Notes under the pieces: generated by a model | Told to the model about the DNA's origin: nothing | Database searches by the model: none | The model's input: the letters and a program-made list of their open reading frames with translations, nothing else | Position numbers and translations under genes: made by a program | Assembly: GCA_030649305.1 (NCBI GenBank) | Contig: JAUSFV010000005.1 | Coordinates: 1 to 54,153 of the forward strand | Length of the DNA: 54,153 nucleotides | Origin: a bacterium | GTDB lineage: Bacteria; Patescibacteriota; Minisyncoccia; Sungbacterales; GWA2-42-14 | Reading direction: 5' to 3' | Shown here: piece after piece, positions 1 through 54,153 of the stretch | How the letters are laid out: the number at the start of each line of letters is the position of its first letter | Position numbering within the stretch: the first letter of the stretch is position 1

Positions 1-290
1 CGTGAGACAGGTTGGTCTCCTATCTACTGCAGGCGTCGATACGTGAAGGGCGTCGTTCCTAGTACGAGAGGACCGGAACGAACGAACCTCTGGTCTACGA
101 GCTGTCCTGCCAAGGGCACCGCTCGGTAGCTATGTTCGGACGGGATAAGCGCTGAAAGCATCTAAGTGCGAAGCCCATCCTAAGATTACGTATCATAAGA
201 TCCGTGAGAGATGATCACGTTGATAGGCCGCAGGTGGAAGCGCAGCAATGCGTTAAGCCGAGCGGTACTAATAGATCAATTTATTGTTAC
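1..290 (+). rRNA. rrl: 23S rRNA, 3' portion (runs off window start; 3' end approximate)
   Basis: Conserved domain V/VI motifs CGTGAGACAG, CCTAGTACGAGAGGACCGG (sarcin-ricin loop), GCTGAAAGCATCTAAG, CGTTGATAGG and GGTACTAATAG; helix 98 region is short. Confidence 0.97.
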
Positions 291-315
291 CCCGTTCCTA
301 GTGTTGAATGTGCTC

Positions 316-354
316 GCCCGCCAAAGTTTTTGTTTTGCAAAAATTTAGGCGGGC
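316..354. terminator. Hairpin downstream of 23S (GCCCGCC...GGCGGGC arms), possible terminator or processing stem
   Basis: gcccgcc (316-322) pairs with ggcgggc (348-354), with an A/T-rich inner stem. Confidence 0.5.
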
Positions 355-393
355 TTGCTTTGTGCTTTACTGGAGGTAATTTTATTTATCATT

Positions 394-600
394 ATGGAAA
401 AATCATTTGGAGAAAGAATGGAAACAGATCCTGAATTGAGGGCGCGAGTCGAAAAAGGAGAGGCATTGTGGAGACGTGAAAAAGAATTGCTTGCGAAATT
501 AACACCCGAAGAGTGGGAAGAATTAAGAAAAATTCAAAGTGAACGAGCGGGATTGGGAAAACCAGGTGGTAAGTCAAATTTTTTCCCGGACGATAGATAA
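394..600 (+). CDS. Small charged helical hypothetical protein in the 23S-5S spacer
   Basis: Open frame from ATG 394 (alternative ATG 418) to TAA 600; E/K/R-rich composition; GGAGGT at 372-377. Confidence 0.55.
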   Translation: MEKSFGERMETDPELRARVEKGEALWRREKELLAKLTPEEWEELRKIQSERAGLGKPGGKSNFFPDDR

Positions 601-641
601 AAATAATATCGTGTTATAGAATCAAAACAAAAACTTTTATT

Positions 642-758
642 TGCTGGTATTTCATCTATGTGTGCCCCACCTCTTCCCATTCCGAACAGAGAAGTGAAAG
701 CGCATAGACTCGATGATACTTGGACCTTCGGGACCTGGGAAAGTAGAGTATGCCGGCA
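642..758 (+). rRNA. rrf: 5S rRNA
   Basis: CCACCTCTTCCCATTCCGAACAGAGAAGTGAAA, CGATGATACT and GGGAAAGTAG motifs; ends tgctggtat/atgccggca pair. Confidence 0.95.
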
Positions 759-775
759 TATAAAAGTTTTTGTTT

Positions 776-804
776 AAAAAAGGCCGTATTCCGCGGCTTT
801 TTTT
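776..804 (+). terminator. Intrinsic terminator after 5S
   Basis: aaggccg/cggcttt stem followed by a T-run. Confidence 0.7.
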
Positions 805-835
805 CTTATGTAGGGCGTGGTATCATATTTTATAT

Positions 836-1597
836 ATGTGGCGTACGCGAAGACAACTTACGGCGCTTTTAATTATCGTCCTCGTCGTCGGGGGTATCGG
901 GTTTTTATTTGTGCGTAATCTCCTGCCTGAGCCGACCTGTTTTGATAATCGAAAAAATCAGGGAGAGGAGGATACGGATTGCGGAGGGTCCTGTCTCCCC
1001 TGTATTTTTCGCAACAGGAGGCCGATTCAAGTTTTTTGGACGCGCGTAACGCCCGTTCGCGGGGGAGTGTATGCCGCCGTTGCTGAAGTTAAAAATCCCA
1101 ACAACGCCCTTGGCATTTCTGAATTTGAATATCTCCTGAAATTGTTTGATGACAAAGACGCGCTCGTGATTGAAAAGCGCGGTACCTCGTTTCTCTACGC
1201 TGATGAAGTTTCGCATGTTGTGGAAACGAATTTGCGAAGCGAGCGCCCGATTGTGCGGGGGGTATTGGAAATAGGAAGAACCGATTACGTCATTCGCGAT
1301 GATAACCCGCCCGATTTGATCGCGGGAGAAAAAGAGCTTCTTCTGGTTTCGCAAAATGGCGGCACCACGGAATTAAAGGCGCGTCTTTTTAACCGTACGT
1401 TAAATGATTTTCGTGCCATTTCGGTACATGGTATTTTGCTGGACCAAAGCCAAAATGTTCTTGCGGTGAGTTCTGTTCTTCTTGATGAGGTGCGTGGCGG
1501 AGAAGCAAAAGAGATTCGTTTTTTCTGGCCGGGAGAGATTAAAAATGTATCAGTTATGCTGGTTGAGCCGCGGGTCAATACATTAACTAACAACTAA
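836..1597 (+). CDS. Membrane-anchored hypothetical protein with Cys-rich motif (CFD..KNQGEE..DCGG.C..C) and beta-rich domains
   Basis: N-terminal TM helix; start moved to ATG 836, downstream of the rRNA terminator. Confidence 0.85.
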   Translation: MWRTRRQLTALLIIVLVVGGIGFLFVRNLLPEPTCFDNRKNQGEEDTDCGGSCLPCIFRNRRPIQVFWTRVTPVRGGVYAAVAEVKNPNNALGISEFEYLLKLFDDKDALVIEKRGTSFLYADEVSHVVETNLRSERPIVRGVLEIGRTDYVIRDDNPPDLIAGEKELLLVSQNGGTTELKARLFNRTLNDFRAISVHGILLDQSQNVLAVSSVLLDEVRGGEAKEIRFFWPGEIKNVSVMLVEPRVNTLTNN

Positions 1598-1620
1598 CAG
1601 CATATCACCAACAACACGCT

Positions 1621-2700
1621 ATGTTGTTTCGATTGAAACAAATGGACTGGGTCTTGAACGGGGCGCTTTTTTTTATTTGTGCTATCGGGCTTATTTCTCT
1701 TTTGAGCCTCTCCGGTTTTGAGGGGTCTTTTTTTCTGCGGCAACTCGCGTGGGTCCTTGTGGGTTCCGTCGCATTTTTATTTTTTTCATTGCTTGATTAT
1801 CGTATTTTTCGCGCAAGCGGCGTTTTCTTGCTTTCGTGTTATCTCATTGGGATAGCAGCACTTTTTTTGCTTCTTGCATTTGGTCCTACCACGCGCGGCA
1901 TTCGGGGATGGTTTGCGGCAGGGAGCATTGCAATCCAGCCGGTTGAATTTATGAAGCTTCTTTTGATATTACTCATCGCAAAATATTTTTCAAAGCGCCA
2001 TAGTGAAATTGCCCAAATGCGGCATCTCGTTATTTCCGGCATCTATTTTGCAATTCCCGTTCTTTTGGTTTTGTTGCAGCCGGATTTAGGGTCCGCATTC
2101 ATTCTTCTTGCCATCTGGGTCGCGGTCACTCTTTTTTCCGGAATTCGCCTGAAACATTTTTTGATACTGATGTCGCTTCTTGTTATTATTTCCGCAATCG
2201 CGTGGCTTTTTCTACTTGCCCCGTATCAGAAAGCGCGCATCACGGCGTTTCTTGACCCATATCAGGATCCGCGCGGCACGGGGTATAACGTAATTCAATC
2301 GCTTATTGCCGTGGGGTCCGGGCAGATGTGGGGGAAAGGGTTCGGGTACGGGTCGCAGACGCATCTTCATTTTTTGCCCGAAGCCGAAACTGATTTTATC
2401 TTTGCCGCGTTTGCCGAGGAGTGGGGGTTTGTAGGGGCGTTGGTGCTTTTGCTGCTCTATGGCGTTTTGTTATGGCGTCTGCTTCGCGTCGGTTTTTTTG
2501 CAAAGAACAATTTCGCCCGCCTGTACATTCTCGGATTTTCTACGCTCATTTCTACGCAAATTTTTATTCATATCGGCATGAATGTCGGTATTTTTCCCGT
2601 GACGGGTATTACGCTCCCCTTTATGAGTTACGGCGGTTCCAGTTTGGTAAGTCTAATGGCAGGAGCGGGGATTGCGCAGAGTATCAGGATTCATTCATAA
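1621..2700 (+). CDS. rodA: Rod shape-determining protein RodA (FtsW/RodA/SpoVE family)
   Basis: Multi-TM; [45 protein letters not shown] and [13 protein letters not shown] motifs. Confidence 0.93.
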
Positions 2701-2710
2701 TGAAAGAGAT

Positions 2711-3226
2711 ATGATATATTTTGCCTCCGACCACGCAGGTTTTGAGCTCAAAGAAAAACTGAAGGCATATCTTCAGGAATTTGGACATGAAGTTAAAGAT
2801 TGCGGGGCGTTTTCGTATGATGAAGTCGATGATTATCCAGATTTTATTGCTCTTGCGGCAAAAGCGGTATCGGAAGACCCCGAACATGCGCGCGCGATTA
2901 TTCTTGGCGGCTCGGGGCAGGGTGAGGCAATGGTAGCAAATAGATTTCGCGGAGTGCGCGCTGCCGTATATTACGGACCCGCCTCCACCAAGGCTCCCGC
3001 CTACGCAGATGCTTCTGCGGGCAGGTCGGCGGGCAAGGGCGACGAAATTATCACGCTTTCCCGTGAGCATAACGATGCAAATGTATTATCGCTTGGCGCG
3101 CGATTTTTGACGGAAGAGGAAGCAAAGCGCGCGGTAAAGCTTTGGCTTGATACGGCGTTTAGCGGAGAGGAGAGGCATGTGAGGAGGATTACAAAGATTG
3201 ATGAGATAGAGAAGAGCTTTAAATAA
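2711..3226 (+). CDS. rpiB: Ribose-5-phosphate isomerase B with a 20-aa repeat-derived insertion
   Basis: [33 protein letters not shown] and RH.RRI motifs. Confidence 0.95.
2978..3037 (+). repeat. Two 30-bp palindromic elements, one nested in the other, in frame in rpiB
   Basis: Outer cccgcctccaccaaggct^tcggcgggcaag; inner cccgcctacgcagatgcttctgcgggcagg (2996-3025); 23/30 identical. Confidence 0.85.
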
Positions 3227-3367
3227 TTAACCTAATTGACCTAATTTCTAATTGACCTAAAAAATATCCAATGTCTAATGATTTAATATCAAAATACTTT
3301 TGGACATTAGGTATTTCGTCATTGGGATTTGATTAGTAATTAGAGCAATTAGAATAATTAGAATAAT
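3227..3367. repeat. Composite imperfect inverted-repeat element filling the rpiB-rpe spacer
   Basis: Left arm of ctaattgac units, right arm of aattaga units; inner arms caatgtctaa/ttggacatt. Confidence 0.65.
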
Positions 3368-4000
3368 TTGGTCAAGGTTATTCCCGCAATCAATTCGCCT
3401 ACATGGGATGAAGTCGTTAAAAAAATACGGCTTGTTGAACCGTTCACGGATTGGGTGCATATTGATGTCGCAGACGGTACGTTTACGCCGAATACCTTGT
3501 GGCATAATCCGCTAGATTTGGTTGGGTTTGAAACAAAACTTAATCTGGAAATTCATTTGATGGAACGAGAACCCGAAGATAGATTTTCTACATGGTTTTT
3601 TCCGCGAGTCATGCGAATTATCGTTCAGCAGGAAGCAACGCGTGATTTTGATTTTATCGTAAATGCCTGCCATAATAATAAAGTAGAGGCGGGGATTTCT
3701 GTGTTAACCGAAACAAATTGGAGTGTTTTGAAGCCGTTTTTGGGCAAAGCCGATTTAGTTCAGTTTTTGGCGGTAAACCCCGGATTTGCAGGGCAAAAGT
3801 TTGATGAGCATAATTACTATAAAATTAAAAAAATCCGCGCGCTTGCTCCGCACATTCCGATTGAGGTTGATGGGGGAGTGAAAGTAGGGGTTGCAAAAAA
3901 ATGCGCAAGCGCGGGAGCAACGCATCTCGTTGCCGCGTCCGCAATTTTTGATGCGGTGGATATAGCAAAAGCGATTCAGAATTTAGAGAATGATATATAA
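3368..4000 (+). CDS. rpe: Ribulose-phosphate 3-epimerase
   Basis: HIDVADG, EIHLM, VNPGFAGQKF, IEVDGG and VAASAIF motifs; TTG start. Confidence 0.93.
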   Translation: MVKVIPAINSPTWDEVVKKIRLVEPFTDWVHIDVADGTFTPNTLWHNPLDLVGFETKLNLEIHLMEREPEDRFSTWFFPRVMRIIVQQEATRDFDFIVNACHNNKVEAGISVLTETNWSVLKPFLGKADLVQFLAVNPGFAGQKFDEHNYYKIKKIRALAPHIPIEVDGGVKVGVAKKCASAGATHLVAASAIFDAVDIAKAIQNLENDI

Positions 4001-4040
4001 TAGCTGGGTTATTATGTTTGGAGCATGGAATAAAGAAATT

Positions 4041-4346
4041 ATGTCTGATGAGCAAGCGCGAAAGGCCGGTTCTTTTTTTGCCGGTCTTGTATTCGGGCTT
4101 ATATTACCCGTTGTTCTTTTTGTGGCGTTCGCCTTTTTTAGCTGGATGTATTACGGACATGGCGGGAGCCCCTCCAATATAGATGAAGTCGGAGTTATTC
4201 TCCCTGGTTTTTTGGGCATTTTTATAGAAATTGCATTATTTTTTTTGTGGAGAAGGGCCAATTCTGCTCTTGCGGTCGGTATTTTGAGTTCTGCAGGTAT
4301 TTTCTTTCTTTCTAGTCCCCTTATTGTCTTATTTCTTCTTAAATAA
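4041..4346 (+). CDS. Small multi-pass membrane protein
   Basis: About three hydrophobic helices; start uncertain (ATG 3990, 4014 or 4041). Confidence 0.7.
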   Translation: MSDEQARKAGSFFAGLVFGLILPVVLFVAFAFFSWMYYGHGGSPSNIDEVGVILPGFLGIFIEIALFFLWRRANSALAVGILSSAGIFFLSSPLIVLFLLK

Positions 4347-4348
4347 TT

Positions 4349-5209
4349 ATGTCTCATCTTCACGATGACAAGATAAAATTTCTGGAAGAAACTGCGAATA
4401 ACGTCCGCCAGACCATTATTGAATCGCTGGTTGCGGCGGGGTCGGGACACACCGCGGGGCCGTTGGGCATGGCTGATATTTTTACAGGGCTCTATTTTCA
4501 TATTTTGAAACACGACCCGAAAAATCCCGAATGGGAGGAGCGCGACCGATTAGTGCTTTCCAACGGCCATATTTGCCCCGTGCAGTACGCGACGATGGCG
4601 CACGCGGGGTATTTTCCGTTGGAAGAAATGAAAACTTTACGAAAATTTGGTACACGCTTGCAGGGGCATCCGCACCGCGGGGCGTTACCCGGTATTGAAA
4701 CAACGTCGGGGCCGCTTGGTTCAGGACTTTCACAGGCGGTTGGCATGGCAATTGGATTCAAAATGGACAAGAAGCCAAATCAGGTTTTTTGTTTGATGTC
4801 GGACGGCGAGCAGGAATGCGGGCAGACGTGGGAAGCGGCAATGCTTGCGGGAAAATTGAAGCTGGATAATCTGACCGGCATTATTGACCGCAATAACATT
4901 CAGATTGACGGCATGACCGAAGATATTATGCCATTGGAATCGCTTCGCGCGAAGTATGAGGCATTTAACTGGCACGTTTTGGAAATTAACGGCCATGATT
5001 TTCAAGAAATCACAAACGCGGTTGAAGAAGCGCGCGCGATTTACGAAAAGCCGGTTTGTATTATTGCACACACCATTCCCGGCAAAGGCATTCCCGAAAT
5101 TGAGTTTGATTATAAGTGGCACGGCATTCCGCCGAATGCGGAGCAGGCAAAAGAATTTTTGGCGAAATTGCGCACGCTTGGCGGAAAGATACAAAGTGAG
5201 CATGAATGA
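4349..5209 (+). CDS. Transketolase, N-terminal (TPP-binding) subunit
   Basis: SGH, DRLVLSNGH, LQGHP, GPLGSGLSQAVG, SDGEQECGQTWEA, IDRNNIQIDG and WHG motifs. Confidence 0.95.
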   Translation: MSHLHDDKIKFLEETANNVRQTIIESLVAAGSGHTAGPLGMADIFTGLYFHILKHDPKNPEWEERDRLVLSNGHICPVQYATMAHAGYFPLEEMKTLRKFGTRLQGHPHRGALPGIETTSGPLGSGLSQAVGMAIGFKMDKKPNQVFCLMSDGEQECGQTWEAAMLAGKLKLDNLTGIIDRNNIQIDGMTEDIMPLESLRAKYEAFNWHVLEINGHDFQEITNAVEEARAIYEKPVCIIAHTIPGKGIPEIEFDYKWHGIPPNAEQAKEFLAKLRTLGGKIQSEHE

Positions 5210-5621
5210 AAAAATAACCGATAAAGAATTTATACTTTGGATGGTCATTTTTACCATGTTGCCATGGTTAGTGGTGTTTTTTTGGTTTGATTTTTCGGTA
5301 TTAGTGTTGATTCCTGCTTTAGTAAGTTTTCTCGTAATCTTCTTTGTTGCATGGCGGAAATATTATTGGACGGCAAAGCTCTTTATGCTTGCAAATTGTA
5401 TTACGATTCTAGGATTTTTATTTTTATTTTCTGTTTGTAATGTGTCAGACATGGAGGCCCGCGGTTGGTGCGGTGTTTTAATTCTTCCATTAGTGCTTAT
5501 GATATTTGGACCTATTATTATTTTTGGACCAGCCGTGGTTGCGCTTGGTGTGGGGGGTCTTATTGATCATCGGCAACAAAAAAATAAACGGATAGAATTT
5601 CAAAATGAAGAAAAAAAATAA
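5202..5621 (+). CDS. Small multi-pass membrane protein with C-x10-C loop
   Basis: ATG 5202 overlaps the transketolase stop; the upstream part of the track ORF (4956) is a shadow of transketolase. Confidence 0.75.
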   Translation: MNEKITDKEFILWMVIFTMLPWLVVFFWFDFSVLVLIPALVSFLVIFFVAWRKYYWTAKLFMLANCITILGFLFLFSVCNVSDMEARGWCGVLILPLVLMIFGPIIIFGPAVVALGVGGLIDHRQQKNKRIEFQNEEKK

Positions 5622-5985
5622 AAAAGACGAATTTTCTCCGAAGGTGGCGCGGAGTATCGCGCTCGCTGAATTGTTTTTGGAGCGCCTCAAGAAAAAGCAG
5701 ATAATTCCGCTTCGGACGTTGCGCTTAATGGAGTTGCGGCTCGCTATGGTGCATCGGTTAATTAAACCTTTGCGAAAGAAAGGGCTAAACCAATCGGCTT
5801 TGCCGATTGGTCGCCCGAACGATTCAAATCGTTCTAGGGGGAGCGGGAGCGCTACGCGTCTGGATAGCGATATTGATTCAGCGTTGCTTGAAATTGAGCG
5901 CGCGAAAGTGAGACGAGAATGGTATTTGAAGACAAAAAAGAAAGCTCGAACATTTGGAAACTCTGCGCTTAATCGTAAAAAATAA
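5605..5985 (+). CDS. Basic hypothetical protein containing two in-frame palindromes
   Basis: 126-aa ORF overlapping the previous stop; K/R-rich. Confidence 0.55.
   Translation: MKKKNKKDEFSPKVARSIALAELFLERLKKKQIIPLRTLRLMELRLAMVHRLIKPLRKKGLNQSALPIGRPNDSNRSRGSGSATRLDSDIDSALLEIERAKVRREWYLKTKKKARTFGNSALNRKK
5789..5839. repeat. Two adjacent palindromes
   Basis: accaatcggc-ttt-gccgattggt (5789-5811); ccc-gaacgatt-ca-aatcgttc..ggg (5814-5839). Confidence 0.7.
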
Positions 5986-6055
5986 TTGGATAACCACAAT
6001 CCTCAATAAATATTTCGTTATTTGAGTTTTGGATTTTGATATTTGGGTTTTCTTT

Positions 6056-6193
6056 ATGAGGGCATATTTTTTTACATTTATTTGCGTCAGCATATTTCTC
6101 TTCGTGATTGTCATGGGGCAGATTAAATCCGTTATATCTGAAACCAACAAAGAACAGGAAGCGTGGCTTGCAATTGAAATACCAAAAAGGTGA
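6056..6193 (+). CDS. 45-aa single-TM small protein (MRAYFFTFICVSIFLFVIVMGQIKSVISETNKEQEAWLAIEIPKR)
   Basis: Translated by hand (below track cutoff); hydrophobic N-terminus. Confidence 0.5.
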   Translation: MRAYFFTFICVSIFLFVIVMGQIKSVISETNKEQEAWLAIEIPKR

Positions 6194-6202
6194 TTTAATT
6201 TT

Positions 6203-6231
6203 CCGCCCGAGGCGGATCAGCCTCCGGCTGA
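6203..6231. repeat. Double-hairpin element ccgcc-cga-ggcgg-a-tcagcc-tcc-ggctga
   Basis: Two small GC-rich hairpins back to back in an intergenic spacer. Confidence 0.7.
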
Positions 6232-6261
6232 AAGATTTACGATTTAAGAATTTTGAGAAAG

Positions 6262-6789
6262 ATGCTACGAACGATACAAAAAACAACCTTTTGGACAACG
6301 ATGGCTGTGGCATTTCTCACGGCAAGCGGTTTGATTTTTCAATCAAATTATGCGCTTGATCAGGAGACGCAATCTGTTTTTGCCGGCGTGGGCGAGAGTG
6401 TGATTCGTCCGGCTAAACCCATTGTTGATACCTCTGCATGGCTGCGGTATGAAAATAAGAGATACGATTTTTCGTTTCAATATCCGCCGGAATTAAAAAT
6501 ATTCAATTGTAGTGCGCAGGCACTTCTTTGCTTAAATATCGGTGAGAAAAACGAGGCATTTCAGGACAACGGTTTTGCAATTCGGATGTATTCATTGGCG
6601 GGCTTGAAACCAAGCGAGGAAGAAAAGTTTGTGACGGAGGAAATCGGTGGTGTTTCATGGCGCGTGAACCGCGATACGATTCAGTATTTTAGAACTGAGC
6701 ATCCCCAAGGCACAGAACTGCGGGTATTTGCAAATAAACCATTTGTGCTGGTTAGTACAATTTTGGGAACGTTTCAGATGCTTAAATAG
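6262..6789 (+). CDS. Membrane-anchored/secreted protein, PsbP-like domain
   Basis: N-terminal TM; W..YENKRYDFSFQYP motif typical of CPR PsbP-like proteins. Confidence 0.7.
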   Translation: MLRTIQKTTFWTTMAVAFLTASGLIFQSNYALDQETQSVFAGVGESVIRPAKPIVDTSAWLRYENKRYDFSFQYPPELKIFNCSAQALLCLNIGEKNEAFQDNGFAIRMYSLAGLKPSEEEKFVTEEIGGVSWRVNRDTIQYFRTEHPQGTELRVFANKPFVLVSTILGTFQMLK

Positions 6790-6809
6790 TTTTTAGAAAT
6801 TTTGTACAT

Positions 6810-7160
6810 ATGTCGGTTGAAATAAAAATATATAAAAGTCCGTTTGCAAAAACGGAATTGAGAGATATTGCACAACAGCAATTTGGTACTTTGGTGAAAG
6901 CGGTAGTGGATGTTAGCCGTGAGATTATAGCAATCGGCGGCGAATTACACGCGGATGAAGAAGCGGTACTGCTCGAAGACGGGTCGCGGCAGGAAGATGT
7001 GTGGGGGATTAATTTGTATCCCGAAAAGTCGGATGACGAATGGATAGAGTATGATTCTATGATTAATGTGAGACCGTCGCAAAATAATGCATCGCGGGGA
7101 GTTGAAGATGCGGCTATCCGAGAGAAAATTACATTGGTTGTGCGGAAACTTGTAATATGA
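6810..7160 (+). CDS. DUF5674-like protein
   Basis: KAVVDV, IAIGGELHADEE, GSRQEDVWGINLYP and SMINVRPSQNN motifs, recalled as DUF5674. Confidence 0.75.
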   Translation: MSVEIKIYKSPFAKTELRDIAQQQFGTLVKAVVDVSREIIAIGGELHADEEAVLLEDGSRQEDVWGINLYPEKSDDEWIEYDSMINVRPSQNNASRGVEDAAIREKITLVVRKLVI

Positions 7161-7486
7161 TGATACAGCACAAAAATTTAACGGAAGAACGATGGCAGAA
7201 GTTTTCACTTGCGGAGCAACTGGGTAATGTCGGAAGTGAAACGAGCCGCGCTTTGAAATGGCAGGGGAAAGACGACGTGTTGTGGCGGGGCGCTCTTGGG
7301 CGGGCATTTGAATTGATTGATATGACTATCGCAGATACTCGTTTTTGTAGTCGGCTGAAAGAAATTGTGCGCTTGCGTGAAATGCTTGCAGATGCGATGT
7401 TTGGAGGAAGAGAATACGGTAGTAACCTTGAAGATATTGACCGTTATTTATTTCAATTTGCGTTTGCCGCAAGAAAATCGCGTTAG
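7157..7486 (+). CDS. Helical hypothetical protein coupled to the DUF5674-like gene
   Basis: ATGA overlap; RW..FSLAEQLGNVGSE.SRA motif. Confidence 0.85.
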   Translation: MMIQHKNLTEERWQKFSLAEQLGNVGSETSRALKWQGKDDVLWRGALGRAFELIDMTIADTRFCSRLKEIVRLREMLADAMFGGREYGSNLEDIDRYLFQFAFAARKSR

Positions 7487-7525
7487 CGATTGCTTGCGAG
7501 TATAAAATATTTTTGATTTAACACT

Positions 7526-8530
7526 ATGCCTCTTAATCCACAAGCAAAATTAGTTTCAAATATTCTCGATGTAAAATCGCTTGAACAAAAACCGACGCGC
7601 GACGGGTTCGGTTTAGGTTTTGTGCAGGCGGCGGATGAAAATCCCGCAATCGTCGGGCTTTGTGCCGACCTTACCGAATCAACCCGCATGGATGTGTTTG
7701 CAAAAAAATATCCAGGTCGATTTGTAGAAATGGGGGTTGCGGAGCAAAATATGGCATCCGTCGCATCGGGGCTTTCAGCGGTCGGTAAAATTCCGTATCT
7801 CACGTCATATGCTATGTTCAGCCCAGGAAGAAATTGGGAGCAAATTCGTACAACCATTTGTTATAATAACAGAAATGTAAAAATTATCGGCTCGCACGCG
7901 GGGGTGTCGGTCGGGCCGGATGGCGCAACGCATCAGGCAATTGAGGATATTGCGATTACGCGCCCTATTGCGAATATGCAGGTGTTTGTACCCTGCGACA
8001 TGCACGAAGGAAAAAAAGTAACGTATGCCATTTCAAAGGTAGATGGGCCATGTTACGTTCGTTTTGCACGCGAGAAAACCCCCGTTTTTACTACGGAAGA
8101 AACGCTGTTTGAAATCGGAAAGGCGTATGCGTTTTGGCTTGAGCTAGAAGGTTTCAAGCCCGATGTTTCAATTATTGCTTGCGGTCCCCTGGTGCATAAC
8201 GCGATTCTTGCGGCTGCGGAATTGGAAAAAGAGGGATTGAAAATTCGCGTTATTAATAATCCCTCCATCAAGCCGATGGATGAGAAAACAATCATTCAAG
8301 CGGCAAAAGACGCGGGTGCGGTGGTTACCGTGGAAGAGCATCAGGTCGCGGGCGGTATGGGTTCTGCGGTTGCCGAAGTGCTCGCTAAAAATTACCCCGT
8401 GCCAATGGAATTTGTCGGTGTGCAGAATAGATTTGGTGAATCGGGTAACCCCAATGAACTTATTGAAGCGTTTGGTATGGGCGTATCTCATATCAAAGAA
8501 GCAGTTAAAAAAGTTTTAAAAAGAAAATAA
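7526..8530 (+). CDS. Transketolase, C-terminal (pyrimidine-binding + C) subunit
   Basis: ADLTESTR, EMGVAEQN, GPDGATHQAIED and TVEEHQ..GGMGS motifs. Confidence 0.95.
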   Translation: MPLNPQAKLVSNILDVKSLEQKPTRDGFGLGFVQAADENPAIVGLCADLTESTRMDVFAKKYPGRFVEMGVAEQNMASVASGLSAVGKIPYLTSYAMFSPGRNWEQIRTTICYNNRNVKIIGSHAGVSVGPDGATHQAIEDIAITRPIANMQVFVPCDMHEGKKVTYAISKVDGPCYVRFAREKTPVFTTEETLFEIGKAYAFWLELEGFKPDVSIIACGPLVHNAILAAAELEKEGLKIRVINNPSIKPMDEKTIIQAAKDAGAVVTVEEHQVAGGMGSAVAEVLAKNYPVPMEFVGVQNRFGESGNPNELIEAFGMGVSHIKEAVKKVLKRK

Positions 8531-9001
8531 ATGTCTCTCGTCAACGTACAAGACATTATGACAAAAGAAGTGATATCGGTGCATCCCGACATGCCCCTTC
8601 TTGAGGCTGCCAAAATATTATCAGAGCGTAATTTTGACGGCGTGCCGGTCGTGGATACAGATAATAAACTCGTCGGCATTCTTACGGAATATGACCTTAT
8701 TAGCAAGGAATCCATGATTCATCTTCCGACGTTTCAGAAAATTTTGCAAAATATCAAAGTTTTTAAAAAAGACCAGTCCGAGTTTCAAAAAGAAATTCAA
8801 GAGATATCTTTGCTTGTGGTACGAGATGTTATGAATACTGACCCCTTGACTCTTGGAGAACAGGCAACATTTATGGAAGTTCTTGATGCGTTTCGTAATC
8901 ATCATCGTGTCAATCCTATTCCGGTTATTGATTCTGACCGGAGGGTAGTCGGCGTTGTCAGCCGGTTTGATATTTTGAAACCGCTTCACGCTCTATCTTA
9001 A
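8531..9001 (+). CDS. CBS-domain protein
   Basis: Two CBS repeats (DIMTKEV..VPVVD..GILTEYDL; DVMN..IPVID..GVVSRFDI). Confidence 0.93.
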   Translation: MSLVNVQDIMTKEVISVHPDMPLLEAAKILSERNFDGVPVVDTDNKLVGILTEYDLISKESMIHLPTFQKILQNIKVFKKDQSEFQKEIQEISLLVVRDVMNTDPLTLGEQATFMEVLDAFRNHHRVNPIPVIDSDRRVVGVVSRFDILKPLHALS

Positions 9002-9068
9002 ATGCAGTTCTGCTTCTTTTCTGTTTTAACGTAGTTGTAAAACAGAGCGGAGAAAAATTGCGAAAGTT

Positions 9069-11336
9069 ATGGAGCCAAAACAAAAATGGAACGCAAGCCG
9101 TTCCGATACGCTCGTTGAGCGTGCATTTCAAGCGCTTACAAAAGAATATACGCTTGTCGGCAGAACTCATGTGCGGGTGTGGCAAGCATGGCTTCTTGGG
9201 GGGATTGCAGTTGGTATGGTTACGGGTATTCTTTTTGTCGCAAACAGAAGCGGACGATTTGAACTGAGCCGCGCAGAGCAGGCCCAGGGAGAATTGCAGG
9301 CGGCCTTATCGGCAAATATTCATGCGTTACAGGGCCTTACGCTCCAGCTTTTACACGAGAGTGATCTTGACAAAAAAATTGAGATTGCAAAAATACGGCT
9401 GGATACATTAGCGGCTCTTATAGAATTAAGCCCCGCTGACGCTTTGAAGGTTGCGCTTTCGGGAAAATTTCTTGCTTCGTTTTCAAAAGAAGTTCAACCT
9501 TATCTTGAACAAAATGTGACCGAAGAGGGCGAAGTTGAGGTGTTTCATGTTGATGGTACTGGTCCGGGCCAGCCCTTTACTGACGCATCCTCAAAGTTTC
9601 TTTATTTTATAAAAACAACTAAGGGGGAAAATCTCGGTATGTATTTTGCCGAAAATCCTCCCACAAATCTTGAGACGGGAGACCATATTCGAGTTCACGG
9701 ATTGAGGGTAAATAATACCCTTGCCCTTTCTTCCGGCGGCACCGGAAGCGTAACGACGCTCGCACTCGCGAACCCCAATACGTTTGGGCCGCAAAAAACA
9801 TTGCTTATGCTTGTGAATTTTACGGACAAAGCTACCCAACCGTACACGGTTGCGGCAGCTCAAAGCGTTATGAATACCACAAGCAACTTTGATAAAGAAA
9901 ATTCCTTTGCGCAAACATCGCTCATCGGTGTGGTAGATGCAGCTCAACCTGCCGATGTCGCGGGTTGGTTTACTATCAATCAGAGTTATACTGTTTGTAA
10001 TTCTAGTAATATTGCTACACTTGCTAAACAAGCAGCAACTGCTGCCGGATTTAATCTTTCTTCCTACACTCGCTATGTTTATGCGTTTCCCAGTAATGCG
10101 TGTACATGGTGGGGACTTGGCACGGTCGGCGGCAATCCTTCAAGTGCTTGGGTGAACGGAAGTTTTGCGCTGAAGGTGGTGGGGCACGAAATGGGCCATA
10201 ATTTTGGTCTGTATCATTCACATTCCCAGAGTTGTGCCGCGGGAACATGCACAACATCCGACTATGGCGATCTGTATGACATTATGGGAAATCCTTCCTC
10301 GGATCATTTTAATGCTTTTCAGAAAGAGAGACTGGGTTGGTTAAATTATAATGTTTCTCCGCCCATTACGAGTGTCACGTTAAGCGGGACCTATACCATT
10401 GCTCCGTACGAAATAAATGACATACAACCAAAAGCTTTAAAAATTTTAAAATCTTCCGGAACAACTAATACGTATTATTATGTTGAATATCGGGCAGGGT
10501 TAGGTTTTGATTCCGGAATTAACGCGGTCCTTGTACATACCGGCGCAAGTGCTAATTCAAGCAATCTTTGGGATTTGGATCAGGTTACTACGATTTCTGA
10601 TCGAATTTTGAATATCGGCCAGACGTATGATGATCCGACCGCCGGAGTATCCATAACATTGCAATCAATAGATAGCACCGGCGCTAACGTAGGAGTTGTG
10701 TTTGGTCCTGTTGTGTGTACGCCGGGAACTCCCAATATTGCAATTTCGCCTTCCAGCCAATGGGGCTCTCCTGGACAAGCCCTTTCATATACGGTTATGA
10801 CGACTAATACCGATAGTTCTTCTTGTTCGCCCGCAACCGTTCATGTTTCTTCTCAGCTTCCTGTCGGATGGTCGCAAACTCAGCCATCGTTTGATGTGGC
10901 GCTTTTGCCTGGCCAATCCGTAAATACTTCGGTAAGCATTACTTCGGCGTTAACGGCCGCAGAAGGGTATTATACTTTTTCTGAAACAGCAGCAAAAGAT
11001 TCGCTTTCTTCAAGCGCCTCCGCTAATTATAATGTTACTCTTCCTGATACTACATCGCCTGTGGTTACCATCAGTTCGCCGCAAGATGGCGCAATATTAT
11101 CGGCAAAAGGTTCAATTTCTGTCAGTGCCTCGGTATCTGACGCAAGTGGTATCGCATCAATTACTATTAAATTTGATGCGGGGACCTTAAAGACTTGCTC
11201 TTCTGTATCGTCTTGTTCTGCTAAATTACCCTTGTCAAAGGTTTCTTCCGGATCGCACACAATTACGGTAACCGCCACAGATGCTTCACCTGCGAAAAAC
11301 ACAAGCTCTAAATCAATTATGGTCACAAAACTATAG
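9069..11336 (+). CDS. Secreted/anchored metzincin metallopeptidase (M11 gametolysin-like) with NEW3-like and Ig-like C-terminal domains
   Basis: HEMGHNFGLYH zinc motif; YGD..DIMG Met-turn; HFNAFQKERLGW; C-terminal DTTSPVVTISSP Ig-like domain. Confidence 0.88.
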   Translation: MEPKQKWNASRSDTLVERAFQALTKEYTLVGRTHVRVWQAWLLGGIAVGMVTGILFVANRSGRFELSRAEQAQGELQAALSANIHALQGLTLQLLHESDLDKKIEIAKIRLDTLAALIELSPADALKVALSGKFLASFSKEVQPYLEQNVTEEGEVEVFHVDGTGPGQPFTDASSKFLYFIKTTKGENLGMYFAENPPTNLETGDHIRVHGLRVNNTLALSSGGTGSVTTLALANPNTFGPQKTLLMLVNFTDKATQPYTVAAAQSVMNTTSNFDKENSFAQTSLIGVVDAAQPADVAGWFTINQSYTVCNSSNIATLAKQAATAAGFNLSSYTRYVYAFPSNACTWWGLGTVGGNPSSAWVNGSFALKVVGHEMGHNFGLYHSHSQSCAAGTCTTSDYGDLYDIMGNPSSDHFNAFQKERLGWLNYNVSPPITSVTLSGTYTIAPYEINDIQPKALKILKSSGTTNTYYYVEYRAGLGFDSGINAVLVHTGASANSSNLWDLDQVTTISDRILNIGQTYDDPTAGVSITLQSIDSTGANVGVVFGPVVCTPGTPNIAISPSSQWGSPGQALSYTVMTTNTDSSSCSPATVHVSSQLPVGWSQTQPSFDVALLPGQSVNTSVSITSALTAAEGYYTFSETAAKDSLSSSASANYNVTLPDTTSPVVTISSPQDGAILSAKGSISVSASVSDASGIASITIKFDAGTLKTCSSVSSCSAKLPLSKVSSGSHTITVTATDASPAKNTSSKSIMVTKL

Positions 11337-11360
11337 AATGTTGTAGTGGATATAAAAAAT

Positions 11361-13184
11361 ATGGCTCAAAATAAATCATCGCAAAAAAGTCAGGCAGACA
11401 CGCTTGTTGAACGCACGTTTCAGGCTTTTAAAAAAGAATATGTGCTTGTGGGGAAAGCCCATGTGCGTGCGTGGCAGGCGTGGCTCATTCTTGGTATTGT
11501 GTTTGGCGCGATTGGTGCGGTTGTGTTGGTCGCAAATAGAAGCGGAAGATTTACTTCAAGCGACGCAACGGCGGGATTTTGGCAGGTTTCGGGAACGCGT
11601 TTTTTGAACCCCGCCGGAAGGCCCTCATGGATTCACGGAATGAATTTTGACATTGATTGGATGGCATCAGCCGGCGCCGGAGACTTTGCGACGATTCAGC
11701 AGTTTTTGAATGACGCAAAACAACTTGGCGTGCGAATAATCAGGGTTTTTCCGGAAGCACCAATTTCGGGAGACATAGAAAAACAAGGAATCGGTGTTTA
11801 TAATCCGGCGTGGTTTGACGGCATGCGTTTTATTCTTGATTTTGCCCGTCAGAATAATATGTATGTGCATGTGATTTTTGTGAAAGGGCCCGGTTATTAT
11901 ACAGGAACGCCATATGCCGGACAATTAATGAATCAACCTGCATTTTTTTCCTCACCGGAGGTTCGGAGCGCGTTAAAACAACGCTTGAAAGCGATGGCCT
12001 CTCCTTTCGTAAATGATCCTGCGATTTTCGCGTGGACAATTCTTACAGAACCGGAATTTAAAGTGGATACGGTAACGGGCATTTCGACTTTTTCTCCGGA
12101 TGTGTACGCCGATTTTACCATTGATCTTTCTTCGTTTCTCCGGAATGAAGTTGGGGTAAAACAGCTCATGACCGATGGCGCAATGATGGATGATGTGATT
12201 CGCTCGGGTATTCCGGCGAAGTATCCCGCGTTTGTTTCTTTTGTTGATTTTTTTACAAAGCATCAGTATGACACGGCTGAGGGCGGCATAGAAGGCATAA
12301 CTCAATGGGAAAATAGTTTGATGGCAGGCGCGAATTTATTGAAACCATGGTTCTTTGAAGAGTTGGGGCATAAAGATGATGATGGGTTTGCCGATGGCAA
12401 CCCGCCTACCTATTCTGATGCCGAGAATGCCTTATATTTTCAGAAACTTCTTTCTTTTTTGAAGACAACGGGCACTGGGGTGATGTTATGGAATATTTAT
12501 GGTCCGCATGAGTATGCGATTAATCCAAGGTTTACGGCAAAAACCGCGGAGGTGGTAGTCGGTGCATATATGGAGGTTCCCATACTTCTTTCACCAACAG
12601 ATGGAACGATTTTTTCTGCCACCACGACCTCGGTTGTTTTGCAATGGGCTCCGTTTGCGGGAGCAAGGGGGTATGGCGTGCGGGTTCAGGATTTGACTGA
12701 TGCAAACGCGAAAGACCCAAGAAGCAATTGCGCCAATACCAGCGGCTTATATTTTTGCAGCGATAATTATTCCACGGCCTCTCTTTCCATTCCGATCGTG
12801 GCGGGCCATTCGTATCGCTGGTGGATACACGCCATTGAAAGCACCGGCTGGTGGACTGATGCAAGTAGCGCGGGCTTTTCGGTTTCAATGTCGGGCGCGG
12901 ATACCACAAGTCCTTCCGTTTTCATCACAAGTCCCGTAAACGGATCAACCGTTAAAAGATTTTCTTCGGTTACCATAAACGGCTCCGCATCGGATAATAT
13001 TGGGATTACGAAGGTTGAGTTTTATGTGAATAATTCGATGATGTGCACCGACACTACCGTATTATATACGTGTTCTTGGCGAGTTCCTTCTAAACGGGGA
13101 GTTACATATCAGCTTCGGGCAAAAGCGTATGATGCGGTAGGAAATAGCAGTTTTTCTTCGGTTGTTTCGGTTACGTCGCGTTAA
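11361..13184 (+). CDS. Secreted/anchored GH5-like glycoside hydrolase (mannanase-like) with C-terminal Ig-like domain
   Basis: GVRIIRVF, AWTILTEPE (acid/base), HQY, FEELG (nucleophile), MLW; DTTSPSVFITSP Ig domain; alternative GTG start 11346. Confidence 0.8.
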   Translation: MAQNKSSQKSQADTLVERTFQAFKKEYVLVGKAHVRAWQAWLILGIVFGAIGAVVLVANRSGRFTSSDATAGFWQVSGTRFLNPAGRPSWIHGMNFDIDWMASAGAGDFATIQQFLNDAKQLGVRIIRVFPEAPISGDIEKQGIGVYNPAWFDGMRFILDFARQNNMYVHVIFVKGPGYYTGTPYAGQLMNQPAFFSSPEVRSALKQRLKAMASPFVNDPAIFAWTILTEPEFKVDTVTGISTFSPDVYADFTIDLSSFLRNEVGVKQLMTDGAMMDDVIRSGIPAKYPAFVSFVDFFTKHQYDTAEGGIEGITQWENSLMAGANLLKPWFFEELGHKDDDGFADGNPPTYSDAENALYFQKLLSFLKTTGTGVMLWNIYGPHEYAINPRFTAKTAEVVVGAYMEVPILLSPTDGTIFSATTTSVVLQWAPFAGARGYGVRVQDLTDANAKDPRSNCANTSGLYFCSDNYSTASLSIPIVAGHSYRWWIHAIESTGWWTDASSAGFSVSMSGADTTSPSVFITSPVNGSTVKRFSSVTINGSASDNIGITKVEFYVNNSMMCTDTTVLYTCSWRVPSKRGVTYQLRAKAYDAVGNSSFSSVVSVTSR

Positions 13185-13201
13185 ATTTAAATTTTGGTGT
13201 A

Positions 13202-13245
13202 TGTGTATAAAAAATCTGGCTTTTTTACGCCAGATTTTTTATACT
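13202..13245. repeat. 44-bp hairpin, copy 1 (probable terminator plus -10-like TATACT)
   Basis: tgtgtataaaaaatctggcttttttacgccagattttttatact; identical to 17617-17660. Confidence 0.9.
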
Positions 13246-13325
13246 AAGGCGGTAGGTTTAATGTATCCTCGTTTCTTTATTCGCATATTTGCTCGTCAAA
13301 CATGCGTTGGGGGGGGGTAATATAT

Positions 13326-16300
13326 ATGAAAAAATTTATACTATCAATCATGTTGGGGGCTTTTTTGATAAGTCCGGTTTTTGCGTTCGCGCAAACAACG
13401 AATGATGCGCTTATCGCGCAGTTGCAAGCACAAATCGCGTCTTTACAGGCTCAGATCAATGTGCTTATCGCGCAGCAGGGGGGTACTCCTTCGTCTTCGG
13501 TGAGTTTTCAAAACGGCGACAGGGTTGAGGTCGCGGCATCGGTGCTTGCGGTTCGCAATGCCCCCACTACTTCCGGAGTGATCGTGGGGAAAGTATCCGT
13601 TGGAATGAAAGGCACGATACGGTGTGACGCGTCGTCATCGAATTTTTCTTGTCCGACGGCAGCAAGCGGTTATACATGGTGGTACATAGATTGGGATAAT
13701 TCGTCTTTGCCGAACGGCTGGTCCGCAGAAGGAACTTCGGAGGCGATATTTTTGACGAAGATACCGTCGGTCACAGAAGAACCGAATCCTGCGTCGTATG
13801 TATCAATTTCGGTCCCTCAAACATTGCAAGTTGGCAAGTCGCAACAAGTGTTCGCAAAATTAGTAACAACCGACGGAAAAAGTCAGGATGTTACTTTGGA
13901 GACAGAGTGGAGTTCGTCCGATTCAAAAATAGTCAGAATTGGTGGAGCGTCTTGTCCTGCAGGAACATATTGTGCGCAGGTGCTCAATGGATACTATGTG
14001 TATGGAGACGCCCCGGGGACTGCGGTTATCACTGCGACGTATCAAGGCATGACACAACAGACAAAAGTTACGGTTACGCAAATATTGGTTGAAGTTTCTC
14101 CTTCTATTACTATTCTTTCTCCAAACGGGGGCGAGACGTGGATGGTTGGCTTCCCGCAAACAATAAAATGGATAAGCAGTAATTTTCCATCTGATCGGAA
14201 GATAGATGTTGTGAGATTAAGGGATTCCTATGGTAAAGAAATCTATCTTTTATACGGGACGATTAACGACGGTTTTGAGCAAATTGTCGTGCCTTCCGTA
14301 CCCGCTGGTCCGTATACGCTTGAAATAAAAACATATTCTTCAAGCGGTGAATTGATTTTTGACGCGAGCGACGCGCCGTTTAGTATTGTTTCCTCCGGCA
14401 CTTGGCAGGAAATCGGCTCTCTTTCTGTGTCGCTTGATTCTTCAAACACCGCGTATTATATTGCCGCAGCCGGAACAAATGATAATAATCTCGCAATGCT
14501 GAAATTTCATGCGGCTAATGAAGCGATCAATTTGAAGAAAGTTGGGTTGCAGCTTTCAATGACTTCTTTTAATTCGCCGCAGGACCTGGTTAATGAGAAA
14601 GTAACTTTGTGGGATGGCGCGACGAAAGTCGGTGAGGCGATCTTCACGACGCAAACTCCTGACTTCGCGACATCAACTCTGACAGCCGACTTTATTATCC
14701 CTAAAGATGGCGACAAACTCATGACTATTCGGGGAAGCTTTGCGCCGATTGGGGTCGCGCAACCAGGAACGCCGGGGGCATGGGTGGTCGTTGATTATGA
14801 CGGATCGAATAGGCTCGGCACCCAGGGAGTTGGCATGTCATCAGGAAATACGATATATACTTCAACGGCGTATGATACGGCATCAAACGGCGTTCATGTT
14901 TTTAGATCATATCCGACGGTTGCAAAAATTGATGTGACCGGAGCTTTGATTTCGGGTCGCCGCGACCTCTTGAAGTTCAAAATTACCGCAGCTCCGCAGG
15001 GCGATGTCGGTATTGCGAAATTTGCTATCAGAACTCAAATTTCTTCCGTAACCCCCGGCTCATTGCTTGATAATATTAATCTGTACGCGTATAACGATTC
15101 TTCTTTTTCTTCCGTTGCTTCGGGTATTCAATCCGACGGCGCGCTACAGCTTACGTATACAAGCAGCGGCAGTACCGGAGGAACGTATTATATATATCCG
15201 AGAAATGCGAGTGGTCAAAATACGGCATTTCTTATTCCTGCGGGTCAGACACGTTACTTTGTGGTGCGGGGCGACGTAACCCTTGCGGGAGAAACAGTAA
15301 GCGTGGTTACTCAGCTTCTTGGTGATAGTGTCGGGAATGTTGGTCTTCGGACGGTCGCGGAGATTGATTCGACGGCATATGATAATTTTATCTGGTCGGG
15401 CAACTCTACTACCACCGCAACGGTTTTGCATCGTGATTGGTCAAGCGGTTATCTTGTGCCTGGATTGCCCGAAGGCGGTTTCAGCCAGACGTTTACGGGA
15501 GGCGGCGGTGGGCAAACCCCCTCCATCATCGTTCTTTCACCGAATGGGGGGGAGGCCTTTGTTGCCGGATCGCAGATGACGGTTCGGTGGTCTACTCAGA
15601 ATTTTCCAAATGCTCCGATTAACCTCTACCTTTTTACTAGCAACGTTACTCCTCCGACTGAGTCGAGTTATCAATGGGTTGCAAATATCGCTTTTCAGAC
15701 AGCTAATGATGGATCAGAAACGTGGACTATTCCCACAAATATTATTTCTGGGTCTCGATATTTCGTTCGCATTCTTGGGTACGATCAGACTGGATATACT
15801 TTTCCGAGCGGTTGTTTAGACGGTTGTCGTAATGACGACAGCGACGCGTCGTTTAGTATTGTGGGCACCACCTCTACACTCAAAAGCACTATTCAGGGCT
15901 ACAAAATTGATTCGGCAGGCAACGTGTTTACTAATCCCGGCGCAATCATTACCGTAAGCGGCGCGGTGAATCAGACCTATGGCACATCCGCCAATCCCTA
16001 CTTTGCTCAGCAAATTCCCGCAGGGAACTATACCGTCTCTTCATCCGTGCCAAGCGGCTACACAGTATCGTATTCGCTTTGTACAAACTGCATTGACCAC
16101 CCTGCGTCCAGTTATGTTTCGGGAAACTCGGTCAGCGTGAACGCGCCATCAGGAGGCTATGCGGATTTGTGGTGGAAGTATACGCTTCAGATATCAGGAC
16201 AAAGTGTTGCCATCTCCCGCACGCCGCAAACTTCATTTTCATCGCCCTACCGCACCGGTAGTGCCACCACTCTCAATGCTACGGTTTCTTCATCTTTATT

Positions 16301-17597
16301 CTCCACCGATCAGCAAGTAAAAGTGTATCGTAAAATCGGAACCGGTTCTTCGTTTGTGAGTGATATGACAACCACGTTTGCGTTGCGCGATAACGGTGTT
16401 TGTAACCCTTCGGCGGGTACCTGCAGTGTCGCAGGAATATGGAGCGAATTTTCTTGCCCCACCGGCGTTTCAGGCGTTCAGCAGATGACCGAATGGGTGA
16501 CGATTGGCAGTGTAACGTCAAATCAAATCCAATGGTGGTTTGAGTGCAGTAGTACGGTTGCTGCTGAACAGCCTGTTACCATTTTGCAGTCTTGGCCTAC
16601 AGCGCCAAGCGCTCAGCCCGGCCAGTCATTCTCTCTCACCTACAATTGGAGCGGAGGCCCGACAAGCAGTTCAAAACAGGTTTTTGTGCATTTTGTAAAT
16701 AGCGCGGGTCAGATTGTATTTCAGGATGACCATACGCCACCCGTGCTTACGAACCAGTGGTCCGGTACGAGAAACTATACGCGTACTATTACCGTTCCCG
16801 CGTCAACGGCTGTGGGAACCTACCGTATTATGGCAGGGCTCTATGACCTTGCTACCGGAGCGCGTCTTACTCTTACTTCTACTTCCGGTTCGGGGGTAAT
16901 TGCTGATACGCAGGATTTGCTTCGGTATCAGATTGGGACATTGACGGTTTCGAGTTCTCTGGCCGTTACTTCTTCTCTCAACGCGTCAGGAGGCTTTTCT
17001 GCAAAGCAGGGCGACAAGAGTTGGTTTTATATGTACGCAAAACCTGTCGGTTCTACACAACCCACGCTTTTGACAAATATGGAAAAATTTGACGGAACTC
17101 AAAATCGTTGGCAGGGTGGTGATGAACAGTACCTTTTACTTTGGGGCAGTGGCGGGCATCCTGGAGTGAATGCCGATGCGGTGCGCCGTTGGGTCGCGTC
17201 CGTGGCGGGAAATGTTGTTTTGAAGGGTAAGGCTTTTGATGGGCATGTCGGATGTGGTACGGATGGCGTTGTAGTCTCTATTAGAAAAGCAAGCGGTAAT
17301 GGCTCAACTCTTCTGTGGGGGCCACATACGATTCAGAAAGATAGCACAGTCGGGGTTTCCTATGATAATGTGTCGGTATTTTTGAATGCGAATGAGGGGC
17401 TTGATTTTGTTATTAGCAGGGGAGTTGATGACGGTTGTGATTCGACCGTGTTTGATCCTACTATAATATTTACTCCGCAATCGTCGGGCGCTGGTTCTCT
17501 GGATTCCGAGAAGCAATTTGCGAGTATTCTTTCATCAATACAAGCACAGCTTAACGAAATTGCGAACGCAATTAGGATGTTAATGATTCGGCGATAA
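13326..17597 (+). CDS. Large modular surface protein (signal peptide, coiled coil, SH3-like, Ig-like and SPNGGE-type modules)
   Basis: MKKFILSI..AFA signal; LIAQLQAQIASLQAQI coil; two ILSPNGGE modules; S/T/G-rich beta composition; alternative ATG 13302. Confidence 0.9.
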   Translation: MKKFILSIMLGAFLISPVFAFAQTTNDALIAQLQAQIASLQAQINVLIAQQGGTPSSSVSFQNGDRVEVAASVLAVRNAPTTSGVIVGKVSVGMKGTIRCDASSSNFSCPTAASGYTWWYIDWDNSSLPNGWSAEGTSEAIFLTKIPSVTEEPNPASYVSISVPQTLQVGKSQQVFAKLVTTDGKSQDVTLETEWSSSDSKIVRIGGASCPAGTYCAQVLNGYYVYGDAPGTAVITATYQGMTQQTKVTVTQILVEVSPSITILSPNGGETWMVGFPQTIKWISSNFPSDRKIDVVRLRDSYGKEIYLLYGTINDGFEQIVVPSVPAGPYTLEIKTYSSSGELIFDASDAPFSIVSSGTWQEIGSLSVSLDSSNTAYYIAAAGTNDNNLAMLKFHAANEAINLKKVGLQLSMTSFNSPQDLVNEKVTLWDGATKVGEAIFTTQTPDFATSTLTADFIIPKDGDKLMTIRGSFAPIGVAQPGTPGAWVVVDYDGSNRLGTQGVGMSSGNTIYTSTAYDTASNGVHVFRSYPTVAKIDVTGALISGRRDLLKFKITAAPQGDVGIAKFAIRTQISSVTPGSLLDNINLYAYNDSSFSSVASGIQSDGALQLTYTSSGSTGGTYYIYPRNASGQNTAFLIPAGQTRYFVVRGDVTLAGETVSVVTQLLGDSVGNVGLRTVAEIDSTAYDNFIWSGNSTTTATVLHRDWSSGYLVPGLPEGGFSQTFTGGGGGQTPSIIVLSPNGGEAFVAGSQMTVRWSTQNFPNAPINLYLFTSNVTPPTESSYQWVANIAFQTANDGSETWTIPTNIISGSRYFVRILGYDQTGYTFPSGCLDGCRNDDSDASFSIVGTTSTLKSTIQGYKIDSAGNVFTNPGAIITVSGAVNQTYGTSANPYFAQQIPAGNYTVSSSVPSGYTVSYSLCTNCIDHPASSYVSGNSVSVNAPSGGYADLWWKYTLQISGQSVAISRTPQTSFSSPYRTGSATTLNATVSSSLFSTDQQVKVYRKIGTGSSFVSDMTTTFALRDNGVCNPSAGTCSVAGIWSEFSCPTGVSGVQQMTEWVTIGSVTSNQIQWWFECSSTVAAEQPVTILQSWPTAPSAQPGQSFSLTYNWSGGPTSSSKQVFVHFVNSAGQIVFQDDHTPPVLTNQWSGTRNYTRTITVPASTAVGTYRIMAGLYDLATGARLTLTSTSGSGVIADTQDLLRYQIGTLTVSSSLAVTSSLNASGGFSAKQGDKSWFYMYAKPVGSTQPTLLTNMEKFDGTQNRWQGGDEQYLLLWGSGGHPGVNADAVRRWVASVAGNVVLKGKAFDGHVGCGTDGVVVSIRKASGNGSTLLWGPHTIQKDSTVGVSYDNVSVFLNANEGLDFVISRGVDDGCDSTVFDPTIIFTPQSSGAGSLDSEKQFASILSSIQAQLNEIANAIRMLMIRR

Positions 17598-17616
17598 CTC
17601 CTGAATTCTCCGGTGT

Positions 17617-17660
17617 TGTGTATAAAAAATCTGGCTTTTTTACGCCAGATTTTTTATACT
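17617..17660. repeat. 44-bp hairpin, copy 2
   Basis: Exact direct repeat of 13202-13245, ending 8 nt before the pfkB-family ATG. Confidence 0.9.
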
Positions 17661-17668
17661 GAAACAGT

Positions 17669-18661
17669 ATGAAACAGAGCTACGACTTCATCGCAATAGG
17701 GGATATGGTAACGGATGCATTTATACGGCTGGAATCGCCAACAGCCCATGTTGATATTGACCACGAGGTCAGGGAAATTTGCCTGCGGTTTGGCGACAAG
17801 GTGCCGTATAAGGAGGTTATTGTGGTTCCTGCCGTGGGGAATAGCGCGAATGCCGCGGTCTCTGCCGCACGTCTTGGCTTGAAGAGCGCTCTGGTATCAA
17901 ATATTGGGGATGACTATTTCGGTAAAGAATGTCTTGCGGCGTTAAAAACTGAACATGTGGGGACGGAATATATTGCAACACACAAAAACCAAAAAACGAA
18001 TTATCACTACGTATTGTGGTTTGAATCGGAGCGGACGATTCTGGTAAAACACGAAGAATATAATTATACGCTACCCGACATTGACAGTCCGAAGTGGATT
18101 TATTTATCATCTCTTGGCGAGAATTCTTTGCCGTTTCATGGGTTGGTTGAGCGGTTTCTTACAAATCACCCCGAAACAAAATTTGCGTTTCAGCCGGGCA
18201 CGTATCAGATGAAATTTGGAAAAGAAAAACTTGCGTATTTTTATAAACGGGCAGACGTATTTTTTTGTAATAAAGAAGAGTCCCAGCGCATTTTGGAAAC
18301 AAAAGAAGACGATATTAAAAAGTTGCTTAGCATGACGCGGGAGCTTGGTCCGAAAATTGCCGTGATTACTGACGGCACAAATGGGGCGTATACGTATGAC
18401 GGCAACGAAATCCTTTTTATGCGGCCGTATCCCGACCCAAAGCCGCCGTATTCGCGAACAGGTGCGGGAGATGCTTTTTCTTCCACGTTTACGGTAGCGT
18501 TGGCACTCGGCAAGAGTGTCTCGGAAGCTTTGCGGTGGGGGCCGGTTAATTCAATGTCCGTGGTACAACAAGTCGGCGCTCGCGCGGGTCTTCTTGATCG
18601 AAAAACACTTGAAGGGTATTTGGCGTCTGCTCCTGCGGATTACGAGCCAATTATGATTTGA
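17669..18661 (+). CDS. PfkB-family carbohydrate kinase
   Basis: GNSANAAV..ARLGL, IGDDYFG, VITDG.NGA and RTGAGDAF motifs. Confidence 0.93.
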   Translation: MKQSYDFIAIGDMVTDAFIRLESPTAHVDIDHEVREICLRFGDKVPYKEVIVVPAVGNSANAAVSAARLGLKSALVSNIGDDYFGKECLAALKTEHVGTEYIATHKNQKTNYHYVLWFESERTILVKHEEYNYTLPDIDSPKWIYLSSLGENSLPFHGLVERFLTNHPETKFAFQPGTYQMKFGKEKLAYFYKRADVFFCNKEESQRILETKEDDIKKLLSMTRELGPKIAVITDGTNGAYTYDGNEILFMRPYPDPKPPYSRTGAGDAFSSTFTVALALGKSVSEALRWGPVNSMSVVQQVGARAGLLDRKTLEGYLASAPADYEPIMI

Positions 18662-18693
18662 GTTTTTGTCTAATATATGACATATTGAAAGTA

Positions 18694-18942
18694 ATGAAAA
18701 AAAATCATAAGCAATTTCAGGTTATTATTGAACGCGATGAAGACGGTTATTTTGTTGCGTCCGTGCCCGCTTTGCCGGGATGTTATGCGCAAGCAAAGAC
18801 CCTTTCTTTATTGCGAGAGCGAGTAGAGGACGCTATTTCTTTGTGTCTTGAAGTGGCGCAAACGAATCGTGCATATCGAGAAAAAATAAGACGTTTTGCA
18901 TATGAGCCAACGTTTATTGGTGTTGAAATGGTTAAAATATGA
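18694..18942 (+). CDS. hicB: HicB-family antitoxin (short form)
   Basis: VIIERDEDGYFVASVPALPGCYAQAKT..DAI motif. Confidence 0.85.
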   Translation: MKKNHKQFQVIIERDEDGYFVASVPALPGCYAQAKTLSLLRERVEDAISLCLEVAQTNRAYREKIRRFAYEPTFIGVEMVKI

Positions 18943-19166
18943 GGGGACGTTTGCCGATGTTAAAAGCGCGTGATGTTGCGCGCGTTCTCACTGGACTTGG
19001 TTTTCGAGAAGTGCGCCAGAAAGGGGCGCATATTTTCTTTCAACATTCTGATGGCAGGACAACGCTTGTTTCTCGGCATGGCAGCGAAGATATCGGAAGA
19101 GGATTGTTGCGCCAAATTCTTCGTGAGATTAAAGTATCACCAGAAGATTTTTTTGATTATTTATGA
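18939..19166 (+). CDS. hicA: HicA-family toxin
   Basis: L..LGF..VRQKGAH..F.H.DGR..V..H..EDIGRGLLRQIL motif. Confidence 0.88.
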   Translation: MRGRLPMLKARDVARVLTGLGFREVRQKGAHIFFQHSDGRTTLVSRHGSEDIGRGLLRQILREIKVSPEDFFDYL

Positions 19167-20041
19167 TACTTCAAGAATTTTTACAAAAAGCATCAAAAGA
19201 ACAATGGGCAACCGGGCATTTTAATGTGTCTGAATTAGACCAGATGCGCGCCATTGTGGAAGCGTGCAAAGAAGTTGGTTCCCCCGCGATTATCGGAACC
19301 TCAGAGGGGGAGCGAAAGCACTTGGGTTTGGCGGAAGCGGTTGCCTTGCGGGATGTTTTACAAAAGAAATATGGCATTCCGGTATTTTTAAACGCGGACC
19401 ATACAAAAAGTGTTCAGGCCGCGAAAGAGGCAATTGACGCTGGGTACGATTCAATACACATTGACCTTTCTGCAGAGTCGTTTGAGAAAAATGTAGCTGG
19501 AACGAAAGAGATTGTAGAATACGCAAAAAAACATTCCAACATTCTGCAGAATGTTGGAATGTCGTTGGAGGGCGAATTAGGGTATTTGCGGGGAGAATCA
19601 AAGATACAAAAAGAAAAAATTGAGGTAAAATTGGAGGATTATACGAACCCGGAAGAAGCGGCAGAATTTGTAAAAAAAACCGGTGTTGACCGCTTGGCAA
19701 TCGCGGTAGGCAACATTCACGGCATTTCGTTGGACGAGCCCGCATTAGATATTGAGCGTATCAAGGTGATACGGGCCGCAATCCCGCAGGAAGTGGCGCT
19801 TGTCTTGCACGCGGGTTCGGGCATTCCGGATGCGCAAATCCGCGTGGCCATTTCAGCGGGTATCGCGAATATTCATATCAATACGGATATTCGCGTGGCA
19901 TTTGTGGAAGGATTGAAAAAGGGAATTGCCGAGCATCCCAATGAGGCCGCGATGTATAAATTGGACGCGGAGGCGATTGCGGAAATGAAGGAGGTATTGA
20001 AGGAGAAATTGAGATTATTTGGGTCAGTCAATAGATTATGA
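19163..20041 (+). CDS. fba: Class II fructose-bisphosphate aldolase
   Basis: GHFN, LNADH, EGELG, LAIAVGNIHG, LVLHAGSG and HINT motifs. Confidence 0.93.
   Translation: MILQEFLQKASKEQWATGHFNVSELDQMRAIVEACKEVGSPAIIGTSEGERKHLGLAEAVALRDVLQKKYGIPVFLNADHTKSVQAAKEAIDAGYDSIHIDLSAESFEKNVAGTKEIVEYAKKHSNILQNVGMSLEGELGYLRGESKIQKEKIEVKLEDYTNPEEAAEFVKKTGVDRLAIAVGNIHGISLDEPALDIERIKVIRAAIPQEVALVLHAGSGIPDAQIRVAISAGIANIHINTDIRVAFVEGLKKGIAEHPNEAAMYKLDAEAIAEMKEVLKEKLRLFGSVNRL
19531..19562. repeat. 32-bp perfect palindrome in frame in fba
   Basis: acattccaacattctg|cagaatgttggaatgt; encodes HSNILQNVGM. Confidence 0.95.
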
Positions 20042-20307
20042 CGTTTGAACTCTTAACTGTTATTTTTATTTTTCTGGCAATTCCAGTTGTTTGGTTTTGG
20101 CTCCGATTTCAATGGAGTGTTTTAGCCCTTTGGGCTATTTTGACATTTTTTATTGCTCTTACCCCCTTTTTTATTACAGGCCTTCCTTGTCCTAGTCAGA
20201 GCGATATGTCGCCTGCCTGCATACCCACCGTTTTTATAATTATTGGAATTGAGGCAATCATAATAGCCGTTATTCTTTGGATAATTACCATAATTAGAAA
20301 ACTTTAA
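20038..20307 (+). CDS. Small 3-TM membrane protein with C-x9-C loop
   Basis: ATGA overlap with the fba stop; strongly hydrophobic. Confidence 0.75.
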   Translation: MTFELLTVIFIFLAIPVVWFWLRFQWSVLALWAILTFFIALTPFFITGLPCPSQSDMSPACIPTVFIIIGIEAIIIAVILWIITIIRKL

Positions 20308-20308
20308 T

Positions 20309-21274
20309 ATGAAAATTTTTATAACCAGAAAAATTCCCGACAGGGGAATAAAACTTCTGCAGGATAGGGGCTACGAGCTTGTTGTAAGCCCGCATACCAG
20401 AGTGCTTACGCGCGATGAATTGATTGAAATGGGGAAGGGCGTGGATGGTATCATATCACAGCTAACCGATAAAATTGACGGTTCGGTTGTTGACGCATGG
20501 GGGAAGCAATTAAAAGTTATCGCAAATTATGCTGTTGGGTATGACAATCTGAATACGAAAGAAATCGCGGAGCGGGGAGTCGTGATGACGAATACTCCCG
20601 AAGTGCTTACGGAAACGGTTGCGGAACATACATTCGCTTTGATGCTCGCGATTGCGCATCGCATTGCGGAATCAGATAGATTTTCGCGCGCGGGAAAATA
20701 TCACGGCTGGGCTCCCGAACTTTTATTGGGCACTGATGTTTCGCATAAAACTCTTGGCATCGTTGGGCTCGGAAGAATCGGGTCGCGCGTAGCGCATCAT
20801 GCCGTTAAGGGATTTGATATGCGCGTTTTGTATTATGATGTGAAGCGCAATGAAAATTTTGAGAAAGAATTTAACGCGGAATTTAGAGAAAATGTTGACG
20901 ACATTTTTAAGGAAGCGGATTTTATTTCAATTCATGTTCCGCTTTTGCCCACAACACAACATCTAGTAAACGAAATACGTTTGAAGTTGATGAAGCCAAC
21001 GGCATATTTAATAAATACTTCGCGCGGGCCGATTGTAGACGAAGCTGCTCTTCGCGACGCGTTGAAAAATAATGGTATCAAAGGAGCCGCGATTGATGTG
21101 TGGGAACATGAGCCGGAATTAACACCGGGCCTTTCGGATTTAGAAAATATTATTATAACACCGCATATCGCGTCCGCAACGGAAGAAACGCGCCAAAAAA
21201 TGGGAGAACTCGCCGCAAAGAATATTATTGAGGTGCTGGAAGGAAGGCCTCCGGTAACGCCAATCAAAATATAG
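20309..21274 (+). CDS. D-isomer-specific 2-hydroxyacid dehydrogenase (glyoxylate/D-glycerate reductase type)
   Basis: NYAVGYDN, GIVGLGRIG, INTSRGPIVDE, DVWEHEP and TPHIASA motifs. Confidence 0.93.
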   Translation: MKIFITRKIPDRGIKLLQDRGYELVVSPHTRVLTRDELIEMGKGVDGIISQLTDKIDGSVVDAWGKQLKVIANYAVGYDNLNTKEIAERGVVMTNTPEVLTETVAEHTFALMLAIAHRIAESDRFSRAGKYHGWAPELLLGTDVSHKTLGIVGLGRIGSRVAHHAVKGFDMRVLYYDVKRNENFEKEFNAEFRENVDDIFKEADFISIHVPLLPTTQHLVNEIRLKLMKPTAYLINTSRGPIVDEAALRDALKNNGIKGAAIDVWEHEPELTPGLSDLENIIITPHIASATEETRQKMGELAAKNIIEVLEGRPPVTPIKI

Positions 21275-21278
21275 CCCC

Positions 21279-21287
21279 TGTGGATAA
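21279..21287 (-). promoter_or_regulatory. DnaA-box consensus (TTATCCACA on minus strand)
   Basis: tgtggataa; single isolated box. Confidence 0.4.
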
Positions 21288-21310
21288 CTTTTTTCTCTGG
21301 ATATTTTTAT

Positions 21311-21341
21311 TAAATGCTCCGACTCTAGGTCGGGGCATTTA
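21311..21341 (+). terminator. Intrinsic terminator
   Basis: taaatgctccgac/gtcggggcattta stem then T-run. Confidence 0.75.
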
Positions 21342-21571
21342 ATTTTTTTCCTCGGAGAGCAATTATTGATCGTAGTTATTTAAACATTAATAAACCTTAC
21401 TACGTATTGGTTCTTCTTGATTGATGTGTAATCTCCGACCTGTCCGCGTGTTCCCGTATGAAGGTTCTAGGACGGTAAAGAGTTGCGGCACCAAAAGTCA
21501 TAAATAACGTATTTTTTTTCGTATTGCCTCCGTGGTATACTAAAGAAAGTGTTTGTAACTTTTTATATGGT

Positions 21572-21622
21572 AACGGAATACCAAAAAAAGGCGCTTGGCG
21601 CGTCTTTGTTAGGTATTCCGTT
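21572..21622. terminator. Long hairpin with T-tail
   Basis: aacggaatacc (21572-21582) pairs with ggtattccgtt (21612-21622); inner aaaggcgc/gcgtcttt. Confidence 0.55.
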
Positions 21623-21671
21623 TTTTTATTGTTTGTCCAGAATTGCGAAGCGATTATGGCAACAAACAATA

Positions 21672-21787
21672 AACCCAGCACCAAGTTTTCGGTTTGGCTG
21701 TTGAAGAAGAACATTGCAAGCCGAAGGCGATACCGTGGGCAAGCTAACGATTTACGTCGGTCTTATTTCGAACTTCGGTGCTGGGTT
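21672..21787. repeat. 116-bp inverted-repeat-bounded element (MITE-like or structured RNA)
   Basis: aacccagcacc-aagtt pairs with aactt-c-ggtgctgggtt; internal stem ttcggttt/aagccgaa. Confidence 0.6.
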
Positions 21788-21848
21788 ATGGCATAACAAG
21801 ATATCGCTCCGATGGTCGTCGGGGCGATGGTAATAATTTTTCATTTTT

Positions 21849-24800
21849 ATGCACATCTTTTCTTCCAGAAAAATATATACCAAGGTCGTTTCATTTCTCG
21901 TAACCTTGTTATTTTTAATTGAATCAACGCTCTTGCCGATTATAACGCTTCTGCCTCGCGCTGCGTCAGCCGCGACGACGACATTTACTGCTTCGGCAGA
22001 TTTTTCCACTAGTACCCAGGGTCAAAAAAACTGGTGGTATCTTTCATCCTCCGGCGCGCAGATGACGTATGATTCCGCAAATAGTCGTTGGAAAGGGAAT
22101 GAAGAATATTTATTGCTTGGAAGTAACTGGGGGCATCCGGGTAATAACGCGGATGCGCTTCGCCGCTGGATTGCACCGCAGGCGGGCAGCATTCGTATTA
22201 CCGGAAACGCGCGTGACAGTCACGCCGGATGCGGTACTGATGGCGTTACGGTTACCATCCGTAAGGTTGTTAATAATGCTATTGTCGCTACATTGTGGAA
22301 TCAAACAATTCCCAAAGATAATACGACCGGTTATAACTTTGACGTCACAACGTCCGTCAGTCAGGGAGATTCTATTGATTTTGTTATCAACAAAGGGATT
22401 GATAATGGTTGTGATTCAACCGTGTTTGATCCGACGATTGTGCTTACCGCATCAGCTGCCGGTTCGTGGGGTGTTTCTATTGATTCGGGAAAAGCGGGGA
22501 CATTTCCAAACCCTGTTGTTCGCGGCAAGCCCGTTGATTTTCTGGCGACGCTGACAGTAACCGATCCGCCGTCTCCCTTGAATTTCAAACTAGAGGTATC
22601 AAAGGATTTGGTTCTCCGTCATTACTACATTACACGGACGGGGGGACAAGAAACCGCGCTGAACGATCCATCCCGTCCCGCGGCAACGCTCGCCAATCGA
22701 ACTGCATATGTCTGGGATTTCTATAATTTGACCACCGGCGTATATACGTTGCGGTTTAATTTTGACGTGCCGTTGACAACCACAGAGACAAGCGCGCAAT
22801 TTGATATTTTTATGGCCGGTCTTCATAGTGGTTATGGCTCCGGTTATCAAGATCAGTCTTTTCCGGTGCCGGCGCTGACGTTTCCTTCCGGGGCGAGTGT
22901 GTCGCAGGGAACGCCGCTTATCGTTGCAATCGCGAATGCGACTGGCAATACAACGGTATATGTTAATTGCATTGTTCCGACTGGTGCTGTATGCGCTGAC
23001 AATCTTGCGGAGGGCATAACGAATGCTTCGGGTCAATGGAGTAAGAGTTATGATACCTCGGGATGGACTCTTGGAACATATCGCGCCTGGGTCAGCGTAG
23101 GAGGGTTAAAATCAAATCTTGGATTTTTTACTATCACGCAACCCTCAACCTTGCCTTCTACCATCCAGGGCTACAAGATTGATTCTTCCGGCGCTGTCTT
23201 CTCAAGCCCCGGTGCTACCATTACCGTTGCCGGTTCATCATTCAGCCAATCCTATGGTCCCACTACCAATCCGTATTTTGCCCAGCAAATTCCGGCGGGA
23301 AATTACACTGTTACCTCATCTGTTCCCACCAGCTACACTGTTTCGTATTCTCTCTGCTACAATTGCGCGAACAATACCGACCCCCATCCCGCATCAAGCT
23401 ATGTTTCGGGGCCTTCAGTATCGGTAAGCGCTCCCGCAGACGGTTACGCTGATGTATGGTGGAAGTATACCCTCCAGACATCGGGACAATCCGTCTCTAT
23501 TTCGCGAACCCCCGCAACGTCTCAAACAAATCCCTATCGCACGGGTAGTGCCACCACATTCAATGCCACGGTTTCTCCATCATTGTTCTCCACGGATCAG
23601 CAAGTAAAGGTGTATCGTAAAATCGGAAACGGTTCTCCTTTTGTGAGCGATACCTCAACCACGTTTGCTCTCCGCGACAATGGTGTTTGTAACCCTTCGG
23701 CGGGTACTTGCAGTATCGCAGGAACATGGAGTGAATTTACCTGTCCCACCGGCGTTTCAGGCGTTCAGCAGATGACCGAATGGGTGACGATTGGCAGTGT
23801 AACGTCAAATCAAATCCAATGGTGGTTTGAGTGTACAACGGCCGCCAGTCAGCCCGTCACTATTCTTCAGTCTTGGCCTACAACGCCAAGCGCCCAGCCC
23901 GGTCAGTCATTCTCTCTCACGTATAATTGGAGTGGAGGCCCGACAAGCAGTTCAAAACAGGTTTTTGTGCATTTTGTAAATAGCGCGGGTCAGATTGCGT
24001 TTCAGGATGACCATACGCCGCCCGTGCTTACGAACCAGTGGTCCGGCGCGAAAAACTATACGCGCACCGTTACCGTTCCCGCGTCAACGGCTGTGGGAAC
24101 CTACCGTATTATGGCAGGGCTCTATGACCTTGCTACCGGAGCGCGTCTTACTCTTACTCCCGGTTCAGGGGTAATTGCCGATACGCAGGATTTGCTTCGG
24201 TATCAGATTGGGACATTGACGGTTTCGAGTTCTCCGAGTGCTCAATTTGAAATTCGTCCCGCAAGCGCATCGCTTTCAGTTGGCCAAACGCAAACGCTCG
24301 CCGCGTGGTTTATGCCTGCTGGCGGATCGGCGTCGGATGTTACGAGTCAAACGCAATGGTCATCTTCCAATGCCGCAGTCGCGGAATTAGGCGCGCCTCC
24401 GGGTTCAAACGCGAACAACACCGTCCTTGGCCGTGCGGCAGGCAGTGCGGTGATTACCGCAACGTATCAGGGGCAGACGGCGCAGGCGATGGTGACGGTT
24501 GGTACATCAGGAACGCAACTGGTCGTTTCAAAAATTGATTTTTCTGACCTGCTTCTTTCCGGTCGCCGTGATCTCTTGAGATTCAAAATTGCAGCACCTT
24601 CGGGGAGTGATGTGGGCATTGCAAAGTTTACTATTCGTAATTCTATTACTTCTGCATCATCCGGCTCTTTAATTGATAATTTGAATATATACGCGTATAC
24701 CGATTCTAGCTTTTCTACGGTTGCTTCCGGCGTCCAAGCTGACGGTTCGTTACAAGTTTCTCATGCGCGTACTGGGGGCATTTCAGGCGCAGAAGTTGAT

Positions 24801-27800
24801 GTATACGCCCAAAATACAGGCGGAAGTAATACCCTTGTTAATATTCCTGCGGGTCAGACTCGCTGGTTTGTTGTTCGGGGTGATGTAACTATAGCGGGGA
24901 CTAGTGTGAGTTCCGTGTCCGCTCTTTCGGGTGATGCAAGCGGGGCGGGGTCGGGGACGTTTTCGTCAGTGAATTCGGCAGCGAATAACAACTTTATTTG
25001 GGCGTCGAATTCTGCAGGTAAATCGCTTTCTACGATAACTAATTTTCAAAATGGGTATGGCATAAATGGGTTGCCCGTAAGCGGATTAAGCCAAACACTT
25101 ACCGGCGGAGGAGTGGTTACCCCCTCCACCATCCAAGGCTACAAGATTGATTCTTCTGGCGCTGTCTTCTCAAGCCCCGGTGCTACCATCACCGTTACTG
25201 GCTCTTCGTTCAATCAATCCTATGGTCCTATCACCAATCCGTATTTTGCCCAGCAAATTCCCGCGGGAAACTACACCGTCACCTCATCCGTTCCTACGGG
25301 CTACACTGTTTCGTATTCTCTCTGCTATAATTGCGCGAACAATGCCGACCCTCATCCCGCGTCCAGTTATGTAGCGGATTCTTCAGTATCGGTAAACGCT
25401 CCCGCAGGCGGCTACGCTGATGTATGGTGGAAGTATACCCTCCAGACATCGGGACAATCTATCGTCATTTCCCGCACTCCCCAAACTTCAACCGTATCTC
25501 CATTCAAAGCAGGGGATACGACTACCTTCGCCATGACGATTCCTTCGTCACTCTTTCTTGATACCACTGCGGTTACGCTGCATAGTCAAATGACCGGCGG
25601 CGCTGACCAGCAATCAAACTATACCGTTGCTTCGTTGAAATCCGCGAATGTCTGCAACACCTCCGGTTCTTGTTCGGTCACCGGCGTCTGGAACGCATCC
25701 CAATTCACCTGTCCCGCGGGCGTTTCCGGTACTGCGCAGATGAAAGAATGGGTGACGGTGGGCAATACGACGTCAAATCAGATTCAGTGGTATTTTCAGT
25801 GTGAAGGAGATGCAATTGAGGGCGTGTTATTTGAAATTCGTCCCGCAAGCGCATCGCTTTCAGTTGGCCAAACGCAAACGCTCGCCGCGTGGTTTACGCC
25901 TGCTGGCGGATCGGCGTCGGATGTTACGAATCAAACACAATGGTCATCTTCCAATCCCGCGGTCGCGGAATTGGGCGCGCCTCCGGGTGGAGCCGTAAAT
26001 AATATTGTGCTGGGTCGCGCAAACGGCGCTGCGACGATTACCGCAACGTATCAGGGGCAGACGGCGCAGGCGACGGTTACTGTAGGATCTGAAGTTGCGG
26101 CTTTTGCACTTGACCTCAAAGTAAATAATGCTGATGGACCCGTTAGCGTCCAAGTGAATACTCCCGCTACCGTTTCGTGGACTACGCAAGGGTTTAGTGC
26201 GGGTGGTATGCGCTGTTCAACATCCGGCGCCCCAACTGGTTCGCCGTTCCATACCGCATCCGGCGTTTCTGGCTCGGTGCAAGTAACATTCCCGCAAACG
26301 CAAAGCTACACGTTGCAGATGACCTGTTTTGACGATTTGCGCGTAACGGCAAATGGGTCAATACCTTCTGCTTCCGATAGCGTTACGGTAAATGTGGCCG
26401 CTGTTCCTTCGGGTCTTTCTGCACCAACCCCCGAAACCGCGCCGATGGATGTTTTGCGTCTGCAAAGCGATCAGGATGTGGTTACCACTACGGGCTTTTG
26501 TTATAATTTTACCTGTACAGGCCTAATTCCGGTAACCGCAGGAAGCGTATACACATTTTCCGCAAACCTGAATGCGGGTCTTGTTGGATTTCCGCAGGAT
26601 TCGCTTTTGTGGATTACGTTACCTCCGCAGGCAACGCTTTTTGGTATTATTTTGGATAGTAGAACGCTTACGAGTGGGACCGATTATGTGCTAGACCGTG
26701 GTCATTATAAACTTTCAATGAGCCAACTCGGACTTTTGTCGGGTACTCATTCAATCAAAGTTGCACTTCAATCAGATCCTTTGGCGCTTGACCACTTGGC
26801 TGTGCTCAAAATGAACATCACTGACGGCGGCCTTACAAAAACTTTCATTCGTGAACGTACCGCGTCAGTATCGGTGCGTCATGCCGTTACCGAGGTTATC
26901 GGAAAAACCAATATCTCTATCCCAGGTGCTAGCCCTTACCCGCCATATTTTCCGACTATTCAAGAAAGTGATGTGCATCGTTTGCAGACATATCCGGCTC
27001 CTGCCCAAATCTGTGATGCAAGCGCTGGAACGGGCATAAAATGCAGACCTCCGTCTTTGAGAGAGGCCTCCGGGCCGGTTTCGCGCGGTGTCCCTACTAT
27101 TGCTTATACACTGCTTGGCGATGTCGTGCCGATATATGTAAATCAGTTTTCCGATTCGTTGAGCCGCGAGTTTATTATCGCAAATTATAACTTCTTACTT
27201 GGTCGCAATCCGACTGATGCGGAAATGCAAAAATATCTTTCGCTTTTTACGCAATGGCGTGATCCGGTAAACGAACTTATTGATGTATATAAGCGGAGAG
27301 TTGATGTGCAGGAGGCAATGAAAGCGGCAACCCCGTTTCCTTGCGGGAATTTAGGAGATTGTATTATTCCTCTTACCCTTGCTGACACAAGTCGGACGCC
27401 TTTGTATAACTGGGCGTATAGTTTTGGCGCAAACGAAGAACCGACACTGAAAGCATTTAAAGAGAACGTAAGCCAGCAAGCGCTTGATGTATTGCGCCAG
27501 GTTTGGAATGACTATAATAGTAAGCTTGAGGCGGCATATAAGTTGTATCAGCAAAACACCAATTCAATCTGTTTTTCTTGTACACCGCCTCCGCCTCCGC
27601 TTTGTGCGCGCGTATTTGCAGAACCATATATAGTCAATGGTCTATATAATTATAAAAGCTATTTTGACTCTTGTCGTCAGCAGGCGATTCTTTGGGCGAA
27701 AAATGCAGGATGGGCTAGCGCTGTAAGGCTTGGAGCTTCCTCTTTCTCTTTTGATTCGTCTATACCCACCATTGGTCAAACGCTCGCACCTTACTTTGCT

Positions 27801-29465
27801 CCGGGTGTTTATCCCGAATACCAAGCCGACCGCGAGAACCGCTACCCTCCGGCAACGCTGTATTATGAAATTGTTTCATCGCCCGAATATCTGCAATTCG
27901 TGCAGGCGCACTTCAAGAAAAATATTGATGCGCTGTATCGTTTTATTCGTGCGCGTGCGGCAAACGATAGCGATATTAATGAGCAGTATCAATTTATGCG
28001 GAATGTCCAGGTTGAATTAACGCAACCCTGCGGGTCTTTATGCACTCCAACAGTGATACTCAAGAATGGGTGGATTCGGGATAATTGGGAACCGCAAGGG
28101 TACGCTGTTTCAAAAGATGGAAAGGGCGCTTTGCATTCTTTGTATGGCATTCGCAATATCGCGGGAGAAATCAGCGCCATGTCCGGGAGATTAATTCACC
28201 GGATTGCCGATTCTTCGGAGATGCGTTCGGGAAACAATTTCAAACGAGTGCTCACGGGCCTCTTCCGCCTGTATGTGCGGCGCGATCCTCGTCAGGATGA
28301 AGTTGAGTATTGGCAAAATCGTATGAATACCGACAACGCGCATTATCGTTTGAAAGTTGCGGAAGGTCTTTTGAGCGATAGTTATCAGGATTTTTACGGC
28401 TTTGAGGGGATTGAAATAGCGCTGAATCAATCGGAAGAGTACGGTAGGAGCGGAGGTTCTGCTGATGCGGTAAATAATATTTACCGAACGTATTTTGGCG
28501 TGGATAGGACAGCGAGCGATGTGGGCCTTGGCGGCACACTAAACGTTTGGTTTCACTTCATTCAGGGGCGTAATTCGGATAATCTCACGCTTGCTCAAAA
28601 ACAAGGTTTATACGCAGAAAAACATCCCGAGTTAAAGTTTTTGTTTCCTTTGGAAAGAATTGAGCCAAAACCCATTTCTAATTTTGTATGGGTGACTTTG
28701 GGGCTGGCGGTTTTGTCGTTTGGTCTGAATTTGGCTGTTACTCTTCCGACATTGCTGACTGCCACGCTGTTTGGAGGAACAATCGGGTATGCGACGGATT
28801 TTCTTGTGTTTACCATTGCGCAATCTGTCTCTCCGCTTATTACGGGAACGATTTCGGTGCTTCGCACCGCGCTTGACCTGCAAGATTCCGCGAATCTTTC
28901 CGGATCTTCCGTAATGAAGGGCATTAGCAGTTTGGCAGGGGGCGCCTTCAGCGTTTCGGCAATATTAGACGTTGCGGACGAAGACCTCATTCGGGTTTTT
29001 GGGCAGTCGAGCGCTCAATCGGGTATTTCGTCTGATGCGAATATGGCAGGGAATTTTTCTGGCAGTGAAAATATGAATGAAAAGGTATCGGGATTTTCCG
29101 CATCTTTGCTTGACGCGGTGGGATTTTTAAGCGGGGGAGAGAAGAAGAAAGTATCTCAGGCGCCTGCTACTCAAAATATCTTATATAAATATCAGGAGCA
29201 GGCGGCTGCTACTACAACCACTGCCGTGATAAAGCCTTTATTTACGCGGACGCTTCGGTTGGGTTCGCGCGGAGAAGACGTTCGGAAATTACAGGAAATT
29301 TTAAGCGTGTTGTATCCCAGTTTTCTTTCGCAATATCAAACTTCCTACTTCGGACTAAAAACTTTTGAGGGGGTTAAGAAGCTTCAGAAACAATACGGTC
29401 TTTCGCAGGTGGGGGCAGTTGGCCCGCAAACAAAAGCTTTGTTAAATAGGTTGTCCGGTAATTAG
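21849..29465 (+). CDS. Giant (2538 aa) modular surface protein with C-terminal peptidoglycan-binding domain
   Basis: Signal peptide ending AASA; internal duplicated modules; FTRTLRLGSRGEDVRKLQ...VGPQT PG_binding_1-type C-terminus. Confidence 0.92.
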   Translation: MHIFSSRKIYTKVVSFLVTLLFLIESTLLPIITLLPRAASAATTTFTASADFSTSTQGQKNWWYLSSSGAQMTYDSANSRWKGNEEYLLLGSNWGHPGNNADALRRWIAPQAGSIRITGNARDSHAGCGTDGVTVTIRKVVNNAIVATLWNQTIPKDNTTGYNFDVTTSVSQGDSIDFVINKGIDNGCDSTVFDPTIVLTASAAGSWGVSIDSGKAGTFPNPVVRGKPVDFLATLTVTDPPSPLNFKLEVSKDLVLRHYYITRTGGQETALNDPSRPAATLANRTAYVWDFYNLTTGVYTLRFNFDVPLTTTETSAQFDIFMAGLHSGYGSGYQDQSFPVPALTFPSGASVSQGTPLIVAIANATGNTTVYVNCIVPTGAVCADNLAEGITNASGQWSKSYDTSGWTLGTYRAWVSVGGLKSNLGFFTITQPSTLPSTIQGYKIDSSGAVFSSPGATITVAGSSFSQSYGPTTNPYFAQQIPAGNYTVTSSVPTSYTVSYSLCYNCANNTDPHPASSYVSGPSVSVSAPADGYADVWWKYTLQTSGQSVSISRTPATSQTNPYRTGSATTFNATVSPSLFSTDQQVKVYRKIGNGSPFVSDTSTTFALRDNGVCNPSAGTCSIAGTWSEFTCPTGVSGVQQMTEWVTIGSVTSNQIQWWFECTTAASQPVTILQSWPTTPSAQPGQSFSLTYNWSGGPTSSSKQVFVHFVNSAGQIAFQDDHTPPVLTNQWSGAKNYTRTVTVPASTAVGTYRIMAGLYDLATGARLTLTPGSGVIADTQDLLRYQIGTLTVSSSPSAQFEIRPASASLSVGQTQTLAAWFMPAGGSASDVTSQTQWSSSNAAVAELGAPPGSNANNTVLGRAAGSAVITATYQGQTAQAMVTVGTSGTQLVVSKIDFSDLLLSGRRDLLRFKIAAPSGSDVGIAKFTIRNSITSASSGSLIDNLNIYAYTDSSFSTVASGVQADGSLQVSHARTGGISGAEVDVYAQNTGGSNTLVNIPAGQTRWFVVRGDVTIAGTSVSSVSALSGDASGAGSGTFSSVNSAANNNFIWASNSAGKSLSTITNFQNGYGINGLPVSGLSQTLTGGGVVTPSTIQGYKIDSSGAVFSSPGATITVTGSSFNQSYGPITNPYFAQQIPAGNYTVTSSVPTGYTVSYSLCYNCANNADPHPASSYVADSSVSVNAPAGGYADVWWKYTLQTSGQSIVISRTPQTSTVSPFKAGDTTTFAMTIPSSLFLDTTAVTLHSQMTGGADQQSNYTVASLKSANVCNTSGSCSVTGVWNASQFTCPAGVSGTAQMKEWVTVGNTTSNQIQWYFQCEGDAIEGVLFEIRPASASLSVGQTQTLAAWFTPAGGSASDVTNQTQWSSSNPAVAELGAPPGGAVNNIVLGRANGAATITATYQGQTAQATVTVGSEVAAFALDLKVNNADGPVSVQVNTPATVSWTTQGFSAGGMRCSTSGAPTGSPFHTASGVSGSVQVTFPQTQSYTLQMTCFDDLRVTANGSIPSASDSVTVNVAAVPSGLSAPTPETAPMDVLRLQSDQDVVTTTGFCYNFTCTGLIPVTAGSVYTFSANLNAGLVGFPQDSLLWITLPPQATLFGIILDSRTLTSGTDYVLDRGHYKLSMSQLGLLSGTHSIKVALQSDPLALDHLAVLKMNITDGGLTKTFIRERTASVSVRHAVTEVIGKTNISIPGASPYPPYFPTIQESDVHRLQTYPAPAQICDASAGTGIKCRPPSLREASGPVSRGVPTIAYTLLGDVVPIYVNQFSDSLSREFIIANYNFLLGRNPTDAEMQKYLSLFTQWRDPVNELIDVYKRRVDVQEAMKAATPFPCGNLGDCIIPLTLADTSRTPLYNWAYSFGANEEPTLKAFKENVSQQALDVLRQVWNDYNSKLEAAYKLYQQNTNSICFSCTPPPPPLCARVFAEPYIVNGLYNYKSYFDSCRQQAILWAKNAGWASAVRLGASSFSFDSSIPTIGQTLAPYFAPGVYPEYQADRENRYPPATLYYEIVSSPEYLQFVQAHFKKNIDALYRFIRARAANDSDINEQYQFMRNVQVELTQPCGSLCTPTVILKNGWIRDNWEPQGYAVSKDGKGALHSLYGIRNIAGEISAMSGRLIHRIADSSEMRSGNNFKRVLTGLFRLYVRRDPRQDEVEYWQNRMNTDNAHYRLKVAEGLLSDSYQDFYGFEGIEIALNQSEEYGRSGGSADAVNNIYRTYFGVDRTASDVGLGGTLNVWFHFIQGRNSDNLTLAQKQGLYAEKHPELKFLFPLERIEPKPISNFVWVTLGLAVLSFGLNLAVTLPTLLTATLFGGTIGYATDFLVFTIAQSVSPLITGTISVLRTALDLQDSANLSGSSVMKGISSLAGGAFSVSAILDVADEDLIRVFGQSSAQSGISSDANMAGNFSGSENMNEKVSGFSASLLDAVGFLSGGEKKKVSQAPATQNILYKYQEQAAATTTTAVIKPLFTRTLRLGSRGEDVRKLQEILSVLYPSFLSQYQTSYFGLKTFEGVKKLQKQYGLSQVGAVGPQTKALLNRLSGN

Positions 29466-29497
29466 TTTTTGATTACTTTTTGTCGGGTAAAAAAACG

Positions 29498-29528
29498 ACG
29501 CCGTGCGCTGGTTGCGCGCGGCGTTTTC
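29498..29528. terminator. Probable bidirectional terminator
   Basis: acgccgtgcgc/gcgcgcggcgt stem between convergent genes, with A-run before and T-run after. Confidence 0.65.
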
Positions 29529-29539
29529 TTACCCTCCGC

Positions 29540-29707
29540 CTAGTTAGGAAAATACTTAGACGGAATTTGTTCCGGACGCGGGTCTGAGGGTGGCATGTAC
29601 ATTCCGCTCATCCCCGCAACACCACGGACCAGAACCTGCTCTAGTCCGAAACATCCAGACATAGTGATGGAAAGCCCCAAAAGGATACCAAAGAACAACT
29701 TATTCAT
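29540..29707 (-). CDS. 55-aa putative lipoprotein (MNKLFFGILLGLSITMSGC FGLEQVLVRG...)
   Basis: Translated by hand; GAGGAGG SD upstream; hydrophobic stretch ending in lipobox-like MSGC. Confidence 0.6.
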   Translation of the reverse strand: MNKLFFGILLGLSITMSGCFGLEQVLVRGVAGMSGMYMPPSDPRPEQIPSKYFPN

Positions 29708-29723
29708 GGTTTTCCTCCTCAGT

Positions 29724-29744
29724 TTACGAGGTTGAACCTCGTAA
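29724..29744. repeat. Palindrome ttacgaggtt-g-aacctcgtaa
   Basis: Perfect 10-bp arms around one base. Confidence 0.75.
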
Positions 29745-29837
29745 GGAAATAGGTGTTTGTTGCTTATTTCTATTATACTCTATTTTCAGTAAAAAGTCAA
29801 TACCTAGCAAAACCGCGTATATGCTAAAATTAATGGC

Positions 29838-30284
29838 ATGAAAGTCATTTTTTTAAAAGATGTTGCGGGAGTTGCCCGCAAAAATGAAGTAAAAGAGGTT
29901 GCGGAGGGGTATGCCCGCAATTTTTTGTTTGCGAAAAATCTTGCTCGCCCCGCGACTGATGCCGTTATGCGGAATGTGGAAGGAGAAAAAGCGCGCAAAA
30001 TTGCTGAATTGGAAAAAGAAAAGACGCGTTTTCAGGAATTTACGAAAAAGCTCGCGGAAACTCCACTTGTGTTTAAAGTGAAGATGGGAGAGAAGGGAAA
30101 GGCGTTCGGTTCGGTATCGCCCGCGAAAATTGTTGATGAATTAAAAAAGCGAGGCATTACAATAGAGAAATCATGGCTTTCGGCAGAATCGCTGAAAACA
30201 ATGGGGGAGCACAAAGTAGCGATAAGTTTTCCACATGGCGTGAAGGGCGAGGTGCGGGTTATAATTGAACCAGAGGTTCACTAA
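29838..30284 (+). CDS. rplI: 50S ribosomal protein L9
   Basis: [23 protein letters not shown]; KAFGSV motif. Confidence 0.95.
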
Positions 30285-30356
30285 TCATCACGAATTAACC
30301 ACGAATCGCACGAATTCGTATTTGTGAAATTTGTGGGTCATTTGTGTATATTCGTG
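30285..30356 (+). repeat. CACGAAT-unit inverted-repeat element, copy A
   Basis: Three cacgaat units facing ttcgt/ttgtg units; homologous to 33537-33618. Confidence 0.8.
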
Positions 30357-31973
30357 ATGGCACGATTCATCTTTGTATGCGGCGGTGTTATGTCCGGCAT
30401 CGGTAAGGGCATTACCACGGCATCCATCGGAAAAATTCTGAAGTCGCGCGGATTTCGCGTGACGGCGATGAAAATTGACCCGTATCTGAATGTGGATGCG
30501 GGTACGATGAATCCTACGGAACATGGGGAAGTTTTTGTGACGGAAGATGGCATGGAGTGCGACCAGGATATTGGCAATTATGAGCGTTTTTTGGACGAGA
30601 ATATCCCGCGCGAGAACTATATGACGTCCGGTTCGGTGTATCAGCGCGTGATTGAGCGCGAGCGAAATCTTGAATACGACGGCAAATGCGTTGAAGTTAT
30701 TCCGCATATTCCGGAAGAAGTTATCGGACGGCTGGACCGCGCCGCGAAAAAAGCGCGGGCTGATTTTGTGCTGGTGGAAATTGGGGGGACGGTAGGGGAA
30801 TATCAAAACGCGCTTTTTCTTGAAGCGGGACGCATGATGCGGCTTCAGCGCCCGGGGCAGGTGCTTTTTGTTTTGGTATCGTATTTGCCCGTGCCGAAAA
30901 TGATTGGTGAGATGAAAACAAAACCGACGCAATACGCCGTGCGTTCACTCAACGCCGTTGGTATTCAGCCTGATATTATTATCGCGCGCTCCGTCGTGCC
31001 GATTGATGAGCCGCGGAAGCGCAAAATTTCTATTTTTTGCAACGTAGCGGCCGGAGACGTTATCTCGGCTCCTGACGTCAATTCAATTTATGAGGTTCCG
31101 GTTAATTTTGAAAAGGATGAATTGGGGAAGCGCATGCTTGAAAAATTGGGCATGAAGTCGCGCAAGCGCGACCTTGTGTCATGGCGGGGGTTTGTGGGGC
31201 GCATCCGAAGAACAAAAAAACCCGTTCACATCGGGATTGTGGGTAAATATTTCAACACCGGCGATTTCATGCTCGCGGATTCATATATTTCTGTGATTGA
31301 GGCAGTGAAGCACGCCGCGTGGTTTTGTGGCAGAAAACCGGAGATTACCTGGTTGAATGCCGAGCAGTATGAAAAAAACCCCGCGCATCTTAAAGAATTA
31401 AAACATTATGACGGTATCATTATTCCGGGCGGTTTTGGTTCGCGCGGCGTGGAAGGAAAAATATCCGTAATACAGTTTTGTCGTAAAAATAAAATTCCGT
31501 TTTTGGGTTTATGCTACGGCTTACAGCTTGCCGTGATTGAGTTTGCGCGAAACGTTGCCGGTCTGAAGCGGGCGCATACCACGGAGGTAAACGCAAAAAC
31601 GCCGCATCCCGTGATTCATACGCTTCCCGAACAGATGGTAAATATCAAAGAGCGTAGAATGGGGGGTTCTATGCGTCTGGGGGCATATACCTGCGAGATT
31701 GCGAAAGATACGAAGGCAGCAAAGGCATACGGGGTAAAGCTTGTTACGGAGCGGCACCGCCACCGCTATGAGGTAAACAACGATTTCCGGGAGCGTCTTG
31801 AGAAAAAGGGGCTTGTGGTGTCGGGTATTAATCCCGAGCGCAATTTGGTTGAAATTATTGAGTTGAAGGGGCATCCGTTTTTCGTGGGCACGCAGTTTCA
31901 TCCTGAATTTAAATCGCGCCCGCTCACGCCACACCCCCTGTTCCGGGAATTTATGAAAGTGGCAATTCGATAA
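30357..31973 (+). CDS. pyrG: CTP synthase
   Basis: GGVMSGIGKG, KIDPYLNVDAGTMNPTEHGEVFVT, LGLCYGLQ, ERHRHRYE and QFHPEF motifs; start set at ATG 30357. Confidence 0.97.
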   Translation: MARFIFVCGGVMSGIGKGITTASIGKILKSRGFRVTAMKIDPYLNVDAGTMNPTEHGEVFVTEDGMECDQDIGNYERFLDENIPRENYMTSGSVYQRVIERERNLEYDGKCVEVIPHIPEEVIGRLDRAAKKARADFVLVEIGGTVGEYQNALFLEAGRMMRLQRPGQVLFVLVSYLPVPKMIGEMKTKPTQYAVRSLNAVGIQPDIIIARSVVPIDEPRKRKISIFCNVAAGDVISAPDVNSIYEVPVNFEKDELGKRMLEKLGMKSRKRDLVSWRGFVGRIRRTKKPVHIGIVGKYFNTGDFMLADSYISVIEAVKHAAWFCGRKPEITWLNAEQYEKNPAHLKELKHYDGIIIPGGFGSRGVEGKISVIQFCRKNKIPFLGLCYGLQLAVIEFARNVAGLKRAHTTEVNAKTPHPVIHTLPEQMVNIKERRMGGSMRLGAYTCEIAKDTKAAKAYGVKLVTERHRHRYEVNNDFRERLEKKGLVVSGINPERNLVEIIELKGHPFFVGTQFHPEFKSRPLTPHPLFREFMKVAIR

Positions 31974-31982
31974 TGTATTTTA

Positions 31983-32014
31983 AAAAAACACTCCGATATA
32001 TCGGAGTGTTTTTT
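31983..32014. terminator. Bidirectional terminator between convergent pyrG and rpmA
   Basis: 32-bp perfect palindrome aaaaaacactccgata|tatcggagtgtttttt. Confidence 0.8.
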
Positions 32015-32291
32015 ATTTTGATTCCACGTTCACCACTTTTTGTCGTATTCGTGTTCCGTCAAATTTTACCTTTCTTTTTTCGGAAAATCTTACGATTCCT
32101 TCTTGCATCGCATACAGGGTGTCATCACCGCCCTGTTTAACGTGTGTGCCGGCAAGAACGCTCGTTCCGCGCTGGCGCACCAAAATAGAACCCGGTTGCA
32201 CCCGCGCTCCTTCGTGGCGTTTGATGCCAAGATATTTGGGTTGTGAGTCGCGGCCGAGCTTTGTAGACCCGCCCGCTTTTGTATGTGCCAT
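32013..32291 (-). CDS. rpmA: 50S ribosomal protein L27
   Basis: MAHTKAGGSTKLGRDS..KYLG..G.ILVRQRG motif. Confidence 0.97.
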   Translation of the reverse strand: MAHTKAGGSTKLGRDSQPKYLGIKRHEGARVQPGSILVRQRGTSVLAGTHVKQGGDDTLYAMQEGIVRFSEKRKVKFDGTRIRQKVVNVESK

Positions 32292-32345
32292 AATTTCCGA
32301 AAATTTAGAGTTTCAGCGAATAAATTTTCGCTGAAATTATGAGCA
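32292..32345 (-). repeat. 54-bp leader element upstream of rpmA
   Basis: 53/54 identical to 34969-35022; internal palindrome ttcagcgaa...ttcgctgaa. Confidence 0.9.
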
Positions 32346-32510
32346 TCCCGCATTAAACCTAACGATAGACTACTATTACGAAAATGAAAGCCGAAGGCGA
32401 GTCCCGTGTGTGTTTCTTTGGTGTATTGTTGATTTTTCTTCGGGTTTTAGTGCGGGGTACCATTTCCCCTGTTGCTTTTTATAAAAATACGCTACAAATA
32501 TATGTAATCT

Positions 32511-32924
32511 ATGATATACGAATCTTATCAAAAAGTCAAAGAATACGCAAGGGCTTCTCAAAAGGACCTTTTTCTTGCCGGTCTTATCTTTCTTGTGAGT
32601 ATCGGAAGTTTTGGCTTGGGGCGATTATCGGCAATATGGCCGGAAAAAGAGCCAATTCGGATTAGCCAAACAGCAGGAATCAGCGGGCCAGCCGTCGGCC
32701 TCGGTGAAGTCGTGGGAACGGGGGATTTTATCAAACCAAATGATTCTGCGCCTTCGCCAATTTTATCGGGTAAATATGTTGCCTCCAAAAACGGCACGGC
32801 GTATCATTATCCATGGTGTTCGGGCGCCAAGCGCATTAAAGAAGAAAACAAGATATGGTTTCAGACCAAAGAAGAAGCAGAATCCCGTGGCTACAAACCC
32901 GCGGCTAATTGCGAAGGTTTATAA
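32511..32924 (+). CDS. Membrane-anchored protein with C-terminal Ada metal-binding-like domain
   Basis: TM helix; YVASKNGTAYHYPWC..AKRI..F...EA..GYKPAANC motif. Confidence 0.85.
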   Translation: MIYESYQKVKEYARASQKDLFLAGLIFLVSIGSFGLGRLSAIWPEKEPIRISQTAGISGPAVGLGEVVGTGDFIKPNDSAPSPILSGKYVASKNGTAYHYPWCSGAKRIKEENKIWFQTKEEAESRGYKPAANCEGL

Positions 32925-33536
32925 TTATTTTCTATTCGTGAGAGCGTTTGTAATCGTTGTGGGGTCGCTATATTCGAGTTCCGACCCCGTGGTAAGCCCC
33001 CGCCCAAAACGGGTTATTTTTATTTTGAGAGGCTCCAAGATTCGTTGGATATAGAGAGCTGTCGCGTCTCCTTCGGCGGTGGCGTTTGTCGCGAGAATAA
33101 TTTCCACGTTATTTTTATGAGTTTCTACAAGCGTTTTTGTCCGATTGAACAATTCTTTTAAATGCAGTTTTTCCGGCGAAGACGGTTCAAGTGGCGAGAG
33201 AGTACCGCCGAGAACATGGTACAGGCCATTGTACTGTTTTGTTTTTTCCACGTTTTCCATATCTATTTCTTTTTCTATTACCATAAGCATTTCCGTGTTG
33301 CGTTTTTTATTAGCGCAATAGTCGCAGAGAGTATTCGTATTTGGTTGTATGCTTCGGTAGCATTGTTTACAAACTGCAACCTCTTTTCCAAGTTCCGCGA
33401 TTGTTCGGGCGAGATTGCCGCGGTAGCCATCACTTTCTTTCAATAAAAAAAACGCGAAGCGCGTTGCCTGCTTCGGTCCGATACCGGGGAATTTCAGGAA
33501 GTATTCTATAAGTTTTTGAAGGGGAGCCGGATACAT
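32925..33536 (-). CDS. recR: Recombination mediator RecR
   Basis: FPGIGPKQA.R, C4 zinc finger, YHVLGG, IILATN..EG.ATA and G.ELEY.D motifs. Confidence 0.96.
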   Translation of the reverse strand: MYPAPLQKLIEYFLKFPGIGPKQATRFAFFLLKESDGYRGNLARTIAELGKEVAVCKQCYRSIQPNTNTLCDYCANKKRNTEMLMVIEKEIDMENVEKTKQYNGLYHVLGGTLSPLEPSSPEKLHLKELFNRTKTLVETHKNNVEIILATNATAEGDATALYIQRILEPLKIKITRFGRGLTTGSELEYSDPTTITNALTNRK

Positions 33537-33618
33537 ACTTCACAAATGCACACAAATAATTCACGAATTTCATGAATACGGATTCGTGCGATTTGTGGTC
33601 GATTCGTGTTGATTGGTA
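33537..33618 (-). repeat. CACGAAT-unit inverted-repeat element, copy B
   Basis: Reverse complement aligns with 30285-30356. Confidence 0.8.
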
Positions 33619-34968
33619 TTAGAAATGTTTAGCAAGCGATTTGAAGCTTATTTCGTCTTCTTTGAAATAGAGTTCTATTTTTCCGGTTTTGCCGTTGCGG
33701 TGTTTTTCCACCATAATTTCCGCGATACCCGGCCGGTCGCTATTTCGCTTTGCTTTGTCTTCGCGGTAAATAAACATGACAACATCCGCGTCCTGTTCAA
33801 TGGAGCCTGATTCGCGGAGGTCGGCAAGTCTTGGAATGCCGTCTGTCCGCATTTCAATCGCGCGTGAGAGCTGGGAGACCGCGAGTACCGGAACATTAAG
33901 CTCTTTGGCAAGGGCTTTCAGGGAGCGCGAAATTTCTGATACTTCCTGCACGCGTGATTCTATTTTTTCATTCGTTTTAATAAGCTGGAGATAATCAATC
34001 ACGATGAGTCCGAGTTCGTGCTGGGCGTGGAGGCGCCGCGCCATGGCGCGGATTTGCATGAGAGTCGGCATGGCGCTGTCGTCAATAAACATGGGAGCGT
34101 CCGCAAGAAGCTCCATGGCGTTTCGGATGCGTATGAAATCGTTTTCCTCGCCTTTGTCCGAAAGATTCCCCGTGCGAAGTTTCCATGAATCTACGCGGGC
34201 TTCCGCGGCAAGAATGCGGTCGAGTAACTGCTCTTTTGACATTTCCAAACTGAAAATCGCAACCGGTTTTTTTTCTTCTACGGCAACGTTTCGCGCGATA
34301 TCAAGAGCAAGCGCGGTTTTTCCTAAGCTTGGCCGTGCCGCAAGCACAATGAGGTCGGATTTTTGCAATCCGCCCAAAATATTATCAAGGTCGGGGAATC
34401 CGGTCGGAACCCCGCGAAGTTTCCCTTTATTTTTATGGATGTCATCAATGCGTTCCCACGCGCTCTCCAGCGCTTCTCCGATCTTAAGAAAATCATGTTT
34501 GAGGGACCGCTGGGCAATGCTGAATACTTTTTGCTCCGCTTCGTCCAGGACATTCTCCATGTTTTTTTCTTCGTCATAGCCGAGTGAAGAAATGTGATGG
34601 GACGCGTCAATGAGGTCGCGGAGAGTCCGTTTTTTTCTGACAATATCGGCGTAATGTCCGACATGGCTTGCGGTCGGGACAAAATTTACGACCTCCGCGA
34701 GATACCCGGTGCCGCCGACCGCCTCAAGTTCCTTTTTTTCTTTCAGACGTGCGGTAACGCTTAAAATATCAATGGGTTGCCGATTTTTGAAAAGGTCCAA
34801 TGCTGCTTCATAAATTTTTCCGTGCGCGTCTTTATAAAAATCACGGGGTTCCAAATTGTCGCATACCTTATCAATCGCGTTTTTGTCAATCATTAAAGAG
34901 CCTAAAACTGACATTTCGGCTTCAATGTTTTGCGGAGGGATTTTTATTGTGGATGTTTGTTTTGCCAT
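33619..34968 (-). CDS. dnaB: Replicative DNA helicase
   Basis: PPQNIEAE, AARPSLGKT, FSLEMS, IDYLQL, SQLSR and LRESGSIEQDADVV motifs. Confidence 0.97.
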   Translation of the reverse strand: MAKQTSTIKIPPQNIEAEMSVLGSLMIDKNAIDKVCDNLEPRDFYKDAHGKIYEAALDLFKNRQPIDILSVTARLKEKKELEAVGGTGYLAEVVNFVPTASHVGHYADIVRKKRTLRDLIDASHHISSLGYDEEKNMENVLDEAEQKVFSIAQRSLKHDFLKIGEALESAWERIDDIHKNKGKLRGVPTGFPDLDNILGGLQKSDLIVLAARPSLGKTALALDIARNVAVEEKKPVAIFSLEMSKEQLLDRILAAEARVDSWKLRTGNLSDKGEENDFIRIRNAMELLADAPMFIDDSAMPTLMQIRAMARRLHAQHELGLIVIDYLQLIKTNEKIESRVQEVSEISRSLKALAKELNVPVLAVSQLSRAIEMRTDGIPRLADLRESGSIEQDADVVMFIYREDKAKRNSDRPGIAEIMVEKHRNGKTGKIELYFKEDEISFKSLAKHF

Positions 34969-35022
34969 AATTTCCGAAAATTTAGAGCTTCAGCGAATAA
35001 ATTTTCGCTGAAATTATGAGCA
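34969..35022 (-). repeat. 54-bp leader element upstream of dnaB
   Basis: 53/54 identical to 32292-32345. Confidence 0.9.
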
Positions 35023-35181
35023 CCCCGTGAGATGAGCGGTTCGCACTCTATCTCATGGGGGAGATTTCGTTGTTTTATCATACCGATTTTAAAAAAGCCC
35101 CGCAATACGCGGAAGCTTGACAAAGATAATAAAAAGGTGATAAGGTGGGGATGGTTTTTTACATTTCGCAAGGGGGTTCTT

Positions 35182-35337
35182 ATGGCGAAGCGTCAATGTC
35201 TTTGTCCCAATTTCTGTTTTTGTCCAACAGATTACCCAAAACCACCCCGTCCTTCTTGGTTTGAAATAGGGGTTTTCCTTATTGTTATTGCTGTGGTTGT
35301 CGGTATTGTCATCTGGGTCGTTTTGACACCACCATGA
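35182..35337 (+). CDS. 51-aa single-TM protein with Cys-rich N-terminus (CLCPNFCFC)
   Basis: AGGGGG SD-like sequence upstream; C-terminal TM. Confidence 0.55.
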   Translation: MAKRQCLCPNFCFCPTDYPKPPRPSWFEIGVFLIVIAVVVGIVIWVVLTPP

Positions 35338-35404
35338 TTCTTGAGATCGGGATTGATTAAGGACTATTTTCGGGCGATCAGTTCAAACAAAAGGAGGAGA
35401 AAAA

Positions 35405-35581
35405 ATGGGCGGATCTGGCGGACCGACTCGAGGTTGGGCAGACATTCCGGAAGATGTGAAGAAAAAACGGTTTCCGTGGTTTAGCGCGGTTCTTATCGCT
35501 GTTGTGCTTGGGGTGGTTTTATATAGTGCTTTTTTTGGTAATTTTGATCCATCCTCGTATCCGGGAGAATTCGGGTATTAA
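35405..35581 (+). CDS. 58-aa single-TM protein (MGGSGGPTRGWADIPEDVKKKRFPWFSAVLIAVVLGVVLYSAFFG...)
   Basis: Translated by hand; strong AAGGAGGAG SD; followed by a terminator. Confidence 0.6.
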   Translation: MGGSGGPTRGWADIPEDVKKKRFPWFSAVLIAVVLGVVLYSAFFGNFDPSSYPGEFGY

Positions 35582-35584
35582 CAT

Positions 35585-35618
35585 AAAGCGCGCAGAGCTT
35601 CTCTACGCGCCTTTTTTT
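35585..35618. terminator. Terminator between the small ORFs and convergent cysS
   Basis: gcgcgcagag-ctt-ctctacgcgc stem with T-run. Confidence 0.6.
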
Positions 35619-35698
35619 GTTTGTTTGTCCAAGAGGACGAGCCGTTGGCGAAGTCTGATTGGCTTACAAACAAATAACTCGCCTCGGGCGGGTATTTT

Positions 35699-37132
35699 TT
35701 ATACACGCTTGACCCTTGGTCCTTCGGGGGTATCTTCAACCGTGTATCCGTGTTTTTGTAATTCTTGGCGCATCTTGTCTGCTTCTTCCCATTTTTTATT
35801 TTTGCGATATTGTTCGCGTAACATAGCGAGTTTCAAAATGGGGGCCGGTATTGTTTCGGATTTTACATTTTTAAAACCAAGACCGAGGATCTTGTCAAAA
35901 TCGTAAAGAATATCAAGAATTGTTTTCGGATTGTAGGCTTCGGGATTTTTGTGATATGCACGCACAAGATCCCAAATATTCACGAGCGCTCCCGCCGTAT
36001 CAAGGTCGGAGAAAACGGACATGCGAAATTCTTTTTCAACCACGCTGTGCATGCGCATATCAGATTTTTTTACACCCGAACCCTTTTTTGTTTTTAATTC
36101 TCGGATAAATTCGTAAAGTTTTTCGAGTGAATGGGAAGCCGATTCCAAGCTCTTCCACGTAAAATTAAGTTTTGAGCGATAGTGCGCAGTTAATACAAGA
36201 TAGCGAAACGCAAGGGGATTAAAACCTTTTTGTATGACGGTGTTAAGTGTGATAAAGTTTTTTTCCGACTTCGCCATTTTTGCAGCATCAATGAGTAGAA
36301 ATTCTCCGTGCATCCAGTATTTTGCCAGCGGTTTTTCGAATGCCGCTTCCGATTGTGCGATTTCATTCGTATGGTGGACATTGATGTGGTCAATGCCGCC
36401 GGTGTGGATATCAAACGGTTGCCCCAGATATTTTGTAGAAATCGCCGAGCATTCAATGTGCCATCCCGGAAAGCCCTCACTCCATGGTGATGGCCAGCGC
36501 ATGACATGGTTTTTAAATTTTCCGACTGACTTAAACCACAAAACGAAATCGGCCGGGTGTTTCTTTTCGGGGTCAGTGATGACTTTCTCTCGCGCCCCGA
36601 TAATTTTTTCGTTGAGTTTTTGTCGCGAGAGCCTTGTATACCGTTTAAATTTCGGAACATGGAAATATACCGCTTGCGTGGTTTCGTAGGCATACTTCTT
36701 TTTAAAAAGCTCATGGATGAGAGCGATTTGATTTTCAATAGTGCGGGTGGCAGGCACGAGATTTTTCGCCTTTTTGATATTTAACCGCGCGATATCCGAT
36801 GTAAATGCGTCCGTATAAAATCGGGCGATATCCCACACTGTTTTTCCCTCGTGTGCTGCCTCTTTTTCTAGTTTGTCTTCACCCGTGTCGGCATCAGACG
36901 TAAGGTGGCCAACGTCAGTGATATTCATGACATGGCGAACATCGTACTTGGCGTATTCAAGTGTCCGGCGTAATATGTCTTCAAAGATGTAGGTGCGCAA
37001 ATTTCCGATATGCGCGAAATTATATACGGTGGGACCGCAGGTATATAAACCAACCCGATCCTTGCGGATGGGTTTGAACACTTCTTTTTTTCGGGTAAGA
37101 GTATTGTAGAGCCTAATGGATTCTATAGCCAT
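35699..37132 (-). CDS. cysS: Cysteine--tRNA ligase
   Basis: CGPTVY..AHIGN, NITDVGH, DFVLW, GFPGWHIECS, DIHTGG.DH..HH.NEIAQ and KMAKS motifs. Confidence 0.97.
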   Translation of the reverse strand: MAIESIRLYNTLTRKKEVFKPIRKDRVGLYTCGPTVYNFAHIGNLRTYIFEDILRRTLEYAKYDVRHVMNITDVGHLTSDADTGEDKLEKEAAHEGKTVWDIARFYTDAFTSDIARLNIKKAKNLVPATRTIENQIALIHELFKKKYAYETTQAVYFHVPKFKRYTRLSRQKLNEKIIGAREKVITDPEKKHPADFVLWFKSVGKFKNHVMRWPSPWSEGFPGWHIECSAISTKYLGQPFDIHTGGIDHINVHHTNEIAQSEAAFEKPLAKYWMHGEFLLIDAAKMAKSEKNFITLNTVIQKGFNPLAFRYLVLTAHYRSKLNFTWKSLESASHSLEKLYEFIRELKTKKGSGVKKSDMRMHSVVEKEFRMSVFSDLDTAGALVNIWDLVRAYHKNPEAYNPKTILDILYDFDKILGLGFKNVKSETIPAPILKLAMLREQYRKNKKWEEADKMRQELQKHGYTVEDTPEGPRVKRV

Positions 37133-38034
37133 TTTTTCTTTTTGAAAAACATAAGCATGATAAGAGTGAGTATCGCCATTCCTCCGACAATAATCCAGAA
37201 GTCATATTTCATTCCGACAATCGGCGTCCAGAGCGTGGTCATGCCGAAAATAACCGCGATGAGCGAAAGCGGAAACGTAATGAATGCCATGACGGTAAGA
37301 TTTTTCATGATTTCGTTTTGGTGCATATTGAGGAGGGATTGATGTGTGTCATATAGCGCTTCCAGCGTTTCCCGATGGTTTTCAAGAAGGTCCCATACTT
37401 TGAGGTATTCGCCCTTCAGTTCGTCAAAAAACGGCTTTATATTTTTTCCGAAAAGTTCTCCGGATTCTTCCGCAAGCGAGTTAATAGTAATGTGTTGGGG
37501 TTTTAAGGTTCTCCGGAAATTAAGCACATCGCGCCGGAATACGAGAATTTCATGGATGATTTCTCTTTCTTTGCCCCCGAAAATATGTTCTTCGAGCTGG
37601 GTGATGTTTGTTTGAATATGGTCAAGCTCCCGCATGGAAAAATGCAGAAGTTCCCGGATAAGATAGTAGAGAAGATGTGCCGGCGTTTTGCTTGAATATA
37701 ATTCTTTGCAGTGGTCATCCAGCGAACACTTTTTGAAGAAGTCAGAAAGGGGAGGAATGTCTTCATACGTTACCGTGATGAGTTCTTGCGGGGTGACGAT
37801 GCAATCAATTTCGCGGGAGGTGGTATTTCGTGTTTTCTCGTCGAAAATAGGGAAGTGGAGTACGAGGTAGAGATAGTGGTCGTAGCGGTCAACCTTGGGG
37901 CGGAGAGTCGGTTTCATGAGCTCTCCTAAAATAAGGTCGTGAAAATTGAATTTTTCGCGCAAAAAATCAAAATCCGCCTTCACGGGATTTTGAAAGTGAT
38001 GCCAGGTGAGGGTTTCGGTTTTGAGTGTCTCCAT
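37123..38034 (-). CDS. corA: CorA-family divalent cation transporter (signature GMT instead of GMN)
   Basis: RPKVD, YLVLHFP, two C-terminal TMs, TFPLS..FGMT; start set at ATG 38034. Confidence 0.88.
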   Translation of the reverse strand: METLKTETLTWHHFQNPVKADFDFLREKFNFHDLILGELMKPTLRPKVDRYDHYLYLVLHFPIFDEKTRNTTSREIDCIVTPQELITVTYEDIPPLSDFFKKCSLDDHCKELYSSKTPAHLLYYLIRELLHFSMRELDHIQTNITQLEEHIFGGKEREIIHEILVFRRDVLNFRRTLKPQHITINSLAEESGELFGKNIKPFFDELKGEYLKVWDLLENHRETLEALYDTHQSLLNMHQNEIMKNLTVMAFITFPLSLIAVIFGMTTLWTPIVGMKYDFWIIVGGMAILTLIMLMFFKKKKWL

Positions 38035-38136
38035 GTTTGTAGAAGCCACACGGACGCCATACACGTATACGCCACCATTACGCCAATGGCGTTTATCATA
38101 GCGTAGCAGTTAGCGTCTATATAGCTTCTACAAACA
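38034..38136. repeat. 103-bp element with 13-bp perfect terminal inverted repeats in the corA 5' UTR
   Basis: tgtttgtagaagc ... gcttctacaaaca; interior of acgcca/tggcgt units. Confidence 0.8.
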
Positions 38137-38249
38137 ATTATACGATAAATGGCTGGCAAGACGAATACTTGACAAGTTGTTTAGATGATGCTAATAGTGA
38201 AGAGCGTTCTTCGAAAATATTCAAAACTAAAGAAAAGGGGAGAAAGGAA

Positions 38250-38588
38250 ATGAGGGTTTACCGCGAACCCGAGTTTGAATCGGAGGCATTTTTTAATCAT
38301 CCGACAGAGCTTTTGAGAAAACTTGAAAAACGGATAGGGCTTTCCGAAGGCGAACTTGAACTCCAAGCGGCAGAGTCTTATATATCGCTATCGGCCGTTC
38401 AGACATATACCGACTCATTTATTATTTATCTGAGGTCGCGCGGGATCCCGAAGGGATATGTTTTGCAAAGAAAAAATAAAGTCGCGCAGAGGCCATTTCC
38501 AACCGTGGAAGAAGAATCAAAAAGACGAGCGGTGGATGAGTATGAATCGCCGTCGCGTTTCTGCGGGTACGCTCAAATTCGGGTATAG
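38250..38588 (+). CDS. Hypothetical protein
   Basis: Purine-rich SD before ATG 38250; open frame. Confidence 0.55.
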   Translation: MRVYREPEFESEAFFNHPTELLRKLEKRIGLSEGELELQAAESYISLSAVQTYTDSFIIYLRSRGIPKGYVLQRKNKVAQRPFPTVEEESKRRAVDEYESPSRFCGYAQIRV

Positions 38589-38599
38589 AGGAGGAAACA

Positions 38600-38824
38600 A
38601 TGATAAAGGCGGATTGGCAAATCAAGGAAGAATTAGAAAAAGATCCGGAATTTTGCAAGATATGGGATGAATATGTAAGACGCTCTGATGAACTTGCAAA
38701 GATTTCGCGTGAGTTTCGTCCCGATCCGGTCAAGCGTATGAAACTTGAAGATCGTAAACGTAAAGCAAAAGATCAGATCGATGCTATGATTCGTGAGTAT
38801 CGCAAAGACCATCCGGAGACATAA
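38600..38824 (+). CDS. Small helical hypothetical protein
   Basis: GAGGAGG SD; charged helical composition. Confidence 0.65.
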   Translation: MIKADWQIKEELEKDPEFCKIWDEYVRRSDELAKISREFRPDPVKRMKLEDRKRKAKDQIDAMIREYRKDHPET

Positions 38825-38844
38825 AAAAGAAAGGGGGAGAAAAG

Positions 38845-39069
38845 ATGAAACGAATGCGAAGTTTAGTCTTTAAGATTTTGGGCGTTTCAGATAGCGGTGA
38901 ATTCCTATTGTCTATGATATTTTGGGGTCCGATACTGAGTTTGCTATTACTTGTCTTTGTTTTTAGTTATTTAGACAAACAAATAGCAGAACAGCGGTCA
39001 AAAGCGGCACCGGGGTGTTACGGCCCTCCGCCAGCTAGATTGAATTTGTGCAGTACGGCTCCGCGTTAA
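38845..39069 (+). CDS. Small single-TM hypothetical protein
   Basis: AGGGGG SD-like sequence; one TM helix. Confidence 0.55.
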   Translation: MKRMRSLVFKILGVSDSGEFLLSMIFWGPILSLLLLVFVFSYLDKQIAEQRSKAAPGCYGPPPARLNLCSTAPR

Positions 39070-39182
39070 GTTTACGGCTTCATTCATGAAGCCGTTTTTT
39101 TTATTTAAAATTACCCGAACGGGCAAATACGGACTTGATTTCTTTCGTTTTTTCGGGTTTAATAGGAGTATTCTTGTTGTGT

Positions 39183-39326
39183 GGCCCCATTTTGTAACTG
39201 TGGTTACGCTGTAGACAAAATCGGAGCTAGTAGTTAGGACATGTGGTTCTTTCACCCACCCAAATTTTTATGGCCTCATCGTCTAGTGGTCAGGACGTAT
39301 GGTTCTTTCACCCTCCCACCTTTTAT
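39183..39326 (+). pseudogene. Two degenerate tandem copies of the tRNA-Glu 5' half
   Basis: Unit B (39272-39307) is 29/36 identical to the tRNA 5' half; unit A is more decayed and interrupted by a 30-bp hairpin insert (39191-39220). Confidence 0.75.
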
Positions 39327-39398
39327 GCCCCTGTCGTCTAGTGGTTAGGACGCATGGTTCTCATCCATGCAACCGGAGTTCGATTCTCCGCAGGGGCG
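39327..39398 (+). tRNA. tRNA-Glu (CTC)
   Basis: Acceptor gcccctg/caggggc; anticodon arm catgg-ttCTCat-ccatg; T arm cggag-ttcgatt-ctccg; CCA not encoded. Confidence 0.95.
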
Positions 39399-39439
39399 TA
39401 GGAAAAGGTGGGCGGGCAAGTCTATAAAACCGGGGCACG

Positions 39440-39538
39440 CCCCCACACTCATATTTTTTTCGGAATCAAAACCCCATTTCCATTTATTAATAAATTTTGG
39501 ATTCTATCAATCCAATGACAAAAGAATGAGTGTGGGGG
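39440..39538. repeat. 99-bp element with 13-bp perfect inverted ends
   Basis: cccccacactcat ... atgagtgtggggg with AT-rich interior. Confidence 0.75.
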
Positions 39539-39566
39539 TGAAATTCCCCGTGAGGCCATTTTTTTT

Positions 39567-40928
39567 ATGTCTCTCAAATCATTTCTTAAAAAATTATTTC
39601 CCGAATCGTGGTTTGGGTTCTATCACTGGTGCATGGCGTGGTGCGCCGCTTTTTATTTTGGATTCCCCTCACGGCGTATGACGGTCGTCGGGGTTACCGG
39701 CACCAAGGGCAAAACCTCAACCGCGGATTTTATCTGGTCTGTACTGACTGCGGGGGGATATAAAACGGGCTTGGTGAGCACGGCGCATTTCAGAATCGGA
39801 GAAAAAGAATTTTTAAATCCGTATCATATGACGATGCCGGGGCGTTTTAAGCTTCAGAGATTTTTGCGAACAATGCAGAAGGCCGGATGCACGCATTGCG
39901 TGATTGAAACAACGTCGGAAGGTATCAAGCAATTCCGGCACAAGGGGATTGCGTATGACGTTGCTGTCTTTACCAACCTATCACCTGAACATTTGCAGTC
40001 GCATGGAGGAAGTTTTGAGCAATACAAAAAAGAAAAAGGGAAATTATTCGCATTACTTGCATCATCTCCGCAAAAAACCATCTGCGGTGCCGCAACTCCG
40101 ATTCCAAAAACAACATTCCAACATTCTGCAGAATGTTGGAATGTTCCGAAAGCGATTATCGTAAATTACGACGACCAAGCGCGAGATTATTTTTTACATT
40201 TTCCCGCGGATGTTAAAAAAACATTCGGTTTGGGAGACGGCGCGAATATTCGTGCGGAACAGATTCGCGATACGGACGATGGCGTTCTGTTTAGTGTGGG
40301 CGGCAGAGAATACGCCTTGCATATTCTTGGACGTCTCAATGCGCAAAACGCGCTTCCTGCGCTGGCACTCGGTGAAATTTTTGGTATTTCGTACGAAGCT
40401 ATGCAAAAAGGGCTTGCGGGGCTTCATGTGATTCCGGGACGAATGGAAGAAATCAAAGAGGGGCAGAATTTTCGCGTGTTTGTGGATTACGCGCATGAGG
40501 GAAAAAGCATGACGGCGTTGTTGGAAGCCGCGCGGGGTATTGTTGCGAAAACCGGAGGCCGCGTTATTGTGCTTCTTGGCGCGGAGGGCGGAGGGCGCGA
40601 TACGGCAAAGCGCCCTACCATGGGTCGGCTTGCGGGTGAGCGCGCCGATTATGTGGTGGTTAGTAATGTTGACCCATATGAAGATGATCCGAAAGAAATT
40701 TGTGAGGATATCGCGCGCGCCGCCGAAACAGCCGGAAAACGACGAGGAGAGAATCTTTTTGTGATTGAAGACCGGCGTGAAGGAATTCGAAAGGTGCTAT
40801 CGCTTGCGCGCTCAGGAGATGCGGTGTTTATCACAGGTAAGGGCGCCGAACAATCAATGGTGATTAAGGGTAAAAACATTCCGTGGGATGATAGGGTTGT
40901 GGTGCGAGAGGAACTTGCTCGTTTTTAG
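39567..40928 (+). CDS. murE: UDP-N-acetylmuramyl-tripeptide synthetase (MurE-type Mur ligase)
   Basis: GVTGTKGKTST, IETTSEG, FTNLSPEHL..H, PGRME, VDYAHE, GGGRD..KR, EDP and GKGAE motifs. Confidence 0.9.
   Translation: MSLKSFLKKLFPESWFGFYHWCMAWCAAFYFGFPSRRMTVVGVTGTKGKTSTADFIWSVLTAGGYKTGLVSTAHFRIGEKEFLNPYHMTMPGRFKLQRFLRTMQKAGCTHCVIETTSEGIKQFRHKGIAYDVAVFTNLSPEHLQSHGGSFEQYKKEKGKLFALLASSPQKTICGAATPIPKTTFQHSAECWNVPKAIIVNYDDQARDYFLHFPADVKKTFGLGDGANIRAEQIRDTDDGVLFSVGGREYALHILGRLNAQNALPALALGEIFGISYEAMQKGLAGLHVIPGRMEEIKEGQNFRVFVDYAHEGKSMTALLEAARGIVAKTGGRVIVLLGAEGGGRDTAKRPTMGRLAGERADYVVVSNVDPYEDDPKEICEDIARAAETAGKRRGENLFVIEDRREGIRKVLSLARSGDAVFITGKGAEQSMVIKGKNIPWDDRVVVREELARF
40112..40145. repeat. 34-bp perfect palindrome in frame in murE
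   Basis: aacattccaacattctg|cagaatgttggaatgtt; encodes TFQHSAECWNV. Confidence 0.95.
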
Positions 40929-40977
40929 GCTAATTTTTGTTATTTTTCTATAGAGGCTTAGCCTTTATAGAAAATGC

Positions 40978-41006
40978 TTGCAATTTTGCTAAAAAAATTT
41001 TATAAT
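40978..41006 (+). promoter_or_regulatory. Sigma70-type promoter for raiA
   Basis: TTGCAA-17 bp-TATAAT ending 6 nt before the ATG. Confidence 0.55.
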
Positions 41007-41012
41007 ACAAAA

Positions 41013-41423
41013 ATGAAATACACTATTAAAACAATCCATCTTCCGGTGTCCATAACGCTCACAAAAGACGTGGAGCGAAAAATTGTATCACCTCTGAAAA
41101 AAATCCTTGGCTCAAATACGGAAGCGATATCGCTCATGGTTGAACTTCTGCGCGAGTCGCGCCACCACCGCAAGGGCTCTATTTGGACCGCGCGCCTAAA
41201 TCTTAGCATCGGCAAAAACATGATTCGCATAGAGCAGAGCGGGGAGGATATTCACGAAGCAGTTGATTTGTGCGCGGCTCAGGCGCGAGAAGACGTTAAA
41301 AAGTTTAAGGAGCGTTCGCAATCTCGTGCTATGCGCGGAGCGCGGAAAGCCGTGAAAGACATGAAATACAACAAATCGGCGCGGACATACCGCACAGGAA
41401 GAATTTTGAATGAGGGCAATTAG
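41013..41423 (+). CDS. raiA: Ribosome hibernation factor (HPF/RaiA family)
   Basis: HHRKG, EQSGEDIHEAVD motif; position upstream of secA. Confidence 0.8.
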   Translation: MKYTIKTIHLPVSITLTKDVERKIVSPLKKILGSNTEAISLMVELLRESRHHRKGSIWTARLNLSIGKNMIRIEQSGEDIHEAVDLCAAQAREDVKKFKERSQSRAMRGARKAVKDMKYNKSARTYRTGRILNEGN

Positions 41424-41439
41424 AGCCAGTCGCAAACCC

Positions 41440-41467
41440 TTGCCAAGATTTTTAAAATGTGTATAAT
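41440..41467 (+). promoter_or_regulatory. Sigma70-type promoter for speD
   Basis: TTGCCA-16 bp-TATAAT with TG extension. Confidence 0.55.
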
Positions 41468-41512
41468 ACTTCTTTAGTACCCTTTTGATGTCATCAAAAA
41501 CGGAGGTTTTCT

Positions 41513-41878
41513 ATGATGAAGAAAAAGAGTCTTCATATTTTAGCTGACTTTCGGCATTGTCGCGGTAAACAAGAGTATTTTACTTCAGCCCGTCTTGTAC
41601 GCTCAAAGATCCTTCAGGTTGTGCGGGAAGCAGGCTTTACCATTGTAGCAAGCCGCTTTCATCGCTTTGGCGACGGCGGCATTACGGGTATTATCATTGT
41701 TTCCGAATCCCATATCACTATTCATACGTGGCCCGAGAAACTTTTGGTGAATGTGGACGTTTTTTTCTGCAATTATTCCGCAGATAATTCAAAAAAGGGC
41801 AGAAACGTATTTCAATATTTGCGGGGTTTGTATAAACCCGCAAGAAAAGTTAAGCCTCTTGAAGTGTGGCGTGCGTAA
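41513..41878 (+). CDS. speD: S-adenosylmethionine decarboxylase proenzyme
   Basis: HRF..GGITG..IVSESHITIHTWPE (self-cleavage ES|H), VDVFFC. Confidence 0.92.
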   Translation: MMKKKSLHILADFRHCRGKQEYFTSARLVRSKILQVVREAGFTIVASRFHRFGDGGITGIIIVSESHITIHTWPEKLLVNVDVFFCNYSADNSKKGRNVFQYLRGLYKPARKVKPLEVWRA

Positions 41879-41910
41879 GAAAAATACCCCGATTGGGGTA
41901 TTTCATTTTT

Positions 41911-42867
41911 CTATCGCGACCGAAGAGCGCGTTCGTAAATTTTTTCCACTACCGGAGGGAGCGCGAAAAGCGCTTTGTGCATCTCCGGAGAATAAAACCG
42001 GAACGAACCCTCAAGGTAATCAAATTTTTGCAAGGCCCAAGGTGGAAGATGCGAGGCGTCAAACCAAGAAGGAGGATCCGTTGTCGCTATGCAGAAAGAG
42101 CGTTCCTCACGGAATGACGGCACGTATGTCTGGTAGGCCGCAGTGCGATGCGTTTTGAATACCGAATTTATAAGTTTCCAGATAAGAAGGCGTCCGGGGT
42201 TTTGCCATACTTCTGATATTTCCGCTCCTTGCGCGACCACTATGCCGCCGGGGGCAAGCCGCGCGCGAATGAGATTAAAGTAATTTTTTGAATAGAGCGG
42301 AAGGGATACTTCGTCAGTCGGATCAGTAATATCAGAAAATATCACGTCAAACCGTTCATCAGTTGATTTGAGAAACGCGAATGCGTCTCCCGCCGAGACA
42401 TGCGCTCGGGGGTCATGATGTGATTCCGCCCAAAGAAAGGTCATTCTTTCCTGGGTGACTTTGATCACTTCTTCATCAATATCCACGAGCGTTGCTTTTT
42501 CTACGGATGGGTGTTTGAGAACTTCACGGAGGGTTGCGCCATCTCCGCCGCCGCAGATAAGGATATTTTTTGGTTTCATATGGAGAATCATGGCGGGATG
42601 CACAAACGCTTCGTGGTAGCGCGCTTCATCTTTTTCGGCGCATTGGATGGTCCCGTCAATCGCGAGCGCCCGCCCAAAGCGTATTGTATTAAAAATTTGG
42701 ACGGTCTGATACTGGCTTTTAATCGTATAAACCTTTTCTATCGGTCCCTCAATTTCGTAAAGACATGGGTCGTATCCGACGGTATCAATAAAATAGAGCG
42801 TATCCGATTTTTCATCCTGCCAAACATAAGGTGTCGGGAGCGCTCGCGGGTCATCAAAAGGGAACAT
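41911..42867 (-). CDS. speE: Spermidine synthase / polyamine aminopropyltransferase
   Basis: SQYQ.V, LAIDGTIQ..E.DE..YHE..VHP, GGGDGATLREVLKH, VDIDEEVI and DITDP motifs. Confidence 0.92.
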   Translation of the reverse strand: MFPFDDPRALPTPYVWQDEKSDTLYFIDTVGYDPCLYEIEGPIEKVYTIKSQYQTVQIFNTIRFGRALAIDGTIQCAEKDEARYHEAFVHPAMILHMKPKNILICGGGDGATLREVLKHPSVEKATLVDIDEEVIKVTQERMTFLWAESHHDPRAHVSAGDAFAFLKSTDERFDVIFSDITDPTDEVSLPLYSKNYFNLIRARLAPGGIVVAQGAEISEVWQNPGRLLIWKLINSVFKTHRTAAYQTYVPSFREERSFCIATTDPPSWFDASHLPPWALQKFDYLEGSFRFYSPEMHKALFALPPVVEKIYERALRSR

Positions 42868-42935
42868 GTGCTTCTCCGGCTGGTCTTGTGAACGAACTTT
42901 CTTTTTCTTGCTGTTTATAGTATTATATTATAGTC

Positions 42936-42978
42936 ATTATGTCAATACTCTCTTCCGTTTGTGGCGATTCGAAAGCGC
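42936..42978 (+). pseudogene. Decayed duplicate of the secA 5' end
   Basis: 40/43 identical to 43798-43840; reads MSILSSVCGDSKA versus SecA MSILSSIFGDSNA. Confidence 0.85.
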
Positions 42979-43044
42979 ATGAGGATGGTTTAGAAAGCAG
43001 TTGCGGGGATTTTTGATAGATAAAAAGACCGATGTTTTTTCGGT

Positions 43045-43746
43045 CTATATCTTGTTTACGGTGATGATGCGGTCTAATTCCCCCGCATAATTTTTAAGAA
43101 TATCTTCCGCAAGTATATCGGTCATGAGTTCCCGTGTTTCTGCGAACACGAAAGCGGAAAATATCGGGAAAAGCAGACAATAGAGGGGAAGCATAACAAG
43201 CATTCCTGTAAGCACGAGGAGATTGAATGGGGTTGGCGCTGTAATGGCGCGAAGTACTGCGGAGGTAATGCCGGGCGCTACCACGGCAGCGAGAATTATT
43301 TGAATCAATACCGTGTTTTTTATGGCCAACTCAATCATGTGTACCATGGCGTTATGGGTTTTTGCGGGAACGGAGGTTATGATATGATGAGTTGCGTATG
43401 CGTGTCCAAGCTCATGCGCAACGGTGTGGACGAGTCTATTCTTTAATTTTTTTATGTCTTCGTAGTATTCTTTCGGATAGAAACCCGCAAAAATAAGAAC
43501 AGTATGTTTTTCGGGGATATATTCTCCCACTCTTGCGAAAATGCCGTTTGTATTAACACCAATGAGGGGGGAGACGATTTTCATAACTCTTTTTTGCATT
43601 TCTTTCTTTTTGAATGAAGGATCCGGAGTTTCCTGAAAAATAATCGCGGGGGGTTCTTTTTTTCCACACGCAATAGAATTCCAAAAATTTTTCCACCCCG
43701 CTTCGTTGATTTCTATTTCATAGCCATTAACTGATATTCGCGGCAT
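43045..43746 (-). CDS. Membrane zinc metalloprotease-like protein (HEXXH; M48-like)
   Basis: HTVAHELGH, two TM helices, downstream E..E..D motif; GAGGAG SD before ATG 43746. Confidence 0.65.
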   Translation of the reverse strand: MPRISVNGYEIEINEAGWKNFWNSIACGKKEPPAIIFQETPDPSFKKKEMQKRVMKIVSPLIGVNTNGIFARVGEYIPEKHTVLIFAGFYPKEYYEDIKKLKNRLVHTVAHELGHAYATHHIITSVPAKTHNAMVHMIELAIKNTVLIQIILAAVVAPGITSAVLRAITAPTPFNLLVLTGMLVMLPLYCLLFPIFSAFVFAETRELMTDILAEDILKNYAGELDRIITVNKI

Positions 43747-43800
43747 GTCGTCTCCTCGGGTTGGCAATGAGCTTCTTCTTGTATAGCATTTGATATTATT

Positions 43801-46479
43801 ATGTCAATACTCTCTTCCATTTTTGGCGATTCGAACGCGCGGGTAGCGAAGGCGTTTGAGCCGTTGGTTTTGCGCATTAACTCGTTTGCGGAGGAGTACG
43901 AGGCGCTTTCGGATGCCGAGCTTCGCGGAAAAACCGGTGAATTTAAAAAGCGTCTCACTAATGGCGAGACGCTTGACGATATTCTGCCCGAAGCATTCGC
44001 GGCAGTACGCGAAGCGGCACGGCGGACTTTGAAACTCCGCCATTTTGACGTGCAGCTCATCGGAGGTATTGTCTTGCATCAGGGAAAAATCGCCGAGATG
44101 AAAACAGGTGAGGGGAAAACGCTTGTTGCAACCCTGCCGTTATATTTGAATTCGCTTACGGGAAAAGGGTGCCACTTGGTGACCCCGAACGATTATTTGT
44201 CGCGCGTTGGCGGCGGATGGATGGGTCCCGTGTACACGGCGCTTGGTGTTTCGGTTGGCGTAATCGCGCACGAACTTTCCGGAATCTATGACCCATCGTT
44301 TCAGGACCCGCATTCGCATGGTGATACGCGATTGGAACATTGGCGCCCCGTGAGCAGGCGTGAAGCGTATGGGGCAGATATCACGTACGGTACCAACAAC
44401 GAATTCGGGTTTGATTATCTTCGCGGCAATCTCGCGTATTTTTTTAAAGATGTAACACAGCGAGAGCATCACTTTGCCATTGTGGATGAAGTTGACGCTA
44501 TTTTAATTGATGAAGCGCGTACTCCGTTGATTATTTCAGCTCCCGATACCGAGTCATCGGAATATTTCGGAACGTTCGCAAAAGTTGTTCCGCACTTAGA
44601 AGAAAATACGCATTACAATGTGGACGCGAAATTCAAAGCGGTCACGATTACAGAGGAGGGGATTGAAAAAGTTGAAAAATTGCTTGGCGTAAAAGATTTG
44701 TATGCCGAAAAAGGATTTCGCTATGTGCGCTATTTGGAGCAGGCCTTGCGGGCGCAAGCGCTTTTTCTGCTTGACCGCGATTATGTGGTCAAAAACGGCG
44801 AAGTAATTATCGTGGATGAGTTTACGGGGCGTCTTATGCCGGGCAGGCGATGGTCGGAAGGATTGCATCAGGCGATTGAAGCAAAAGAGGGGGTTCCTGT
44901 ACAGAAAGAATCGCGCACACTTGCCACGATTACGTTTCAGAATTATTTCCGCATGTATGAAAAATTGGCGGGGATGACGGGAACCGCCGAGACTAGTGCT
45001 GAGGAATTTTCAAGTGTATATCGCCTGGACGTGGTAACAATTCCGACGCATCGGCCCATGGTACGTCTTGATTCGGGAGACTTGATTTTTCGTACGGAGA
45101 AGGGAAAATTCATGGCTTTGGTTCGTGAGATCAAAGAGCGGCACGAAAAGGGACAACCCGTTCTTATCGGTACGGTTTCTATTGAAAAAAATGAGCGCTT
45201 ATCGGCGCTTCTTCAGCGCGAGGGCGTTTCGCACGAACTTTTAAATGCAAAAAATCATGAGCGTGAGGCATTGGTGATTGCGCAGGCGGGGCGCAAGGGT
45301 GTGGTGACTGTGGCAACAAACATGGCGGGACGCGGGGTTGATATTATTTTAGGCGGGACTCCCTTAGACCCCGCGGAGGCGGAAGAGGTGCGGGGGCTTG
45401 GGGGTCTGCACGTTATCGGTACTGAACGCCATGAGGCGCGCCGGATTGATAATCAGCTCCGCGGTCGCGCCGGCAGGCAGGGCGACCCGGGGTCATCGCA
45501 ATTTTTTGTATCGCTTGAGGACGACCTTATGAAAATTTTCGGGTCTGACAGGGTTAAGCGGATGATGGAATCATTCGGCATTCCCGAGGACCAATCTATT
45601 GAAAATAATATCGTTTCAAAAGCGCTTGAATCAGCACAAGCAAAAATTGAAGGGTTTCATTTTGACGCACGAAAACACGTATTGGAGTATGACAACGTAA
45701 TGAACAAACAGCGCGAGGCGGTCTATAGGATGCGGAAAGAAATACTTGTTGCATCGGGGATTCAGGACTCCGATTTACAAACACCGCGGGAGCGGATAAC
45801 GGAGATGATTCGGGAGGAAATTGCGCGGATGGTTGATGTTCATACCGCCGGGTATCGCTCCGATTGGAACACGGAAGAAATTTTTGAGGAGATGAAAGCA
45901 ATTGCGGGTGTTGCGAATGAGACGCACGCGCGCCTTGAAGCAATCCGTGAGGAGGGAGGAGACGAAGAAACAGCGCGAGAAGATATGAAAGAATATCTTT
46001 TGGCAACGTTGCGGGCGTCGTATGATATAAAAGTTACAGCAGTAGGGGAGGAGGGTATGAAAAATTTGGAGAAGGTAACGCTTTTACAGACGATTGATAT
46101 GCTCTGGATGGATCATTTGGATACGATGGCGCATTTACGGGATTCCGTGCGTCTTCGCGCCTATGGCCAGCGCGACCCGTTAGTGGAATATAAAAACGAA
46201 GGGGTGAAGTTGTTCCGCGAATTGCAGGTCGCAGTTCGCGCGCAAGTCGTGAATACGATATTTAAAGTAGGGCTTACGCAGGAGCAAACAAATAACCACC
46301 AACATCACCATCATGCCCCGAATTTGATTTTTAAGTCGTCAGAAAACCAGCCGTCAGTTTTTGGTAACAACAAGCAGGAAGCTGGGAGCAGGAAGCCGGA
46401 AGCTGCCAGTGGGCCTGGCCGTAACGACCCCTGTCCATGCGGGTCAGGGAAGAAATATAAAAAATGCCACGGTAAATAA
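43801..46479 (+). CDS. secA: Preprotein translocase subunit SecA
   Basis: EMKTGEGKT, VDEVDAILIDEARTPLIIS, ATNMAGRGVDI, QLRGRAGRQGDPG; SEC-C motif GRNDPCPCGSGKKYKKCHG. Confidence 0.98.
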   Translation: MSILSSIFGDSNARVAKAFEPLVLRINSFAEEYEALSDAELRGKTGEFKKRLTNGETLDDILPEAFAAVREAARRTLKLRHFDVQLIGGIVLHQGKIAEMKTGEGKTLVATLPLYLNSLTGKGCHLVTPNDYLSRVGGGWMGPVYTALGVSVGVIAHELSGIYDPSFQDPHSHGDTRLEHWRPVSRREAYGADITYGTNNEFGFDYLRGNLAYFFKDVTQREHHFAIVDEVDAILIDEARTPLIISAPDTESSEYFGTFAKVVPHLEENTHYNVDAKFKAVTITEEGIEKVEKLLGVKDLYAEKGFRYVRYLEQALRAQALFLLDRDYVVKNGEVIIVDEFTGRLMPGRRWSEGLHQAIEAKEGVPVQKESRTLATITFQNYFRMYEKLAGMTGTAETSAEEFSSVYRLDVVTIPTHRPMVRLDSGDLIFRTEKGKFMALVREIKERHEKGQPVLIGTVSIEKNERLSALLQREGVSHELLNAKNHEREALVIAQAGRKGVVTVATNMAGRGVDIILGGTPLDPAEAEEVRGLGGLHVIGTERHEARRIDNQLRGRAGRQGDPGSSQFFVSLEDDLMKIFGSDRVKRMMESFGIPEDQSIENNIVSKALESAQAKIEGFHFDARKHVLEYDNVMNKQREAVYRMRKEILVASGIQDSDLQTPRERITEMIREEIARMVDVHTAGYRSDWNTEEIFEEMKAIAGVANETHARLEAIREEGGDEETAREDMKEYLLATLRASYDIKVTAVGEEGMKNLEKVTLLQTIDMLWMDHLDTMAHLRDSVRLRAYGQRDPLVEYKNEGVKLFRELQVAVRAQVVNTIFKVGLTQEQTNNHQHHHHAPNLIFKSSENQPSVFGNNKQEAGSRKPEAASGPGRNDPCPCGSGKKYKKCHGK
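46372..46405 (+). repeat. 7-bp tandem repeat (RAGCNGG x5) in the SecA C-terminal linker
   Basis: aagcagg aagctgg gagcagg aagccgg aagctg. Confidence 0.7.
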
Positions 46480-46515
46480 AATATTAATTGATTATTATCA
46501 GGTAAACATTTCAAT

Positions 46516-46917
46516 ATGGAAAACGTACAAGAAAATATTGAAAAAGACGCGCAGCATTCCTATCAACACTATAAAGAGTTGGGCGGTATTATTAATGAAA
46601 AAGATTATCAAAGCGCTCTTGACCGTGCTAAAAATATTATGATATCAGATAACGAATTTGCGATTTCGCAAGTCAACGTGATGGCGCGCACATCCGGCAT
46701 TACGTTACATAATTCGAAAGACGCATCGGATCAAAGGATTATATTATATGGAATATTACGTACCGATTTTAAGTCCAAAGAAGAAGCTGAATACCATCAC
46801 GCTGATATGTCTAATCAGAAGTTATTTGCTGAAGTATTAAGAATGTTAGGAGATGAGGATTCGTTAAAAAAATTAATTGAAGCGCATCCTCATATTTTTG
46901 ACTCAACAAACAAATGA
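46516..46917 (+). CDS. Hypothetical protein (AT-rich)
   Basis: 133-aa open frame; no recognised motif. Confidence 0.7.
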   Translation: MENVQENIEKDAQHSYQHYKELGGIINEKDYQSALDRAKNIMISDNEFAISQVNVMARTSGITLHNSKDASDQRIILYGILRTDFKSKEEAEYHHADMSNQKLFAEVLRMLGDEDSLKKLIEAHPHIFDSTNK

Positions 46918-46961
46918 ATCACACAACATTTGAGATATTTGCATAGCCGTTTTACGAAAGT

Positions 46962-47534
46962 ATGAAAATTATATTAGGGTCACAATCGCAATCGCGAAAA
47001 AAAATCCTTGAAGACATGGGGTATGAGGTTACCATGATGCCGTCACACATTGATGAGAAACAAATCCGGTTTGAGGACCCGAAGAAATTGACACTTGCCT
47101 TAGCGCACGCGAAAGCGGCGGCACTTCTTCCTCGTATTATGGAGCCTGCCATTTTGATAACTGCCGATCAGGTTGTGGTGTGGCGCGGCATCATTCGGGA
47201 AAAACCGGAAAACACGGAGGAGGCAAAATCATTTCTCCGGAGTTTCCACGAATCCCCCCAAGAAACCGTCGGGGGCGTTGTAGTTACCAACACAAAAACC
47301 CGCAAGCAGTTTGATGGAGTTGATGTCGCAAAAATTTGGTTTCGCCGGATTCCCGATGAGGTCATTGTGCGCTATATTGAAAGCGGAGATCCTTTTTTAC
47401 ACGCGGGCGGTTTTGACCACCAACACCCGATCATTAATGAATTTGTGGAGCGCATTGAGGGTGAAAGTGAAAGCATTATGGGCTTGCCCGTAGCACTTAC
47501 AAAACGGCTTATACAAGAAGCAACCGAAGTATAG
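46962..47534 (+). CDS. maf: Maf-family nucleotide pyrophosphatase
   Basis: IILGSQS..RK.IL, IDEK.IR, AKA, ITADQVV, EKP and IMGLP motifs. Confidence 0.93.
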   Translation: MKIILGSQSQSRKKILEDMGYEVTMMPSHIDEKQIRFEDPKKLTLALAHAKAAALLPRIMEPAILITADQVVVWRGIIREKPENTEEAKSFLRSFHESPQETVGGVVVTNTKTRKQFDGVDVAKIWFRRIPDEVIVRYIESGDPFLHAGGFDHQHPIINEFVERIEGESESIMGLPVALTKRLIQEATEV

Positions 47535-47544
47535 ATTCCCAATA

Positions 47545-47580
47545 CAACATTCTAACATTCTGCAGAATGTTCGAATGTTG
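47545..47580. repeat. 36-bp near-perfect palindrome, third copy of the fba/murE element (intergenic)
   Basis: caacattctaacattctg|cagaatgttcgaatgttg; one mismatch. Confidence 0.92.
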
Positions 47581-47590
47581 CGAAAAGTGT

Positions 47591-48136
47591 ATGATGAATC
47601 CGTTTTCTGAAAATCTCATATTTTTTGATACCGAATTTTCGGGTCTTAACCCGTATACAGGCGAGATTCTTTCTATTGGTATGGTGAAAATGAATGGAGA
47701 GGAATTATATTGCGAACTTGAGTACGAGGGCGAAGTGAGCGACTGGGTGAAAACAAAACTTTTGCCGGAATTAACAGCTCCGAAAGTGAGCCGCAAAGAA
47801 GGGGCGGAACGCATTTTGGCGTTTGCCGGAGACACAAAGCCCTATCTTATCGCGTATGTCATGGAGTATGACACAGCGTTTTTATATAAATTGCTTGGCG
47901 TAAACAATCAAAAAGGAAACCGCGATTTGCCGTATCATTGGATTGTGCTTGATTTCGCTTCAATGCTCTTTGCGCTTGGCAAAAACCCCACAGATTTTCC
48001 GAGTCAGGATAAGGTAGCTCTTGCAAAGGAACTCGGCATTGATATCGAAAAATATCGCACGCATCACGCGCTTGATGACGCAAAACTTTTGCGGGAGGTA
48101 TATTTAAAACTTTTTCATAATAACATGATACAATAG
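47591..48136 (+). CDS. DEDDh 3'-5' exonuclease/exoribonuclease
   Basis: FFDTEF, YDTAF and HHALDDA motifs; start set at ATG 47591. Confidence 0.88.
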   Translation: MMNPFSENLIFFDTEFSGLNPYTGEILSIGMVKMNGEELYCELEYEGEVSDWVKTKLLPELTAPKVSRKEGAERILAFAGDTKPYLIAYVMEYDTAFLYKLLGVNNQKGNRDLPYHWIVLDFASMLFALGKNPTDFPSQDKVALAKELGIDIEKYRTHHALDDAKLLREVYLKLFHNNMIQ

Positions 48137-48250
48137 CCGTTGAGGAGAGATTTTTTGTGGGCGGAGGGTGCCATTATGCAAGCGCGGGAGTGTTTTGATG
48201 GTGAGATTCCGGAGGCAGGGAAAGGGTGCTGGTATTGTGCGTATGTTTAA
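48137..48250 (+). pseudogene. Probable C-terminal remnant of a PD-(D/E)XK (RecB/Cas4-like) nuclease gene
   Basis: Reads ...W.EGAIMQARECFDGEIPEAGKGCWYCAYV*, resembling the C-terminal CxxC tail of this family; no start. Confidence 0.45.
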
Positions 48251-48275
48251 GTTAGAAATTATTAAGTGATTTCGT

Positions 48276-48302
48276 CCGATCGCGTCCCACGGGCGCGATC
48301 GG
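48276..48302. repeat. Palindrome ccgatcgcgtccc-ac-gggcgcgatcgg
   Basis: GC-rich near-perfect hairpin in an intergenic spacer. Confidence 0.7.
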
Positions 48303-48337
48303 GGGGCTATAGGGGTGCGGGATGAAGAAATATCAAA

Positions 48338-48346
48338 TTATCCACA
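48338..48346 (+). promoter_or_regulatory. DnaA-box consensus TTATCCACA
   Basis: Exact 9-mer; isolated. Confidence 0.4.
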
Positions 48347-48431
48347 GGCTCTTTTGTATTTGTAAGATTGTCAAAAAACGGTATAATCAAATCAGCAGAG
48401 AAGGTAGTATAGGCACTATATAGCTAGTATT

Positions 48432-48665
48432 TTGGATAATAAGAAACTCATTCCAATTATCATACTATCGGTTCTCGTCGTGGGCGGAATCGGCTTTTGG
48501 TATTGGTCGCGCAAGAGCGGACCTATTGAAACAGGTGCCGTTGAAACGGCTAAAAATGTAAGTGAATCGGTTCCAGAAATTCAAACCAATCTTGGAGAAA
48601 AAGTTCCGGAAATAAATCCCCTTGATCGGGCAAATCCTTTTAAATATATAAACCCGTTACGATAA
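48432..48665 (+). CDS. Small membrane-anchored protein with NP(L/F) repeats
   Basis: TTG start, N-terminal TM, INPLDRANPFKYINPL tail. Confidence 0.7.
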   Translation: MDNKKLIPIIILSVLVVGGIGFWYWSRKSGPIETGAVETAKNVSESVPEIQTNLGEKVPEINPLDRANPFKYINPLR

Positions 48666-48669
48666 AACT

Positions 48670-51600
48670 ATGAAGGCCTCAACAATCACAAACCGGACAT
48701 TTATAGCCGCGAGTATACTGATACTTTCTGTTTTGATAAGTATGGCAGTCATCCATGTTCAGGCGGCCGCAAATGATTCTTCTATACAGCTTAAAAAAGA
48801 CCCGAGTTCCGGATTATTCACCCTGACGGTCAGAGACCCCGACGGCATTCAGGAATTTTCGCTTTCTCCCGTGGGCCAATCTCGATACGGCGGGGGATTA
48901 AGCGGATGCAATAAAACTTTTTCTAACAATAATGTGCTTTTGGATTCCGATGGTTTTGTGCCGATGATGCCCGCCTATGTTATTGATTGCAACAATAATA
49001 CAACCGAGCTTGAAATTCTTCCTCCTGTGAATGGGGTAACGAATAGCAAAGCGGTGAAAAAAGAAGTGCCGCCGCCGCCACCTCCGCCGCCTCCTCCACA
49101 AGAAGAGCAGAAAGAGGGTCCTCTTTCGGCAGAAGACATCCAATATCCGGTATCCGAGCTGGGCAATTGCCAAAGCGATACCGAATGCCGTTCGTATTGC
49201 GATAATGCTGATCGTGCCAAAGCATGCTTCACATTTGCGAAAAAATATCATTTGATTTCCGAAGAGGAGGCCGAAGAAGCGGCTGATAAATTTTTGAACG
49301 TAAAAAATGGGCCCGGCGGATGCAACTCAGGTTCTTCATGTGAAGATTACTGCAATAGTGTTGATCATCTTGACGCGTGCATCGCCTTTGCTGAGGAAAC
49401 CGGGTATTACTCGCCCGAAGAGCTCGTGGAAGCAAGAAAATTTCAGGCGCTCGTAAAAGCCGGTACGAAATTCCCCGGTGGCTGTAAAGACAGAAACACC
49501 TGCGAGATTTATTGCGGTGATTCCAACCATATGGAGGAGTGTTTGGATTTCGCCGAAGAGAGCGGTTTTATGCCCAAAGAAGAGGTTGATGAGGCAAGAA
49601 AGTTTATGACATTGATGCGGCAGGGTGAGAGTCCGGGCGGCTGTACTTCAAAAGAACAATGTGAGAATTATTGTTTTGAGGAAAACCACACAGATGAGTG
49701 TATCACTTTTGCCGAAAAAGCGGGCGTTATGAGTGCGGAAGAAGCGACGATGGCAAGAAAAGTTGGAGGCAAGGGGCCGGGTGGCTGCAGGAGCAAAACG
49801 CAATGCGAAGCATATTGTGAAGCCAATTCCGAAGAGTGTTTTAATTTCGCACAGGAACATGGACTTATTAGCGAGGATGATCTTCAGGAAATGCGCGAAG
49901 GAATGGCGCGCTTCCGTGAGGAGCTCGATAAAATGCCTCCCGAAGCGGTTCAATGCATGAAGGACGCGGCTGGAGAAGAAAATTTCAACAAGATGCTTGC
50001 GGGAGAGCCGGTTTTTGACCGAGGTATAGAAGGAAAGATGAAGTCCTGTTTTCGCGAGCTAACTTCCCAGGTGAGCCAACAATTTAATACTCTTCCGCCG
50101 GAAGCCGTTCAATGCATTAAAGATGTTATCGGCGAAGAAGGTTTGCAGAAACTGCAATCGGGTGAGTTTACCGATGATATTGATTTCAGCACTTTGGAGG
50201 GATGCTTTCAGCAATTACAATCGTCATTTGGCGGAGGGCCGGGTGGCCCTGGCGGTTCGGGTGGCTTTGCCGGTCCCGGCGGATGCAAATCAATTGATGA
50301 GTGTACCGCGTATTGTCAGTCCCACATGGATGAATGTCAGCAGTTTGCTCCTCCGGGAGGTGGTGAATTTCCGTCAGGTCCTGGCGGTCAAGGAGGATTC
50401 AGCGGACCGGGCGGCTGTACCAATCCGGAAGAATGTCAGACGTATTGCCAATCTCATCAAGAAGAGTGTAAAAATTTTAGCCCGCCGGGCGGCGGCGGAT
50501 TTCCGGGTAGCGGTGCCGTGGGAGGTCAATTTCCCGATGGTGTTTCAGGAAGTGAAGGCGAACAGGGTGGATTTTCTGAATGCGGTATTGTCGCTGGCGC
50601 AGTTGCCGAATACGTTTGTGCCGTTAATGGAAGAGGCGCTCCTTCAGGAGTGGAAACGACATATTTTAATGTATGCCACGCTAAACAGCATGGCGCAGAG
50701 ATTCTTCATGATAGCGGATGTAAAGGGCATAATCCTTGTTCTGATATTGCCGATCCAGTTTGCGGCAATGACGGAAATTCATGGGTCAGCGCCTGCCACG
50801 CCGAAGAAAAGGGCGGAGGAGTAAAACATAAAGGCGTTTGTACGAGTGAAGATCTTGGCGGGTCAGGAGGATCCGGCAGTAGTAGCGGCTTTAGCGGTCC
50901 GGGCGGATGCCAATCTCAAGAAGAATGTGAAGCGTATTGCCAGGCGCATCCAACGGAATGTGGTGTAATGCCGCCTCCTCCTCCAACGCAAAGCTGTGCC
51001 CCGCTTCCATCAGGTTTGGTGAGTTGGCTGGATGATGATGATACATTTTCGTCAAATACGGCGAGTGGTGTTGCCCTCGCTCCGGGAAAAGTTGGGAACG
51101 CGTTGAAATTTAACGCGTCCGGCGGATACATTAAAGATGAAAATTCGGAAAAATTAAACTTCGGGACCGGACCATTTTCATTGGAAGCTTGGTTCAACTG
51201 GGACGGCGGCGGGTCGTCCAAGGGCAATATCATCAGAAAAGCAAATTATCCGGTGTCGGGCGACGGGGCTGGATATTGGCTAGCTATAGGCAAAGATAAG
51301 AGCGTGCTGGAATTTTTCTCAGGAGAAACTGTCGGTAACCCCGACAAACCCAGAGGAAACGTTTCTTTGCCCATTCGTTCCGAAGTTTGGTACCACGTCG
51401 CCGCTACAAGAAATGGCAACGGCACAATGAGTTTGTATATAGACGGCCAGTTAAAAGGCACCGCTGAGGCGGCAGGTGCCGATACGACAAGCCCAGCCCC
51501 GTTTACACTTGGGGCGTGGGACGATAGATTCGGAATCACAGAACTTTTCTCCGGTCTGATTGACGATGCTTCCGCATACAATAGGGCGCTAAGTACCTCC

Positions 51601-51876
51601 GAAATCCAGGCCATTTTTAATGCGGGTAGCAATGGCAAATGCACCAGCTCATCAGAGTCACAATATCAACAACCGTATCAGCAAAGCCAGCCGTTGCCAG
51701 GTTTTATTGGACCGGGTGGTTGCACAACACCTGAAGAATGTACGACATATTGCATGGCAAATTATCAGGATCCGGCATGCCAGCAGTTCGGCCCGGGTTC
51801 GCAGGCTGATCCGCTCAATAAGGGATTTTTTGCAAGAATCCTGGATGCATTCGGACCTCTTTTGGGAATTCGATAA
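48670..51876 (+). CDS. Secreted Cys-rich protein: nine PGGC-x5-C-x3-C-type repeats, two Kazal-like domains, LamG-like lectin domain
   Basis: Signal peptide (VQA); poly-Pro; PVCGNDG..W.SAC Kazal motif; FSLEAW, WYHVAAT, LYIDG and IDDA..YNRALS LamG motifs. Confidence 0.9.
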   Translation: MKASTITNRTFIAASILILSVLISMAVIHVQAAANDSSIQLKKDPSSGLFTLTVRDPDGIQEFSLSPVGQSRYGGGLSGCNKTFSNNNVLLDSDGFVPMMPAYVIDCNNNTTELEILPPVNGVTNSKAVKKEVPPPPPPPPPPQEEQKEGPLSAEDIQYPVSELGNCQSDTECRSYCDNADRAKACFTFAKKYHLISEEEAEEAADKFLNVKNGPGGCNSGSSCEDYCNSVDHLDACIAFAEETGYYSPEELVEARKFQALVKAGTKFPGGCKDRNTCEIYCGDSNHMEECLDFAEESGFMPKEEVDEARKFMTLMRQGESPGGCTSKEQCENYCFEENHTDECITFAEKAGVMSAEEATMARKVGGKGPGGCRSKTQCEAYCEANSEECFNFAQEHGLISEDDLQEMREGMARFREELDKMPPEAVQCMKDAAGEENFNKMLAGEPVFDRGIEGKMKSCFRELTSQVSQQFNTLPPEAVQCIKDVIGEEGLQKLQSGEFTDDIDFSTLEGCFQQLQSSFGGGPGGPGGSGGFAGPGGCKSIDECTAYCQSHMDECQQFAPPGGGEFPSGPGGQGGFSGPGGCTNPEECQTYCQSHQEECKNFSPPGGGGFPGSGAVGGQFPDGVSGSEGEQGGFSECGIVAGAVAEYVCAVNGRGAPSGVETTYFNVCHAKQHGAEILHDSGCKGHNPCSDIADPVCGNDGNSWVSACHAEEKGGGVKHKGVCTSEDLGGSGGSGSSSGFSGPGGCQSQEECEAYCQAHPTECGVMPPPPPTQSCAPLPSGLVSWLDDDDTFSSNTASGVALAPGKVGNALKFNASGGYIKDENSEKLNFGTGPFSLEAWFNWDGGGSSKGNIIRKANYPVSGDGAGYWLAIGKDKSVLEFFSGETVGNPDKPRGNVSLPIRSEVWYHVAATRNGNGTMSLYIDGQLKGTAEAAGADTTSPAPFTLGAWDDRFGITELFSGLIDDASAYNRALSTSEIQAIFNAGSNGKCTSSSESQYQQPYQQSQPLPGFIGPGGCTTPEECTTYCMANYQDPACQQFGPGSQADPLNKGFFARILDAFGPLLGIR

Positions 51877-51901
51877 AAAATTATCAAAAGTTCTGATTCT
51901 T

Positions 51902-51932
51902 AAAAAGCCCATCCTTCGCGGATGGGCTTTTT
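51902..51932. terminator. Intrinsic terminator
   Basis: aaaaagcccatcc-ttcgc-ggatgggcttttt. Confidence 0.8.
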
Positions 51933-51957
51933 GCGTCTGAAACGATATAATGAGTAT

Positions 51958-52890
51958 ATGATGTCCCTTGTTCAAAACTGGTTTCTTATCACGATTGCGG
52001 TGTATGTCCTGCATACCGTCAATGTCGTGATTGATAAATTTTTGCTCGGCAGAAGAATTGACCGTGCGTCGGTGTACGCGTTTTTAAGCGGTATCTTGAG
52101 CGTGTTTGTCCTTGTACTTTTGCCGTATGCCTCCTCGGCGTTTCCTTCAGGCGTCGTTGTAGGATATTCCTTGCTTGCGGGTTTTGCATTTGTGTTTGCC
52201 CTTTATTTTTATTCATACGCCATTCAGCATGACGATGCGTCGCGCGTAGCACCTCTCATTGGCGGTATTGCTCCTCTTTTTGTTGTGTGGTTTTCGTGGC
52301 TTCTTTGGAGCGAGAAGCTGAATGGAAATGATCTTTCGGGATTTCTCCTGCTTGCGGGAGGCATGATCGTGCTCGCACTTTCCGGTTTTTTGAAAGATTC
52401 GTATACGCTCAAAGAGTTTGGCGCGACTCTTGTGTCGGCATTTCTCTTTGCGGTTTCATATTTTTTTGCAAAGGCAACGTTTAATGAGGTCTTGTTTATC
52501 GATGGTGTTATCTGGATCCGAATGGGTGCATTTTTCGCATCCCTCCTATTTCTTGCGTCTCCCGCGGTCAGAAATTTTTTTCGTAGTGAACAAAAAAACC
52601 TGCTTTGGGGGAGTACGGGGGCGTTACTTCTTGGAAACAAGCTTTTGGGCGCCCTTGCTCTCCTTTTTTTGAATTACGCCATTGCTTTAGCACCGCATGT
52701 GGGTATTGTGAATGCTTTGCAGGGCATTGAATTTGTTTTAGTGTTTTGTGCCGCAACTGCTCTTTCGCACTGGTATCCCGCGATTCTTGAAGAAAAGCTG
52801 ACAGTGCCGGTTTTGGCGCTCAAAACGATTGCAATTCTTCTCGTAGGTATCGGCGTATTTTTTATCGCGCGTCCTCTCATTCATATATGA
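51958..52890 (+). CDS. EamA/DMT-family transporter
   Basis: About ten TMs in two repeats; V.DKF.L, SRVAPL motifs. Confidence 0.85.
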   Translation: MMSLVQNWFLITIAVYVLHTVNVVIDKFLLGRRIDRASVYAFLSGILSVFVLVLLPYASSAFPSGVVVGYSLLAGFAFVFALYFYSYAIQHDDASRVAPLIGGIAPLFVVWFSWLLWSEKLNGNDLSGFLLLAGGMIVLALSGFLKDSYTLKEFGATLVSAFLFAVSYFFAKATFNEVLFIDGVIWIRMGAFFASLLFLASPAVRNFFRSEQKNLLWGSTGALLLGNKLLGALALLFLNYAIALAPHVGIVNALQGIEFVLVFCAATALSHWYPAILEEKLTVPVLALKTIAILLVGIGVFFIARPLIHI

Positions 52891-52893
52891 TAA

Positions 52894-53025
52894 ACCCCGT
52901 TAGAAGTCCTCGGCAGAAAAATTAATCGGAAATTTTTCTGCTCGACAATACTGGGGGATAATCAATAATATAAAGTCTGTCTCAAAGTAGTTTGAACACT
53001 ATATAAGACAGACTTCTAACGGGGT
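52894..53025. mobile_element. 132-bp MITE-like element with 15-bp perfect terminal inverted repeats
   Basis: accccgttagaagtc ... gacttctaacggggt; internal hairpin gcagaaaaatt/aatttttctgc. Confidence 0.7.
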
Positions 53026-54022
53026 GAAAAAAATTCTATTGATAGCGTTTATTATCGGTGTTGGGGTAGCATTCTATCTTGGCCGTGCCCTACCGCTCCC
53101 CGAAGCCGTTACGTACGGCGTTACGTTTTCATATTTGTACGCCGAAAAAACTCTTGGGCTTGACTGGAAGAAAGTATACGTCGCGATGCTGGATGATCTG
53201 AAAATCCGCAAGCTCCGCATTCCCGCGTATTGGTCCGAAATTGAAAAAGAGGAGGGCAAATATGATTTTGCAAATTTAGATTGGCAAATTCGCGAAGCGG
53301 AAAAGAGGGGAGCGAGTATCATTCTGGTAATCGGACGCAAGGTACCGCGCTGGCCTGAGTGTCATGAGCCGGCGTGGGTTTTGGAGCGCCCTCGCGGAGA
53401 GCAGGACCAAAAACTTTTTCAATATATCAGAACGATAATGGGGCGATATAAAGATAACCCCGATGTTTCCATGTGGCAGGTAGAGAATGAACCGTATTTG
53501 CCCTTTGGCGAATGTCCGCTTTTTTTGCCGGGGGTGTTTGAGAAAGAAATTGCGCTTGTAAAAAGTCTTGATTCGCGTCCCGTTCTACTTACCGATTCGG
53601 GCGAGCTTTCAATTTGGGCGCAAACGTATAGGCGGGCGGATGTCTTCGGTACAACCATGTATCGCACGATTTGGAATACGTGGACGGGGACGTTTACGTA
53701 TCCTCTGCCGCCGGGATATTTTCGGATGAAACGGCGCATCATGGAAAAATTATACGGCATAAAACCAATGATAGTCGTGGAATTGCAGGCAGAACCCTGG
53801 GCGCCAACCATGCCGCAGGAAACCACGCTTGAGGAACAGTACAAGTCAATGGATGTGAATCGTTTTCGCAAAAATGTTTCCTACGCGCGCAACACCGCCT
53901 TTGATACGTTTTATTTTTGGGGGGTTGAATGGTGGTATTGGCTGGGGGAAAAGCACGGCAATTGGGAAATATGGAATGAAGCAAAAGAATTATTCAAGAA
54001 AAACACGAGTCCCGTTTTCTAA
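53024..54022 (+). CDS. Membrane-anchored clan GH-A glycoside hydrolase-like protein
   Basis: N-terminal TM; KLRIPAYW, G.KVPRWPECH.P, WQVENEP (acid/base), ELQAEPW (nucleophile), WGVEWW. Confidence 0.85.
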   Translation: MKKILLIAFIIGVGVAFYLGRALPLPEAVTYGVTFSYLYAEKTLGLDWKKVYVAMLDDLKIRKLRIPAYWSEIEKEEGKYDFANLDWQIREAEKRGASIILVIGRKVPRWPECHEPAWVLERPRGEQDQKLFQYIRTIMGRYKDNPDVSMWQVENEPYLPFGECPLFLPGVFEKEIALVKSLDSRPVLLTDSGELSIWAQTYRRADVFGTTMYRTIWNTWTGTFTYPLPPGYFRMKRRIMEKLYGIKPMIVVELQAEPWAPTMPQETTLEEQYKSMDVNRFRKNVSYARNTAFDTFYFWGVEWWYWLGEKHGNWEIWNEAKELFKKNTSPVF

Positions 54023-54151
54023 TCAATAGCTTGGAATCACTTGGGCGGGAGTTTTAAGATTCAAGCCAAAGTGAAACCGTTGATTGTTGTAGTAATGAAG
54101 ATAACGCGGAAGCTTTCGATTAATCGCCCGCACATCTCGCGGCAGCTCGTT
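54023..54151 (-). mobile_element. C-terminus of an integrase-core (IS481/IS3-like) transposase, running off the window end
   Basis: Translated by hand: NELPRDVRAINRKLPRYLHYYNNQRFHFGLNLKTPAQVIPSY*; the YYN..R.H.GL...TP motif is the rve C-terminal signature. Confidence 0.75.
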
Positions 54152-54153
54152 TA

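Follow-up and report, generated by a model that had tools for sequence, protein, structure and literature searches.

Why is this stretch of DNA, which comes from an ultra-small groundwater bacterium of the CPR and comprises 54,153 nucleotides (here called the window), so rich in short palindromes, and do these form a single mobile family, as the original prediction proposed? The abundance itself is clear. With hairpins defined by an arm of 11 nt or more, no more than one mismatch and a loop of up to 8 nt, the window contains 22 of them, whereas 20 dinucleotide shuffles gave 3.95 on average, and nine have arms of at least 14 nt, the longest arm in these shuffles being 13 nt. The notion of one window-wide family has to be given up, however, because the hairpin DNA is of at least four unrelated kinds. 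Likewise, several of the "at least ten types" turn out to be ordinary terminator-like hairpins (31983-32014, 40944-40974, 41882-41903 and 51902-51932), whereas others are real. The first of these terminator-like structures is a bidirectional palindrome between the convergent genes pyrG and rpmA, composed of an A-tract, a stem and a T-tract. Rfam 15 at the gathering threshold returned matches in the window to 23S rRNA, 5S rRNA and tRNA only. The genome had been described as mostly SD-less, which agrees with our finding that, of 32 genes, only 3 are preceded by SD-like motifs.

One of these kinds is the palindrome AACATTCYAACATTCTGCAGAATGTTRGAATGTT, which is present at 19531-19562, 40112-40145 and 47545-47580, where 0.04 occurrences would be expected by chance. 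Its layout is A-ACATTC-Y-AACATTC-TGCA-GAATGTT-R-GAATGT-T, such that four ACATTC half-sites are accommodated in 34 nt. This extent is evident from the pairing, which is 89-100% at positions 1-16, 72% at position 17 and down to the background level once position 20 is reached. Covariation is seen at position 10, with C:G in 79 copies and T:A in 46. All three frames of both strands are free of stop codons, except for a single frame in the T variant. To the left of the element the sequence is rich in A and to the right it is rich in T, and neither side has a fixed tetranucleotide. We found no earlier description of the 34-nt palindrome in the literature, and it apparently has been undescribed until now.

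Two of the three copies lie in core genes. Copy 1 (19531-19562), a perfect palindrome of 32 nt, is in frame in fba and encodes KKHSNILQNVGMS; copy 2 (40112-40145) is part of an in-frame insert of 16 aa in murE (40095-40145, the left edge being approximate) that reads TTFQHSAECWNV, and it is read in another frame than the copy in fba. Copy 3 (47545-47580), which has one mismatched pair and about 12 nt of left flank in common with copy 2, is located in the spacer between maf and an exonuclease gene. It had been considered an insert in a hypothetical ORF (the 47567 ORF), but the true start is more likely downstream of the palindrome, since the Pfam RNase_T match in this ORF begins at residue 18 and the ATGATG start of the exonuclease gene follows 10 nt after the palindrome.

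The inserts in Fba and MurE are well supported as additions to conserved proteins. In Fba, approximately 7 aa are missing from the PDB homologs and from the relative L119, and the site is empty in a relative of 83% identity. In the AF2 model, the insert occupies the end of a helix (107-128) and the loop before the strand at 134-138, with a pLDDT below 50 at residues 128-130, which would place it in a low-confidence surface loop. The MurE insert is missing from all 60 aligned MurE representatives. For RpiB, a palindromic insert had been claimed: the in-frame insert of 20 aa is real (2978-3037, + strand), being missing from PDB RpiB and from L120 and L004, but its palindromic nature is weak. It is GC-rich, its CCCGCC and GCGGGC units surrounding a small hairpin, and folds no better than shuffled sequence (z = -0.64). 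The motif TCGGCGGGCAAG, which is related to this insert, recurs in four other loci.

Across 120 homologs, the Fba loop carries many different inserts at this one position. The ACATTC family is found there in L120, in the same frame as in our contig, and in L204, in another frame, while L122 has a different 34-nt palindrome and L205 has tandem heptamers. The insert types are dispersed over the Fba tree, a neighbor-joining tree whose resolution at 70-83% identity is poor, which limits the counts of gains and losses drawn from it. Some copies are decaying (HTNNLKYVG). In a relative of only 74% identity, in turn, an orthologous copy is nearly intact, which could indicate that selection acts on the DNA and that the insertion is not recent. 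Comparing occupied and empty sites thus shows that occupancy varies between relatives, in Fba as well as in the dnaB-recR spacer discussed below, and since it does, the sites must have been gained and lost and are not ancient fixed structures.

Beyond the window, an exact 18-mer of the palindrome occurs at more than 118 loci. The hosts are Saccharibacteria, many lineages of Parcubacteria, Roizman- and Doudnabacteria, and also Kiritimatiellia, Verrucomicrobia and Lentisphaerae. The palindrome is a dispersed repeat family that many CPR phyla share with some PVC bacteria. Its distribution is patchy, with three copies in this 54-kb contig and six in 3.2 kb of L206, where one lies between every small gene; in 80 relatives anchored on DnaB, 918 kb contain no copy at all. 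Approximately 25% of the copies are inside long ORFs, and a few adjoin genes for znuA, ZIP transporters or tspO.

One particular gene recurrently accompanies this palindrome. In about 25 of the 118 palindrome-anchored loci listed, i.e., about a fifth, a copy adjoins a gene for an 89-aa winged helix-turn-helix (wHTH) protein of the ArsR/SmtB type, which matches Pfam HTH_5 and an ArsR/SmtB subfamily of NCBIfam. HTH_5, with 17 members, is the only family that recurs among 141 ORFs flanking the copies. A palindrome is situated within 110 nt upstream of the wHTH gene in 19 of 23 loci, with a -10-like box just after it in the examples that we read by eye, and in 17 of 23 a further copy on the downstream side overlaps with the stop codon (..ACA TTC TAA). 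Furthermore, divergent wHTH paralogs are bracketed by palindromes that differ in sequence. From this position and co-variation we infer that the protein binds the palindrome, which would make the latter the operator of an autorepressor. The architecture of copy 3, in which a TATGAT box follows 9 nt on, is similar to that of the wHTH promoters. The wHTH family comprises at least 2068 sequence clusters, Sungbacteria included, though no member was found in this contig, and no metal-site motifs were evident in the protein on shallow inspection. In having an inverted repeat over the regulator's own promoter and a small dimeric wHTH protein next to it, the arrangement resembles the operators of known ArsR/SmtB autorepressors. 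These, however, number one or a few in each genome and are not known to be inserted in coding sequence, whereas here there is a copy on the stop codon and there are many orphan copies.

The hairpins that fill spacers are a different matter. They had been described as lying flush against the start codons of rpe, pyrG, recR and the last glycoside hydrolase gene, and at these four places the structure indeed occupies the entire spacer. Between rpiB and rpe (3227-3367, + strand), four YCTAATTN units and four inverse NAATTAGR units run into the TTG start of rpe and fold with -34.8 kcal/mol (z = -5.2); at the same junction, L120 has an analogous element made of TAGCTT/AAGCTA units. The spacer between rplI and pyrG (30285-30356, + strand; z = -4.26) consists of three CACGAAT units followed by four units of ATTYGTG, and the true start of pyrG is likely the ATG at 30357. 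The same CACRAAT/ATTYGTG units make up the dnaB-recR spacer (33537-33618, - strand; z = -3.39). This spacer is shorter than 30 nt in 28 of 56 relatives, while most of those that exceed this length form significant hairpins, the units of which differ from lineage to lineage. The spacer before the glycoside hydrolase gene (52891-53023, + strand) is a composite inverted repeat (-45.4 kcal/mol, z = -7.56), in which a 14-bp outer stem (CCCCGTTAGAAGTC...) surrounds a terminator-like hairpin and a second hairpin.

The elements predicted at rpmA and dnaB exist as well, but they are the two copies of one 65-nt repeat with a modest hairpin. The leader of rpmA (32292-32350, - strand) contains a hairpin of 10-12 bp, TTTCAGCGAA..TTCGCTGAAA (z = -3.0), a TAAATT box and the start codon, and matches 34963-35027, the copy upstream of dnaB (34969-35027, - strand; z = -2.25), with 97% identity along 65 nt. 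In 29 relatives, the region upstream of dnaB showed no such repeat. A further duplication is a 40-nt hairpin, GTATAAAAAATCTGGC..GCCAGATTTTTTATAC, that precedes the gene for a 1431-aa surface protein (13202-13254) and recurs between this gene and pfkB (17617-17669); L205, a relative of 83% identity, has an orthologous copy upstream of pfkB. For corA, the claimed element in the upstream spacer (38065-38168, - strand) found no support, with a z-score of -0.77 and 42 of 200 shuffles folding equally well.

How can these observations be reconciled? The account towards which we lean, if only slightly, is a mixture of a dispersed palindrome that serves as operator for the wHTH protein, tandem-unit spacers that turn over, and, beyond these, one duplicated leader, one duplicated hairpin and terminators of the ordinary sort. 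The conserved home of the palindrome is the 89-aa wHTH gene, with one copy upstream of the -10 box and the second on the stop codon, and the autorepressor would bind it, probably as dimers on the inverted half-sites. From there, copies of the operator may have been dispersed through genomes in a REP-like manner, along some route without target duplication. The wHTH protein alone cannot account for this dispersal, because its 89 aa include no catalytic domain. Since the palindrome is free of stops in nearly all frames, copies in genes survive if the net length added is divisible by three and the surface loop is tolerant, and Fba and MurE would be cases of such survival. Copy 3, on the other hand, may serve the exonuclease gene as a portable piece of operator and promoter. 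The spacers of rpe, pyrG and recR are a class by structure rather than by sequence, with 2-4 tandem units of 6-9 nt followed by the inverse units; they arise, vanish and change their unit sequence at orthologous junctions, which would fit either insertion or growth in place (slippage and hairpin-templated copying) where a genome is tolerant of long palindromes. It is also possible, though we offer this tentatively, that the wHTH gene and its operator with four half-sites are a self-propagating pair that has spread horizontally between CPR and PVC bacteria as a new kind of dispersed element with a transcription-factor binding site as its cargo, leaving orphan operators between genes as well as in frame in core enzymes and thereby rewiring regulation in genomes with very few regulators.

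In line with the original prediction, which named REP/BIME elements and RAYT HUH transposases as an analogue, one could instead invoke REP/REPIN- or IS200/IS605-like elements moved in trans by a Y1 HUH transposase (RAYT/TnpA) encoded elsewhere. There is a likeness to REP/BIME and to the REPIN-RAYT systems of Enterobacteria and Pseudomonas, which also feature many dispersed palindromes of 20-40 nt, a lack of target duplications and a single-copy gene bracketed by the repeats, the layout that first revealed RAYTs. The ACATTC copies likewise show no consistent pattern of target-site duplication: direct repeats of 2-5 nt, evaluated at five candidate boundaries, were at most in weak excess over permuted flanks, as expected of single-strand transposition by HUH enzymes. 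This also speaks against a DDE-derived MITE, in which a direct target-site duplication flanks the terminal inverted repeats. However, the bracketed gene encodes the ArsR-type wHTH protein and not a transposase, and Y1_Tnp is neither among the recurrent families of the 141 flanking ORFs nor in the scanned ORFs of the window, where the absence of a RAYT gene had been correctly noted. The palindrome begins with A-ACATTC and carries no GTAG/CGTC tag at its 5' end, and it is perfect and loopless, being built of four half-sites, direct or inverted, and lacking an asymmetric guide sequence. REP sequences occur in many nearly identical copies per genome and are essentially extragenic; the present element is multi-copy in the stretches covered (the 54-kb contig and 3.2 kb of L206), a quarter of its copies are in ORFs, and one sequence extends across phyla. 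We regard a RAYT-like mechanism as very unlikely. A genuine regulon, in which each copy is a selected operator of the repressor, the copies within genes are roadblocks or internal promoters and nothing is mobile, would explain why the palindrome sits like an operator at the promoter of the regulator itself, the -10-like box after copy 3, the neighboring znuA, ZIP and tspO genes and the strong conservation of the sequence across phyla. It nonetheless appears unlikely, as it does not sit well with copies in unrelated ORFs, with a Fba loop that is filled by many unrelated palindromes or tandem repeats depending on lineage, is empty in others and holds decaying copies, with the density of copies in L206, or with their absence from 918 kb of relatives in which these core genes are likewise present.

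It could also be that the elements act at the level of RNA, as terminators, 3' stabilizers or RNase III sites between cistrons, and that their sequence is incidental. The strong predicted folds of the spacer elements would fit this, as would the pairing of ATTTGTG units in the right arm of the pyrG element with CACGAAT via G-U on the sense strand, and the A- and T-tracts at some ACATTC copies. Also, hairpin mismatches show a modest excess of G-U on the sense strand (103 versus 68), which is confounded by strand composition but hints at some RNA-level constraint. Furthermore, one relative has, inside such a spacer hairpin, an ORF for a four-helix-bundle protein, which by eye we take to belong to the family known from 23S rRNA intervening sequences. 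Yet a T-tract (at least six T in the 8 nt from the last base of the element) accompanies only 17 of 121 ACATTC copies, which speaks against an intrinsic terminator as their identity; neither the exact conservation across phyla nor the linkage to the wHTH gene is explained; half of the relatives manage without the dnaB-recR spacer; and copies in ORFs would be harmful if cleaved or if they terminated transcription. This makes a role in RNA quite unlikely as the general explanation. Local and repeated origin, by replication slippage and intrastrand template switching with no transfer of sequence between sites, would be in keeping with the common tandem-unit architecture, with units that are lineage-specific at a given junction and with the pure tandem heptamers in the Fba loop of the closest relatives. 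But it cannot yield an identical 34-nt sequence in hundreds of genomes and at three sites here, so that it is highly improbable as an overall account and plausible for the tandem-unit spacers only, where the mixed explanation already includes it.

Regarding the mixed explanation, there are precedents for palindromic repeats within proteins. RPEs, the palindromic elements of Rickettsia, are approximately 100-150 bp in length and restricted to this genus, and we know of no protein gene associated with them. Like the palindrome described here, they lie in frame in conserved proteins at tolerated surface positions and are also intergenic, so that the analogy, which had been drawn from the outset, fits descriptively for Fba and MurE. 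The present element, by contrast, is 34 nt in length, unrelated in sequence, open in all frames (with the T-variant exception given above) and associated with a wHTH gene, and its hosts are CPR and PVC bacteria. The tandem 7-nt units and small hairpin repeats have a likeness to the STRR heptamer arrays and the SDR of cyanobacteria. Palindromic repeats in organelles (those of Volvox, and fungal and sponge mitochondria) are described as small hairpin repeats that fill spacers, nest, sometimes lengthen proteins and turn over in a lineage-specific manner. The hosts and sequences of both the cyanobacterial and the organelle repeats are unlike those here.

The suggestion that a selfish or domesticated system remodels protein loops and 5' UTRs is thus right insofar as palindromic DNA does occupy core proteins and whole spacers, and a remodeling of 5' UTRs is plausible. 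In this respect, CPR bacteria would provide a bacterial counterpart to Rickettsia, where selfish DNA lengthens essential proteins, and the Fba loop, which has been hit repeatedly across hundreds of lineages, is a natural experiment for this. On the practical side, assemblies end at these palindromes, which explain such breaks as well as spurious starts set by gene callers (as in the ORFs at 47567 and 30324). In CPR bacteria, almost all of which are uncultured, genomes are tiny, regulators are few and expression signals are poorly understood. A palindrome that is found across phyla, together with one wHTH protein, constitutes a concrete and testable candidate for a regulator-site pair in these organisms, and if its dispersal is guided by a protein, this would be a new way of spreading binding sites in bacteria.

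The window is clearly enriched in hairpins: 22 with arms of at least 11 nt were found against 3.95 expected from dinucleotide shuffles, and nine have arms of at least 14 nt, the longest arm among the shuffles being 13 nt. Since 918 kb from 80 related genomes contained 176 palindromes whose arms reach at least 13 nt, a density similar to that of the window, the enrichment characterizes the clade and not this contig alone. The original prediction had assigned the hairpins to a single window-wide palindrome family. This was not borne out, because they split into four groups (A-D), one of which (group D) consists of single hairpins whose sequence features resemble those of normal terminators.

The 54,153 nt, an entire contig, derive from a groundwater metagenome, and the best named relatives of the encoded Fba are Candidatus Sungbacteria and Parcubacteria (CPR); an exact query of the contig index with this Fba gave no match. 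The 5′ end of the contig holds the 3′ end of the 23S rRNA and the 5S rRNA. The other genes are ordinary core genes: rpiB, rpe, the transketolase halves, pfkB and fba, then rplI, pyrG, rpmA, recR, dnaB, cysS and corA as well as tRNA-Glu, murE, speE/speD, secA and maf, and genes for a DEDD exonuclease, two giant surface proteins, an EamA transporter and a glycoside hydrolase. In line with the mostly SD-less genome that had been supposed, only three of 32 window genes have an SD-like motif 5′ of them. Several repeats of 70-300 nt with 71-94% identity (families D1-D12) are common to the two giant secreted-type proteins (13302-17597, 1431 aa; 21849-29465, 2538 aa), the larger of which also has internal periodic repeats of 1584 and 1968 nt. 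Directly adjoining the intact tRNA-Glu(CTC) gene (39326-39399) on its upstream side are two degenerate tandem copies of ~55 nt (39227-39325; D17, D18) that resemble the 5′ part of this tRNA. Furthermore, the secA start region including the ATG is duplicated (42936-42978 and 43798-43840; 43 nt, 93% identical; D15), and the copy sits in the spacer 5′ of speE, 862 nt from the original.

Spacer-filling elements had been proposed before rpe, pyrG, recR and the last glycoside hydrolase gene, and these four spacers (group B) indeed consist entirely of inverted repeats: rpiB-rpe (3227-3367, fold z -5.2), rplI-pyrG (30285-30356, z -4.3), dnaB-recR (33537-33618, z -3.4) and eamA-GH (52891-53023, z -7.6). 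The rpe, pyrG and recR spacers are made of two to four tandem units of 6-9 nt followed by the inverse units; the unit CACRAAT/ATTYGTG is common to the pyrG and recR elements, and an analogous element of TAGCTT/AAGCTA units precedes rpe in L120, a locus from another genome (as are all L numbers below). Of 56 distinct relatives, 28 have a dnaB-recR spacer shorter than 30 nt, with some of the genes overlapping, and the other 28 mostly carry significant hairpins with units of their own (TTAGTT, AGCTTGT, CAACAAG, CTAAA, CAATTTT, CGAAT-type). Group B is thus best described as a structural class whose sequence is specific to each lineage and whose members come and go at orthologous sites. It may have arisen by insertion or by local growth, that is, slippage and hairpin-templated copying. 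CACGAAT arrays were absent from 839 kb of palindrome-anchored loci, and an asymmetry between G-U and A-C mismatches in the hairpins was weak and confounded by strand composition. In TIGR-Tas arrays, spacers of ~9-10 nt lie between tiny conserved motifs; this layout sets them apart from the elements here, which are conserved units with gaps of 1-4 nt. In the dnaB-recR spacer of L174 (~3890-4320), a hairpin with arms of CAYGAAT tandem units encloses an ORF of ~115 aa, which by eye looks like a member of the four-helix-bundle / 23S rRNA intervening-sequence protein family. As a general partner of the hairpins this ORF was discarded, since tblastn against the loci and the window turned up no second one.

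Other elements that had been counted with these turned out differently. A repeat does reach the start codons of rpmA and dnaB, but it does not belong with the group B spacers: it is a two-copy leader of 65 nt (group C; D11; copies 97% identical) that contributes a TAAATT box, a small hairpin and, for each of the two genes, the ATGGCA start, and was not seen 5′ of dnaB in 29 relatives. Likewise, the in-frame addition to RpiB (2978-3037) is real and comprises 20 aa, but its supposed palindromic fold is no better than that of shuffles (z -0.64), and the corA spacer does not fold significantly either (z -0.77). The RpiB insert is GC-rich with CCCGCC/GCGGGC units, and its TCGGCGGGCAAG (3026-3037) also occurs in four other CPR loci (L062, L120, L175, L184), often beside CCCGCC, a possible sign of another dispersed repeat family, rich in GC. 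The second two-copy repeat of group C, a hairpin of 40 nt (D13), brackets the gene for the 1431-aa surface protein; its pfkB-side copy has an ortholog in L205.

Group A is the 34-nt palindrome of four ACATTC half-sites, AACATTCYAACATTCTGCAGAATGTTRGAATGTT, which is found at 19531-19562, 40112-40145 and 47545-47580 against a chance expectation of 0.04. None of its three frames contains a stop codon. Of the genic copies, the one in Fba translates as HSNILQNVG and the one in MurE as TTFQHSAECWNV, so that they lie in different frames. Both had been read as in-frame inserts, and comparison with homologs agrees: Fba has ~7 residues more than its solved homologs, and 16 residues of MurE are missing from 60 of 60 aligned representatives. 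The third copy is located between the maf and exonuclease genes. Here, the palindrome claimed for a hypothetical ORF at 47567 exists, but it is probably not an in-frame coding insert; the start of the ORF was likely mis-called, because the Pfam match starts only at residue 18 and because a TATGAT box and ATGATG come 9-10 nt after the palindrome. Mechanical ORF calling places the exonuclease start at an ATG within the palindrome (47567) and that of pyrG at a GTG within its hairpin (30324), whereas the true starts are likely at ~47591 and 30357.

AlphaFold2 modeling of Fba (mean pLDDT 89.6, falling below 50 at residues 128-130) puts the insert where helix 107-128 ends C-terminally and in the loop preceding strand 134-138, from which we infer that it occupies the alpha-beta loop opposite the catalytic face of the barrel. 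This loop is a hot spot for inserts. Among 120 homologs of 69-83% identity, the stretch bounded by EYA.. and ..(I/L)S(V/I)EGELGYLRGES is hypervariable: it is empty in 43 (e.g., ARAKNPEIN), holds the ACATTC element in the HSNILQNVG frame in 20 and in the NIPTF..ML.C frame in four, and carries a KSDF..EVRLP insert in eight, the remainder having other inserts that are often peptide-palindromic (KFSIFNFQF, ESRIKNKESR, TSYKLQATS, QPTTYNLQP). At the DNA level, the loop is empty in L119 (83% identity), contains the ACATTC element at the same position with two arm mismatches in L120 and L121 (74%), a degenerate copy in a different frame in L204, GGAAGTCGGACTTCCCGCGGGAAGTCCGACTTCC in L122, and four tandem NNAC(R)AC heptamers in L205 (83%). 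The insert types are scattered over a neighbor-joining tree of Fba (weakly resolved, insert left out), a pattern that we take only as evidence of repeated gain and loss. Directly 5′ of fba (18658-19162) there is a HicB-like antitoxin ORF, and the region after it, which is homologous to L205 1611-1843, resembles a remnant of hicA type.

With one genome per GTDB species, an exact match to the central 18-mer was found in at least 118 loci; a few of the matches listed look like chance. Hosts among them include many lineages of Parcubacteria (Harrison-, Lipton-, Giovannoni-, Taylor-, Yanofsky-, Colwell- and Brennerbacteria, Paceibacterota), Saccharibacteria, Roizman- and Doudnabacteria, and MAGs of Kiritimatiellia, Verrucomicrobia and Lentisphaerae. 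The distribution is patchy, with three copies in the window versus none in 918 kb from the 80 DnaB-anchored relatives. Across 132 copies the arms pair at 89-100% up to position 16 and at 72% at position 17, reaching background by about position 20, and position 10 covaries (C:G in 79 copies, T:A in 46). About a quarter of the copies are spanned by long ORFs. In Logan contigs of two groundwater runs, the strain of the second run carries all three window copies, and no presence/absence polymorphism was seen, the contigs ending within the palindromes. As the contigs stop inside each copy, the element evidently breaks short-read assemblies. Summed k-mer depth rises ~10- to 40-fold above the contig baseline at 19344-20000, 40002-40302 and 47527-47827, and these peaks at the palindromes show that the same communities hold many further copies. 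No description of the ACATTC sequence, its peptides or CPR palindromic repeats was found in the literature outside subscription journals.

A gene of 89 aa directly adjoins the palindrome in ~25 of the 118 loci listed. Its product (M.KT.KQLERYFKGAANHRRIAIL...FKTISQHTRSLVQAGLLNKKYRGRQV.HSLSPYGK.FLKFMKTF) matches Pfam HTH_5 and an NCBIfam ArsR/SmtB subfamily, i.e., a winged-helix (wHTH) protein. The gene has a palindrome no more than 110 nt 5′ of it in 19 of 23 loci, with a -10-like box (e.g., GGAATGTTGTATAAT) a few to ~20 nt after it in the examples read. In 17 of the 23 a second palindrome overlaps the stop codon (..AAA ACA TTC TAA..), so that the C-terminal residues and the stop are encoded by the palindrome itself. 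Divergent paralogs have other palindromes on either side, namely TATTCCAGTGTTTTGCAAAACACTGGAATA (L028), TTATTCTCTAATTCGAGCGAATTAGAGAAGAA (L029) and one of 46 nt (L014). The protein family comprises at least 2068 sequence clusters, annotated merely as generic wHTH, MarR or ArsR regulators, and includes Sungbacteria and one Giovannonibacteria genome with two paralogs; in the window itself, neither tblastn nor a custom HMM detected the gene. A TspO/MBR gene repeatedly lies 3′ of it (L003, L088, L097, L206), and the tspO ORF of L097 has an in-frame ACATTC palindrome within it (KQHSNILQNVGML). In L206 (Candidatus Sungbacteria, JACPBG010000005.1), six copies within 3.2 kb (1839-4991) occupy, one per gap, the spacers flanking five small same-strand genes (an HTH_24-like ORF, a 50-aa ORF, an NYN-domain gene, a 320-aa ORF and the wHTH gene), with tspO next. 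This layout resembles a cassette array, for which reason integron attC sites were considered; they seem an unlikely match, as their core GTTRRRY does not fit GTTGGAA and the palindromes here are perfect.

The REP/RAYT model of the original prediction fails on its defining features, since neither a tag nor an HUH gene was found: the window ORFs scanned include no transposase, recombinase or HUH protein, and Y1 transposases are not among the recurrent families of 141 ORFs flanking copies. It is possible that an as yet unseen transposase moves the copies; target-site duplications were looked for and none was found, which leaves a MITE origin unsupported. A general phage-borne element was ruled out by a scan of viral contigs, only one of which matched the 18-mer. 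Among the 141 flanking ORFs, HTH_5 with 17 members is the sole clearly recurrent family, TspO, EamA and NUDIX having three each and ZnuA two, and the copies could possibly make up a true regulon. A function of the palindromes at the RNA level is likewise possible; a terminator-like T-tract was present at only 17 of 121 copies.

The best-supported reading is that the ACATTC palindrome is a putative operator of an autoregulated ArsR-type wHTH protein, and that copies of this operator would have been dispersed by a route that leaves no duplication. Genic copies, such as those in Fba and MurE, would then persist because all frames of the sequence are open and the sites it occupies are tolerant loops.

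Follow-up and report, generated by a model that had tools for sequence, protein, structure and literature searches.

The rpiB gene encodes a ribose-5-phosphate isomerase B of the LacAB_rpiB family and lies between an FtsW/RodA gene on one side and a ribulose-phosphate epimerase gene with split transketolase genes on the other side. The motifs DH..GF, GxGxGE and REHN(D/N)AN are present in its product, and the invariant residues are all located outside a 60-nucleotide insert that is in frame with the rpiB ORF and encodes 20 residues (Table 1). In what follows, the window is the whole 54-kb stretch of DNA that was analysed. The G+C content of the insert is 72%, as compared to a mean of 46% for the window (sd 8.5%, 60-nt windows), and the insert ranks within the window's top five 60-mers by G+C. 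The DNA comes from a groundwater metagenome, as a contig of Patescibacteria/CPR type. In the source run (X1), unitigs match positions 2875-3035 and 3006-3254 without difference, with a depth of about 42 that equals the flank depth. Since these unitigs span the insert at flank depth, it is not an assembly artefact.

Table 1. Features of rpiB and of its insert (window positions) and of the 30-nt unit (unit positions). k, number of nucleotides to the left of the split
Feature	Positions	Strand	Description
rpiB	2711-3226	+	ORF, 171 aa; host of the insert
Left flank of the insertion site	2968-2977	+	TAT TAC GGA (Tyr-Tyr-Gly)
Insert	2978-3037	+	nested doublet of two 30-nt units, read in the order CCCGCCTCCACCAAGGCT, CCCGCCTACGCAGATGCTTCTGCGGGCAGG, TCGGCGGGCAAG; residues 90-109
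Outer unit, positions 1-18 (A part)	2978-2995	+	CCCGCCTCCACCAAGGCT; split score 43.0 at k=18; contains left arm, internal-loop strand, inner stem and apex
A part, left arm	2978-2983	+	CCCGCC
Inner unit, "YADAS" subtype	2996-3025	+	CCCGCCTACGCAGATGCTTCTGCGGGCAGG; PWM score 37
Inner unit, left arm	2996-3001	+	
Inner unit, right arm	3016-3021	+	TGCGGG
Inner unit, tail	3022-3025	+	CAGG
Outer unit, positions 19-30 (B part)	3026-3037	+	TCGGCGGGCAAG
B part, right arm	3028-3033	+	GGCGGG
B part, tail	3034-3037	+	CAAG
Unit, left arm	1-6		YCCGCC
Unit, unpaired bases	7-9		T-N-C
Unit, inner stem	10-12 with 15-17		GCY / RGC, 3 bp
Unit, apex	13-14		R-A, 2 nt
Unit, unpaired bases	18-20		T-T-C
Unit, right arm	21-26		GGCGGR
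Unit, unpaired tail	27-30		C-A-R-G, conserved

The nested insert of rpiB and its orthologues

A sequence-only reading of the window had resolved the insert into one 30-mer placed inside another, the outer one being split after base 18. This parse was reproduced. When the 18 and 12 nucleotides of the outer unit are joined, the resulting 30-mer is identical to the inner one at 23 of 30 positions. The arms had been described as CCCGCC...GCGGGC. This description needs correction for the inner unit, where the right arm leaves a stem of five pairs and one mismatch. As had been stated, no stop codon occurs in any frame of the outer unit; the inner unit has one, in a reverse frame. The stop-free character is however nothing special, because composition alone yields it: among the matches listed in the family search described below, 50 of 133 distinct units are stop-free in six frames, as compared to 44.4 ± 5.1 for shuffled units. 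Three of the reading frames of the unit are nearly always open and three are often closed. The length is a multiple of three, as had been noted, with 30 nt and, in one variant, 33 nt. In genic copies this is unsurprising, since selection would keep such lengths only.

Within the 54-kb window, no second credible copy of either 30-mer was found using Hamming searches (up to 9 mismatches), arm patterns or a PWM. G+C spikes in secA, in a mur ligase gene and in a Gly/Pro-rich ORF were rejected as units, being ordinary conserved or low-complexity coding sequence. An origin of the insert from a 16S rRNA fragment, suggested by a 12-nt resemblance, was also rejected, as cmscan gave no rRNA match on the insert.

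At the protein level, the Mycobacterium tuberculosis RpiB structures 2VVO/1USL align to residues 2-89 and 114-169 of the window protein. Between the aligned blocks there are 3 residues in the solved RpiB and 24 in the window protein. In an AlphaFold2 model, the core has a pLDDT of about 90 and residues 94-108 are below 50. The low-pLDDT loop directly follows strand 84-87 and is in turn followed by the helix that runs towards the invariant REHNDAN motif. Loop modelling, which had been proposed as a check, gives a predicted disordered surface segment. From this model we infer that the doublet probably contributes 20 disordered surface residues to the translated protein, placed after strand 4 and ahead of the helix preceding the catalytic REHND. 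For the enzyme, the insert most likely has no effect or a slightly deleterious one.

We then aligned 120 RpiB homologues, the closest of which is 80% identical to the window protein. The exact window protein was not found in the contig index. PF02502 was found on all of the homologues. The closest insert-free proteins (74-77% identity) read YYG/GNEKII at the site. Three proteins (P0002-P0004, 80% identical, the closest of all) have 10 extra residues at the site, and PASAKASAGK-like decapeptides reappear in more distant RpiB proteins. In P0054, 20 extra residues are found, split as in the window. A conserved 20-aa loop unrelated to the insert occupies the site in 37 of the 120 orthologues (Daviesbacteria-type), and odd loops are present there in many further orthologues, which indicates that the rpiB site is intrinsically permissive. 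Loops of equal length in orthologues had been named as evidence against an insertion. They do exist in these 37 proteins, but the nearest relatives lack a loop, and the insert is therefore still a gain.

At the DNA level, the rpiB gene at locus L081 (P0043; 67% protein and 69% DNA identity) carries at the same codon a single unbroken unit, CCCGCCTCCGCCAAGGCTTCGGCGGGCAGG, identical to the reconstructed outer unit at 28 of 30 positions. The gene of P0002 (L083) carries one decayed unit. Locus L241 (P0051) has a single unit, and in its relative L082 (P0054, 81% DNA identity) that unit is broken after base 18 by another 30-mer. Both nested rpiB genes have sister genes with a single unit. In global pairwise alignments of the window with L083 and of L082 with L241, the 30-nt gap falls exactly between bases 18 and 19. 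Together, the unbroken unit of L081, these gaps and the X1 unitig coverage show that the nested parse is real.

Other rpiB genes carry copies in reverse complement (L084, L242) or in another frame (L243). The inserts of these three genes could not be parsed cleanly; in them, a second unit, split after base 11-12, seems to enclose the first.

In a neighbour-joining tree calculated with the loop columns excluded, unit-bearing rpiB genes were scattered among sisters with empty sites, which corresponds to at least five independent gains at the rpiB loop. The empty orthologue L240 reads TATTATGGT followed directly by GGAGGTGAA. In addition, a 743-nt contig of run X2 is 98% identical to window positions 2600-2973 and then continues with TGGCGGGGACGAAAAAATTATAACGCTTTC, that is YYGGDEKIITLS, corresponding to an empty site. 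This empty allele reads TAT TAT GGC GGG GAC GAA AAA ATT. Overall, units show presence/absence polymorphism among close relatives.

A dispersed family of 30-nucleotide units and its hairpin

We searched public data with the pattern YCCGCCTNNNNNNANNCTTNNGCGGRCARG, in which only the positions common to seven copies were fixed and 10 positions were left free (N). The pattern matched 35 times in IMG/VR viral contigs and at least 120 times in JGI/ENA metagenome contigs, giving the family consensus YCCGCCTYCGCCRAGGCTTCGGCGGRCARG. Among the matches listed, the free positions are mostly 72-96% conserved, positions 8 and 13 being variable, and the host contigs span 32-74% G+C with a bimodal distribution (35-45% and 60-70%). 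The exact 30-mer CCCGCCTGCGCCGAGGCTTCGGCGGGCAGG occurs 13 times among the loci analysed, at least 12 of these occurrences being in low-GC contigs with unrelated flanks. Again among the matches listed, the window outer unit is one mismatch away from copies in L158 and L206, and the window inner unit three mismatches away from copies in L144, L166 and L220. Therefore, both window 30-mers belong to a repeated element family, as the sequence-only reading had proposed, with relatives at one to three mismatches in unrelated contigs. The absence of other copies, which that reading had regarded as evidence against itself, holds in the window and fails in public data. Near-identity across phyla fits ordinary vertical decay poorly.

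The unit has sharp edges, information content being at background by position 0 and by positions 31-35. No 2-8 nt direct repeat was found between the flanks above permuted controls, which speaks against a target-site duplication, and no conserved motif was found in the left flank. The right flank starts with YCSG in 18 of 66 low-GC copies, a weak signal, and its first base tends to equal the first base of the unit itself. YCSG resembles the start of the unit and that of the B part. These observations suggest that target choice is weakly biased 3′ of the entry point.

Among the matches listed, 37 of the 66 distinct low-GC copies lie inside long ORFs, with 19 on the coding strand and 18 on the opposite strand, and all six frames are used. 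Genic units read PAYAKASAGK, LPAEASAKAG, PARRSLGAGG, PPSLKLRRA, RLRQGFGGQ or CPPKPRRRR. The genes hosting or adjoining low-GC copies are housekeeping genes. Hosts include genes for ThyA, PPDK, EPSP synthase and tRNA synthetases as well as the tail of S16. In two thymidylate synthases the unit is placed after YGxQWRxW, and in one ribosomal protein S16 the C-terminal tail is made of units.

Units are also present in phages. L093 is a phage contig (34% GC) with terminase, Mu-type portal and holin genes, in which two intergenic clusters contain tandem and nested units; a tandem array is likewise found in L199. In the high-GC contigs, three homologous capsid-protease fusions carry the unit at three different places and frames, and two portal genes that are about 95% identical are separated by a 66-nt insertion with two more units. 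One high-GC phage portal is 62% identical to the portal of the Bradyrhizobium phage ppBeUSDA76-2, a podophage. Overall, the data show that the 30-mers form a dispersed family in low-GC uncultivated bacteria, in low-GC phages and in high-GC relatives of Bradyrhizobium podophages.

A single unit locus was found in the 54 kb of the window and likewise in 20 kb of L081, as against up to 6 in 27 kb of a phage contig (L089/L112). GTDB species-representative genomes contributed 80 loci, many from CPR and totalling 1.3 Mb, with a single copy among them. The copy number per genome may thus be low, unlike that of classical REPs. No real BLAST match to the consensus was obtained in PLSDB plasmids and INPHARED phages, from which the family is absent at the BLAST sensitivity used. 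Rfam likewise gave no match, either for the insert or for ten loci that bear the element, and a full-text literature search with the DNA core and the translated peptides found no published description.

In order to describe the fold of the unit, covariation was tested for the structure ((((((...(((..)))...)))))).... on the 133 distinct units among the matches listed. In this test, 94.4% of the cells were paired and 7 of the 9 pairs showed double changes. None of 500 shuffles equalled these values, and slid registers came nowhere near. Pairs 1:26, 11:16 and 12:15 covary in each GC stratum (Fisher p 2e-5 to 2.5e-18). For six non-symmetric pairs of variable positions, 11 of 12 comparisons gave no association, the exception being 1:29 in the high-GC stratum (p=0.006). 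An artefact of G+C content was considered because the change from C-G to T-A has the direction of AT drift. It was rejected, since covariation holds within strata, whereas non-symmetric variable sites lack it. As the search pattern fixed pairs 2:25 to 5:22, conservation there is uninformative except in secondary copies. In secondary copies that the pattern did not constrain, compensated arms were observed (CCTGCC/GGCAGG, GCCGCC/GGCGGC, CCCGTC/GACGGG and CCCGGC/GCCGGG).

Folded as single-stranded DNA, the 60-nt doublet has a predicted energy of -17.3 kcal/mol (z = -3.5), and the window inner unit one of -8.8 kcal/mol (z = -3.05). Single units fold no better than composition-matched shuffles (z = -0.6 and -1.2). 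The compensated changes indicate that the unit can form a two-stem hairpin. Pairing up to the 2-nt apex, the conserved unpaired bases T7, C9, T18, T19 and C20 and the conserved 3′ tail favor recognition of a folded DNA strand by a protein over an RNA hairpin.

Preferred entry of units at T18/T19 of a resident copy

A split-point scan was performed on 203 units, asking whether their flanks (k nucleotides on the left, 30-k on the right) rebuild a unit. Nine wrapped units were found, with k=18 in seven of them (window, L082, L132, L139, L169, L182 and L213). The two remaining ones, which are related reverse copies in rpiB, gave k=11-12. Two tandem pairs also came out of the scan, and displacing the flanks as a control left three scattered weak matches. 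Outer units split after base 18 also surround three 33-nt inner units in L093 and one inner unit in L222, where the outer B part is decayed. The subtypes of inner and outer unit are often different. These differences, together with the 33-nt inner unit in L093, show insertion and exclude local duplication.

The suggestion that the element targets its own sequence is thus borne out by seven of the nine wrapped copies and by the 33-nt inner units of L093, all split after base 18. New units preferentially enter a resident unit at T18/T19, in the 3′ strand of the internal loop, giving doublets of the form A-unit-B. Doublets are direct and nested at this position; one inverted pair was found, in L108.

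Nesting had also been taken to imply two successive events. The nesting is real, but both events need not have occurred in rpiB, in view of the empty allele and of doublets found elsewhere. Such a doublet is identical to that of the window at 57 of 60 positions in run X3 and at 51 of 59 positions in run X8 (depth 111, AT-rich flanks). Further contigs that match only positions 2978-3037, with different flanks, are present in X2 and in the source run X1. Several of the doublets in other contexts read A part, then CCYGCCTACGC..., then TCGGCGG.

It is almost an even bet that the 60-nt doublet was built elsewhere and entered rpiB in one step, by insertion or recombination, as a single composite. 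The site is fully empty, and does not hold a single unit, in the X2 contig that is 98% identical over 2600-2973, and the same combination of outer and inner subtypes recurs in other contexts (X3, X8 and several contigs of X1 and X2). The arms of the window outer unit are perfect, whereas the single unit of P0002-P0004 is decayed (ACTACC...), which suggests a separate, older insertion in those relatives. However, P0002-P0004, the nearest proteins that carry anything at the site, have the outer unit alone and in the same register, as would fit a stepwise build-up in situ. The X2 contig stops 39 nt past the site and may be recombinant or from a different lineage, and the contigs with doublets in other contexts were read in part. 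Overall, because of these doublets and of the empty allele, arrival as a composite is at least as likely as entry of the inner unit into an outer unit resident in rpiB. We lean slightly towards a ready-made doublet.

Proposed mobility of the units and comparison with known elements

Taken together, the rpiB insert probably represents two nested members of a 30-nt, G+C-rich, hairpin-forming and non-coding mobile family, which would move as follows. A putative enzyme acting in trans would recognise the folded single-stranded hairpin and its tail and move the units. By analogy, this enzyme could be a transposase of the HUH/Y1 type, like those proposed for REP/RAYT and IS200/IS605, in view of the palindrome, the adjacent conserved tetranucleotide and the lack of a duplication, although the guess is a weak one. 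As functional ends, the A and B parts would let a doublet travel onward as a composite of 60 nt. Insertions into coding DNA would survive only in permissive loops, where 30 nt keeps the frame and a G+C-rich sequence would rarely bring stops.

No transposase was enriched near the units or adjacent to them in a Pfam analysis of 150 neighbours of low-GC copies, 10 neighbours of clusters and 20 of the 51 window ORFs. The only recombinases among the 150 neighbouring genes were two large serine recombinases. A conserved target tetranucleotide 5′ of the insertions, as predicted from IS200/IS605, was not found, which weakens the HUH/Y1 model.

A more far-reaching version of this proposal is tentative, and we rate it well below even. 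The A (18 nt) and B (12 nt) parts would be the ends of a new 30-nt mobile class, close to the lower size limit for mobile DNA and served by a putative widespread enzyme, and cargo placed between them would be carried along. Units would be exchanged between phages and distant bacteria, from CPR to Proteobacteria-type, and would remodel surface loops of core enzymes and virions in six frames.

The main mechanistic rival to the HUH/Y1 model is a dimeric recombinase acting on a 12-2-12 palindrome. The 26-nt palindromic core (12 + RA + 12) would be bound or crossed by a serine-invertase/resolvase-like recombinase, with a 2-bp core, or by another dimer, and copies would spread by recombination between sites. 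Covariation reaches the pair beside the 2-nt apex; this does not favour an RNA hairpin and would instead reflect matched duplex half-sites. The 12-2-12 layout with its CC-AA-GG centre may resemble hix-type sites. The tandem arrays in L093 and L199 and the two large serine recombinases point in the same direction, although 2 of 150 neighbours is no enrichment. Moreover, the two strands of the internal loop (TNC and TTC) are conserved yet asymmetric, and the unit includes a conserved asymmetric tail of 4 nt. The preferred entry is at 18/19 and not at the dyad centre 13/14, and half-sites would not need several Watson-Crick types, including swaps from G-C to C-G. We therefore consider a dimeric site unlikely.

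Somewhat less probable still is a host benefit, whereby structured elements (hairpins stabilising mRNA or causing pausing, or loop modules of proteins) would be kept and spread by selection. The pairing and the unpaired bases are strongly conserved, several units lie directly 3′ of stop codons in high-GC phage contigs, and, as RNA, cUUCGg (unit positions 17-22) would make a tetraloop of very high stability. In contrast, the near-equal use of both strands (19 and 18) and of six frames means that no single peptide or RNA strand is kept, and Rfam holds no matching family. The presence or absence of units among near-identical genes and the predicted disorder of the rpiB insert also argue against a benefit, and selection alone cannot put one 30-mer into unrelated genes.

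Finally, slippage or duplication of an ancestral rpiB loop, with the resemblance of the 30-mers as a by-product, is very improbable: the site is prone to indels, as the unrelated loops of many orthologues and the conserved 20-aa loop of 37 of the 120 show, and, formally, two adjacent tandem duplications would yield the order A-A′-B′-B, but the 30-mers are closer to copies in unrelated contigs (1-3 mismatches) than to each other (7), inner and outer units differ in subtype, hundreds of other loci carry the unit, and the allele of 98% identity is empty.

With mobile units as the favored reading, we compared the family to known palindromic elements. REP/REPIN-RAYT systems of Proteobacteria (Y1/HUH) are similar in being G+C-rich imperfect palindromes of 20-40 nt with no coding capacity and no target duplication, with a short unpaired motif beside the stem (GTAG in REPs, CARG in the units) and with presumed mobilisation in trans from a single-stranded hairpin. 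However, REPs are extragenic by definition, whereas about half of the low-GC units are intragenic and the window copy lies inside rpiB. REPs are species-specific with hundreds of copies, whereas the units are near-identical across distant genomes and phages and apparently sparse per genome. REPs typically form inverted pairs (REPIN/BIME), whereas units nest directly at a fixed internal position. Finally, no RAYT gene was found in the 150 + 10 neighbouring genes or in the 20 of 51 window ORFs.

Rickettsia palindromic elements (RPE), reportedly described by Ogata et al. in 2000, are also palindromic selfish DNA found in frame in coding genes, where they add surface segments at permissive sites, as well as in intergenic regions. 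They measure 100-150 nt and are restricted to Rickettsia, with families RPE-1 to RPE-8 (related papers: PMC1779305, PMC1458961), whereas the unit has 30 nt and occurs in groundwater CPR-type bacteria and in phages. Site-specific self-nesting is not known for RPEs, and a relation in sequence between RPEs and the units is not expected.

The G+C clusters of yeast mitochondria are palindromes of 30-50 nt in an A+T-rich genome, tandem or nested and occasionally in frame, as in var1. The likeness to the units thus extends to composition, size, nesting or tandem arrangement and occasional in-frame position inside a gene. The clusters are however organellar and lineage-specific, with reported short flanking target repeats (related cases of organellar palindromic mini-elements: PMC2670323, PMC6649704), whereas the units occur in bacteria and phages of 32-74% G+C and show no duplication.

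Several other systems were also compared with the units. MITEs have terminal inverted repeats and a target duplication, whereas the arms of the unit are subterminal on the 3′ side, being followed by the 4-nt tail, and no duplication was found. The RUP element of Streptococcus pneumoniae and the insertion sequences IS1397 and ISKpn1, which enter REP loops, insert into repeated palindromic elements. They have in common with the units a preference for copies of a repeated palindrome. However, they are 107-nt MITEs or full ISs that have inverted repeats, duplicate their target and use a known transposase, whereas the unit has 30 nt and enters its own internal loop. In comparison to IS200/IS605 (PATE-like) elements, which insert 3′ of a fixed tetra- or pentanucleotide, the unit has a hairpin and no duplication, its left flank has no conserved motif, and its right flank shows the weak YCSG signal. 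CRISPR repeats measure 28-37 nt and alternate with unique spacers of similar length, whereas the units are solitary, nested or abutting with a 30-nt period.

Overall, the family resembles REP, RPE and organellar GC-cluster elements, yet it fails their defining features with respect to extragenic location, size, target duplication or host range. It is apparently a tiny self-nesting palindromic element undescribed in the literature. If this interpretation is right, the 30-nt signature is a searchable mark of an element that writes 10-residue loops into RpiB, ThyA, ribosomal protein S16, tRNA synthetases and phage capsid or portal proteins, and the fixed entry point at T18/T19 would provide a biochemical handle for finding the enzyme. 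At loops, units exaggerate apparent divergence and disrupt alignments and assemblies, and we advise masking them in phylogenomics of these lineages. Near-identity over 32-74% G+C and in phages would reflect either recent and very distant transfer or a very conserved recognising machinery. Selfish DNA would then directly create protein length variation in the genome-reduced CPR bacteria.

Sequences flanking rpiB

Besides the rpiB site, empty in the 743-nt contig from groundwater run X2 that is 98% identical to the window, a second indel separates these very close strains: the gap between ftsW/rodA and rpiB spans about 150 nt in the X2 contig (record 290-441) as compared to 25 nt in the window (2684-2710). 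On the other side of the gene, an A+T-rich spacer (window 3221-3370), with motifs such as TAATTGACCTAA and AATTAGAATAATT, separates rpiB from the epimerase gene. Whereas its flanks have word depths of about 40-70, the spacer is matched at depths of 600-3700 by contigs from each of the four groundwater runs, with dozens of distinct joints that skip 57-95 nt. The spacer seems to be a variable intergenic repeat that is highly abundant and common to many organisms of these samples.

Other features of the window are collected in the table below. Bacterial Ig (Big_7) domains were found in the 755- and 607-codon ORFs adjoining the two very large ORFs, which suggests large surface proteins.

Features of the window and protein genes carrying units at other loci
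Feature	Location	Remark
23S rRNA gene, 3′ end	window 1-291	start of window
5S rRNA gene	window 642-759	about 350 nt after 23S rRNA
tRNA-Glu(CTC)	window 39326-39399	sole tRNA in window
Very large ORF, 2538 codons	window 21849-29462	
Very large ORF, 1431 codons	window 13302-17594	
Thymidylate synthase gene with unit	L198 about 7714-8703	unit after YGxQWRxW
Thymidylate synthase gene with unit	L215 3045-4013	unit after YGxQWRxW
Ribosomal protein S16 gene	L182 10960-11499	180 codons, about twice usual length

Intergenic units within inverted repeats

Some intergenic units are flanked by inverted repeats (gtagggcaggtt ... aacctgccctac), at loci L157 (about 7066-7135), L164 (about 188-250) and L183. 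It is as if the units had been inserted into the loop of a pre-existing hairpin, possibly a terminator.

Units in protein-coding genes

The rpiB orthologue of L082, which carries a nested doublet, contains a further 30-nt surplus with respect to its relative, the single-unit orthologue of L241 (L082 868-957, residues 51-80 of its product P0054; AVSRCEQDSPSTGLGQTQCRGIV against AVAKDPEGSRGIV). Within this surplus lies AGCCCTTCGACTGGCTTAGGGCAAAC, apparently a relative of the unit with shortened arms. In the S16 protein of L182, translated units, a nested doublet among them, make up a C-terminal extension. The two thymidylate synthase genes lie on separate low-GC contigs and carry the unit at the identical position. 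Thymidylate synthase is a second enzyme family whose loop is recurrently occupied by units.

Follow-up and report, generated by a model that had tools for sequence, protein, structure and literature searches.

The window analysed here, a stretch of 54,153 nucleotides, contains two neighbouring genes whose products share an N-terminal block; these genes, their parts and the CBS-pair gene described next all lie on the + strand. ORF1 (9069..11336; 755 aa) consists of the block, a helical linker, a metzincin-like zinc protease, an NPCBM_assoc domain and a Big_7 domain, and ORF2 (11346..13184; 612 aa from a GTG start at 11346, or 607 aa in the public gene call, which starts at an ATG at 11361) of the block, a GH5-like core, a beta-rich middle domain and Big_7. 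Upstream of both lies a gene for a CBS-pair (Bateman module) protein of 156 aa (8531..9001; Pfam CBS, E 4e-34, two CBS motifs). The source of the two ORFs is a groundwater CPR bacterium. The blocks translated from 9105-9260 and 11397-11552, DTLVERAFQALTKEYTLVGRTHVRVWQAWLLGGIAVGMVTGILFVANRSGRF in ORF1 and DTLVERTFQAFKKEYVLVGKAHVRAWQAWLILGIVFGAIGAVVLVANRSGRF in ORF2, are identical without gaps at 34 of 52 residues (111/156 nt), as the sequence-only reading had claimed, whereas in a control comparing ORF1 with 100 shuffles of ORF2 the best ungapped 52-mer had a mean of 12.9 identities and a maximum of 15. BLASTP stretched the match to 37/60 identical residues (E 8e-21), and the S-x-A previously noticed after the block is present in both proteins, as SRA at residues 67-69 of ORF1 and SDA at residues 72-74 of ORF2. 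The 54 kb window contained no further copy of the block, and other exoproteins of the same genome (ORFs starting at 13302, 21849 and 48670) have ordinary signal peptides. A scan for promoters and terminators over 7.4-18.8 kb found sites no more numerous than in shuffles. Among sequencing runs, the sequence occurred in DNA metagenomes only and in no RNA run.

The protease core of ORF1 (9813..10517) matched Reprolysin_3 at E 5e-6, with 27.5 bits against a cut-off of 22.4, and the TIGR03296 M6 domain at E 1e-7, with a score of 32 that is far under that model's cut-off of 110.8. Its zinc-binding motif HEMGHNFGLYH (residues 373-383; 10185-10217) follows the HExxHxxGxxH pattern, and motif and family model match together are those of a metzincin-type enzyme. 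The catalytic core of ORF2 (11637..12497) is tentatively GH5-like (mannanase-like): the match to Pfam Cellulase was weak and below cut-off (19.0 bits against 23.5; E 0.001), residues 105-351 matched the beta-mannanase 3wfl in the PDB at E 1.1e-6, and GH5 mannanases of the PDB gave E values from 1e-6 to 0.05. TEPE (234) and FEELG (337) are candidate motifs picked by eye. An AF2 single-sequence model of ORF2 was unusable (pLDDT 37.5), and among 5.8 billion proteins full-length ORF2 had no homologue outside its Big_7 domain and its GH5-like core no close one. Both proteins end in a Big_7 Ig-like domain (PF17957), at 11058..11270 in ORF1 (E 4.1e-13; 50.2 bits) and at 12912..13118 in ORF2 (E 1.3e-18; 67.8 bits), scores that exceed the gathering threshold of 24.1; the tails, 31% identical to each other, open with DTTSP, in agreement with their earlier description. 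This tail is no component of the signal, because Big_7 occurs in just 4 of 83 scanned proteins that carry the block.

The sequence-only reading had called for a profile survey of other cargo. An exhaustive HMMER search with a block profile, with proteins clustered at 50% identity, found 316 protein clusters at E<=1e-3 and 126 at <=1e-10. A word-indexed protein search was insensitive to so short a block, a two-sequence query giving no match and a 65-sequence alignment five short proteins. Inspection of the best 150 of the 316 matches placed the block at the N-terminus in all of them, with a median start at residue 7. The cargo of the 83 scanned members comprised 44 different Pfam families, all of them typically extracytoplasmic, among them Laminin_G_3, Beta_helix, fn3, Peptidase_S8, sulfatase, GH39, BNR and purple acid phosphatase, and some block proteins carry repeats and reach 2,700-3,900 residues. 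ORF1 and ORF2 resembled nearly all of the 40 locus genes in the block alone, with Big_7 in addition in a few. Every carrier with an organism name (about a dozen members) belonged to the Parcubacteria/Patescibacteria, as expected for the CPR signal that had been proposed, and a scan of viral contigs for the block found none. The block had no match in Pfam-A (E<=10), NCBIfam (E<=1) or the PDB, and literature searches on the motif, on extended signal peptides in CPR bacteria and on signal peptides in Giovannonibacteria found nothing relevant. The block thus extends well beyond two paralogues and matched no described family, and its earlier designation as undescribed stands.

The sequences give the block a regular layout, in which a variable polar tail of 5-30 residues precedes three conserved parts; the module of ∼57 residues comprises a short cytoplasmic helix, a membrane helix, an NRSG-F motif and Ser-x-Ala. 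The basic amphipathic segment, ∼28 residues with the consensus LVERALKALKKEYVVVGKTRVRSWHA, is predicted to be cytoplasmic by the positive-inside rule, with a net basic charge (K15/K16/K23/R25/R27 against E8/E17) ahead of an 18-residue hydrophobic stretch. In ORF1 it spans residues 13-40 (9105..9188), as delimited by the family alignment, the AF2 helix and the periodicity of conservation. The single TM helix follows at residues 41-58 (9189..9242; WLLGGIAVGMVTGILFVA), assigned from the family columns and containing G-x3-G-x3-G, and then the extracytoplasmic NRSGRFELSRA at residues 59-69 (9243..9275). The ORF2 block (residues 18-74; 11397..11567), delimited by BLASTP and the family alignment, divides in the same way into n-helix (11397-11480), TM helix (11481-11534) and NRSGRFTSSDA (11535-11567). 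Family-wide, the TM helix is 18 residues long with a Gly-zipper (G36 in 134/137, G40 in 136/137 and G44 in 105/137 sequences), and the exposed segment of 11 residues has the consensus NRSGEFE-x-[SG]-x-A. W29, W32, G36, G40 and VANRSG are near-invariant across hundreds of proteins. The block supplied the sole TM segment in 83 of 89 members, and no LPXTG or other C-terminal anchor was found in these 89. AF2 modelled the block as a single helix over residues 2-46 with coil afterwards, and conservation along it is periodic at 95-100 degrees (3.6 residues; permutation p 0.04).

The end of the conserved region has the appearance of a processing site. Residue -1 is Ala in 128/137 block sequences, -3 is S/G/T/A in 126/137, -2 is variable, Pro never occurs at +1 (0/137), and the information content drops from 3.1 bits to less than 1 directly past the Ala. 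The net positive n-region, the h-region, the small residues at -3/-1 and the lack of a +1 Pro are those of a Sec type I signal. Judged by sequence, the S-x-A behaves like a signal-peptidase site, and the block would fit an extended Sec signal peptide of ∼66 residues cut by signal peptidase I; prediction of the cleavage site, which had also been called for, placed it at A69|E70 in ORF1 and A74|T75 in ORF2. We therefore favour, with a probability of about 0.6, the reading that the block is a modular N-terminal signal for export and sorting, specific to one lineage, a clade of Parcubacteria (Ca. Giovannonibacteria and relatives), and that it has been domain-shuffled onto unrelated extracytoplasmic cargo. 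The block would insert N-in/C-out via Sec, and a type I signal peptidase would cut past the near-invariant Ala, taking off the ∼66-residue signal and freeing the cargo, which in the window is a metalloprotease in one case and a mannanase-like hydrolase in the other. Before or during translocation, the conserved stripe of the cytoplasmic/TM helix, to which L14, Y18, V21, W29 and W32 belong, may contact a dedicated factor with a role in targeting, timing or placement. Binding of such a factor is the most likely role of the stripe, because ordinary signal peptides need no such conservation and the same genome has ordinary ones.

The main rival is that the block is not cleaved but acts as a type II signal anchor, keeping hydrolases and adhesin-like proteins tethered to the ultra-small cell's surface, with the helix and its Gly-zipper serving to oligomerise or to dock to a partner in the cytoplasm or membrane. 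We regard this as a serious possibility, although on the whole an unlikely one. Strong conservation runs along a long, unbroken helix, whose TM part is of stable length and shows a glycophorin-like G-x3-G face (and a weak match to glycophorin A), and the h-region (18) and c-region (11) are long for a cleaved bacterial signal and would suit a stable signal anchor too. The cargo has no other anchor, and tethering would keep the enzymes from diffusing off. Even the sharp boundary of conservation would be expected of a module of that type. However, [SG]-x-A with a variable -2, no +1 Pro and an end of conservation at that very point is the signature of signal peptidase I and has no obvious role in an anchor, and the first 30 residues past the Ala do not form a stalk rich in Ser/Thr/Pro.

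Three other explanations bear on how the two blocks came to be alike, or on which export route they use. That the block is an ordinary signal peptide, its likeness in ORF1 and ORF2 reflecting only recent tandem duplication or gene conversion, would suit the adjacency of the two genes, and tandem copies are indeed very alike in some genomes (93% aa at L042). Yet the window blocks differ by a dN of 0.27-0.30 and a dS of 1.1-1.2 (NG86 over 62 codons: 0.30 and 1.20), synonymous sites are saturated in most other pairs, and hundreds of carriers in many genomes bear the block on unrelated cargo; the 316 clusters, the unrelated cargo and the saturated dS refute this explanation, which we find barely credible. 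Selection might instead act on the DNA, the conserved 5' end providing the homology through which cargo cassettes are swapped at a hypervariable locus, and the number of block genes and their cargo between the CBS gene and the conserved downstream genes do vary among related genomes. This too was rejected as highly improbable: most paralogue pairs are just 59-76% identical in nucleotide sequence while 51-89% identical in protein, their dS is saturated, and there are no long identical tracts that would support recombination. In nine other loci, the paralogous blocks are 51-93% identical as proteins, with dS mostly from 0.5 to above 2. Since synonymous sites are saturated between paralogous blocks, selection acts at the level of the protein, as had been suggested from the many synonymous differences; in the window, 17 of 37 identical residues use different codons (ORF1 vs ORF2, 62 codons). 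A variant of a known special signal, a Tat (twin-arginine) or prepilin (class III) leader, is brought to mind by the long n-region, the Gly/Ala-rich h-region, the basic residue past the TM helix and the T-R-V-R ahead of it, but we consider it very unlikely. Nowhere are there consecutive arginines, only T-R-V-R in place of the twin arginines of [ST]RRxFLK (column 25 is R86/H36 and column 27 R63/K35/H28), and Tat export of repeat cargo of 2,700-3,900 residues is implausible. The G|F...E5 site of prepilins is absent, the conserved G22 lying 9 residues ahead of the TM helix, which contains no conserved Glu. Neither the Tat model TIGR01409, nor the prepilin model TIGR02532, nor any other NCBIfam or Pfam signal model matched.

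An extended, cleaved signal of this kind would have counterparts elsewhere. Ordinary signal peptides are degenerate and need no such conservation; the block shares with ordinary Sec type I signals the positive n-region, the hydrophobic h-region, the small -3/-1 residues and the lack of a +1 Pro, but it is ∼66 rather than ∼25-35 residues long and has near-invariant residues. YSIRK/GXXS signals (PF04650, TIGR01168) are likewise conserved motifs within a Sec signal, with a conserved Gly-containing h-region, which sit on unrelated cargo in a restricted lineage and coexist with ordinary signal peptides in one cell. By analogy, the block may share their role, which lies before translocation or in placement; the YSIRK/GXXS signal is both required for targeting to the septum and sufficient for it, and its trans-acting factors have for the most part yet to be found (PMC12004944). 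Unlike these signals, the block has ∼55 conserved residues over the n-, h- and c-regions and no sequence similarity to them (neither model matched block sequences at Pfam E<=10 or NCBIfam E<=1), and it occurs in carriers without LPXTG and is linked to a CBS gene. The ESPR (PF13018) resembles it as an N-terminal extension giving signals of 50-60 residues on large secreted or surface proteins, but belongs to diderm Proteobacteria and is only a ∼25-residue extension ahead of a normal signal, whereas conservation in the block also covers the TM and post-TM segments; PF13018 did not match the block and was absent from the 25 families listed, out of 44, for the 83 full-length members. KxYKxGKxW (TIGR03715) is also a lineage-specific conserved n-region motif of large surface proteins, and its model did not match; none of the loci examined showed signs of an accessory Sec locus. 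In architecture the block is an N-terminal mirror image of the C-terminal tripartite signals (LPXTG/sortase, PEP-CTERM/exosortase, GlyGly-CTERM/rhombosortase), with a signature motif on the outer side of the membrane, a single TM helix, a basic cytoplasmic cluster and many unrelated cargoes in a restricted lineage. It differs in ending in an S-x-A of the signal-peptidase type, not in a transpeptidation site, and, being N-terminal, must therefore serve as the export signal too. The cognate enzyme of C-terminal sorting signals was reportedly found through phylogenetic profiling.

The strongest contextual clue is the adjacent CBS-pair gene, whose orthologues have the motifs HLPTFQKIL and HHRVNPIPV. 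Block genes occur in tandem arrays of 1-4, and CBS-pair orthologues (E 1e-46 to 1e-72) adjoin or sit inside these clusters at ∼16 of 21 distinct loci; the arrays and their conserved CBS-pair neighbour are new here. Between the stop of the CBS gene and the start of the first block gene the spacing is -23 to +156 nt, and often the stop codon of the one overlaps the start codon of the other. Five of the ∼21 distinct loci have no CBS gene (L001, L005/L021, L027, L032 and L041). The locus sets came from a contig scan with a 12-sequence subset and are biased to one subfamily, because contigs were searched for the exact pattern VANRSGEF only; this bias was countered by five look-ups of members picked without the pattern, and the linkage was seen in at least six wider contexts. 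Part of the association could be synteny inherited within one clade. The CBS-pair protein is a candidate for a cytoplasmic partner or co-transcribed regulator of the array and, from gene context, the best candidate for the dedicated factor of the block. Further still, and in our estimate rather improbably, block and CBS-pair protein might form a dedicated Parcubacteria sorting pathway, in which a nucleotide-sensing Bateman protein would bind the cytoplasmic helix of the pre-protein and so gate, or determine the place of, export for a whole regulon that comprises hydrolases and giant surface proteins. If so, it would be an N-terminal counterpart of sortase/exosortase-type systems, with export confined, say, to a host-contact site or to times at which the energy state permits it.

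Members of the CPR/Patescibacteria presumably live on other cells, yet, to our knowledge, almost nothing is known of how they sort their surface and secreted proteins. Through the block, one set of predicted exported proteins in a large Parcubacteria clade can be recognised directly from sequence, a set that includes proteases, glycosidases, sulfatases, subtilases and adhesin-like proteins of several thousand residues. It would be useful as a curated Pfam/NCBIfam model for proteins now labelled 'hypothetical protein', and it is short enough for reporter fusions in a cultivable monoderm. The product of the tightly linked CBS gene is a concrete candidate for a trans-acting factor, of a kind that is largely unknown for YSIRK/GXXS signals (PMC12004944).

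Two adjoining genes on the + strand, ORF1 (9069-11336; a metzincin-like protease of 755 aa) and ORF2 (11346-13184; a putative GH5-like mannanase of 612 aa), begin with a common block in which, as the sequence-only reading had claimed, 34/52 residues are identical without a gap (111/156 positions in DNA); when ORF2 was shuffled 100 times, its best 52-mer gave at most 15 identities with ORF1. BLASTP of ORF1 against ORF2 lengthened this match to 37/60 (E 8e-21) and returned a second, weaker one at the C-termini (24/78, E 3e-7), with no similarity between the two. The tail of each protein is a Pfam Big_7 domain, in agreement with the Ig-like ending described earlier for both enzymes. ORF1 carries the metzincin motif HEMGHNFGLYH and gives Reprolysin/M6-type matches, whereas ORF2, apart from its tail and a weak likeness to GH5 mannanases (Pfam score under the cut-off; PDB 3wfl, E 1.1e-6), is an orphan. 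These are the only two copies of the block in the window.

HMMER, run exhaustively with a two-sequence profile against 1.84 billion cluster representatives, showed that the block is not limited to these paralogues: it matched 316 proteins at E<=1e-3, of which 126 reached E<=1e-10. It was N-terminal in all of the best 150 of the 316, on which its position, lengths and anatomy rest, and the 137 complete blocks among them started at a median residue of 7 and at the latest at 29. Among the matches listed, proteins ranged from fragments to 1,386 aa; block-headed reading frames in the related loci fetched for comparison reached ~2,700 codons before leaving the contig end, and a gene of 3,913 aa in locus L039 had merely a degenerate, block-like N-terminus. 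In the metagenomic protein P0086, an apparent truncated CBS-block chimera, the block starts at residue 52. This 104-aa fragment has an N-terminus like the first ~25 residues of the CBS-pair protein encoded beside ORF1 (MTGLSIRDIL...RPETTL), then a short linker and the block, and is either an assembly chimera or the product of a deletion that joined CBS to the leading block gene.

When 83 full-length members were scanned against Pfam, 44 cargo families emerged, each in <=8 members and all typical of extracytoplasmic proteins, including Laminin_G_3, Beta_helix, fn3, Kre9_KNH, Peptidase_S8, Big_7, pectate-lyase-like, sulfatase, GH39, BNR, purple acid phosphatase and FG-GAP. In 40 related loci nearly every block gene resembled ORF1 and ORF2 only in its first 55-80 residues, with Big_7 similarity in a few; the ORF1 protease region was common to only L037, L032 and part of L024, and the ORF2 core had no counterpart in any of them. 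The best database match, P0004, has a third core between block and tail (block-sulfatase-Big_7). Big_7 was carried by 4/83 scanned members, so that the Ig tail is an optional accessory and its presence on both enzymes incidental.

Alignment of the 137 blocks (consensus LVERALKALKKEYVVVGKTRVRSWHAWLIIGLVAGIAAGIILVANRSGEFE-a-S-r-A) shows first a polar tail of variable length, next a net-basic segment of ~28 residues and then an 18-residue hydrophobic helix with Gly at i, i+4 and i+8 (134, 136 and 105 of 137). W29, W32 and V48-A49-N50-R51-S52-G are near-invariant, as is an Ala (128/137) eleven residues past the hydrophobic helix. Counting this Ala as -1, position -3 is S/G/T/A in 126/137, -2 is any residue and +1 is never Pro (0/137), although Pro accounts for 6-7% of residues further along and is found 5 times at +2. 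Information content falls from 3.1 bits at the Ala to <1 bit one residue later and to 0.2-0.4 bits after that. In the AF2 model built with the family alignment, a single helix covers residues 2-46 and the NRSG...A segment is coil (pLDDT 78). Conservation along the helix was most strongly periodic at 95-100 degrees (permutation p 0.04), and the conserved stripe spans its cytoplasmic and membrane parts. The block contains the sole TM segment in 83/89 members, and no LPXTG or C-terminal anchor was found in the 89 checked. Other exoproteins of the window have ordinary short signals (...PVFAFA↓Q, ORF from 13302; ...RAASA↓A, ORF from 21849; ...HVQA↓A, ORF from 48670). A distinct subfamily with HSWYAWAIVGIVFGMALGIVYVANRSAQFSAS (L038 8992-12594; P0058, P0098, P0114, P0128 and others) has His30 to Tyr, Leu33 to Ala and GEF to AQF, and is also headed by a CBS gene, a more divergent one.

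Selection acts on the block as protein. In a 62-codon frame of ORF1 and ORF2, 17/37 identical residues use different codons (dN 0.30, dS 1.20), bearing out the synonymous divergence noted earlier, and tandem blocks from ten loci are 51-93% identical in protein and only 59-88% in nucleotides (dN 0.05-0.37; dS mostly 0.5 to >2, often saturated). On these figures, neither gene conversion nor a DNA-level recombination handle accounts for the conservation, and both were rejected. In L042 an AAA ATPase gene (8900-10021; ATPase_2/AAA_14/DUF4143) lies inside a four-block-gene array; the block genes on either side of it have the most alike blocks of any observed (93% aa, dS 0.45), pointing to recent duplication at that site.

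Block genes form same-strand tandem arrays of 1-4 (two in the window, three in L016 and L038, three plus a degenerate fourth in L039, four in L042), and in most loci a conserved CBS-pair gene of 155-160 aa, orthologous to that at 8531-9001 (E 1e-46 to 1e-72), directly adjoins the array. It usually lies immediately upstream, its stop overlapping the block-gene start or 1-17 nt away (in the window, 67 nt), but directly follows the array in L008 and L036, sits within it in L024 and is one small gene past it in L042. With near-identical contigs collapsed, it accompanied ~16/21 distinct loci with enough flank, and was absent beside the block genes of L001, L005/L021, L027, L032 and L041. The locus sets are partly biased to one motif subfamily (VANRSGEF search pattern), but members picked without it (L038-L042) had the gene beside or within the cluster in 4/5. 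The wider context is of at least six kinds: transketolase...PfkB (the window and relatives), PsbP_2...PaaX (L008), TrxB...GroES/EL (L038), a Laminin_G protein upstream (L039), pilMN and methyltransferase...DsbA/VKOR (L040) and rpmJ/rpsM downstream (L042). On this contextual evidence the linkage exceeds what inherited synteny would easily give, although the carriers are related. It is new here; the CBS protein is a generic Bateman module for which no specific characterised relative was found.

Organism-named members, names being known for few, belong to Ca. Giovannonibacteria, Ca. Sungbacteria, 'Parcubacteria group', 'Patescibacteria group' and unclassified 'bacterium' MAGs, and block genes came from groundwater metagenomes; a search of viral contigs found none. 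The window has CPR-style gene content and shares with carrier MAGs the order split transketolase, CBS, block genes, as well as DnaB-CysS-CorA. A sugar-phosphate cluster surrounds its array (RpiB, Rpe, Tkt, then PfkB, class II aldolase and 2-hydroxyacid dehydrogenase), and in this cluster the N- and C-terminal transketolase genes (4349-5209 and 7526-8530) lie ~2.3 kb apart (~0.8 kb in L004), separated by unannotated ORFs such as 6253-6789, which has no Pfam match. Directly after the two block genes, 13302-17597 encodes a 1,431-aa Kre9_KNH exoprotein (ordinary signal, AFA↓Q) with heptad-like stretches rich in Gln, Ala and Ile close to each end (AQLQAQIASLQAQINVLIAQ... and ...SSIQAQLNEIANAIRMLM). 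In L006 and L034, too, block genes are followed by homologues of this exoprotein. A giant 2,538-aa protein (21849-29465; GC 0.50-0.52 against ~0.45 in the rest of the window) combines an ordinary signal peptide with Big_2 repeats and, at its C-terminus, PG_binding_1; the L039 giant, likewise with PG_binding_1, follows a block array, its block-like N-terminus scoring E 0.003. The window opens with the 23S rRNA 3' end (1-291) and, ~350 nt on, 5S rRNA (642-759), and has a single tRNA-Glu(CTC) at 39326-39399. A small 23S_rRNA_IVP-type (four-helix-bundle) gene lies within a few kb of block genes in L008, L011, L027, L029 and L034, which have no other common context; such genes are common in CPR, so this recurrence is probably coincidental.

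Sequence statistics thus indicate an N-terminal, separable module on extracytoplasmic cargo, with features of N-in/C-out topology and a signal-peptidase-I-type site exactly where conservation stops. We propose that the block would be an extended Sec signal peptide of ~66 residues (69 in ORF1, 74 in ORF2), cut off after the conserved Ala, and that its conserved helix face would engage a dedicated factor, either ahead of translocation or while it proceeds, with the CBS protein as the foremost candidate for this factor. In the chief alternative the block stays uncut and serves as a membrane tether; the -3/-1/+1 pattern would then have no obvious purpose, and no stalk-like linker follows the Ala, for which reasons we favour cleavage over anchoring by roughly 2:1.

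No model in Pfam, NCBIfam or PDB matched the block, which is not a member of the YSIRK/GXXS, ESPR or KxYKxGKxW signals; members seen in NCBI are named 'hypothetical protein' or after their cargo domain. Read directly, the alignment lacks the features of a Tat signal or a prepilin leader. Among conserved special-purpose signal peptides it is nearest in working to YSIRK/GXXS, a motif necessary and sufficient for septal secretion whose trans-factors are still sought (PMC12004944); the likeness to ESPR and KxYKxGKxW is looser. In topology it mirrors, at the N-terminus, the tripartite sorting signals of protein C-termini (motif, TM helix, basic cluster). A search of the published literature found no description of it, nor is it described in the available text of a CPR protein-family survey, which lists numerous membrane or extracellular CPR families that have no annotation (bioRxiv 10.1101/335083). 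The many cargo families and the lack of a matching family model support the earlier proposal that swappable cargo is headed by an undescribed CPR export signal, and the block is probably an extended signal or sorting peptide specific to its lineage; that it may deliver its cargo to a host-contact site is speculation.

Follow-up and report, generated by a model that had tools for sequence, protein, structure and literature searches.

The tRNA-Glu locus and its fragments

The window, by which is meant the whole 54,153-nt stretch of DNA analyzed, lies on contig C42 of a genome of approximately 1.02 Mb that is distributed over 54 contigs and is 94.7% complete. The organism is a member of a CPR/Patescibacteria lineage (Sungbacteria/Parcubacteria type), and the presence of a tmRNA in the genome identifies it as bacterial. 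Neighboring genes in the window encode CysRS, CorA, a Mur-ligase-family protein, HPF, SpeD, and SpeE. A single tRNA was called in the window by ARAGORN and Rfam (RF00005, 61.7 bits), a tRNA-Glu(CUC) at positions 39327 to 39398. Upstream of this gene are two diverged copies of its first 35 nt, designated units A and B, each followed by approximately 20 nt of similar spacer.

Tandem 5′ halves of tRNA-Glu in front of the intact gene, recurring with a period of 55 to 56 bp, had been described in a sequence-only reading of the window, and this was confirmed by three approaches. TRF identified a period-55 array at 39227 to 39361 (2.4 copies, 82% matches, score 179), and a repeat search returned pairs of 42 nt at 83% with a spacing of 56 and of 41 nt at 85% with a spacing of 55. 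When the intact tRNA was compared with its own flanks by BLAST, unit B matched at 93% over 28 nt and unit A at 83% over 24 nt, with both matches stopping at the middle anticodon base. The similarity reported earlier for unit B (26 of 28 positions, ending in the anticodon loop) is thus reproduced.

Divergence among the units is 15 to 17%, and they are therefore not the product of an assembly stutter, an artifact that the earlier reading had kept in view. A Logan contig from a public run matched 39300 to 39647 exactly, and the sequence from the end of B through arm, tRNA, and arm to the start of a downstream 3′ half (B′) was present in contigs of two other metagenome samples, with 4 and 11 differences. 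These independent contigs support the region from the end of B through to the B′ side, none of them spanning the part between A and B. The public runs containing the sequence are groundwater metagenomes. The features of the locus are as follows, the arms being the mutually pairing sequences on either side of a tRNA.

39183-39189, + strand: unit A, acceptor 5′ strand GGCCCCA, outermost and putatively oldest tRNA-Glu remnant; no 3′ partner
39190-39220, + strand: 31-nt hairpin mini-insert TTTTGT...ACAAAA, between unit A positions 7 and 8
39221-39250, + strand: unit A positions 8 to 35 (D arm, anticodon-stem 5′ strand, loop to TTCT); 83% to the reference copy
39251-39271, + strand: left cassette arm between A and B, TTCACCCACCCAAATTTTTAT, of the CCCAAATTTT variant; matching right arm missing
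39272-39306, + strand: unit B, outer tRNA-Glu 5′ half, positions 1 to 35, GGCCTCA TC GTCT AGTGGTCA GGAC G TATGG TTCT; 26/28 against the intact gene; pairs with B′ in the MFE fold
39307-39326, + strand: left cassette arm between B and the inner tRNA, TTCACCCTCCCACCTTTTAT; inverted repeat with 39403-39416 (14 nt, 93%)
39327-39398, + strand: inner intact tRNA-Glu(CUC), called by Rfam and ARAGORN; no other tRNA-Glu(CUC) was found in the genome
39399-39420, + strand: right cassette arm, TAGGAAAAGGTGGGCGGGCAAG; 14 of 16 positions pair with the left arm; sole right-arm core in the window
39421-39435, + strand: B′, first part: T38, CTATA (pairs with TATGG), variable region AAAC, T-stem 5′ strand CGGGG
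39436-39545, + strand: 110-nt hairpin element in place of the B′ T-loop; arms CCCCCACACTCAT and ATGAGTGTGGGGG, AT-rich center, no tRNA cargo; inverted repeat of 22 nt, 86%
39546-39558, + strand: B′, second part: T-stem 3′ strand CCCCG, acceptor 3′ strand TGAGGCC (7/7 with GGCCTCA), discriminator A
39559-39566, + strand: T8 run directly 3′ of the outer acceptor stem, abutting the ATG (39567) of the Mur-ligase-family gene; possibly the end of the tRNA transcript (putative terminator)

The hairpin that interrupts unit A had been given as a 30-bp ttttgt...acaaaa element; its presence stands, its length being 31 nt. A homologous hairpin occupies the same position in a related locus (L006), members of the same hairpin family lie within T-loop inserts of outer halves at L029 and L032, and stand-alone matches were found in genomes G016 and G027. 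The left junction of A is the same as that of B (TTCT|TTCACCC...). As neither a 3′ partner for A (TGGGGCC on the + strand) nor a second right arm is present anywhere in the window, the 3′ side of A appears to have been lost.

A second tRNA-Glu cloverleaf around the intact gene

The fold of positions 39170 to 39570 has a free energy of −150.4 kcal/mol, compared with −109.7 ± 5.8 for shuffled sequences (z = −7.0), and in this fold the pairing partner of unit B lies beyond the intact tRNA, on its 3′ side. Pairing between B and B′ extends over the acceptor stem (7/7), the anticodon stem (5/5, with one G-U), and the T-stem (5/5), and a variable region of 4 nt and a discriminator base are also present. 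B and B′ together are a complete second tRNA-Glu cloverleaf around the inner gene, and when the downstream 222 nt were shuffled 300,000 times, the architecture of B′ recurred in only 7 cases. The view that the fragments are upstream 5′ halves only is thus correct as to the halves themselves and missed the 3′ half of B, which lies downstream (39421-39435 and 39546-39558). Similarly, a full second tRNA-Glu that had simply eroded was held by the earlier reading to be the observation that would overturn it; a full second gene did exist in B+B′, but it is split by an insertion carrying the present gene rather than simply eroded.

The anticodon loop of B+B′ contains the left arm TTCACCCTCCCACCTTTTAT, the whole inner tRNA, and the right arm TAGGAAAAGGTGGGCGGGCAAG. 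Of the outer loop, positions 32 to 35 and 38 are retained at the junction, and TTCA...CAAG takes the place of the CA of positions 36 and 37. The predicted structure at this point is a 2×1 internal loop, a 3-bp helix (CUU/AAG), and a 3×1 loop, followed by the long arm helix. Because bases 36 and 37 are replaced in this way, the Glu anticodon loop of B is not restored by any single excision; on hand reading, CUU, CUA, or CAA results. The outer gene was not called by ARAGORN in intron mode, nor was it called when the T-loop element was trimmed to every possible 7-nt loop. At other loci the outer halves are truncated, mispaired, or carry D-loop or T-loop inserts of 60 to 110 nt or hairpin mini-inserts, and, being of the same isoacceptor as the inner ones, the outer copies are redundant. 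Overall, the outer copies look dead.

Recurrence of nested tRNA genes in relatives and in the same genome

Using BLAST, the 401-nt region was compared with 60 relatives, and matches extending beyond the tRNA itself were obtained in many genomes. The same junctions and arms around tRNA-Glu(CUC) were identified in at least five other genera and in three other families of the order, examples being loci L008, L011, L015, L032, and L033. A further tRNA-Glu(CUC) nest (L007) is arranged likewise, but the anticodon-stem base before the junction is A, not G. In the other families the layout on the left runs from the 5′ half (...GG TTCT) through TTCACC(C/T)NCC... to the inner tRNA, and that on the right from ...GG(G/A)NGG(G/C) through CAAG, CAGG, or CGAG and one nucleotide to the outer anticodon-stem 3′ strand, the T arm, and the acceptor strand. 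The outer anticodon stems pair in each of the Glu(CUC) cases, for example CTTGG/CCAAG in L011 and CTAGG/CCTAG in L008.

Nests were also found around tRNA-Glu(UUC), with a perfect outer cloverleaf (L028); tRNA-Gly(CCC), with three successive 3′ halves stacked downstream without 5′ halves (L031); tRNA-Ala(UGC) (L029); tRNA-Arg(UCU), with arms that lack TTCA and end in CAGG (L035); and tRNA-Met(CAT), with three tiers (L030). Three tiers is the greatest depth reached, and the inner and outer tRNAs are always of the same amino-acid type. In both of the three-tier loci L006 and L030 the outermost 3′ half is missing. The order of tiers varies among genomes: in the window GGCCTCA is outer and GCCCCTG is inner, and in L008 GCCCCTA is outer and GGCCTCA is inner. 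In G004, the arms are inverted in the D-loop of a tRNA-Ala(GGC) and enclose another tRNA-Ala(GGC), and in G061 they nest an RNA of approximately 75 nt and of no assigned identity inside a copy of itself, the combination of arm and RNA sequence recurring in five further genomes. The cassette is therefore not tied to one site. The arrangement, an intact tRNA that is flanked by arms able to pair with each other and lies in a loop of a disrupted tRNA of its own type, thus recurs at several tRNA genes and in several genomes.

The genome containing the window harbors additional nests. A tRNA-Ala(UGC) on contig C20 is nested with the same arms as in the window, and on contig C35 a complete tRNA-Ile(TAT) lies within the T-loop of an outer tRNA-Ile, with arms CCCCCACACTCA and TGAGTGTGGGGGTGAAA that are the same as those of the empty 39436-39545 element in the B′ T-loop. 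A tRNA-Pro(GGG) nest is also present, and partial copies flank 13 of the 59 tRNA genes. As a separate observation, a tRNA-Met(CAT) gene of this genome carries a group-I-like insert of 246 nt.

To place the arms taxonomically, 185,579 species genomes were searched for exact copies of an 18-nt arm core, and 31 stretches were identified, approximately 19 of them in CPR genomes (Sungbacteria, Parcubacteria, Liptonbacteria, Falkowbacteria, and Azambacteria). The approximately 12 scattered non-CPR matches fit chance expectation (approximately 17 chance hits estimated). Eight hits were checked; ARAGORN called a tRNA at six, with the core no more than approximately 130 nt away in all six and directly abutting the tRNA in three. 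The strict two-arm pattern was found in 1 of 400 other genomes sampled from the phylum, indicating that the arm family is concentrated in this order. The arm 18-mer was absent from viral contigs.

These nests bear on a simpler account of the locus, tandem duplication followed by decay, which had been raised in the sequence-only reading. By this account slippage or unequal crossing-over would have duplicated a 55-bp unit consisting of a leader and tRNA positions 1 to 35. The head-to-tail arrangement of the units at a period of 55 to 56 fits such a process, as does the absence of a 3′ partner for A and of the outermost 3′ half in the three-tier loci L006 and L030. It would leave unexplained the presence of B′ downstream of the gene, which largely refutes it for unit B, and the pairing of the right arm with the left. 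Nor does it account for the presence of different arm variants in the two spacers, A-B and B-C (C being the intact gene), for the same arms wrapped around Gly, Ala, Arg, and Met tRNAs and placed in D- and T-loops, or for the stacks of 3′ halves without 5′ halves in L031. We therefore regard local duplication as very improbable.

Conservation of the arms and the junctions

Arm motifs TTCACCCNCCC... and ...GGGNGGGCAAG enclose tRNA-Glu, -Gly, -Ala, and -Met within broken copies of the same type, and tRNA-Arg is enclosed by the arm variant without TTCA. Comparison of 14 loci revealed that the arms pair over 13 to 19 bp and that compensatory changes are present: arm position 4 is T-A in seven loci and G-C in four, positions 9 and 10 are C-G or A-T, and the arms of L032 have TTTCG/CGAAA where others have TTTTG/CAAAA. 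The left arm between B and C is identical at 20 of 20 positions to arms around tRNA-Glu, -Met, and -Ala in G021, which belongs to a different family. The outer halves beside these arms are heavily decayed, and the arms are far better conserved. Conservation of this degree suggests that selection still acts on the arms, possibly on the RNA. It is the main evidence that more than decay is at work, which could be an RNA-level function or selection on the element.

The A-B arm (CCCAAATTTT) and the B-C arm (CCCACCTTTT) are two variants that form separate lineages in other genomes, suggesting two events rather than one local duplication. With respect to the junctions, the Met nest shows the same CA replacement, at the CA of the anticodon. 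The loop of the Arg nest lacks a CA, and there the insert separates positions 35 and 36 cleanly. No clean target-site duplication was found at the junctions, and the replacement of CA by TTCA...CAAG does not equate to a plain duplication. TTCA...CAAG corresponds to TTCAAG, positions 34 to 39 of tRNA-Glu(UUC) (as in L028 and C29), with the CA doubled, and it may be a fossil of the first target.

The wide distribution of the arms could also be read in another way, namely, that they are a lineage-specific leader and trailer processing stem of stable-RNA genes and that nests arise by recombination or gene conversion among tRNA genes sharing the stem, paralogous or incoming, with no dedicated mobile element. 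In favor of this, the motif is found beside many tRNAs throughout the order, and beside a small RNA unrelated to them, in either orientation; its conservation exceeds that of the neighboring relics, and no transposase is linked to it. Stems lying outside a gene nevertheless fail to explain the fixed position after base 35, or the D- and T-loop sites, inside another copy, and empty arm pairs occur inside loops (39436-39545). A processing stem of this kind seems to us decidedly improbable.

Searches for machinery and transcription of the locus

No match to EndA (PF01974) or RtcB (PF01139) was found in the 94.7%-complete genome, and the positive controls responded. At permissive thresholds, Rfam returned no ribozyme or intron in the window region or in seven related nests, the matches being confined to the inner tRNAs. 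An RNA-splicing route is thus not evident. These results weigh on the possibility that the nests are intervening sequences at the RNA level, with an arm helix that marks the insert for removal by protein machinery or holds two RNA pieces together, with functional outer tRNAs, and with several tRNAs packed into each transcript. Strong conservation of arm sequence and pairing, including the compensatory changes, is what such a role would produce, and the use of either orientation and different loops is expected of a motif recognized by its structure. In addition, exact removal of the insert between positions 35 and 36 in the Arg nest (L035) restores CUUCUAA, removal in L006 restores UUUUCAU, and some outer cloverleaves are perfect (L028, for example). 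In this genome (94.7% complete), tRNA-Asn(GUU) was found neither uninterrupted nor as an interrupted sole copy, the former being a further point on this side. The window itself speaks against a role of this kind, as no single excision restores the Glu loop, a 110-nt element stands in place of the B′ T-loop, and A lacks its 3′ half; many other outer halves are truncated or mispaired, and the outer copies duplicate the isoacceptor of the inner ones. Taking the absence of EndA, RtcB, and known ribozymes into account, an RNA-level intervening sequence is considered unlikely.

The sequence-only reading had proposed repeated use of an integrase att site of opposite geometry. Tyrosine-integrase scars with a crossover in the anticodon loop would match the position of the breakpoint, and the anticodon loop is reportedly a crossover sublocation for some integrase families (Williams 2002). 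However, no tyrosine recombinase (PF00589) is encoded on the window contig, the only two in the genome being on other contigs (C35, 10738-11256; C3, 30073-30570). There is no kilobase-sized element between the repeats, only 20 to 22 bp of arm separating relic from gene, a whole gene rather than a 3′ fragment is supplied, and the arm motif has no match in viral contigs. Reversed-geometry integrase scars are accordingly scarcely credible here.

Other candidate enzymes were also considered. Homologs of Y1_Tnp were identified in 46 of 62 genomes of the order, with three copies in this genome, but they are missing from the nest-rich genomes G025, G023, and G038 and do not correlate with nest abundance. 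Every genome of the order contains small GIY-YIG open reading frames (ORFs) in abundance. None of the five in this genome is near tRNA fragments; one in G026 is situated 126 nt downstream of a tRNA-Glu(CUC), with no nest at that location. No mobilizing enzyme was identified among the integrases, GIY-YIG proteins, and Y1 transposases examined.

No consensus promoter was found on the + strand between the terminator of the upstream gene (39074-39095) and unit A. Inspection by eye revealed a weak promoter candidate consisting of TTGATT (39135-39140) and TTTAAT (39158-39163), separated by 17 nt. No RNA runs containing the stretch were found. The locus was also compared across metagenomes; the earlier reading had advised a comparison across strains. 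A tRNA-Glu was upstream of the Mur-ligase gene in none of the 60 anchored loci scanned (of 80), and thus synteny is not conserved and no empty site could be found by this means. As no filled and empty pair of the same locus was seen, we infer insertion as DNA rather than having observed it.

Proposed serial insertion of a self-rescuing tRNA cassette

The explanation that we favor, and consider probable, is that the locus arose by serial DNA insertion of a tRNA cassette that rescues the gene it breaks and that only the innermost gene works. The cassette would be approximately 115 bp in length and comprise a complete tRNA-Glu(CUC) between the mutually pairing arms TTCACCCTCCCACC... and ...GGTGGGCGGGCAAG. 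It would have landed in the anticodon loop of the older B+B′ gene, immediately after anticodon position 35. The B+B′ gene would itself have been placed earlier, within a cassette of the other arm variant, in the anticodon loop of the still older A, whose right arm and 3′ half would have been deleted later, giving a three-tier nest. Each insertion would break the resident gene and bring a working replacement, so that it could be tolerated even at a single-copy essential tRNA. The outer halves would then be decaying relics that collect small hairpin inserts, such as those at 39190 to 39220 in A and at 39436 to 39545 in the T-loop of B′. The tiers are probably all cotranscribed, the inner tRNA presumably being transcribed from upstream of the outermost tier, and the arm helix may let the inner tRNA fold alone for release by RNase P and 3′ processing.

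Several features of the compared sequences argue for insertion: the cassette occupies more than one kind of loop and occurs in both orientations, some arm pairs are empty, the order of tiers differs between genomes, and two left-arm variants are present in the window. More tentatively, and with the odds against it, the nests might reflect a previously unrecognized bacterial system that recognizes structure. This could be a new class of stable-RNA intervening sequence or processing module, with an arm helix selected as RNA and outer pieces cut, held, or rejoined by an enzyme, or a new form of structure-guided insertion or homing of a tRNA-bearing hairpin cassette into cognate tRNA loops.

Few bacterial genes are as conserved and compact as those for tRNAs. 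In full-text literature searches, no description of nested tRNA genes in CPR/Patescibacteria was found. If the serial-insertion explanation is correct, an element that breaks an essential single-copy tRNA gene and brings the replacement with it would represent a new route by which selfish DNA persists in ultrareduced genomes. The many orphan tRNA fragments of CPR genomes, a source of confusion in annotation, in the prediction of attB sites, and in counts of tRNAs, would also be explained. The nests would record successive replacements of tRNA genes by diverged, possibly foreign copies and could be used to trace horizontal exchange among uncultured lineages. Should the arms act at the RNA level, they would constitute a new kind of bacterial intervening sequence.

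Comparison with known systems

Archaeal bulge-helix-bulge introns and split or tri-split tRNAs (Nanoarchaeum, Caldivirga) resemble the nests in that the halves are broken in or beside the anticodon loop and tRNA-Glu isoacceptors are involved, two tRNA-Glu 5′ halves sharing one 3′ half in the archaeal case. In both, GC-rich sequences complementary to each other adjoin the broken ends, one after the 5′ half and one before the 3′ half. The present organism is, in contrast, a bacterium (as judged by its tmRNA) without EndA or RtcB, the junction is not a 3-4-3 bulge-helix-bulge, and the halves are redundant with an intact gene lying between them. Group I introns of bacterial tRNAs likewise insert in the anticodon loop, but the nests have no ribozyme core and no Rfam intron match. 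The insert is a helix with a complete tRNA, and the exons flanking it in the window cannot join into a correct loop.

Free-standing homing endonuclease cassettes (phage T4 SegB) and the mobile ORFs and double-hairpin elements of fungal mitochondria are selfish DNAs that enter conserved RNA genes by break repair, with coconversion of flanks. The tRNA cassette differs from these in having no nuclease gene inside or beside it and no defined cleavage site. MITEs and REP/REPIN sequences, the latter served in trans by RAYT (Y1), are small, nonautonomous, hairpin-forming, and dispersed in many copies, as is the cassette. The terminal inverted repeats of such elements have their equivalent in the arms, which pair over 13 to 19 bp in 14 loci and whose core is present in approximately 19 CPR genomes. 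Unlike MITEs and REPs, the cassette carries a functional tRNA, resides inside the loops of cognate tRNAs, and generates no clear target duplication, and Y1_Tnp is lacking in three nest-rich genomes (G025, G023, and G038).

Integrative elements that target tRNA genes (genomic islands, prophages, and archaeal integrative plasmids) also insert within a tRNA gene, often in the anticodon loop or T-loop, and keep a working gene by means of tRNA sequence of their own, leaving the displaced fragment as a direct repeat. In contrast to these, the cassette is approximately 115 bp, contains no recombinase gene, and brings an entire tRNA gene instead of a 3′ segment. The two halves of the old gene are both displaced and are nested rather than flanking, up to three deep, with arms that are inverted repeats. 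There is no adjacent integrase gene and no 3′ tRNA repeat at a far end, the locus having 5′ halves upstream, one 3′ half downstream, and arms of 20 to 22 bp. The class into which the nests would fall is tRNA-targeting, target-regenerating mobile DNA. To this class the present work adds the Glu case, an arm family common to at least five tRNA types and one non-tRNA RNA, the use of a D-loop in inverted orientation, the junction rule by which CA becomes TTCA...CAAG, and the conservation of arms beside decaying outer halves.

Inserts in tRNA genes and in an RNA-like sequence

The mutually pairing arms TTCACCC.../...GGGCAAG, which surround the intact inner tRNA-Glu(CUC) gene of the window, were also found around a sequence that is not a recognizable tRNA. 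At locus L082, in another genome of the order (G061), an RNA-like sequence of approximately 75 nt (GGTCACAGAGCAGGCACTTACATAAGGACAAATTTTGGAGTCAACCCTCTGTGGCC) is nested in its own copy by means of these arms, and the junction is at a CA in a loop, as in the tRNA nests. This sequence had no match in Rfam and none by ARAGORN; it is also present in genomes G052, G050, G048, G056, and G043.

G061 contig C16 (L082), about 225-345, minus strand: nest of the RNA-like sequence

Within the same assembly as the window, a homologous GC-rich structured element of approximately 120 to 130 nt lies 3' of three tRNA genes, followed in each case by an 18- to 20-nt duplicate of that tRNA's own 3' end, from the T-loop to the discriminator. 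The geometry here is that of a 3' fragment, which sets these inserts apart as a second type associated with tRNA genes.

C29:22806-22883, tRNA-Glu(UUC) and ~150 nt downstream
C35:12220-12292, tRNA-Lys(CUU) and ~150 nt downstream
C24:911-998, tRNA-Leu(GAG) and ~150 nt downstream

Additional hairpins and the tRNA set

Several broken outer tRNA halves, of differing tRNA types, have a conserved three-hairpin insert of approximately 90 nt in their D-loop. The variable region of two identical 87-nt tRNA-Trp(CCA) genes contains an additional hairpin; a normal 71-nt tRNA-Trp is also present (C33). Neither tRNA-Asn(GUU) nor tRNA-Gln(UUG) was found on any contig of this assembly using ARAGORN, the Rfam tRNA model, or an anticodon-arm pattern, which may simply reflect missing sequence (the genome is 94.7% complete).

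Three-hairpin insert, relatives: L005, 1610-1700; L007, 1393-1500; L030, B tier
Three-hairpin insert, same assembly: C24, upstream of 1683
87-nt tRNA-Trp(CCA), same assembly: C8:55-141; C16:45697-45783

The Mur-ligase-family ORF directly downstream of the tRNA-Glu nest contains a perfect 34-nt palindrome (window 40112-40145; AACATTCCAACATTCTGCAGAATGTTGGAATGTT) that is in frame and read through; Rfam miRNA matches there were considered spurious.

Candidate mobility proteins and an interrupted tRNA-Met

Most genomes of the order (this one and 45 others) contain unusually long ORFs, of 220 to 290 aa, with a Y1_Tnp domain (IS200/IS605 or RAYT-like). Small stand-alone GIY-YIG ORFs (80 to 130 aa) are likewise numerous.

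C4:1624-1941, C23:700-954, and C37:4215-4469, Y1_Tnp domains
C3:29264-29582, minus strand: tRNA-Met(CAT) with interrupted anticodon loop
C3:30073-30570, adjoining tyrosine-recombinase gene

The anticodon loop of this tRNA-Met(CAT) is split by a 246-nt insert (containing TTCAGAGACTATAA) that looks like a group I intron.

Follow-up and report, generated by a model that had tools for sequence, protein, structure and literature searches.

A duplicated secA start around a HEXXH gene: a possible single-crossover gene gain in an uncultivated groundwater bacterium

CIMEs, integrase-less units whose att-like repeats lie where a conserved gene ends, are known next to ICEs (ICESt1/ICESt3 at fda). Genomic islands and prophages enter the 5' end of dusA by way of DAI-family tyrosine integrases (Farrugia et al. 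2015, PMC4482086). When a circularised fragment enters by a single crossover, the segment of homology ends up in two copies; true homology-facilitated illegitimate recombination (HFIR), in contrast, deletes it (PMC3240628). HFIR in natural transformation is invoked for displaced orphan gene relics in Vibrio T6SS clusters in a further study (PMC5361080), where de Vries & Wackernagel 2002, Prudhomme et al. 2002 and Meier & Wackernagel 2003 are cited. The locus described here lies in a stretch of 54,153 nt (the window) from a streamlined metagenome bin of about 1 Mb in 54 contigs, and consists of a gene enclosed by two copies of the secA start. To us, the scar has the appearance of a unique recombination event and not of a mobile-element docking site: over an integrase att site, we favour a single gene gain at the 5' end of secA by Campbell-type single-crossover integration, at a probability of roughly 0.45, that is, somewhat short of even odds.

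The sequence-only reading of the window had pointed to a duplicated secA start with a HEXXH gene between the copies, and this was borne out: the two 43-nt segments form a direct repeat, 40/43 identical and 862 bp apart from start to start (Table 1). None of 100 dinucleotide-preserving shuffles yielded such a match, the chance expectation being 0. Between the copies follow, in order, a 47-nt spacer, a bidirectional terminator, the minus-strand gene of 233 aa with its HELGH motif and a promoter-like region. The sequence-only reading had also correctly taken the downstream copy for the real secA start; the ATG at 43801 opens an 892-aa protein with all SecA Pfam domains, and the ATG of copy 1 (42939) opens just 25 codons followed by two stops, leaving a dead reading frame. 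The 43-mer is a non-palindromic coding sequence with two copies only in the genome, and we rejected its membership in a REP-like palindromic family on these grounds. The spacer shows no significant similarity elsewhere in the genome, and the idea that it is the leftover 3' end of a donor hpf was dropped, the alignment score being no better than those of random genome windows. A bin of 54 contigs naturally raises the question of an assembly artefact or a chimera; against this, unitigs from two independent groundwater studies (X1 and X2) span every junction, covering the old promoter, copy 1, the insert, copy 2 and secA with 0 differences and at even depth, and we give an artefact practically no chance.

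Table 1. Features of the speE–secA region, in window coordinates.
Feature	Coordinates	Strand	Basis or remark
speE (spermidine synthase)	41911..42867	-	Pfam Spermine_synth, E=7e-39
PA, putative old (ancestral) speE/secA divergent promoter region	42868..42935		last 11-30 nt fused to the secA start in relatives
Copy 1, secA-start relic (ATT + codons 1-13 + 1 nt)	42936..42978	+	40/43 vs copy 2
Spacer of 47 nt, left end of the insert	42979..43025		similarity of the copies stops sharply at 42978/42979
Bidirectional intrinsic terminator-like hairpin	43026..43046		7-bp stem, T-run on both strands
HEXXH gene, 233 aa, predicted membrane-anchored zincin-like protein	43045..43746	-	translation
PB, HEXXH/secA intergenic promoter region, presumably brought in with the insert	43747..43797		
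Copy 2, functional secA start	43798..43840	+	ATG 43801
secA	43801..46479	+	Pfam SecA_DEAD, SecA_PP_bind, P-loop_SecA, SecA_SW, SEC-C

The copies differ at three sites; the changes are all nonsynonymous (I7V, F8C and N12K), confined to the distal half of copy 1 and private to it, and two of the three fall on conserved SecA N-terminal residues. The contigs of the related population X7 have the letters of copy 2 at codons 7 and 8 and a synonymous AAT (Asn) at codon 12; a minor-strain contig in X2 likewise agrees with copy 2 at codons 7 and 8 and ends before the third site. The divergence of copy 1, 7%, is similar to that between G000 and X7 (4-9%), so the event was probably not very recent.

Related populations carry the locus in an empty form, with speE, the old promoter and secA only, and the 862-bp unit that the repeats enclose is a true presence/absence polymorphism. 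The empty site was found in at least four runs and five related populations (X7, X4, X9 and two minor strains in X2), the insert-bearing form in X1, X2 and X3 only. An X7 contig joins 42935 to 43798, so that precisely 862 bp are skipped and 21 nt can be assigned to either side, and the X7 contigs are 92-96% identical to ours over 42158-42670 in speE and run on into the empty junction; in reads of X4 and X9, ...ATATTATAGTC is fused to the secA start. Both alleles coexist in one sample, X2, where the depth of the shared secA-start unitig (50.7) approximates that of the filled strain (37.5) plus those of two strains whose flanks are PA-type (8.62 and 3.61). Relative to the empty site, no recipient sequence is missing and 43 nt are duplicated.

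The enclosed gene is a member of a very small group of HExxH membrane proteins, with just 6 clusters among 1.84 billion proteins. Its product has HELGH at residues 111-115 and two or three C-terminal hydrophobic helices, and the family alignment shows the HExxH, H131-N132 and R205-E206 to be invariant; a GAGGAG lies 6 nt ahead of the ATG at 43746. Searched against Pfam, the protein has no match at the gathering threshold, the zincin families appearing only below it, and the sub-threshold matches of the family are to M48 (best E=4e-4, in one member), Zincin_1 and M54. The protein has no sequence match in the PDB, and its AF2 model (pLDDT 79) has no fold match there by Foldseek. The closest homologue is merely 29% identical; a word-based protein search returned the query alone, an 18-mer scan of metagenome contigs for closer relatives gave chance matches only, and two scans of GTDB genome contigs gave none. 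The composition of the gene is no outlier (GC 42.6%, 9th percentile; GC3 18th percentile), and we rejected a foreign composition as a mark of its origin.

In other lineages, a homologue occupies the same place in the same orientation, convergent with hpf and divergent from secA. This arrangement is seen in L017/L018 (secA 72% identical), L020-22 (63%) and a contig of P0007, and in four of the six lineages of the family, the gene is divergent from secA. As a conserved chromosomal neighbour of secA elsewhere, the gene is probably not cargo of a mobile element, and the shared orientation hints, in a way open to testing, at a protease tied to secretion in CPR bacteria. A secA-start stub beside the HEXXH gene was sought in L017, L018, L020 and L021 and is absent there. 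Closer to our genome, the gene is rare: it is found in 2 of 61 relatives, and the nearest genera lack it, with speD leading directly into secA in G001, the order hpf-speD-speE'-mcm-secA in G003 and hpf-secA in G004. On parsimony, a single gain is therefore preferable to repeated losses.

Such a gain could have happened as follows. The ancestor would have had hpf and speD facing speE, with speE divergent from secA, as in the sister populations today, and the donor would have been a related bacterium with the HEXXH gene as the divergent neighbour of its secA. A fragment containing the terminator, the HEXXH gene, the HEXXH/secA intergenic promoter and the first ~14 codons of secA may have been circularised and have entered by one homologous crossover (Campbell topology) inside a short identical stretch at the secA ATG, (T)ATTATGTCAATACTCTCTTCC, of 21-24 nt. 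The homology patch would thereby be doubled: the upstream copy would retain the old promoter and be cut after codon 13, its minus-strand -35 and -10 boxes still able to serve speE, and the downstream copy would link the incoming promoter to the resident secA, left intact. Through its bidirectional terminator, the insert may keep transcription from the old secA promoter out of the HEXXH gene. That there was a gain and not a loss, that there were such a donor and a circular intermediate and that the crossover took place at this point, we infer.

Several observations are in line with this course of events. The duplication is the homology patch itself, and the target is present once intact and once truncated, as Campbell integration requires. 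The coding 43 nt are 93% identical, with similarity stopping at nt 43, versus only a loose likeness of the regions upstream of them: PA and PB show a weak gapped similarity with a score of 22, which 1.5-2.5% of other upstream regions equal. A PB unlike PA, a copy 2 that agrees with the relatives and a copy 1 that alone differs fit the pattern predicted for a single crossover near the ATG. Decay of a stub after the insertion accounts for the three changes in copy 1 at least as well, and better than alleles from a functioning donor gene would, so they give no specific support to the prediction of a hybrid copy. The genome encodes RecA, ComEC and DprA, and the HEXXH/secA adjacency, which the donor would have had, exists in three other lineages, the closest HEXXH protein of all being 29% identical; the gene would have landed in the same place as there because of its homology with the secA start. 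Against the model, no close donor was found in the protein, metagenome-contig and GTDB contig searches, and a perfect homology of 21-24 nt is close to the lower limit for RecA-type exchange.

The perfect minus-strand TATAAT that had been noted near 42927-42932 is present (42932->42927), and on the same strand, a promoter-like TTGACA-17-TACTAT extends over 42945->42917, with TACTAT at 42922-42917; its -35 box lies within copy 1, whose TGTCAA reads TTGACA on the minus strand, towards speE. PB has a promoter-like TTGGCA-17-TAGCAT on the plus strand at 43761-43789. From these motifs, we infer the promoter roles of PA and PB, and secA appears now to be expressed from the downstream copy and a different upstream region. 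The terminator hairpin overlaps the stop codon of the HEXXH gene, where it would end that gene and stop transcripts from the old secA promoter. Among the RNA runs searched for promoter use, none carries the stretch.

The empty sites would look the same if the filled state were ancestral, the HEXXH/secA pair inherited vertically and the gene lost in the sisters by recombination between the 43-nt repeats. We consider this history rather unlikely, though several points speak for it: the synteny is old and widespread, the HEXXH gene looks native in its composition (GC 42.6%, 9th percentile), copy 1 has had time to diverge, and a deletion between the repeats gives the observed empty junction, carrying the letters of copy 2 provided that the exchange took place within the first 21 nt. 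It nevertheless demands that the gene was lost in G001, G003, G004 and five sister populations, and it needs a separate step, itself without explanation, to make the duplication. For that step, a promoter-plus-start segment may have been copied locally or have arrived with a speD-speE block, and a local duplication could, for example, give speE and the HEXXH gene a divergent promoter each; one local duplication, however, predicts equal similarity in promoter and coding parts, and the promoter parts are less alike. Another way to produce the repeats is end-joining or replication-based capture, in which a staggered break or a template switch duplicates 43 nt of target without any homology search. 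The sharp edges of similarity on both sides and the lack of mobile-element features suit it, but a target duplication of 43 nt is far longer than in known staggered-cut insertions and counts against it, and the same position and orientation beside secA in unrelated lineages are left unexplained; we find such a capture very improbable.

The sequence-only reading had seen the secA start as an attachment site. Spelled out, the start would be an attB used by a tyrosine or serine recombinase acting in trans, and the insert a 0.8-kb integrase-less, CIME-like cassette bringing attP and a promoter. Part of this stood: there are flanking direct repeats, an exact empty site and a target 5' end rebuilt by the insert, and islands that enter and rebuild the 5' end of dusA are documented (PMC4482086). 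The recombinase that should go with it was found neither in the insert nor in its neighbourhood, where none of 10 ORFs examined from 39.5 to 48.1 kb of the window is a recombinase or a transposase; the genome does encode two tyrosine and two serine recombinases on other contigs, the PF00589 and PF00239 matches being on C35, C3, C21 and C9 only. Inverted repeats pairing the insert ends were not found either, nor a second copy of the insert or a second such site in the genome, nor phage or plasmid homologues, and elsewhere the HEXXH gene is a conserved chromosomal neighbour of secA, with no stub in L017, L018, L020 and L021. The junction of an excised circle would read ...GCATTTGATATT, the 43-mer and then ATGAGGATGG; the proposed circular intermediates left no such junction in the unitigs and contigs, which is weak evidence as unitigs cannot exclude rare circles, and an apparent backward joint in X2 proved to be one contig aligned to both copies and not a circle. 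On balance, we deem site-specific integration unlikely. A transposon, IS or MITE was rejected, with no terminal inverted repeats, no transposase, a single copy and a duplication of 43 nt.

The secA case had also been read as one of a recurring mode of insertion at gene 5' ends, to which a 44-bp duplication in the window was thought akin; neither idea survived. A genome-wide scan for gene-start 43-mers that recur, with at least 36/43 identity, no farther than 5 kb away gave 9 matches, with 1 match in the internal control, and all except secA are REP-like hairpins or heptamer arrays over mis-called starts, so that no second decayed duplicate of a gene start was found. The 44/53-nt and 65-nt pairs in the window are hairpin or palindromic intergenic elements, and the strongest second candidate, a 93-nt repeat around a CheY-like gene before pilT (contig C3), turned out to be a 4-copy leader element of successive pilus genes. 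At distances of 300-6000 nt, the genome has 54 direct repeats versus 10 inverted ones; the excess consists of palindromic element families and internal repeats of giant ORFs, and the surplus of short direct repeats in this genome is thus traced to palindromic intergenic elements.

A bolder idea is that, in uncultivated bacteria with small genomes, the promoter and first codons of an essential gene without a Shine-Dalgarno sequence form a compact module that serves as a portable homology patch, allowing integrase-free gene captures upstream of that gene that each leave a stub, the secA stub being one of them, and that the HEXXH protein is a dedicated partner of SecA. We regard it as unlikely. 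The -35 box of the HEXXH promoter would then lie inside the first codons of secA. In genus G002, a 17/18-nt copy of the secA start lies 109 nt upstream of secA, and the same ATGTCAAT opens a DUF1861 gene that adjoins another HEXXH homologue; both are possible further instances of such a capture. That secA begins with ATGTCAAT only below a divergent gene was rejected, as ATGTCAAT is also present in G001, where the upstream speD runs in the direction of secA.

Compared with the described systems, the secA insert shares with CIMEs its small size, the lack of an integrase and the att-like direct repeats that bound it at one end of a conserved gene; CIMEs, however, sit at 3' ends, recur and lie beside integrase-bearing relatives, none of which holds at secA. 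With the dusA islands it has in common that the first codons of a housekeeping gene are hit, that a replacement 5' end comes in and that a stub is displaced. It differs from them in having no integrase, in its size (0.8 kb and one gene versus multi-kb), in a cargo that is the chromosomal neighbour of the target elsewhere and in showing no evidence of repeated use of the site. The case argues against taking every flanking repeat as an att site.

The likeness to HFIR lies in a conserved neighbour that anchors foreign DNA, a single non-homologous junction (42978/42979), a resident relic left behind and a genome encoding ComEC, DprA and RecA. HFIR typically deletes recipient DNA (PMC3240628), whereas the secA locus has lost nothing and has its 43 nt duplicated, and we reject HFIR in the strict sense on this account. 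The Campbell-type duplications of lacZ segments in E. coli conjugation recipients (PMC3240628) had homology patches of 109-950 bp, against 43 nt (21-24 perfect) at secA, where the event would be a natural one in an uncultivated CPR-like bacterium, with donor and circle both postulated. If that reading is right, the locus is a base-pair-resolved gene gain just upstream of an essential gene, left unbroken, in a streamlined groundwater bacterium. Like those duplications, the secA insert has the homology patch directly duplicated, with the target whole on one side and cut short on the other, and needs no dedicated recombinase.

The 5' end of secA, an essential gene, carries the scar of a real and well-resolved recombination event. 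As the sequence-only reading had described, a copy of the secA start lies 862 bp upstream of the real one, with the HEXXH gene between them: in the source genome bin (1.02 Mb in 54 contigs, GC 46.7%, the window being contig C42), a repeat search returned a 43-nt direct repeat, 93% identical at a spacing of 862, a mismatch search found two copies only, and 100 dinucleotide-preserving shuffles gave no match. An 892-aa protein with the full set of SecA domains starts at the ATG (43801) in the downstream copy (copy 2); the upstream ATG (42939, copy 1) leads into MSILSSVCGDSKAHEDGLESSCGDF and then two stops. All three differences between the copies, in codons 7, 8 and 12 (I>V, F>C, N>K), are nonsynonymous, and copy 1 appears to be the derived, decaying one because relatives' contigs from two metagenomes (X7 and a minor strain of X2) agree with copy 2 in codons 7 and 8, and X7, with a third letter at codon 12, retains Asn there; the X2 contig stops short of that codon. 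Similarity ends sharply between 42978 and 42979, and 5' of the common ATT the copies share just a gapped AT-rich resemblance (score 22, equalled by 1.5-2.5% of the genome's other gene-upstream regions).

The 862-bp unit is a genuine, repeat-bounded insertion/deletion polymorphism. Unitigs from X1 and X2, groundwater metagenomes of two separate studies, equal the window exactly across the old promoter, copy 1, the insert, copy 2 and secA, and a third run, X3, has reads of the HEXXH gene at low depth. The empty sites that the sequence-only reading proposed to look for were found in X7, X4, X9 and two minor strains of X2. A 513-nt contig of X7, 92-96% identical to speE, passes the old promoter and enters secA directly, its joint (42935 to 43798) skipping 862 with 21 letters compatible with both sides; reads of X4 and X9 have ...(GT)ATTATATTATAGTC joined to the secA start, and no real HEXXH reads were found in X4. 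The X2 minor strains, at 8.62x and 3.61x, have flanks of the old promoter type, and a 77-nt secA-start unitig common to the strains has a depth of 50.7, close to 37.5 + 8.62 + 3.61; both therefore run straight into secA. Compared over 43798-45141, the X4 relative matches our secA at 99% in the first 140 nt (1 difference) but at only 91-93% in two 150-nt pieces further on (11/151 and 13/141); either recombination replaced a short tract at the 5' end of secA, or the pieces may belong to different organisms.

Features of the secA locus and of other repeats (positions in the window unless a contig or locus is named)
Feature	Coordinates	Strand	Remark
speE	41911-42867	minus	
Copy 1	42936-42978		stub
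Spacer	42979-43025		47 nt, left part of unit
Hairpin	43026-43046		T-runs on both strands
HEXXH ORF	43045-43746	minus	GAGGAG precedes start
TTGGCA-17-TAGCAT	43761-43789	plus	in 51-nt AT-rich region running up to secA ATG
Copy 2	43798-43840		
hpf-secA interval	40974-43800		also L011-L013, L016
53-nt repeat	13202-13254, 17617-17669		first 44 nt identical
1431-aa ORF	13302-17597		flanked by 53-nt repeat on both sides
65-nt repeat	32286-32350, 34963-35027		97% identical
2.6-kb stretch	32351-34962		flanked by 65-nt repeat
ORF inside 65-nt pair	32511-32924	plus	
ORFs inside 65-nt pair	32925-33536, 33619-34968	minus	
CTGCAG palindrome	19518-19569, 40100-40151, 47534-47585		also C17 5643/5962
tRNA-Glu partial copies with intact gene	39227-39399		two partial copies, spacing 55-56 nt
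tRNA-Glu(CTC), intact	39326-39399		
C3 leader element	8191-8229, 11005-11096, 11463-11555, 14023-14067		contig C3
C46 repeat	4960-5014, 5436-5490		contig C46, 91% identical
Site where HEXXH homologue P0004 faces DUF1861 gene	582-640		locus L019
G002 secA-start copy	~2842 vs 2734	minus	L011 = G002:C16

The secA ATG has no Shine-Dalgarno sequence, and TGTCAA in codons 1-3 is TTGACA on the minus strand. In copy 1, this TTGACA lies 17 nt from TACTAT, pointing to speE; in copy 2, it lies 16 nt from TATACA, a putative promoter pointing to the HEXXH gene.

In the explanation that we favour for the unit, the resident secA start recombined, through one crossover, with a circularised fragment that would have held the terminator, HEXXH, a promoter and secA codons 1-14. 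Such an event fits the layout seen: the patch is duplicated, similarity breaks off where the circle would have closed, the promoter 5' of copy 2 is unlike the other, and copy 2 is of resident type; we put its probability at about 0.45. RecA, ComEC and DprA are all encoded in the genome. Of the proposal that incoming DNA restored secA, this much holds: the downstream copy and a new promoter region keep the gene working. Guidance by homology to the secA start best explains the position and orientation of HEXXH, because both coincide with those of the secA neighbour in other lineages: in L017/L018 (secA 72% identical), L020-22 (GCA_030697755.1, 63%) and the contig of P0007, hpf is followed by HEXXH, reversed and divergent from secA, so that HEXXH is placed and oriented next to secA as in our genome. 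HEXXH is missing in 59 of 61 sampled relatives, and a filled ancestor with later deletions is an unlikely alternative history.

Of the idea that the secA start acts as an attachment site, what stands is that the unit is bounded by repeats and present or absent, with empty sites seen; every other hallmark of a mobile integrative element is missing, and the cargo is a conserved chromosomal neighbour of secA elsewhere. Neither inverted repeats at the insert ends, nor a second copy in the genome, nor a recombinase gene in the insert was found; the suggested search for a candidate enzyme led only to two tyrosine and two serine recombinases, all on contigs other than C42. A recombinase supplied in trans, as with the islands at the 5' end of dusA (PMC4482086), is somewhat more doubtful than later deletion, and non-homologous capture, which would leave the shared position of HEXXH unexplained, is the least probable of the three. 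The scar is probably integrase-independent.

Across the family, the hpf-secA interval is variable. secA follows hpf directly in G004 and speD in G001; G003 has hpf, speD, a speE fusion, mcmA, mcmB and secA; G002 has HEXXH divergent from hpf, then orf166 and secA; and the source genome has hpf, speD, reversed speE, the stub, reversed HEXXH and secA. Its gene content changes often enough to make it a hotspot, holding nothing, orf166, speD only, speD-speE-mcmAB or speD-speE-HEXXH; between the source genome and G003, speD is 57% identical and speE only 31%, and inverted. At L019, the HEXXH homologue faces not secA but a DUF1861 gene, which starts with ATGTCAAT (M-S-I), the first 8 nt of the secA genes facing HEXXH and possibly a secA start or promoter box carried over. 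When the secA loci of ten more relatives were compared, a possible short stub was seen only in G002, another genus of the family: a 17/18-nt copy of its own secA start (TATGTCTTTTTTATGAAT) 109 nt 5' of the real start and directly after a TATAAT box. It scores above 200/200 shuffles and may be an older stub, the second of its kind, in which case the family would have had its secA start struck twice.

The HEXXH product (233 aa, HELGH motif, two or three C-terminal hydrophobic helices) falls below every Pfam gathering threshold, family members give sub-threshold zincin matches only (M48, Zincin_1, M54), and no PDB structure is significantly close to its AlphaFold model (pLDDT 79); "protease" is hence a motif-level label. 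HMMER against 1.84 billion cluster representatives gave six clusters in total (21-29% identity), with T108, H111, E112, H115, H131, N132, R205 and E206 invariant in their alignment, and no phage or plasmid homologues were found. This secA-linked family is a modest side discovery.

The sequence-only reading also saw here a hint of a recurring mode of insertion at gene 5' ends. We find no such genome-wide mode, because the repeats in excess (54 direct vs 10 inverted in a self-BLAST at 28-400 nt and 300-6000 nt spacing) turn out to be intergenic elements of palindromic or array type, together with repeats inside giant ORFs, and secA was the sole bona fide case in a targeted genome scan for decayed gene-start copies within 5 kb. 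The supposed parallel with the window's 44-bp duplication fails likewise: the 53-nt repeat containing it (AAAAAATCTGGC...GCCAGATTTTTT) carries a hairpin and resembles a bidirectional terminator that has been duplicated more than it does a copied gene start. The 65-nt pair also holds a hairpin (TTCAGCGAA...TTCGCTGAA), the end of its second copy, ...CACCCCGTGAGATGAGCG, matching a hairpin family on contig C30. A 93-nt repeat by pilT was rejected as a stub, being part of a four-copy leader element of ~40-93 nt (GCGTTTATCATGGCGTATCATYTGGCGTTT...GCTTCTACG, with inverted repeat AAACGCCA/TGGCGTTT) directly 5' of successive type IV pilus genes (TM protein, CheY-like receiver, PilT-like ATPase, pilin). 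On C46, a 159-aa ORF has its opening ~18 codons repeated just past its stop, again with ATG at the front; the repeat may be a decayed tandem paralogue. Perfect palindromes of 32-36 nt centred on CTGCAG (AACATTCCAACATTCTGCAGAATGTTGGAATGTT) lie within the ORF 19163-20041, within the Mur-ligase ORF and between genes at further positions. Two decayed partial copies of the tRNA-Glu 5' part, each spanning the ...GGTTCTTTCACCC anticodon-loop region and then TTTTATG, abut the intact gene on its upstream side.

In E. coli, single crossovers of circular molecules duplicate the homologous segment, whereas true homology-facilitated illegitimate recombination deletes (PMC3240628); for Vibrio T6SS clusters, displacement resembling the latter and leaving relics behind has been put forward (PMC5361080). 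Our unit, with its duplicated homologous segment and a crossover that we infer, resembles the former, and the secA scar is a fresh example of an already known type of event, not a new system.
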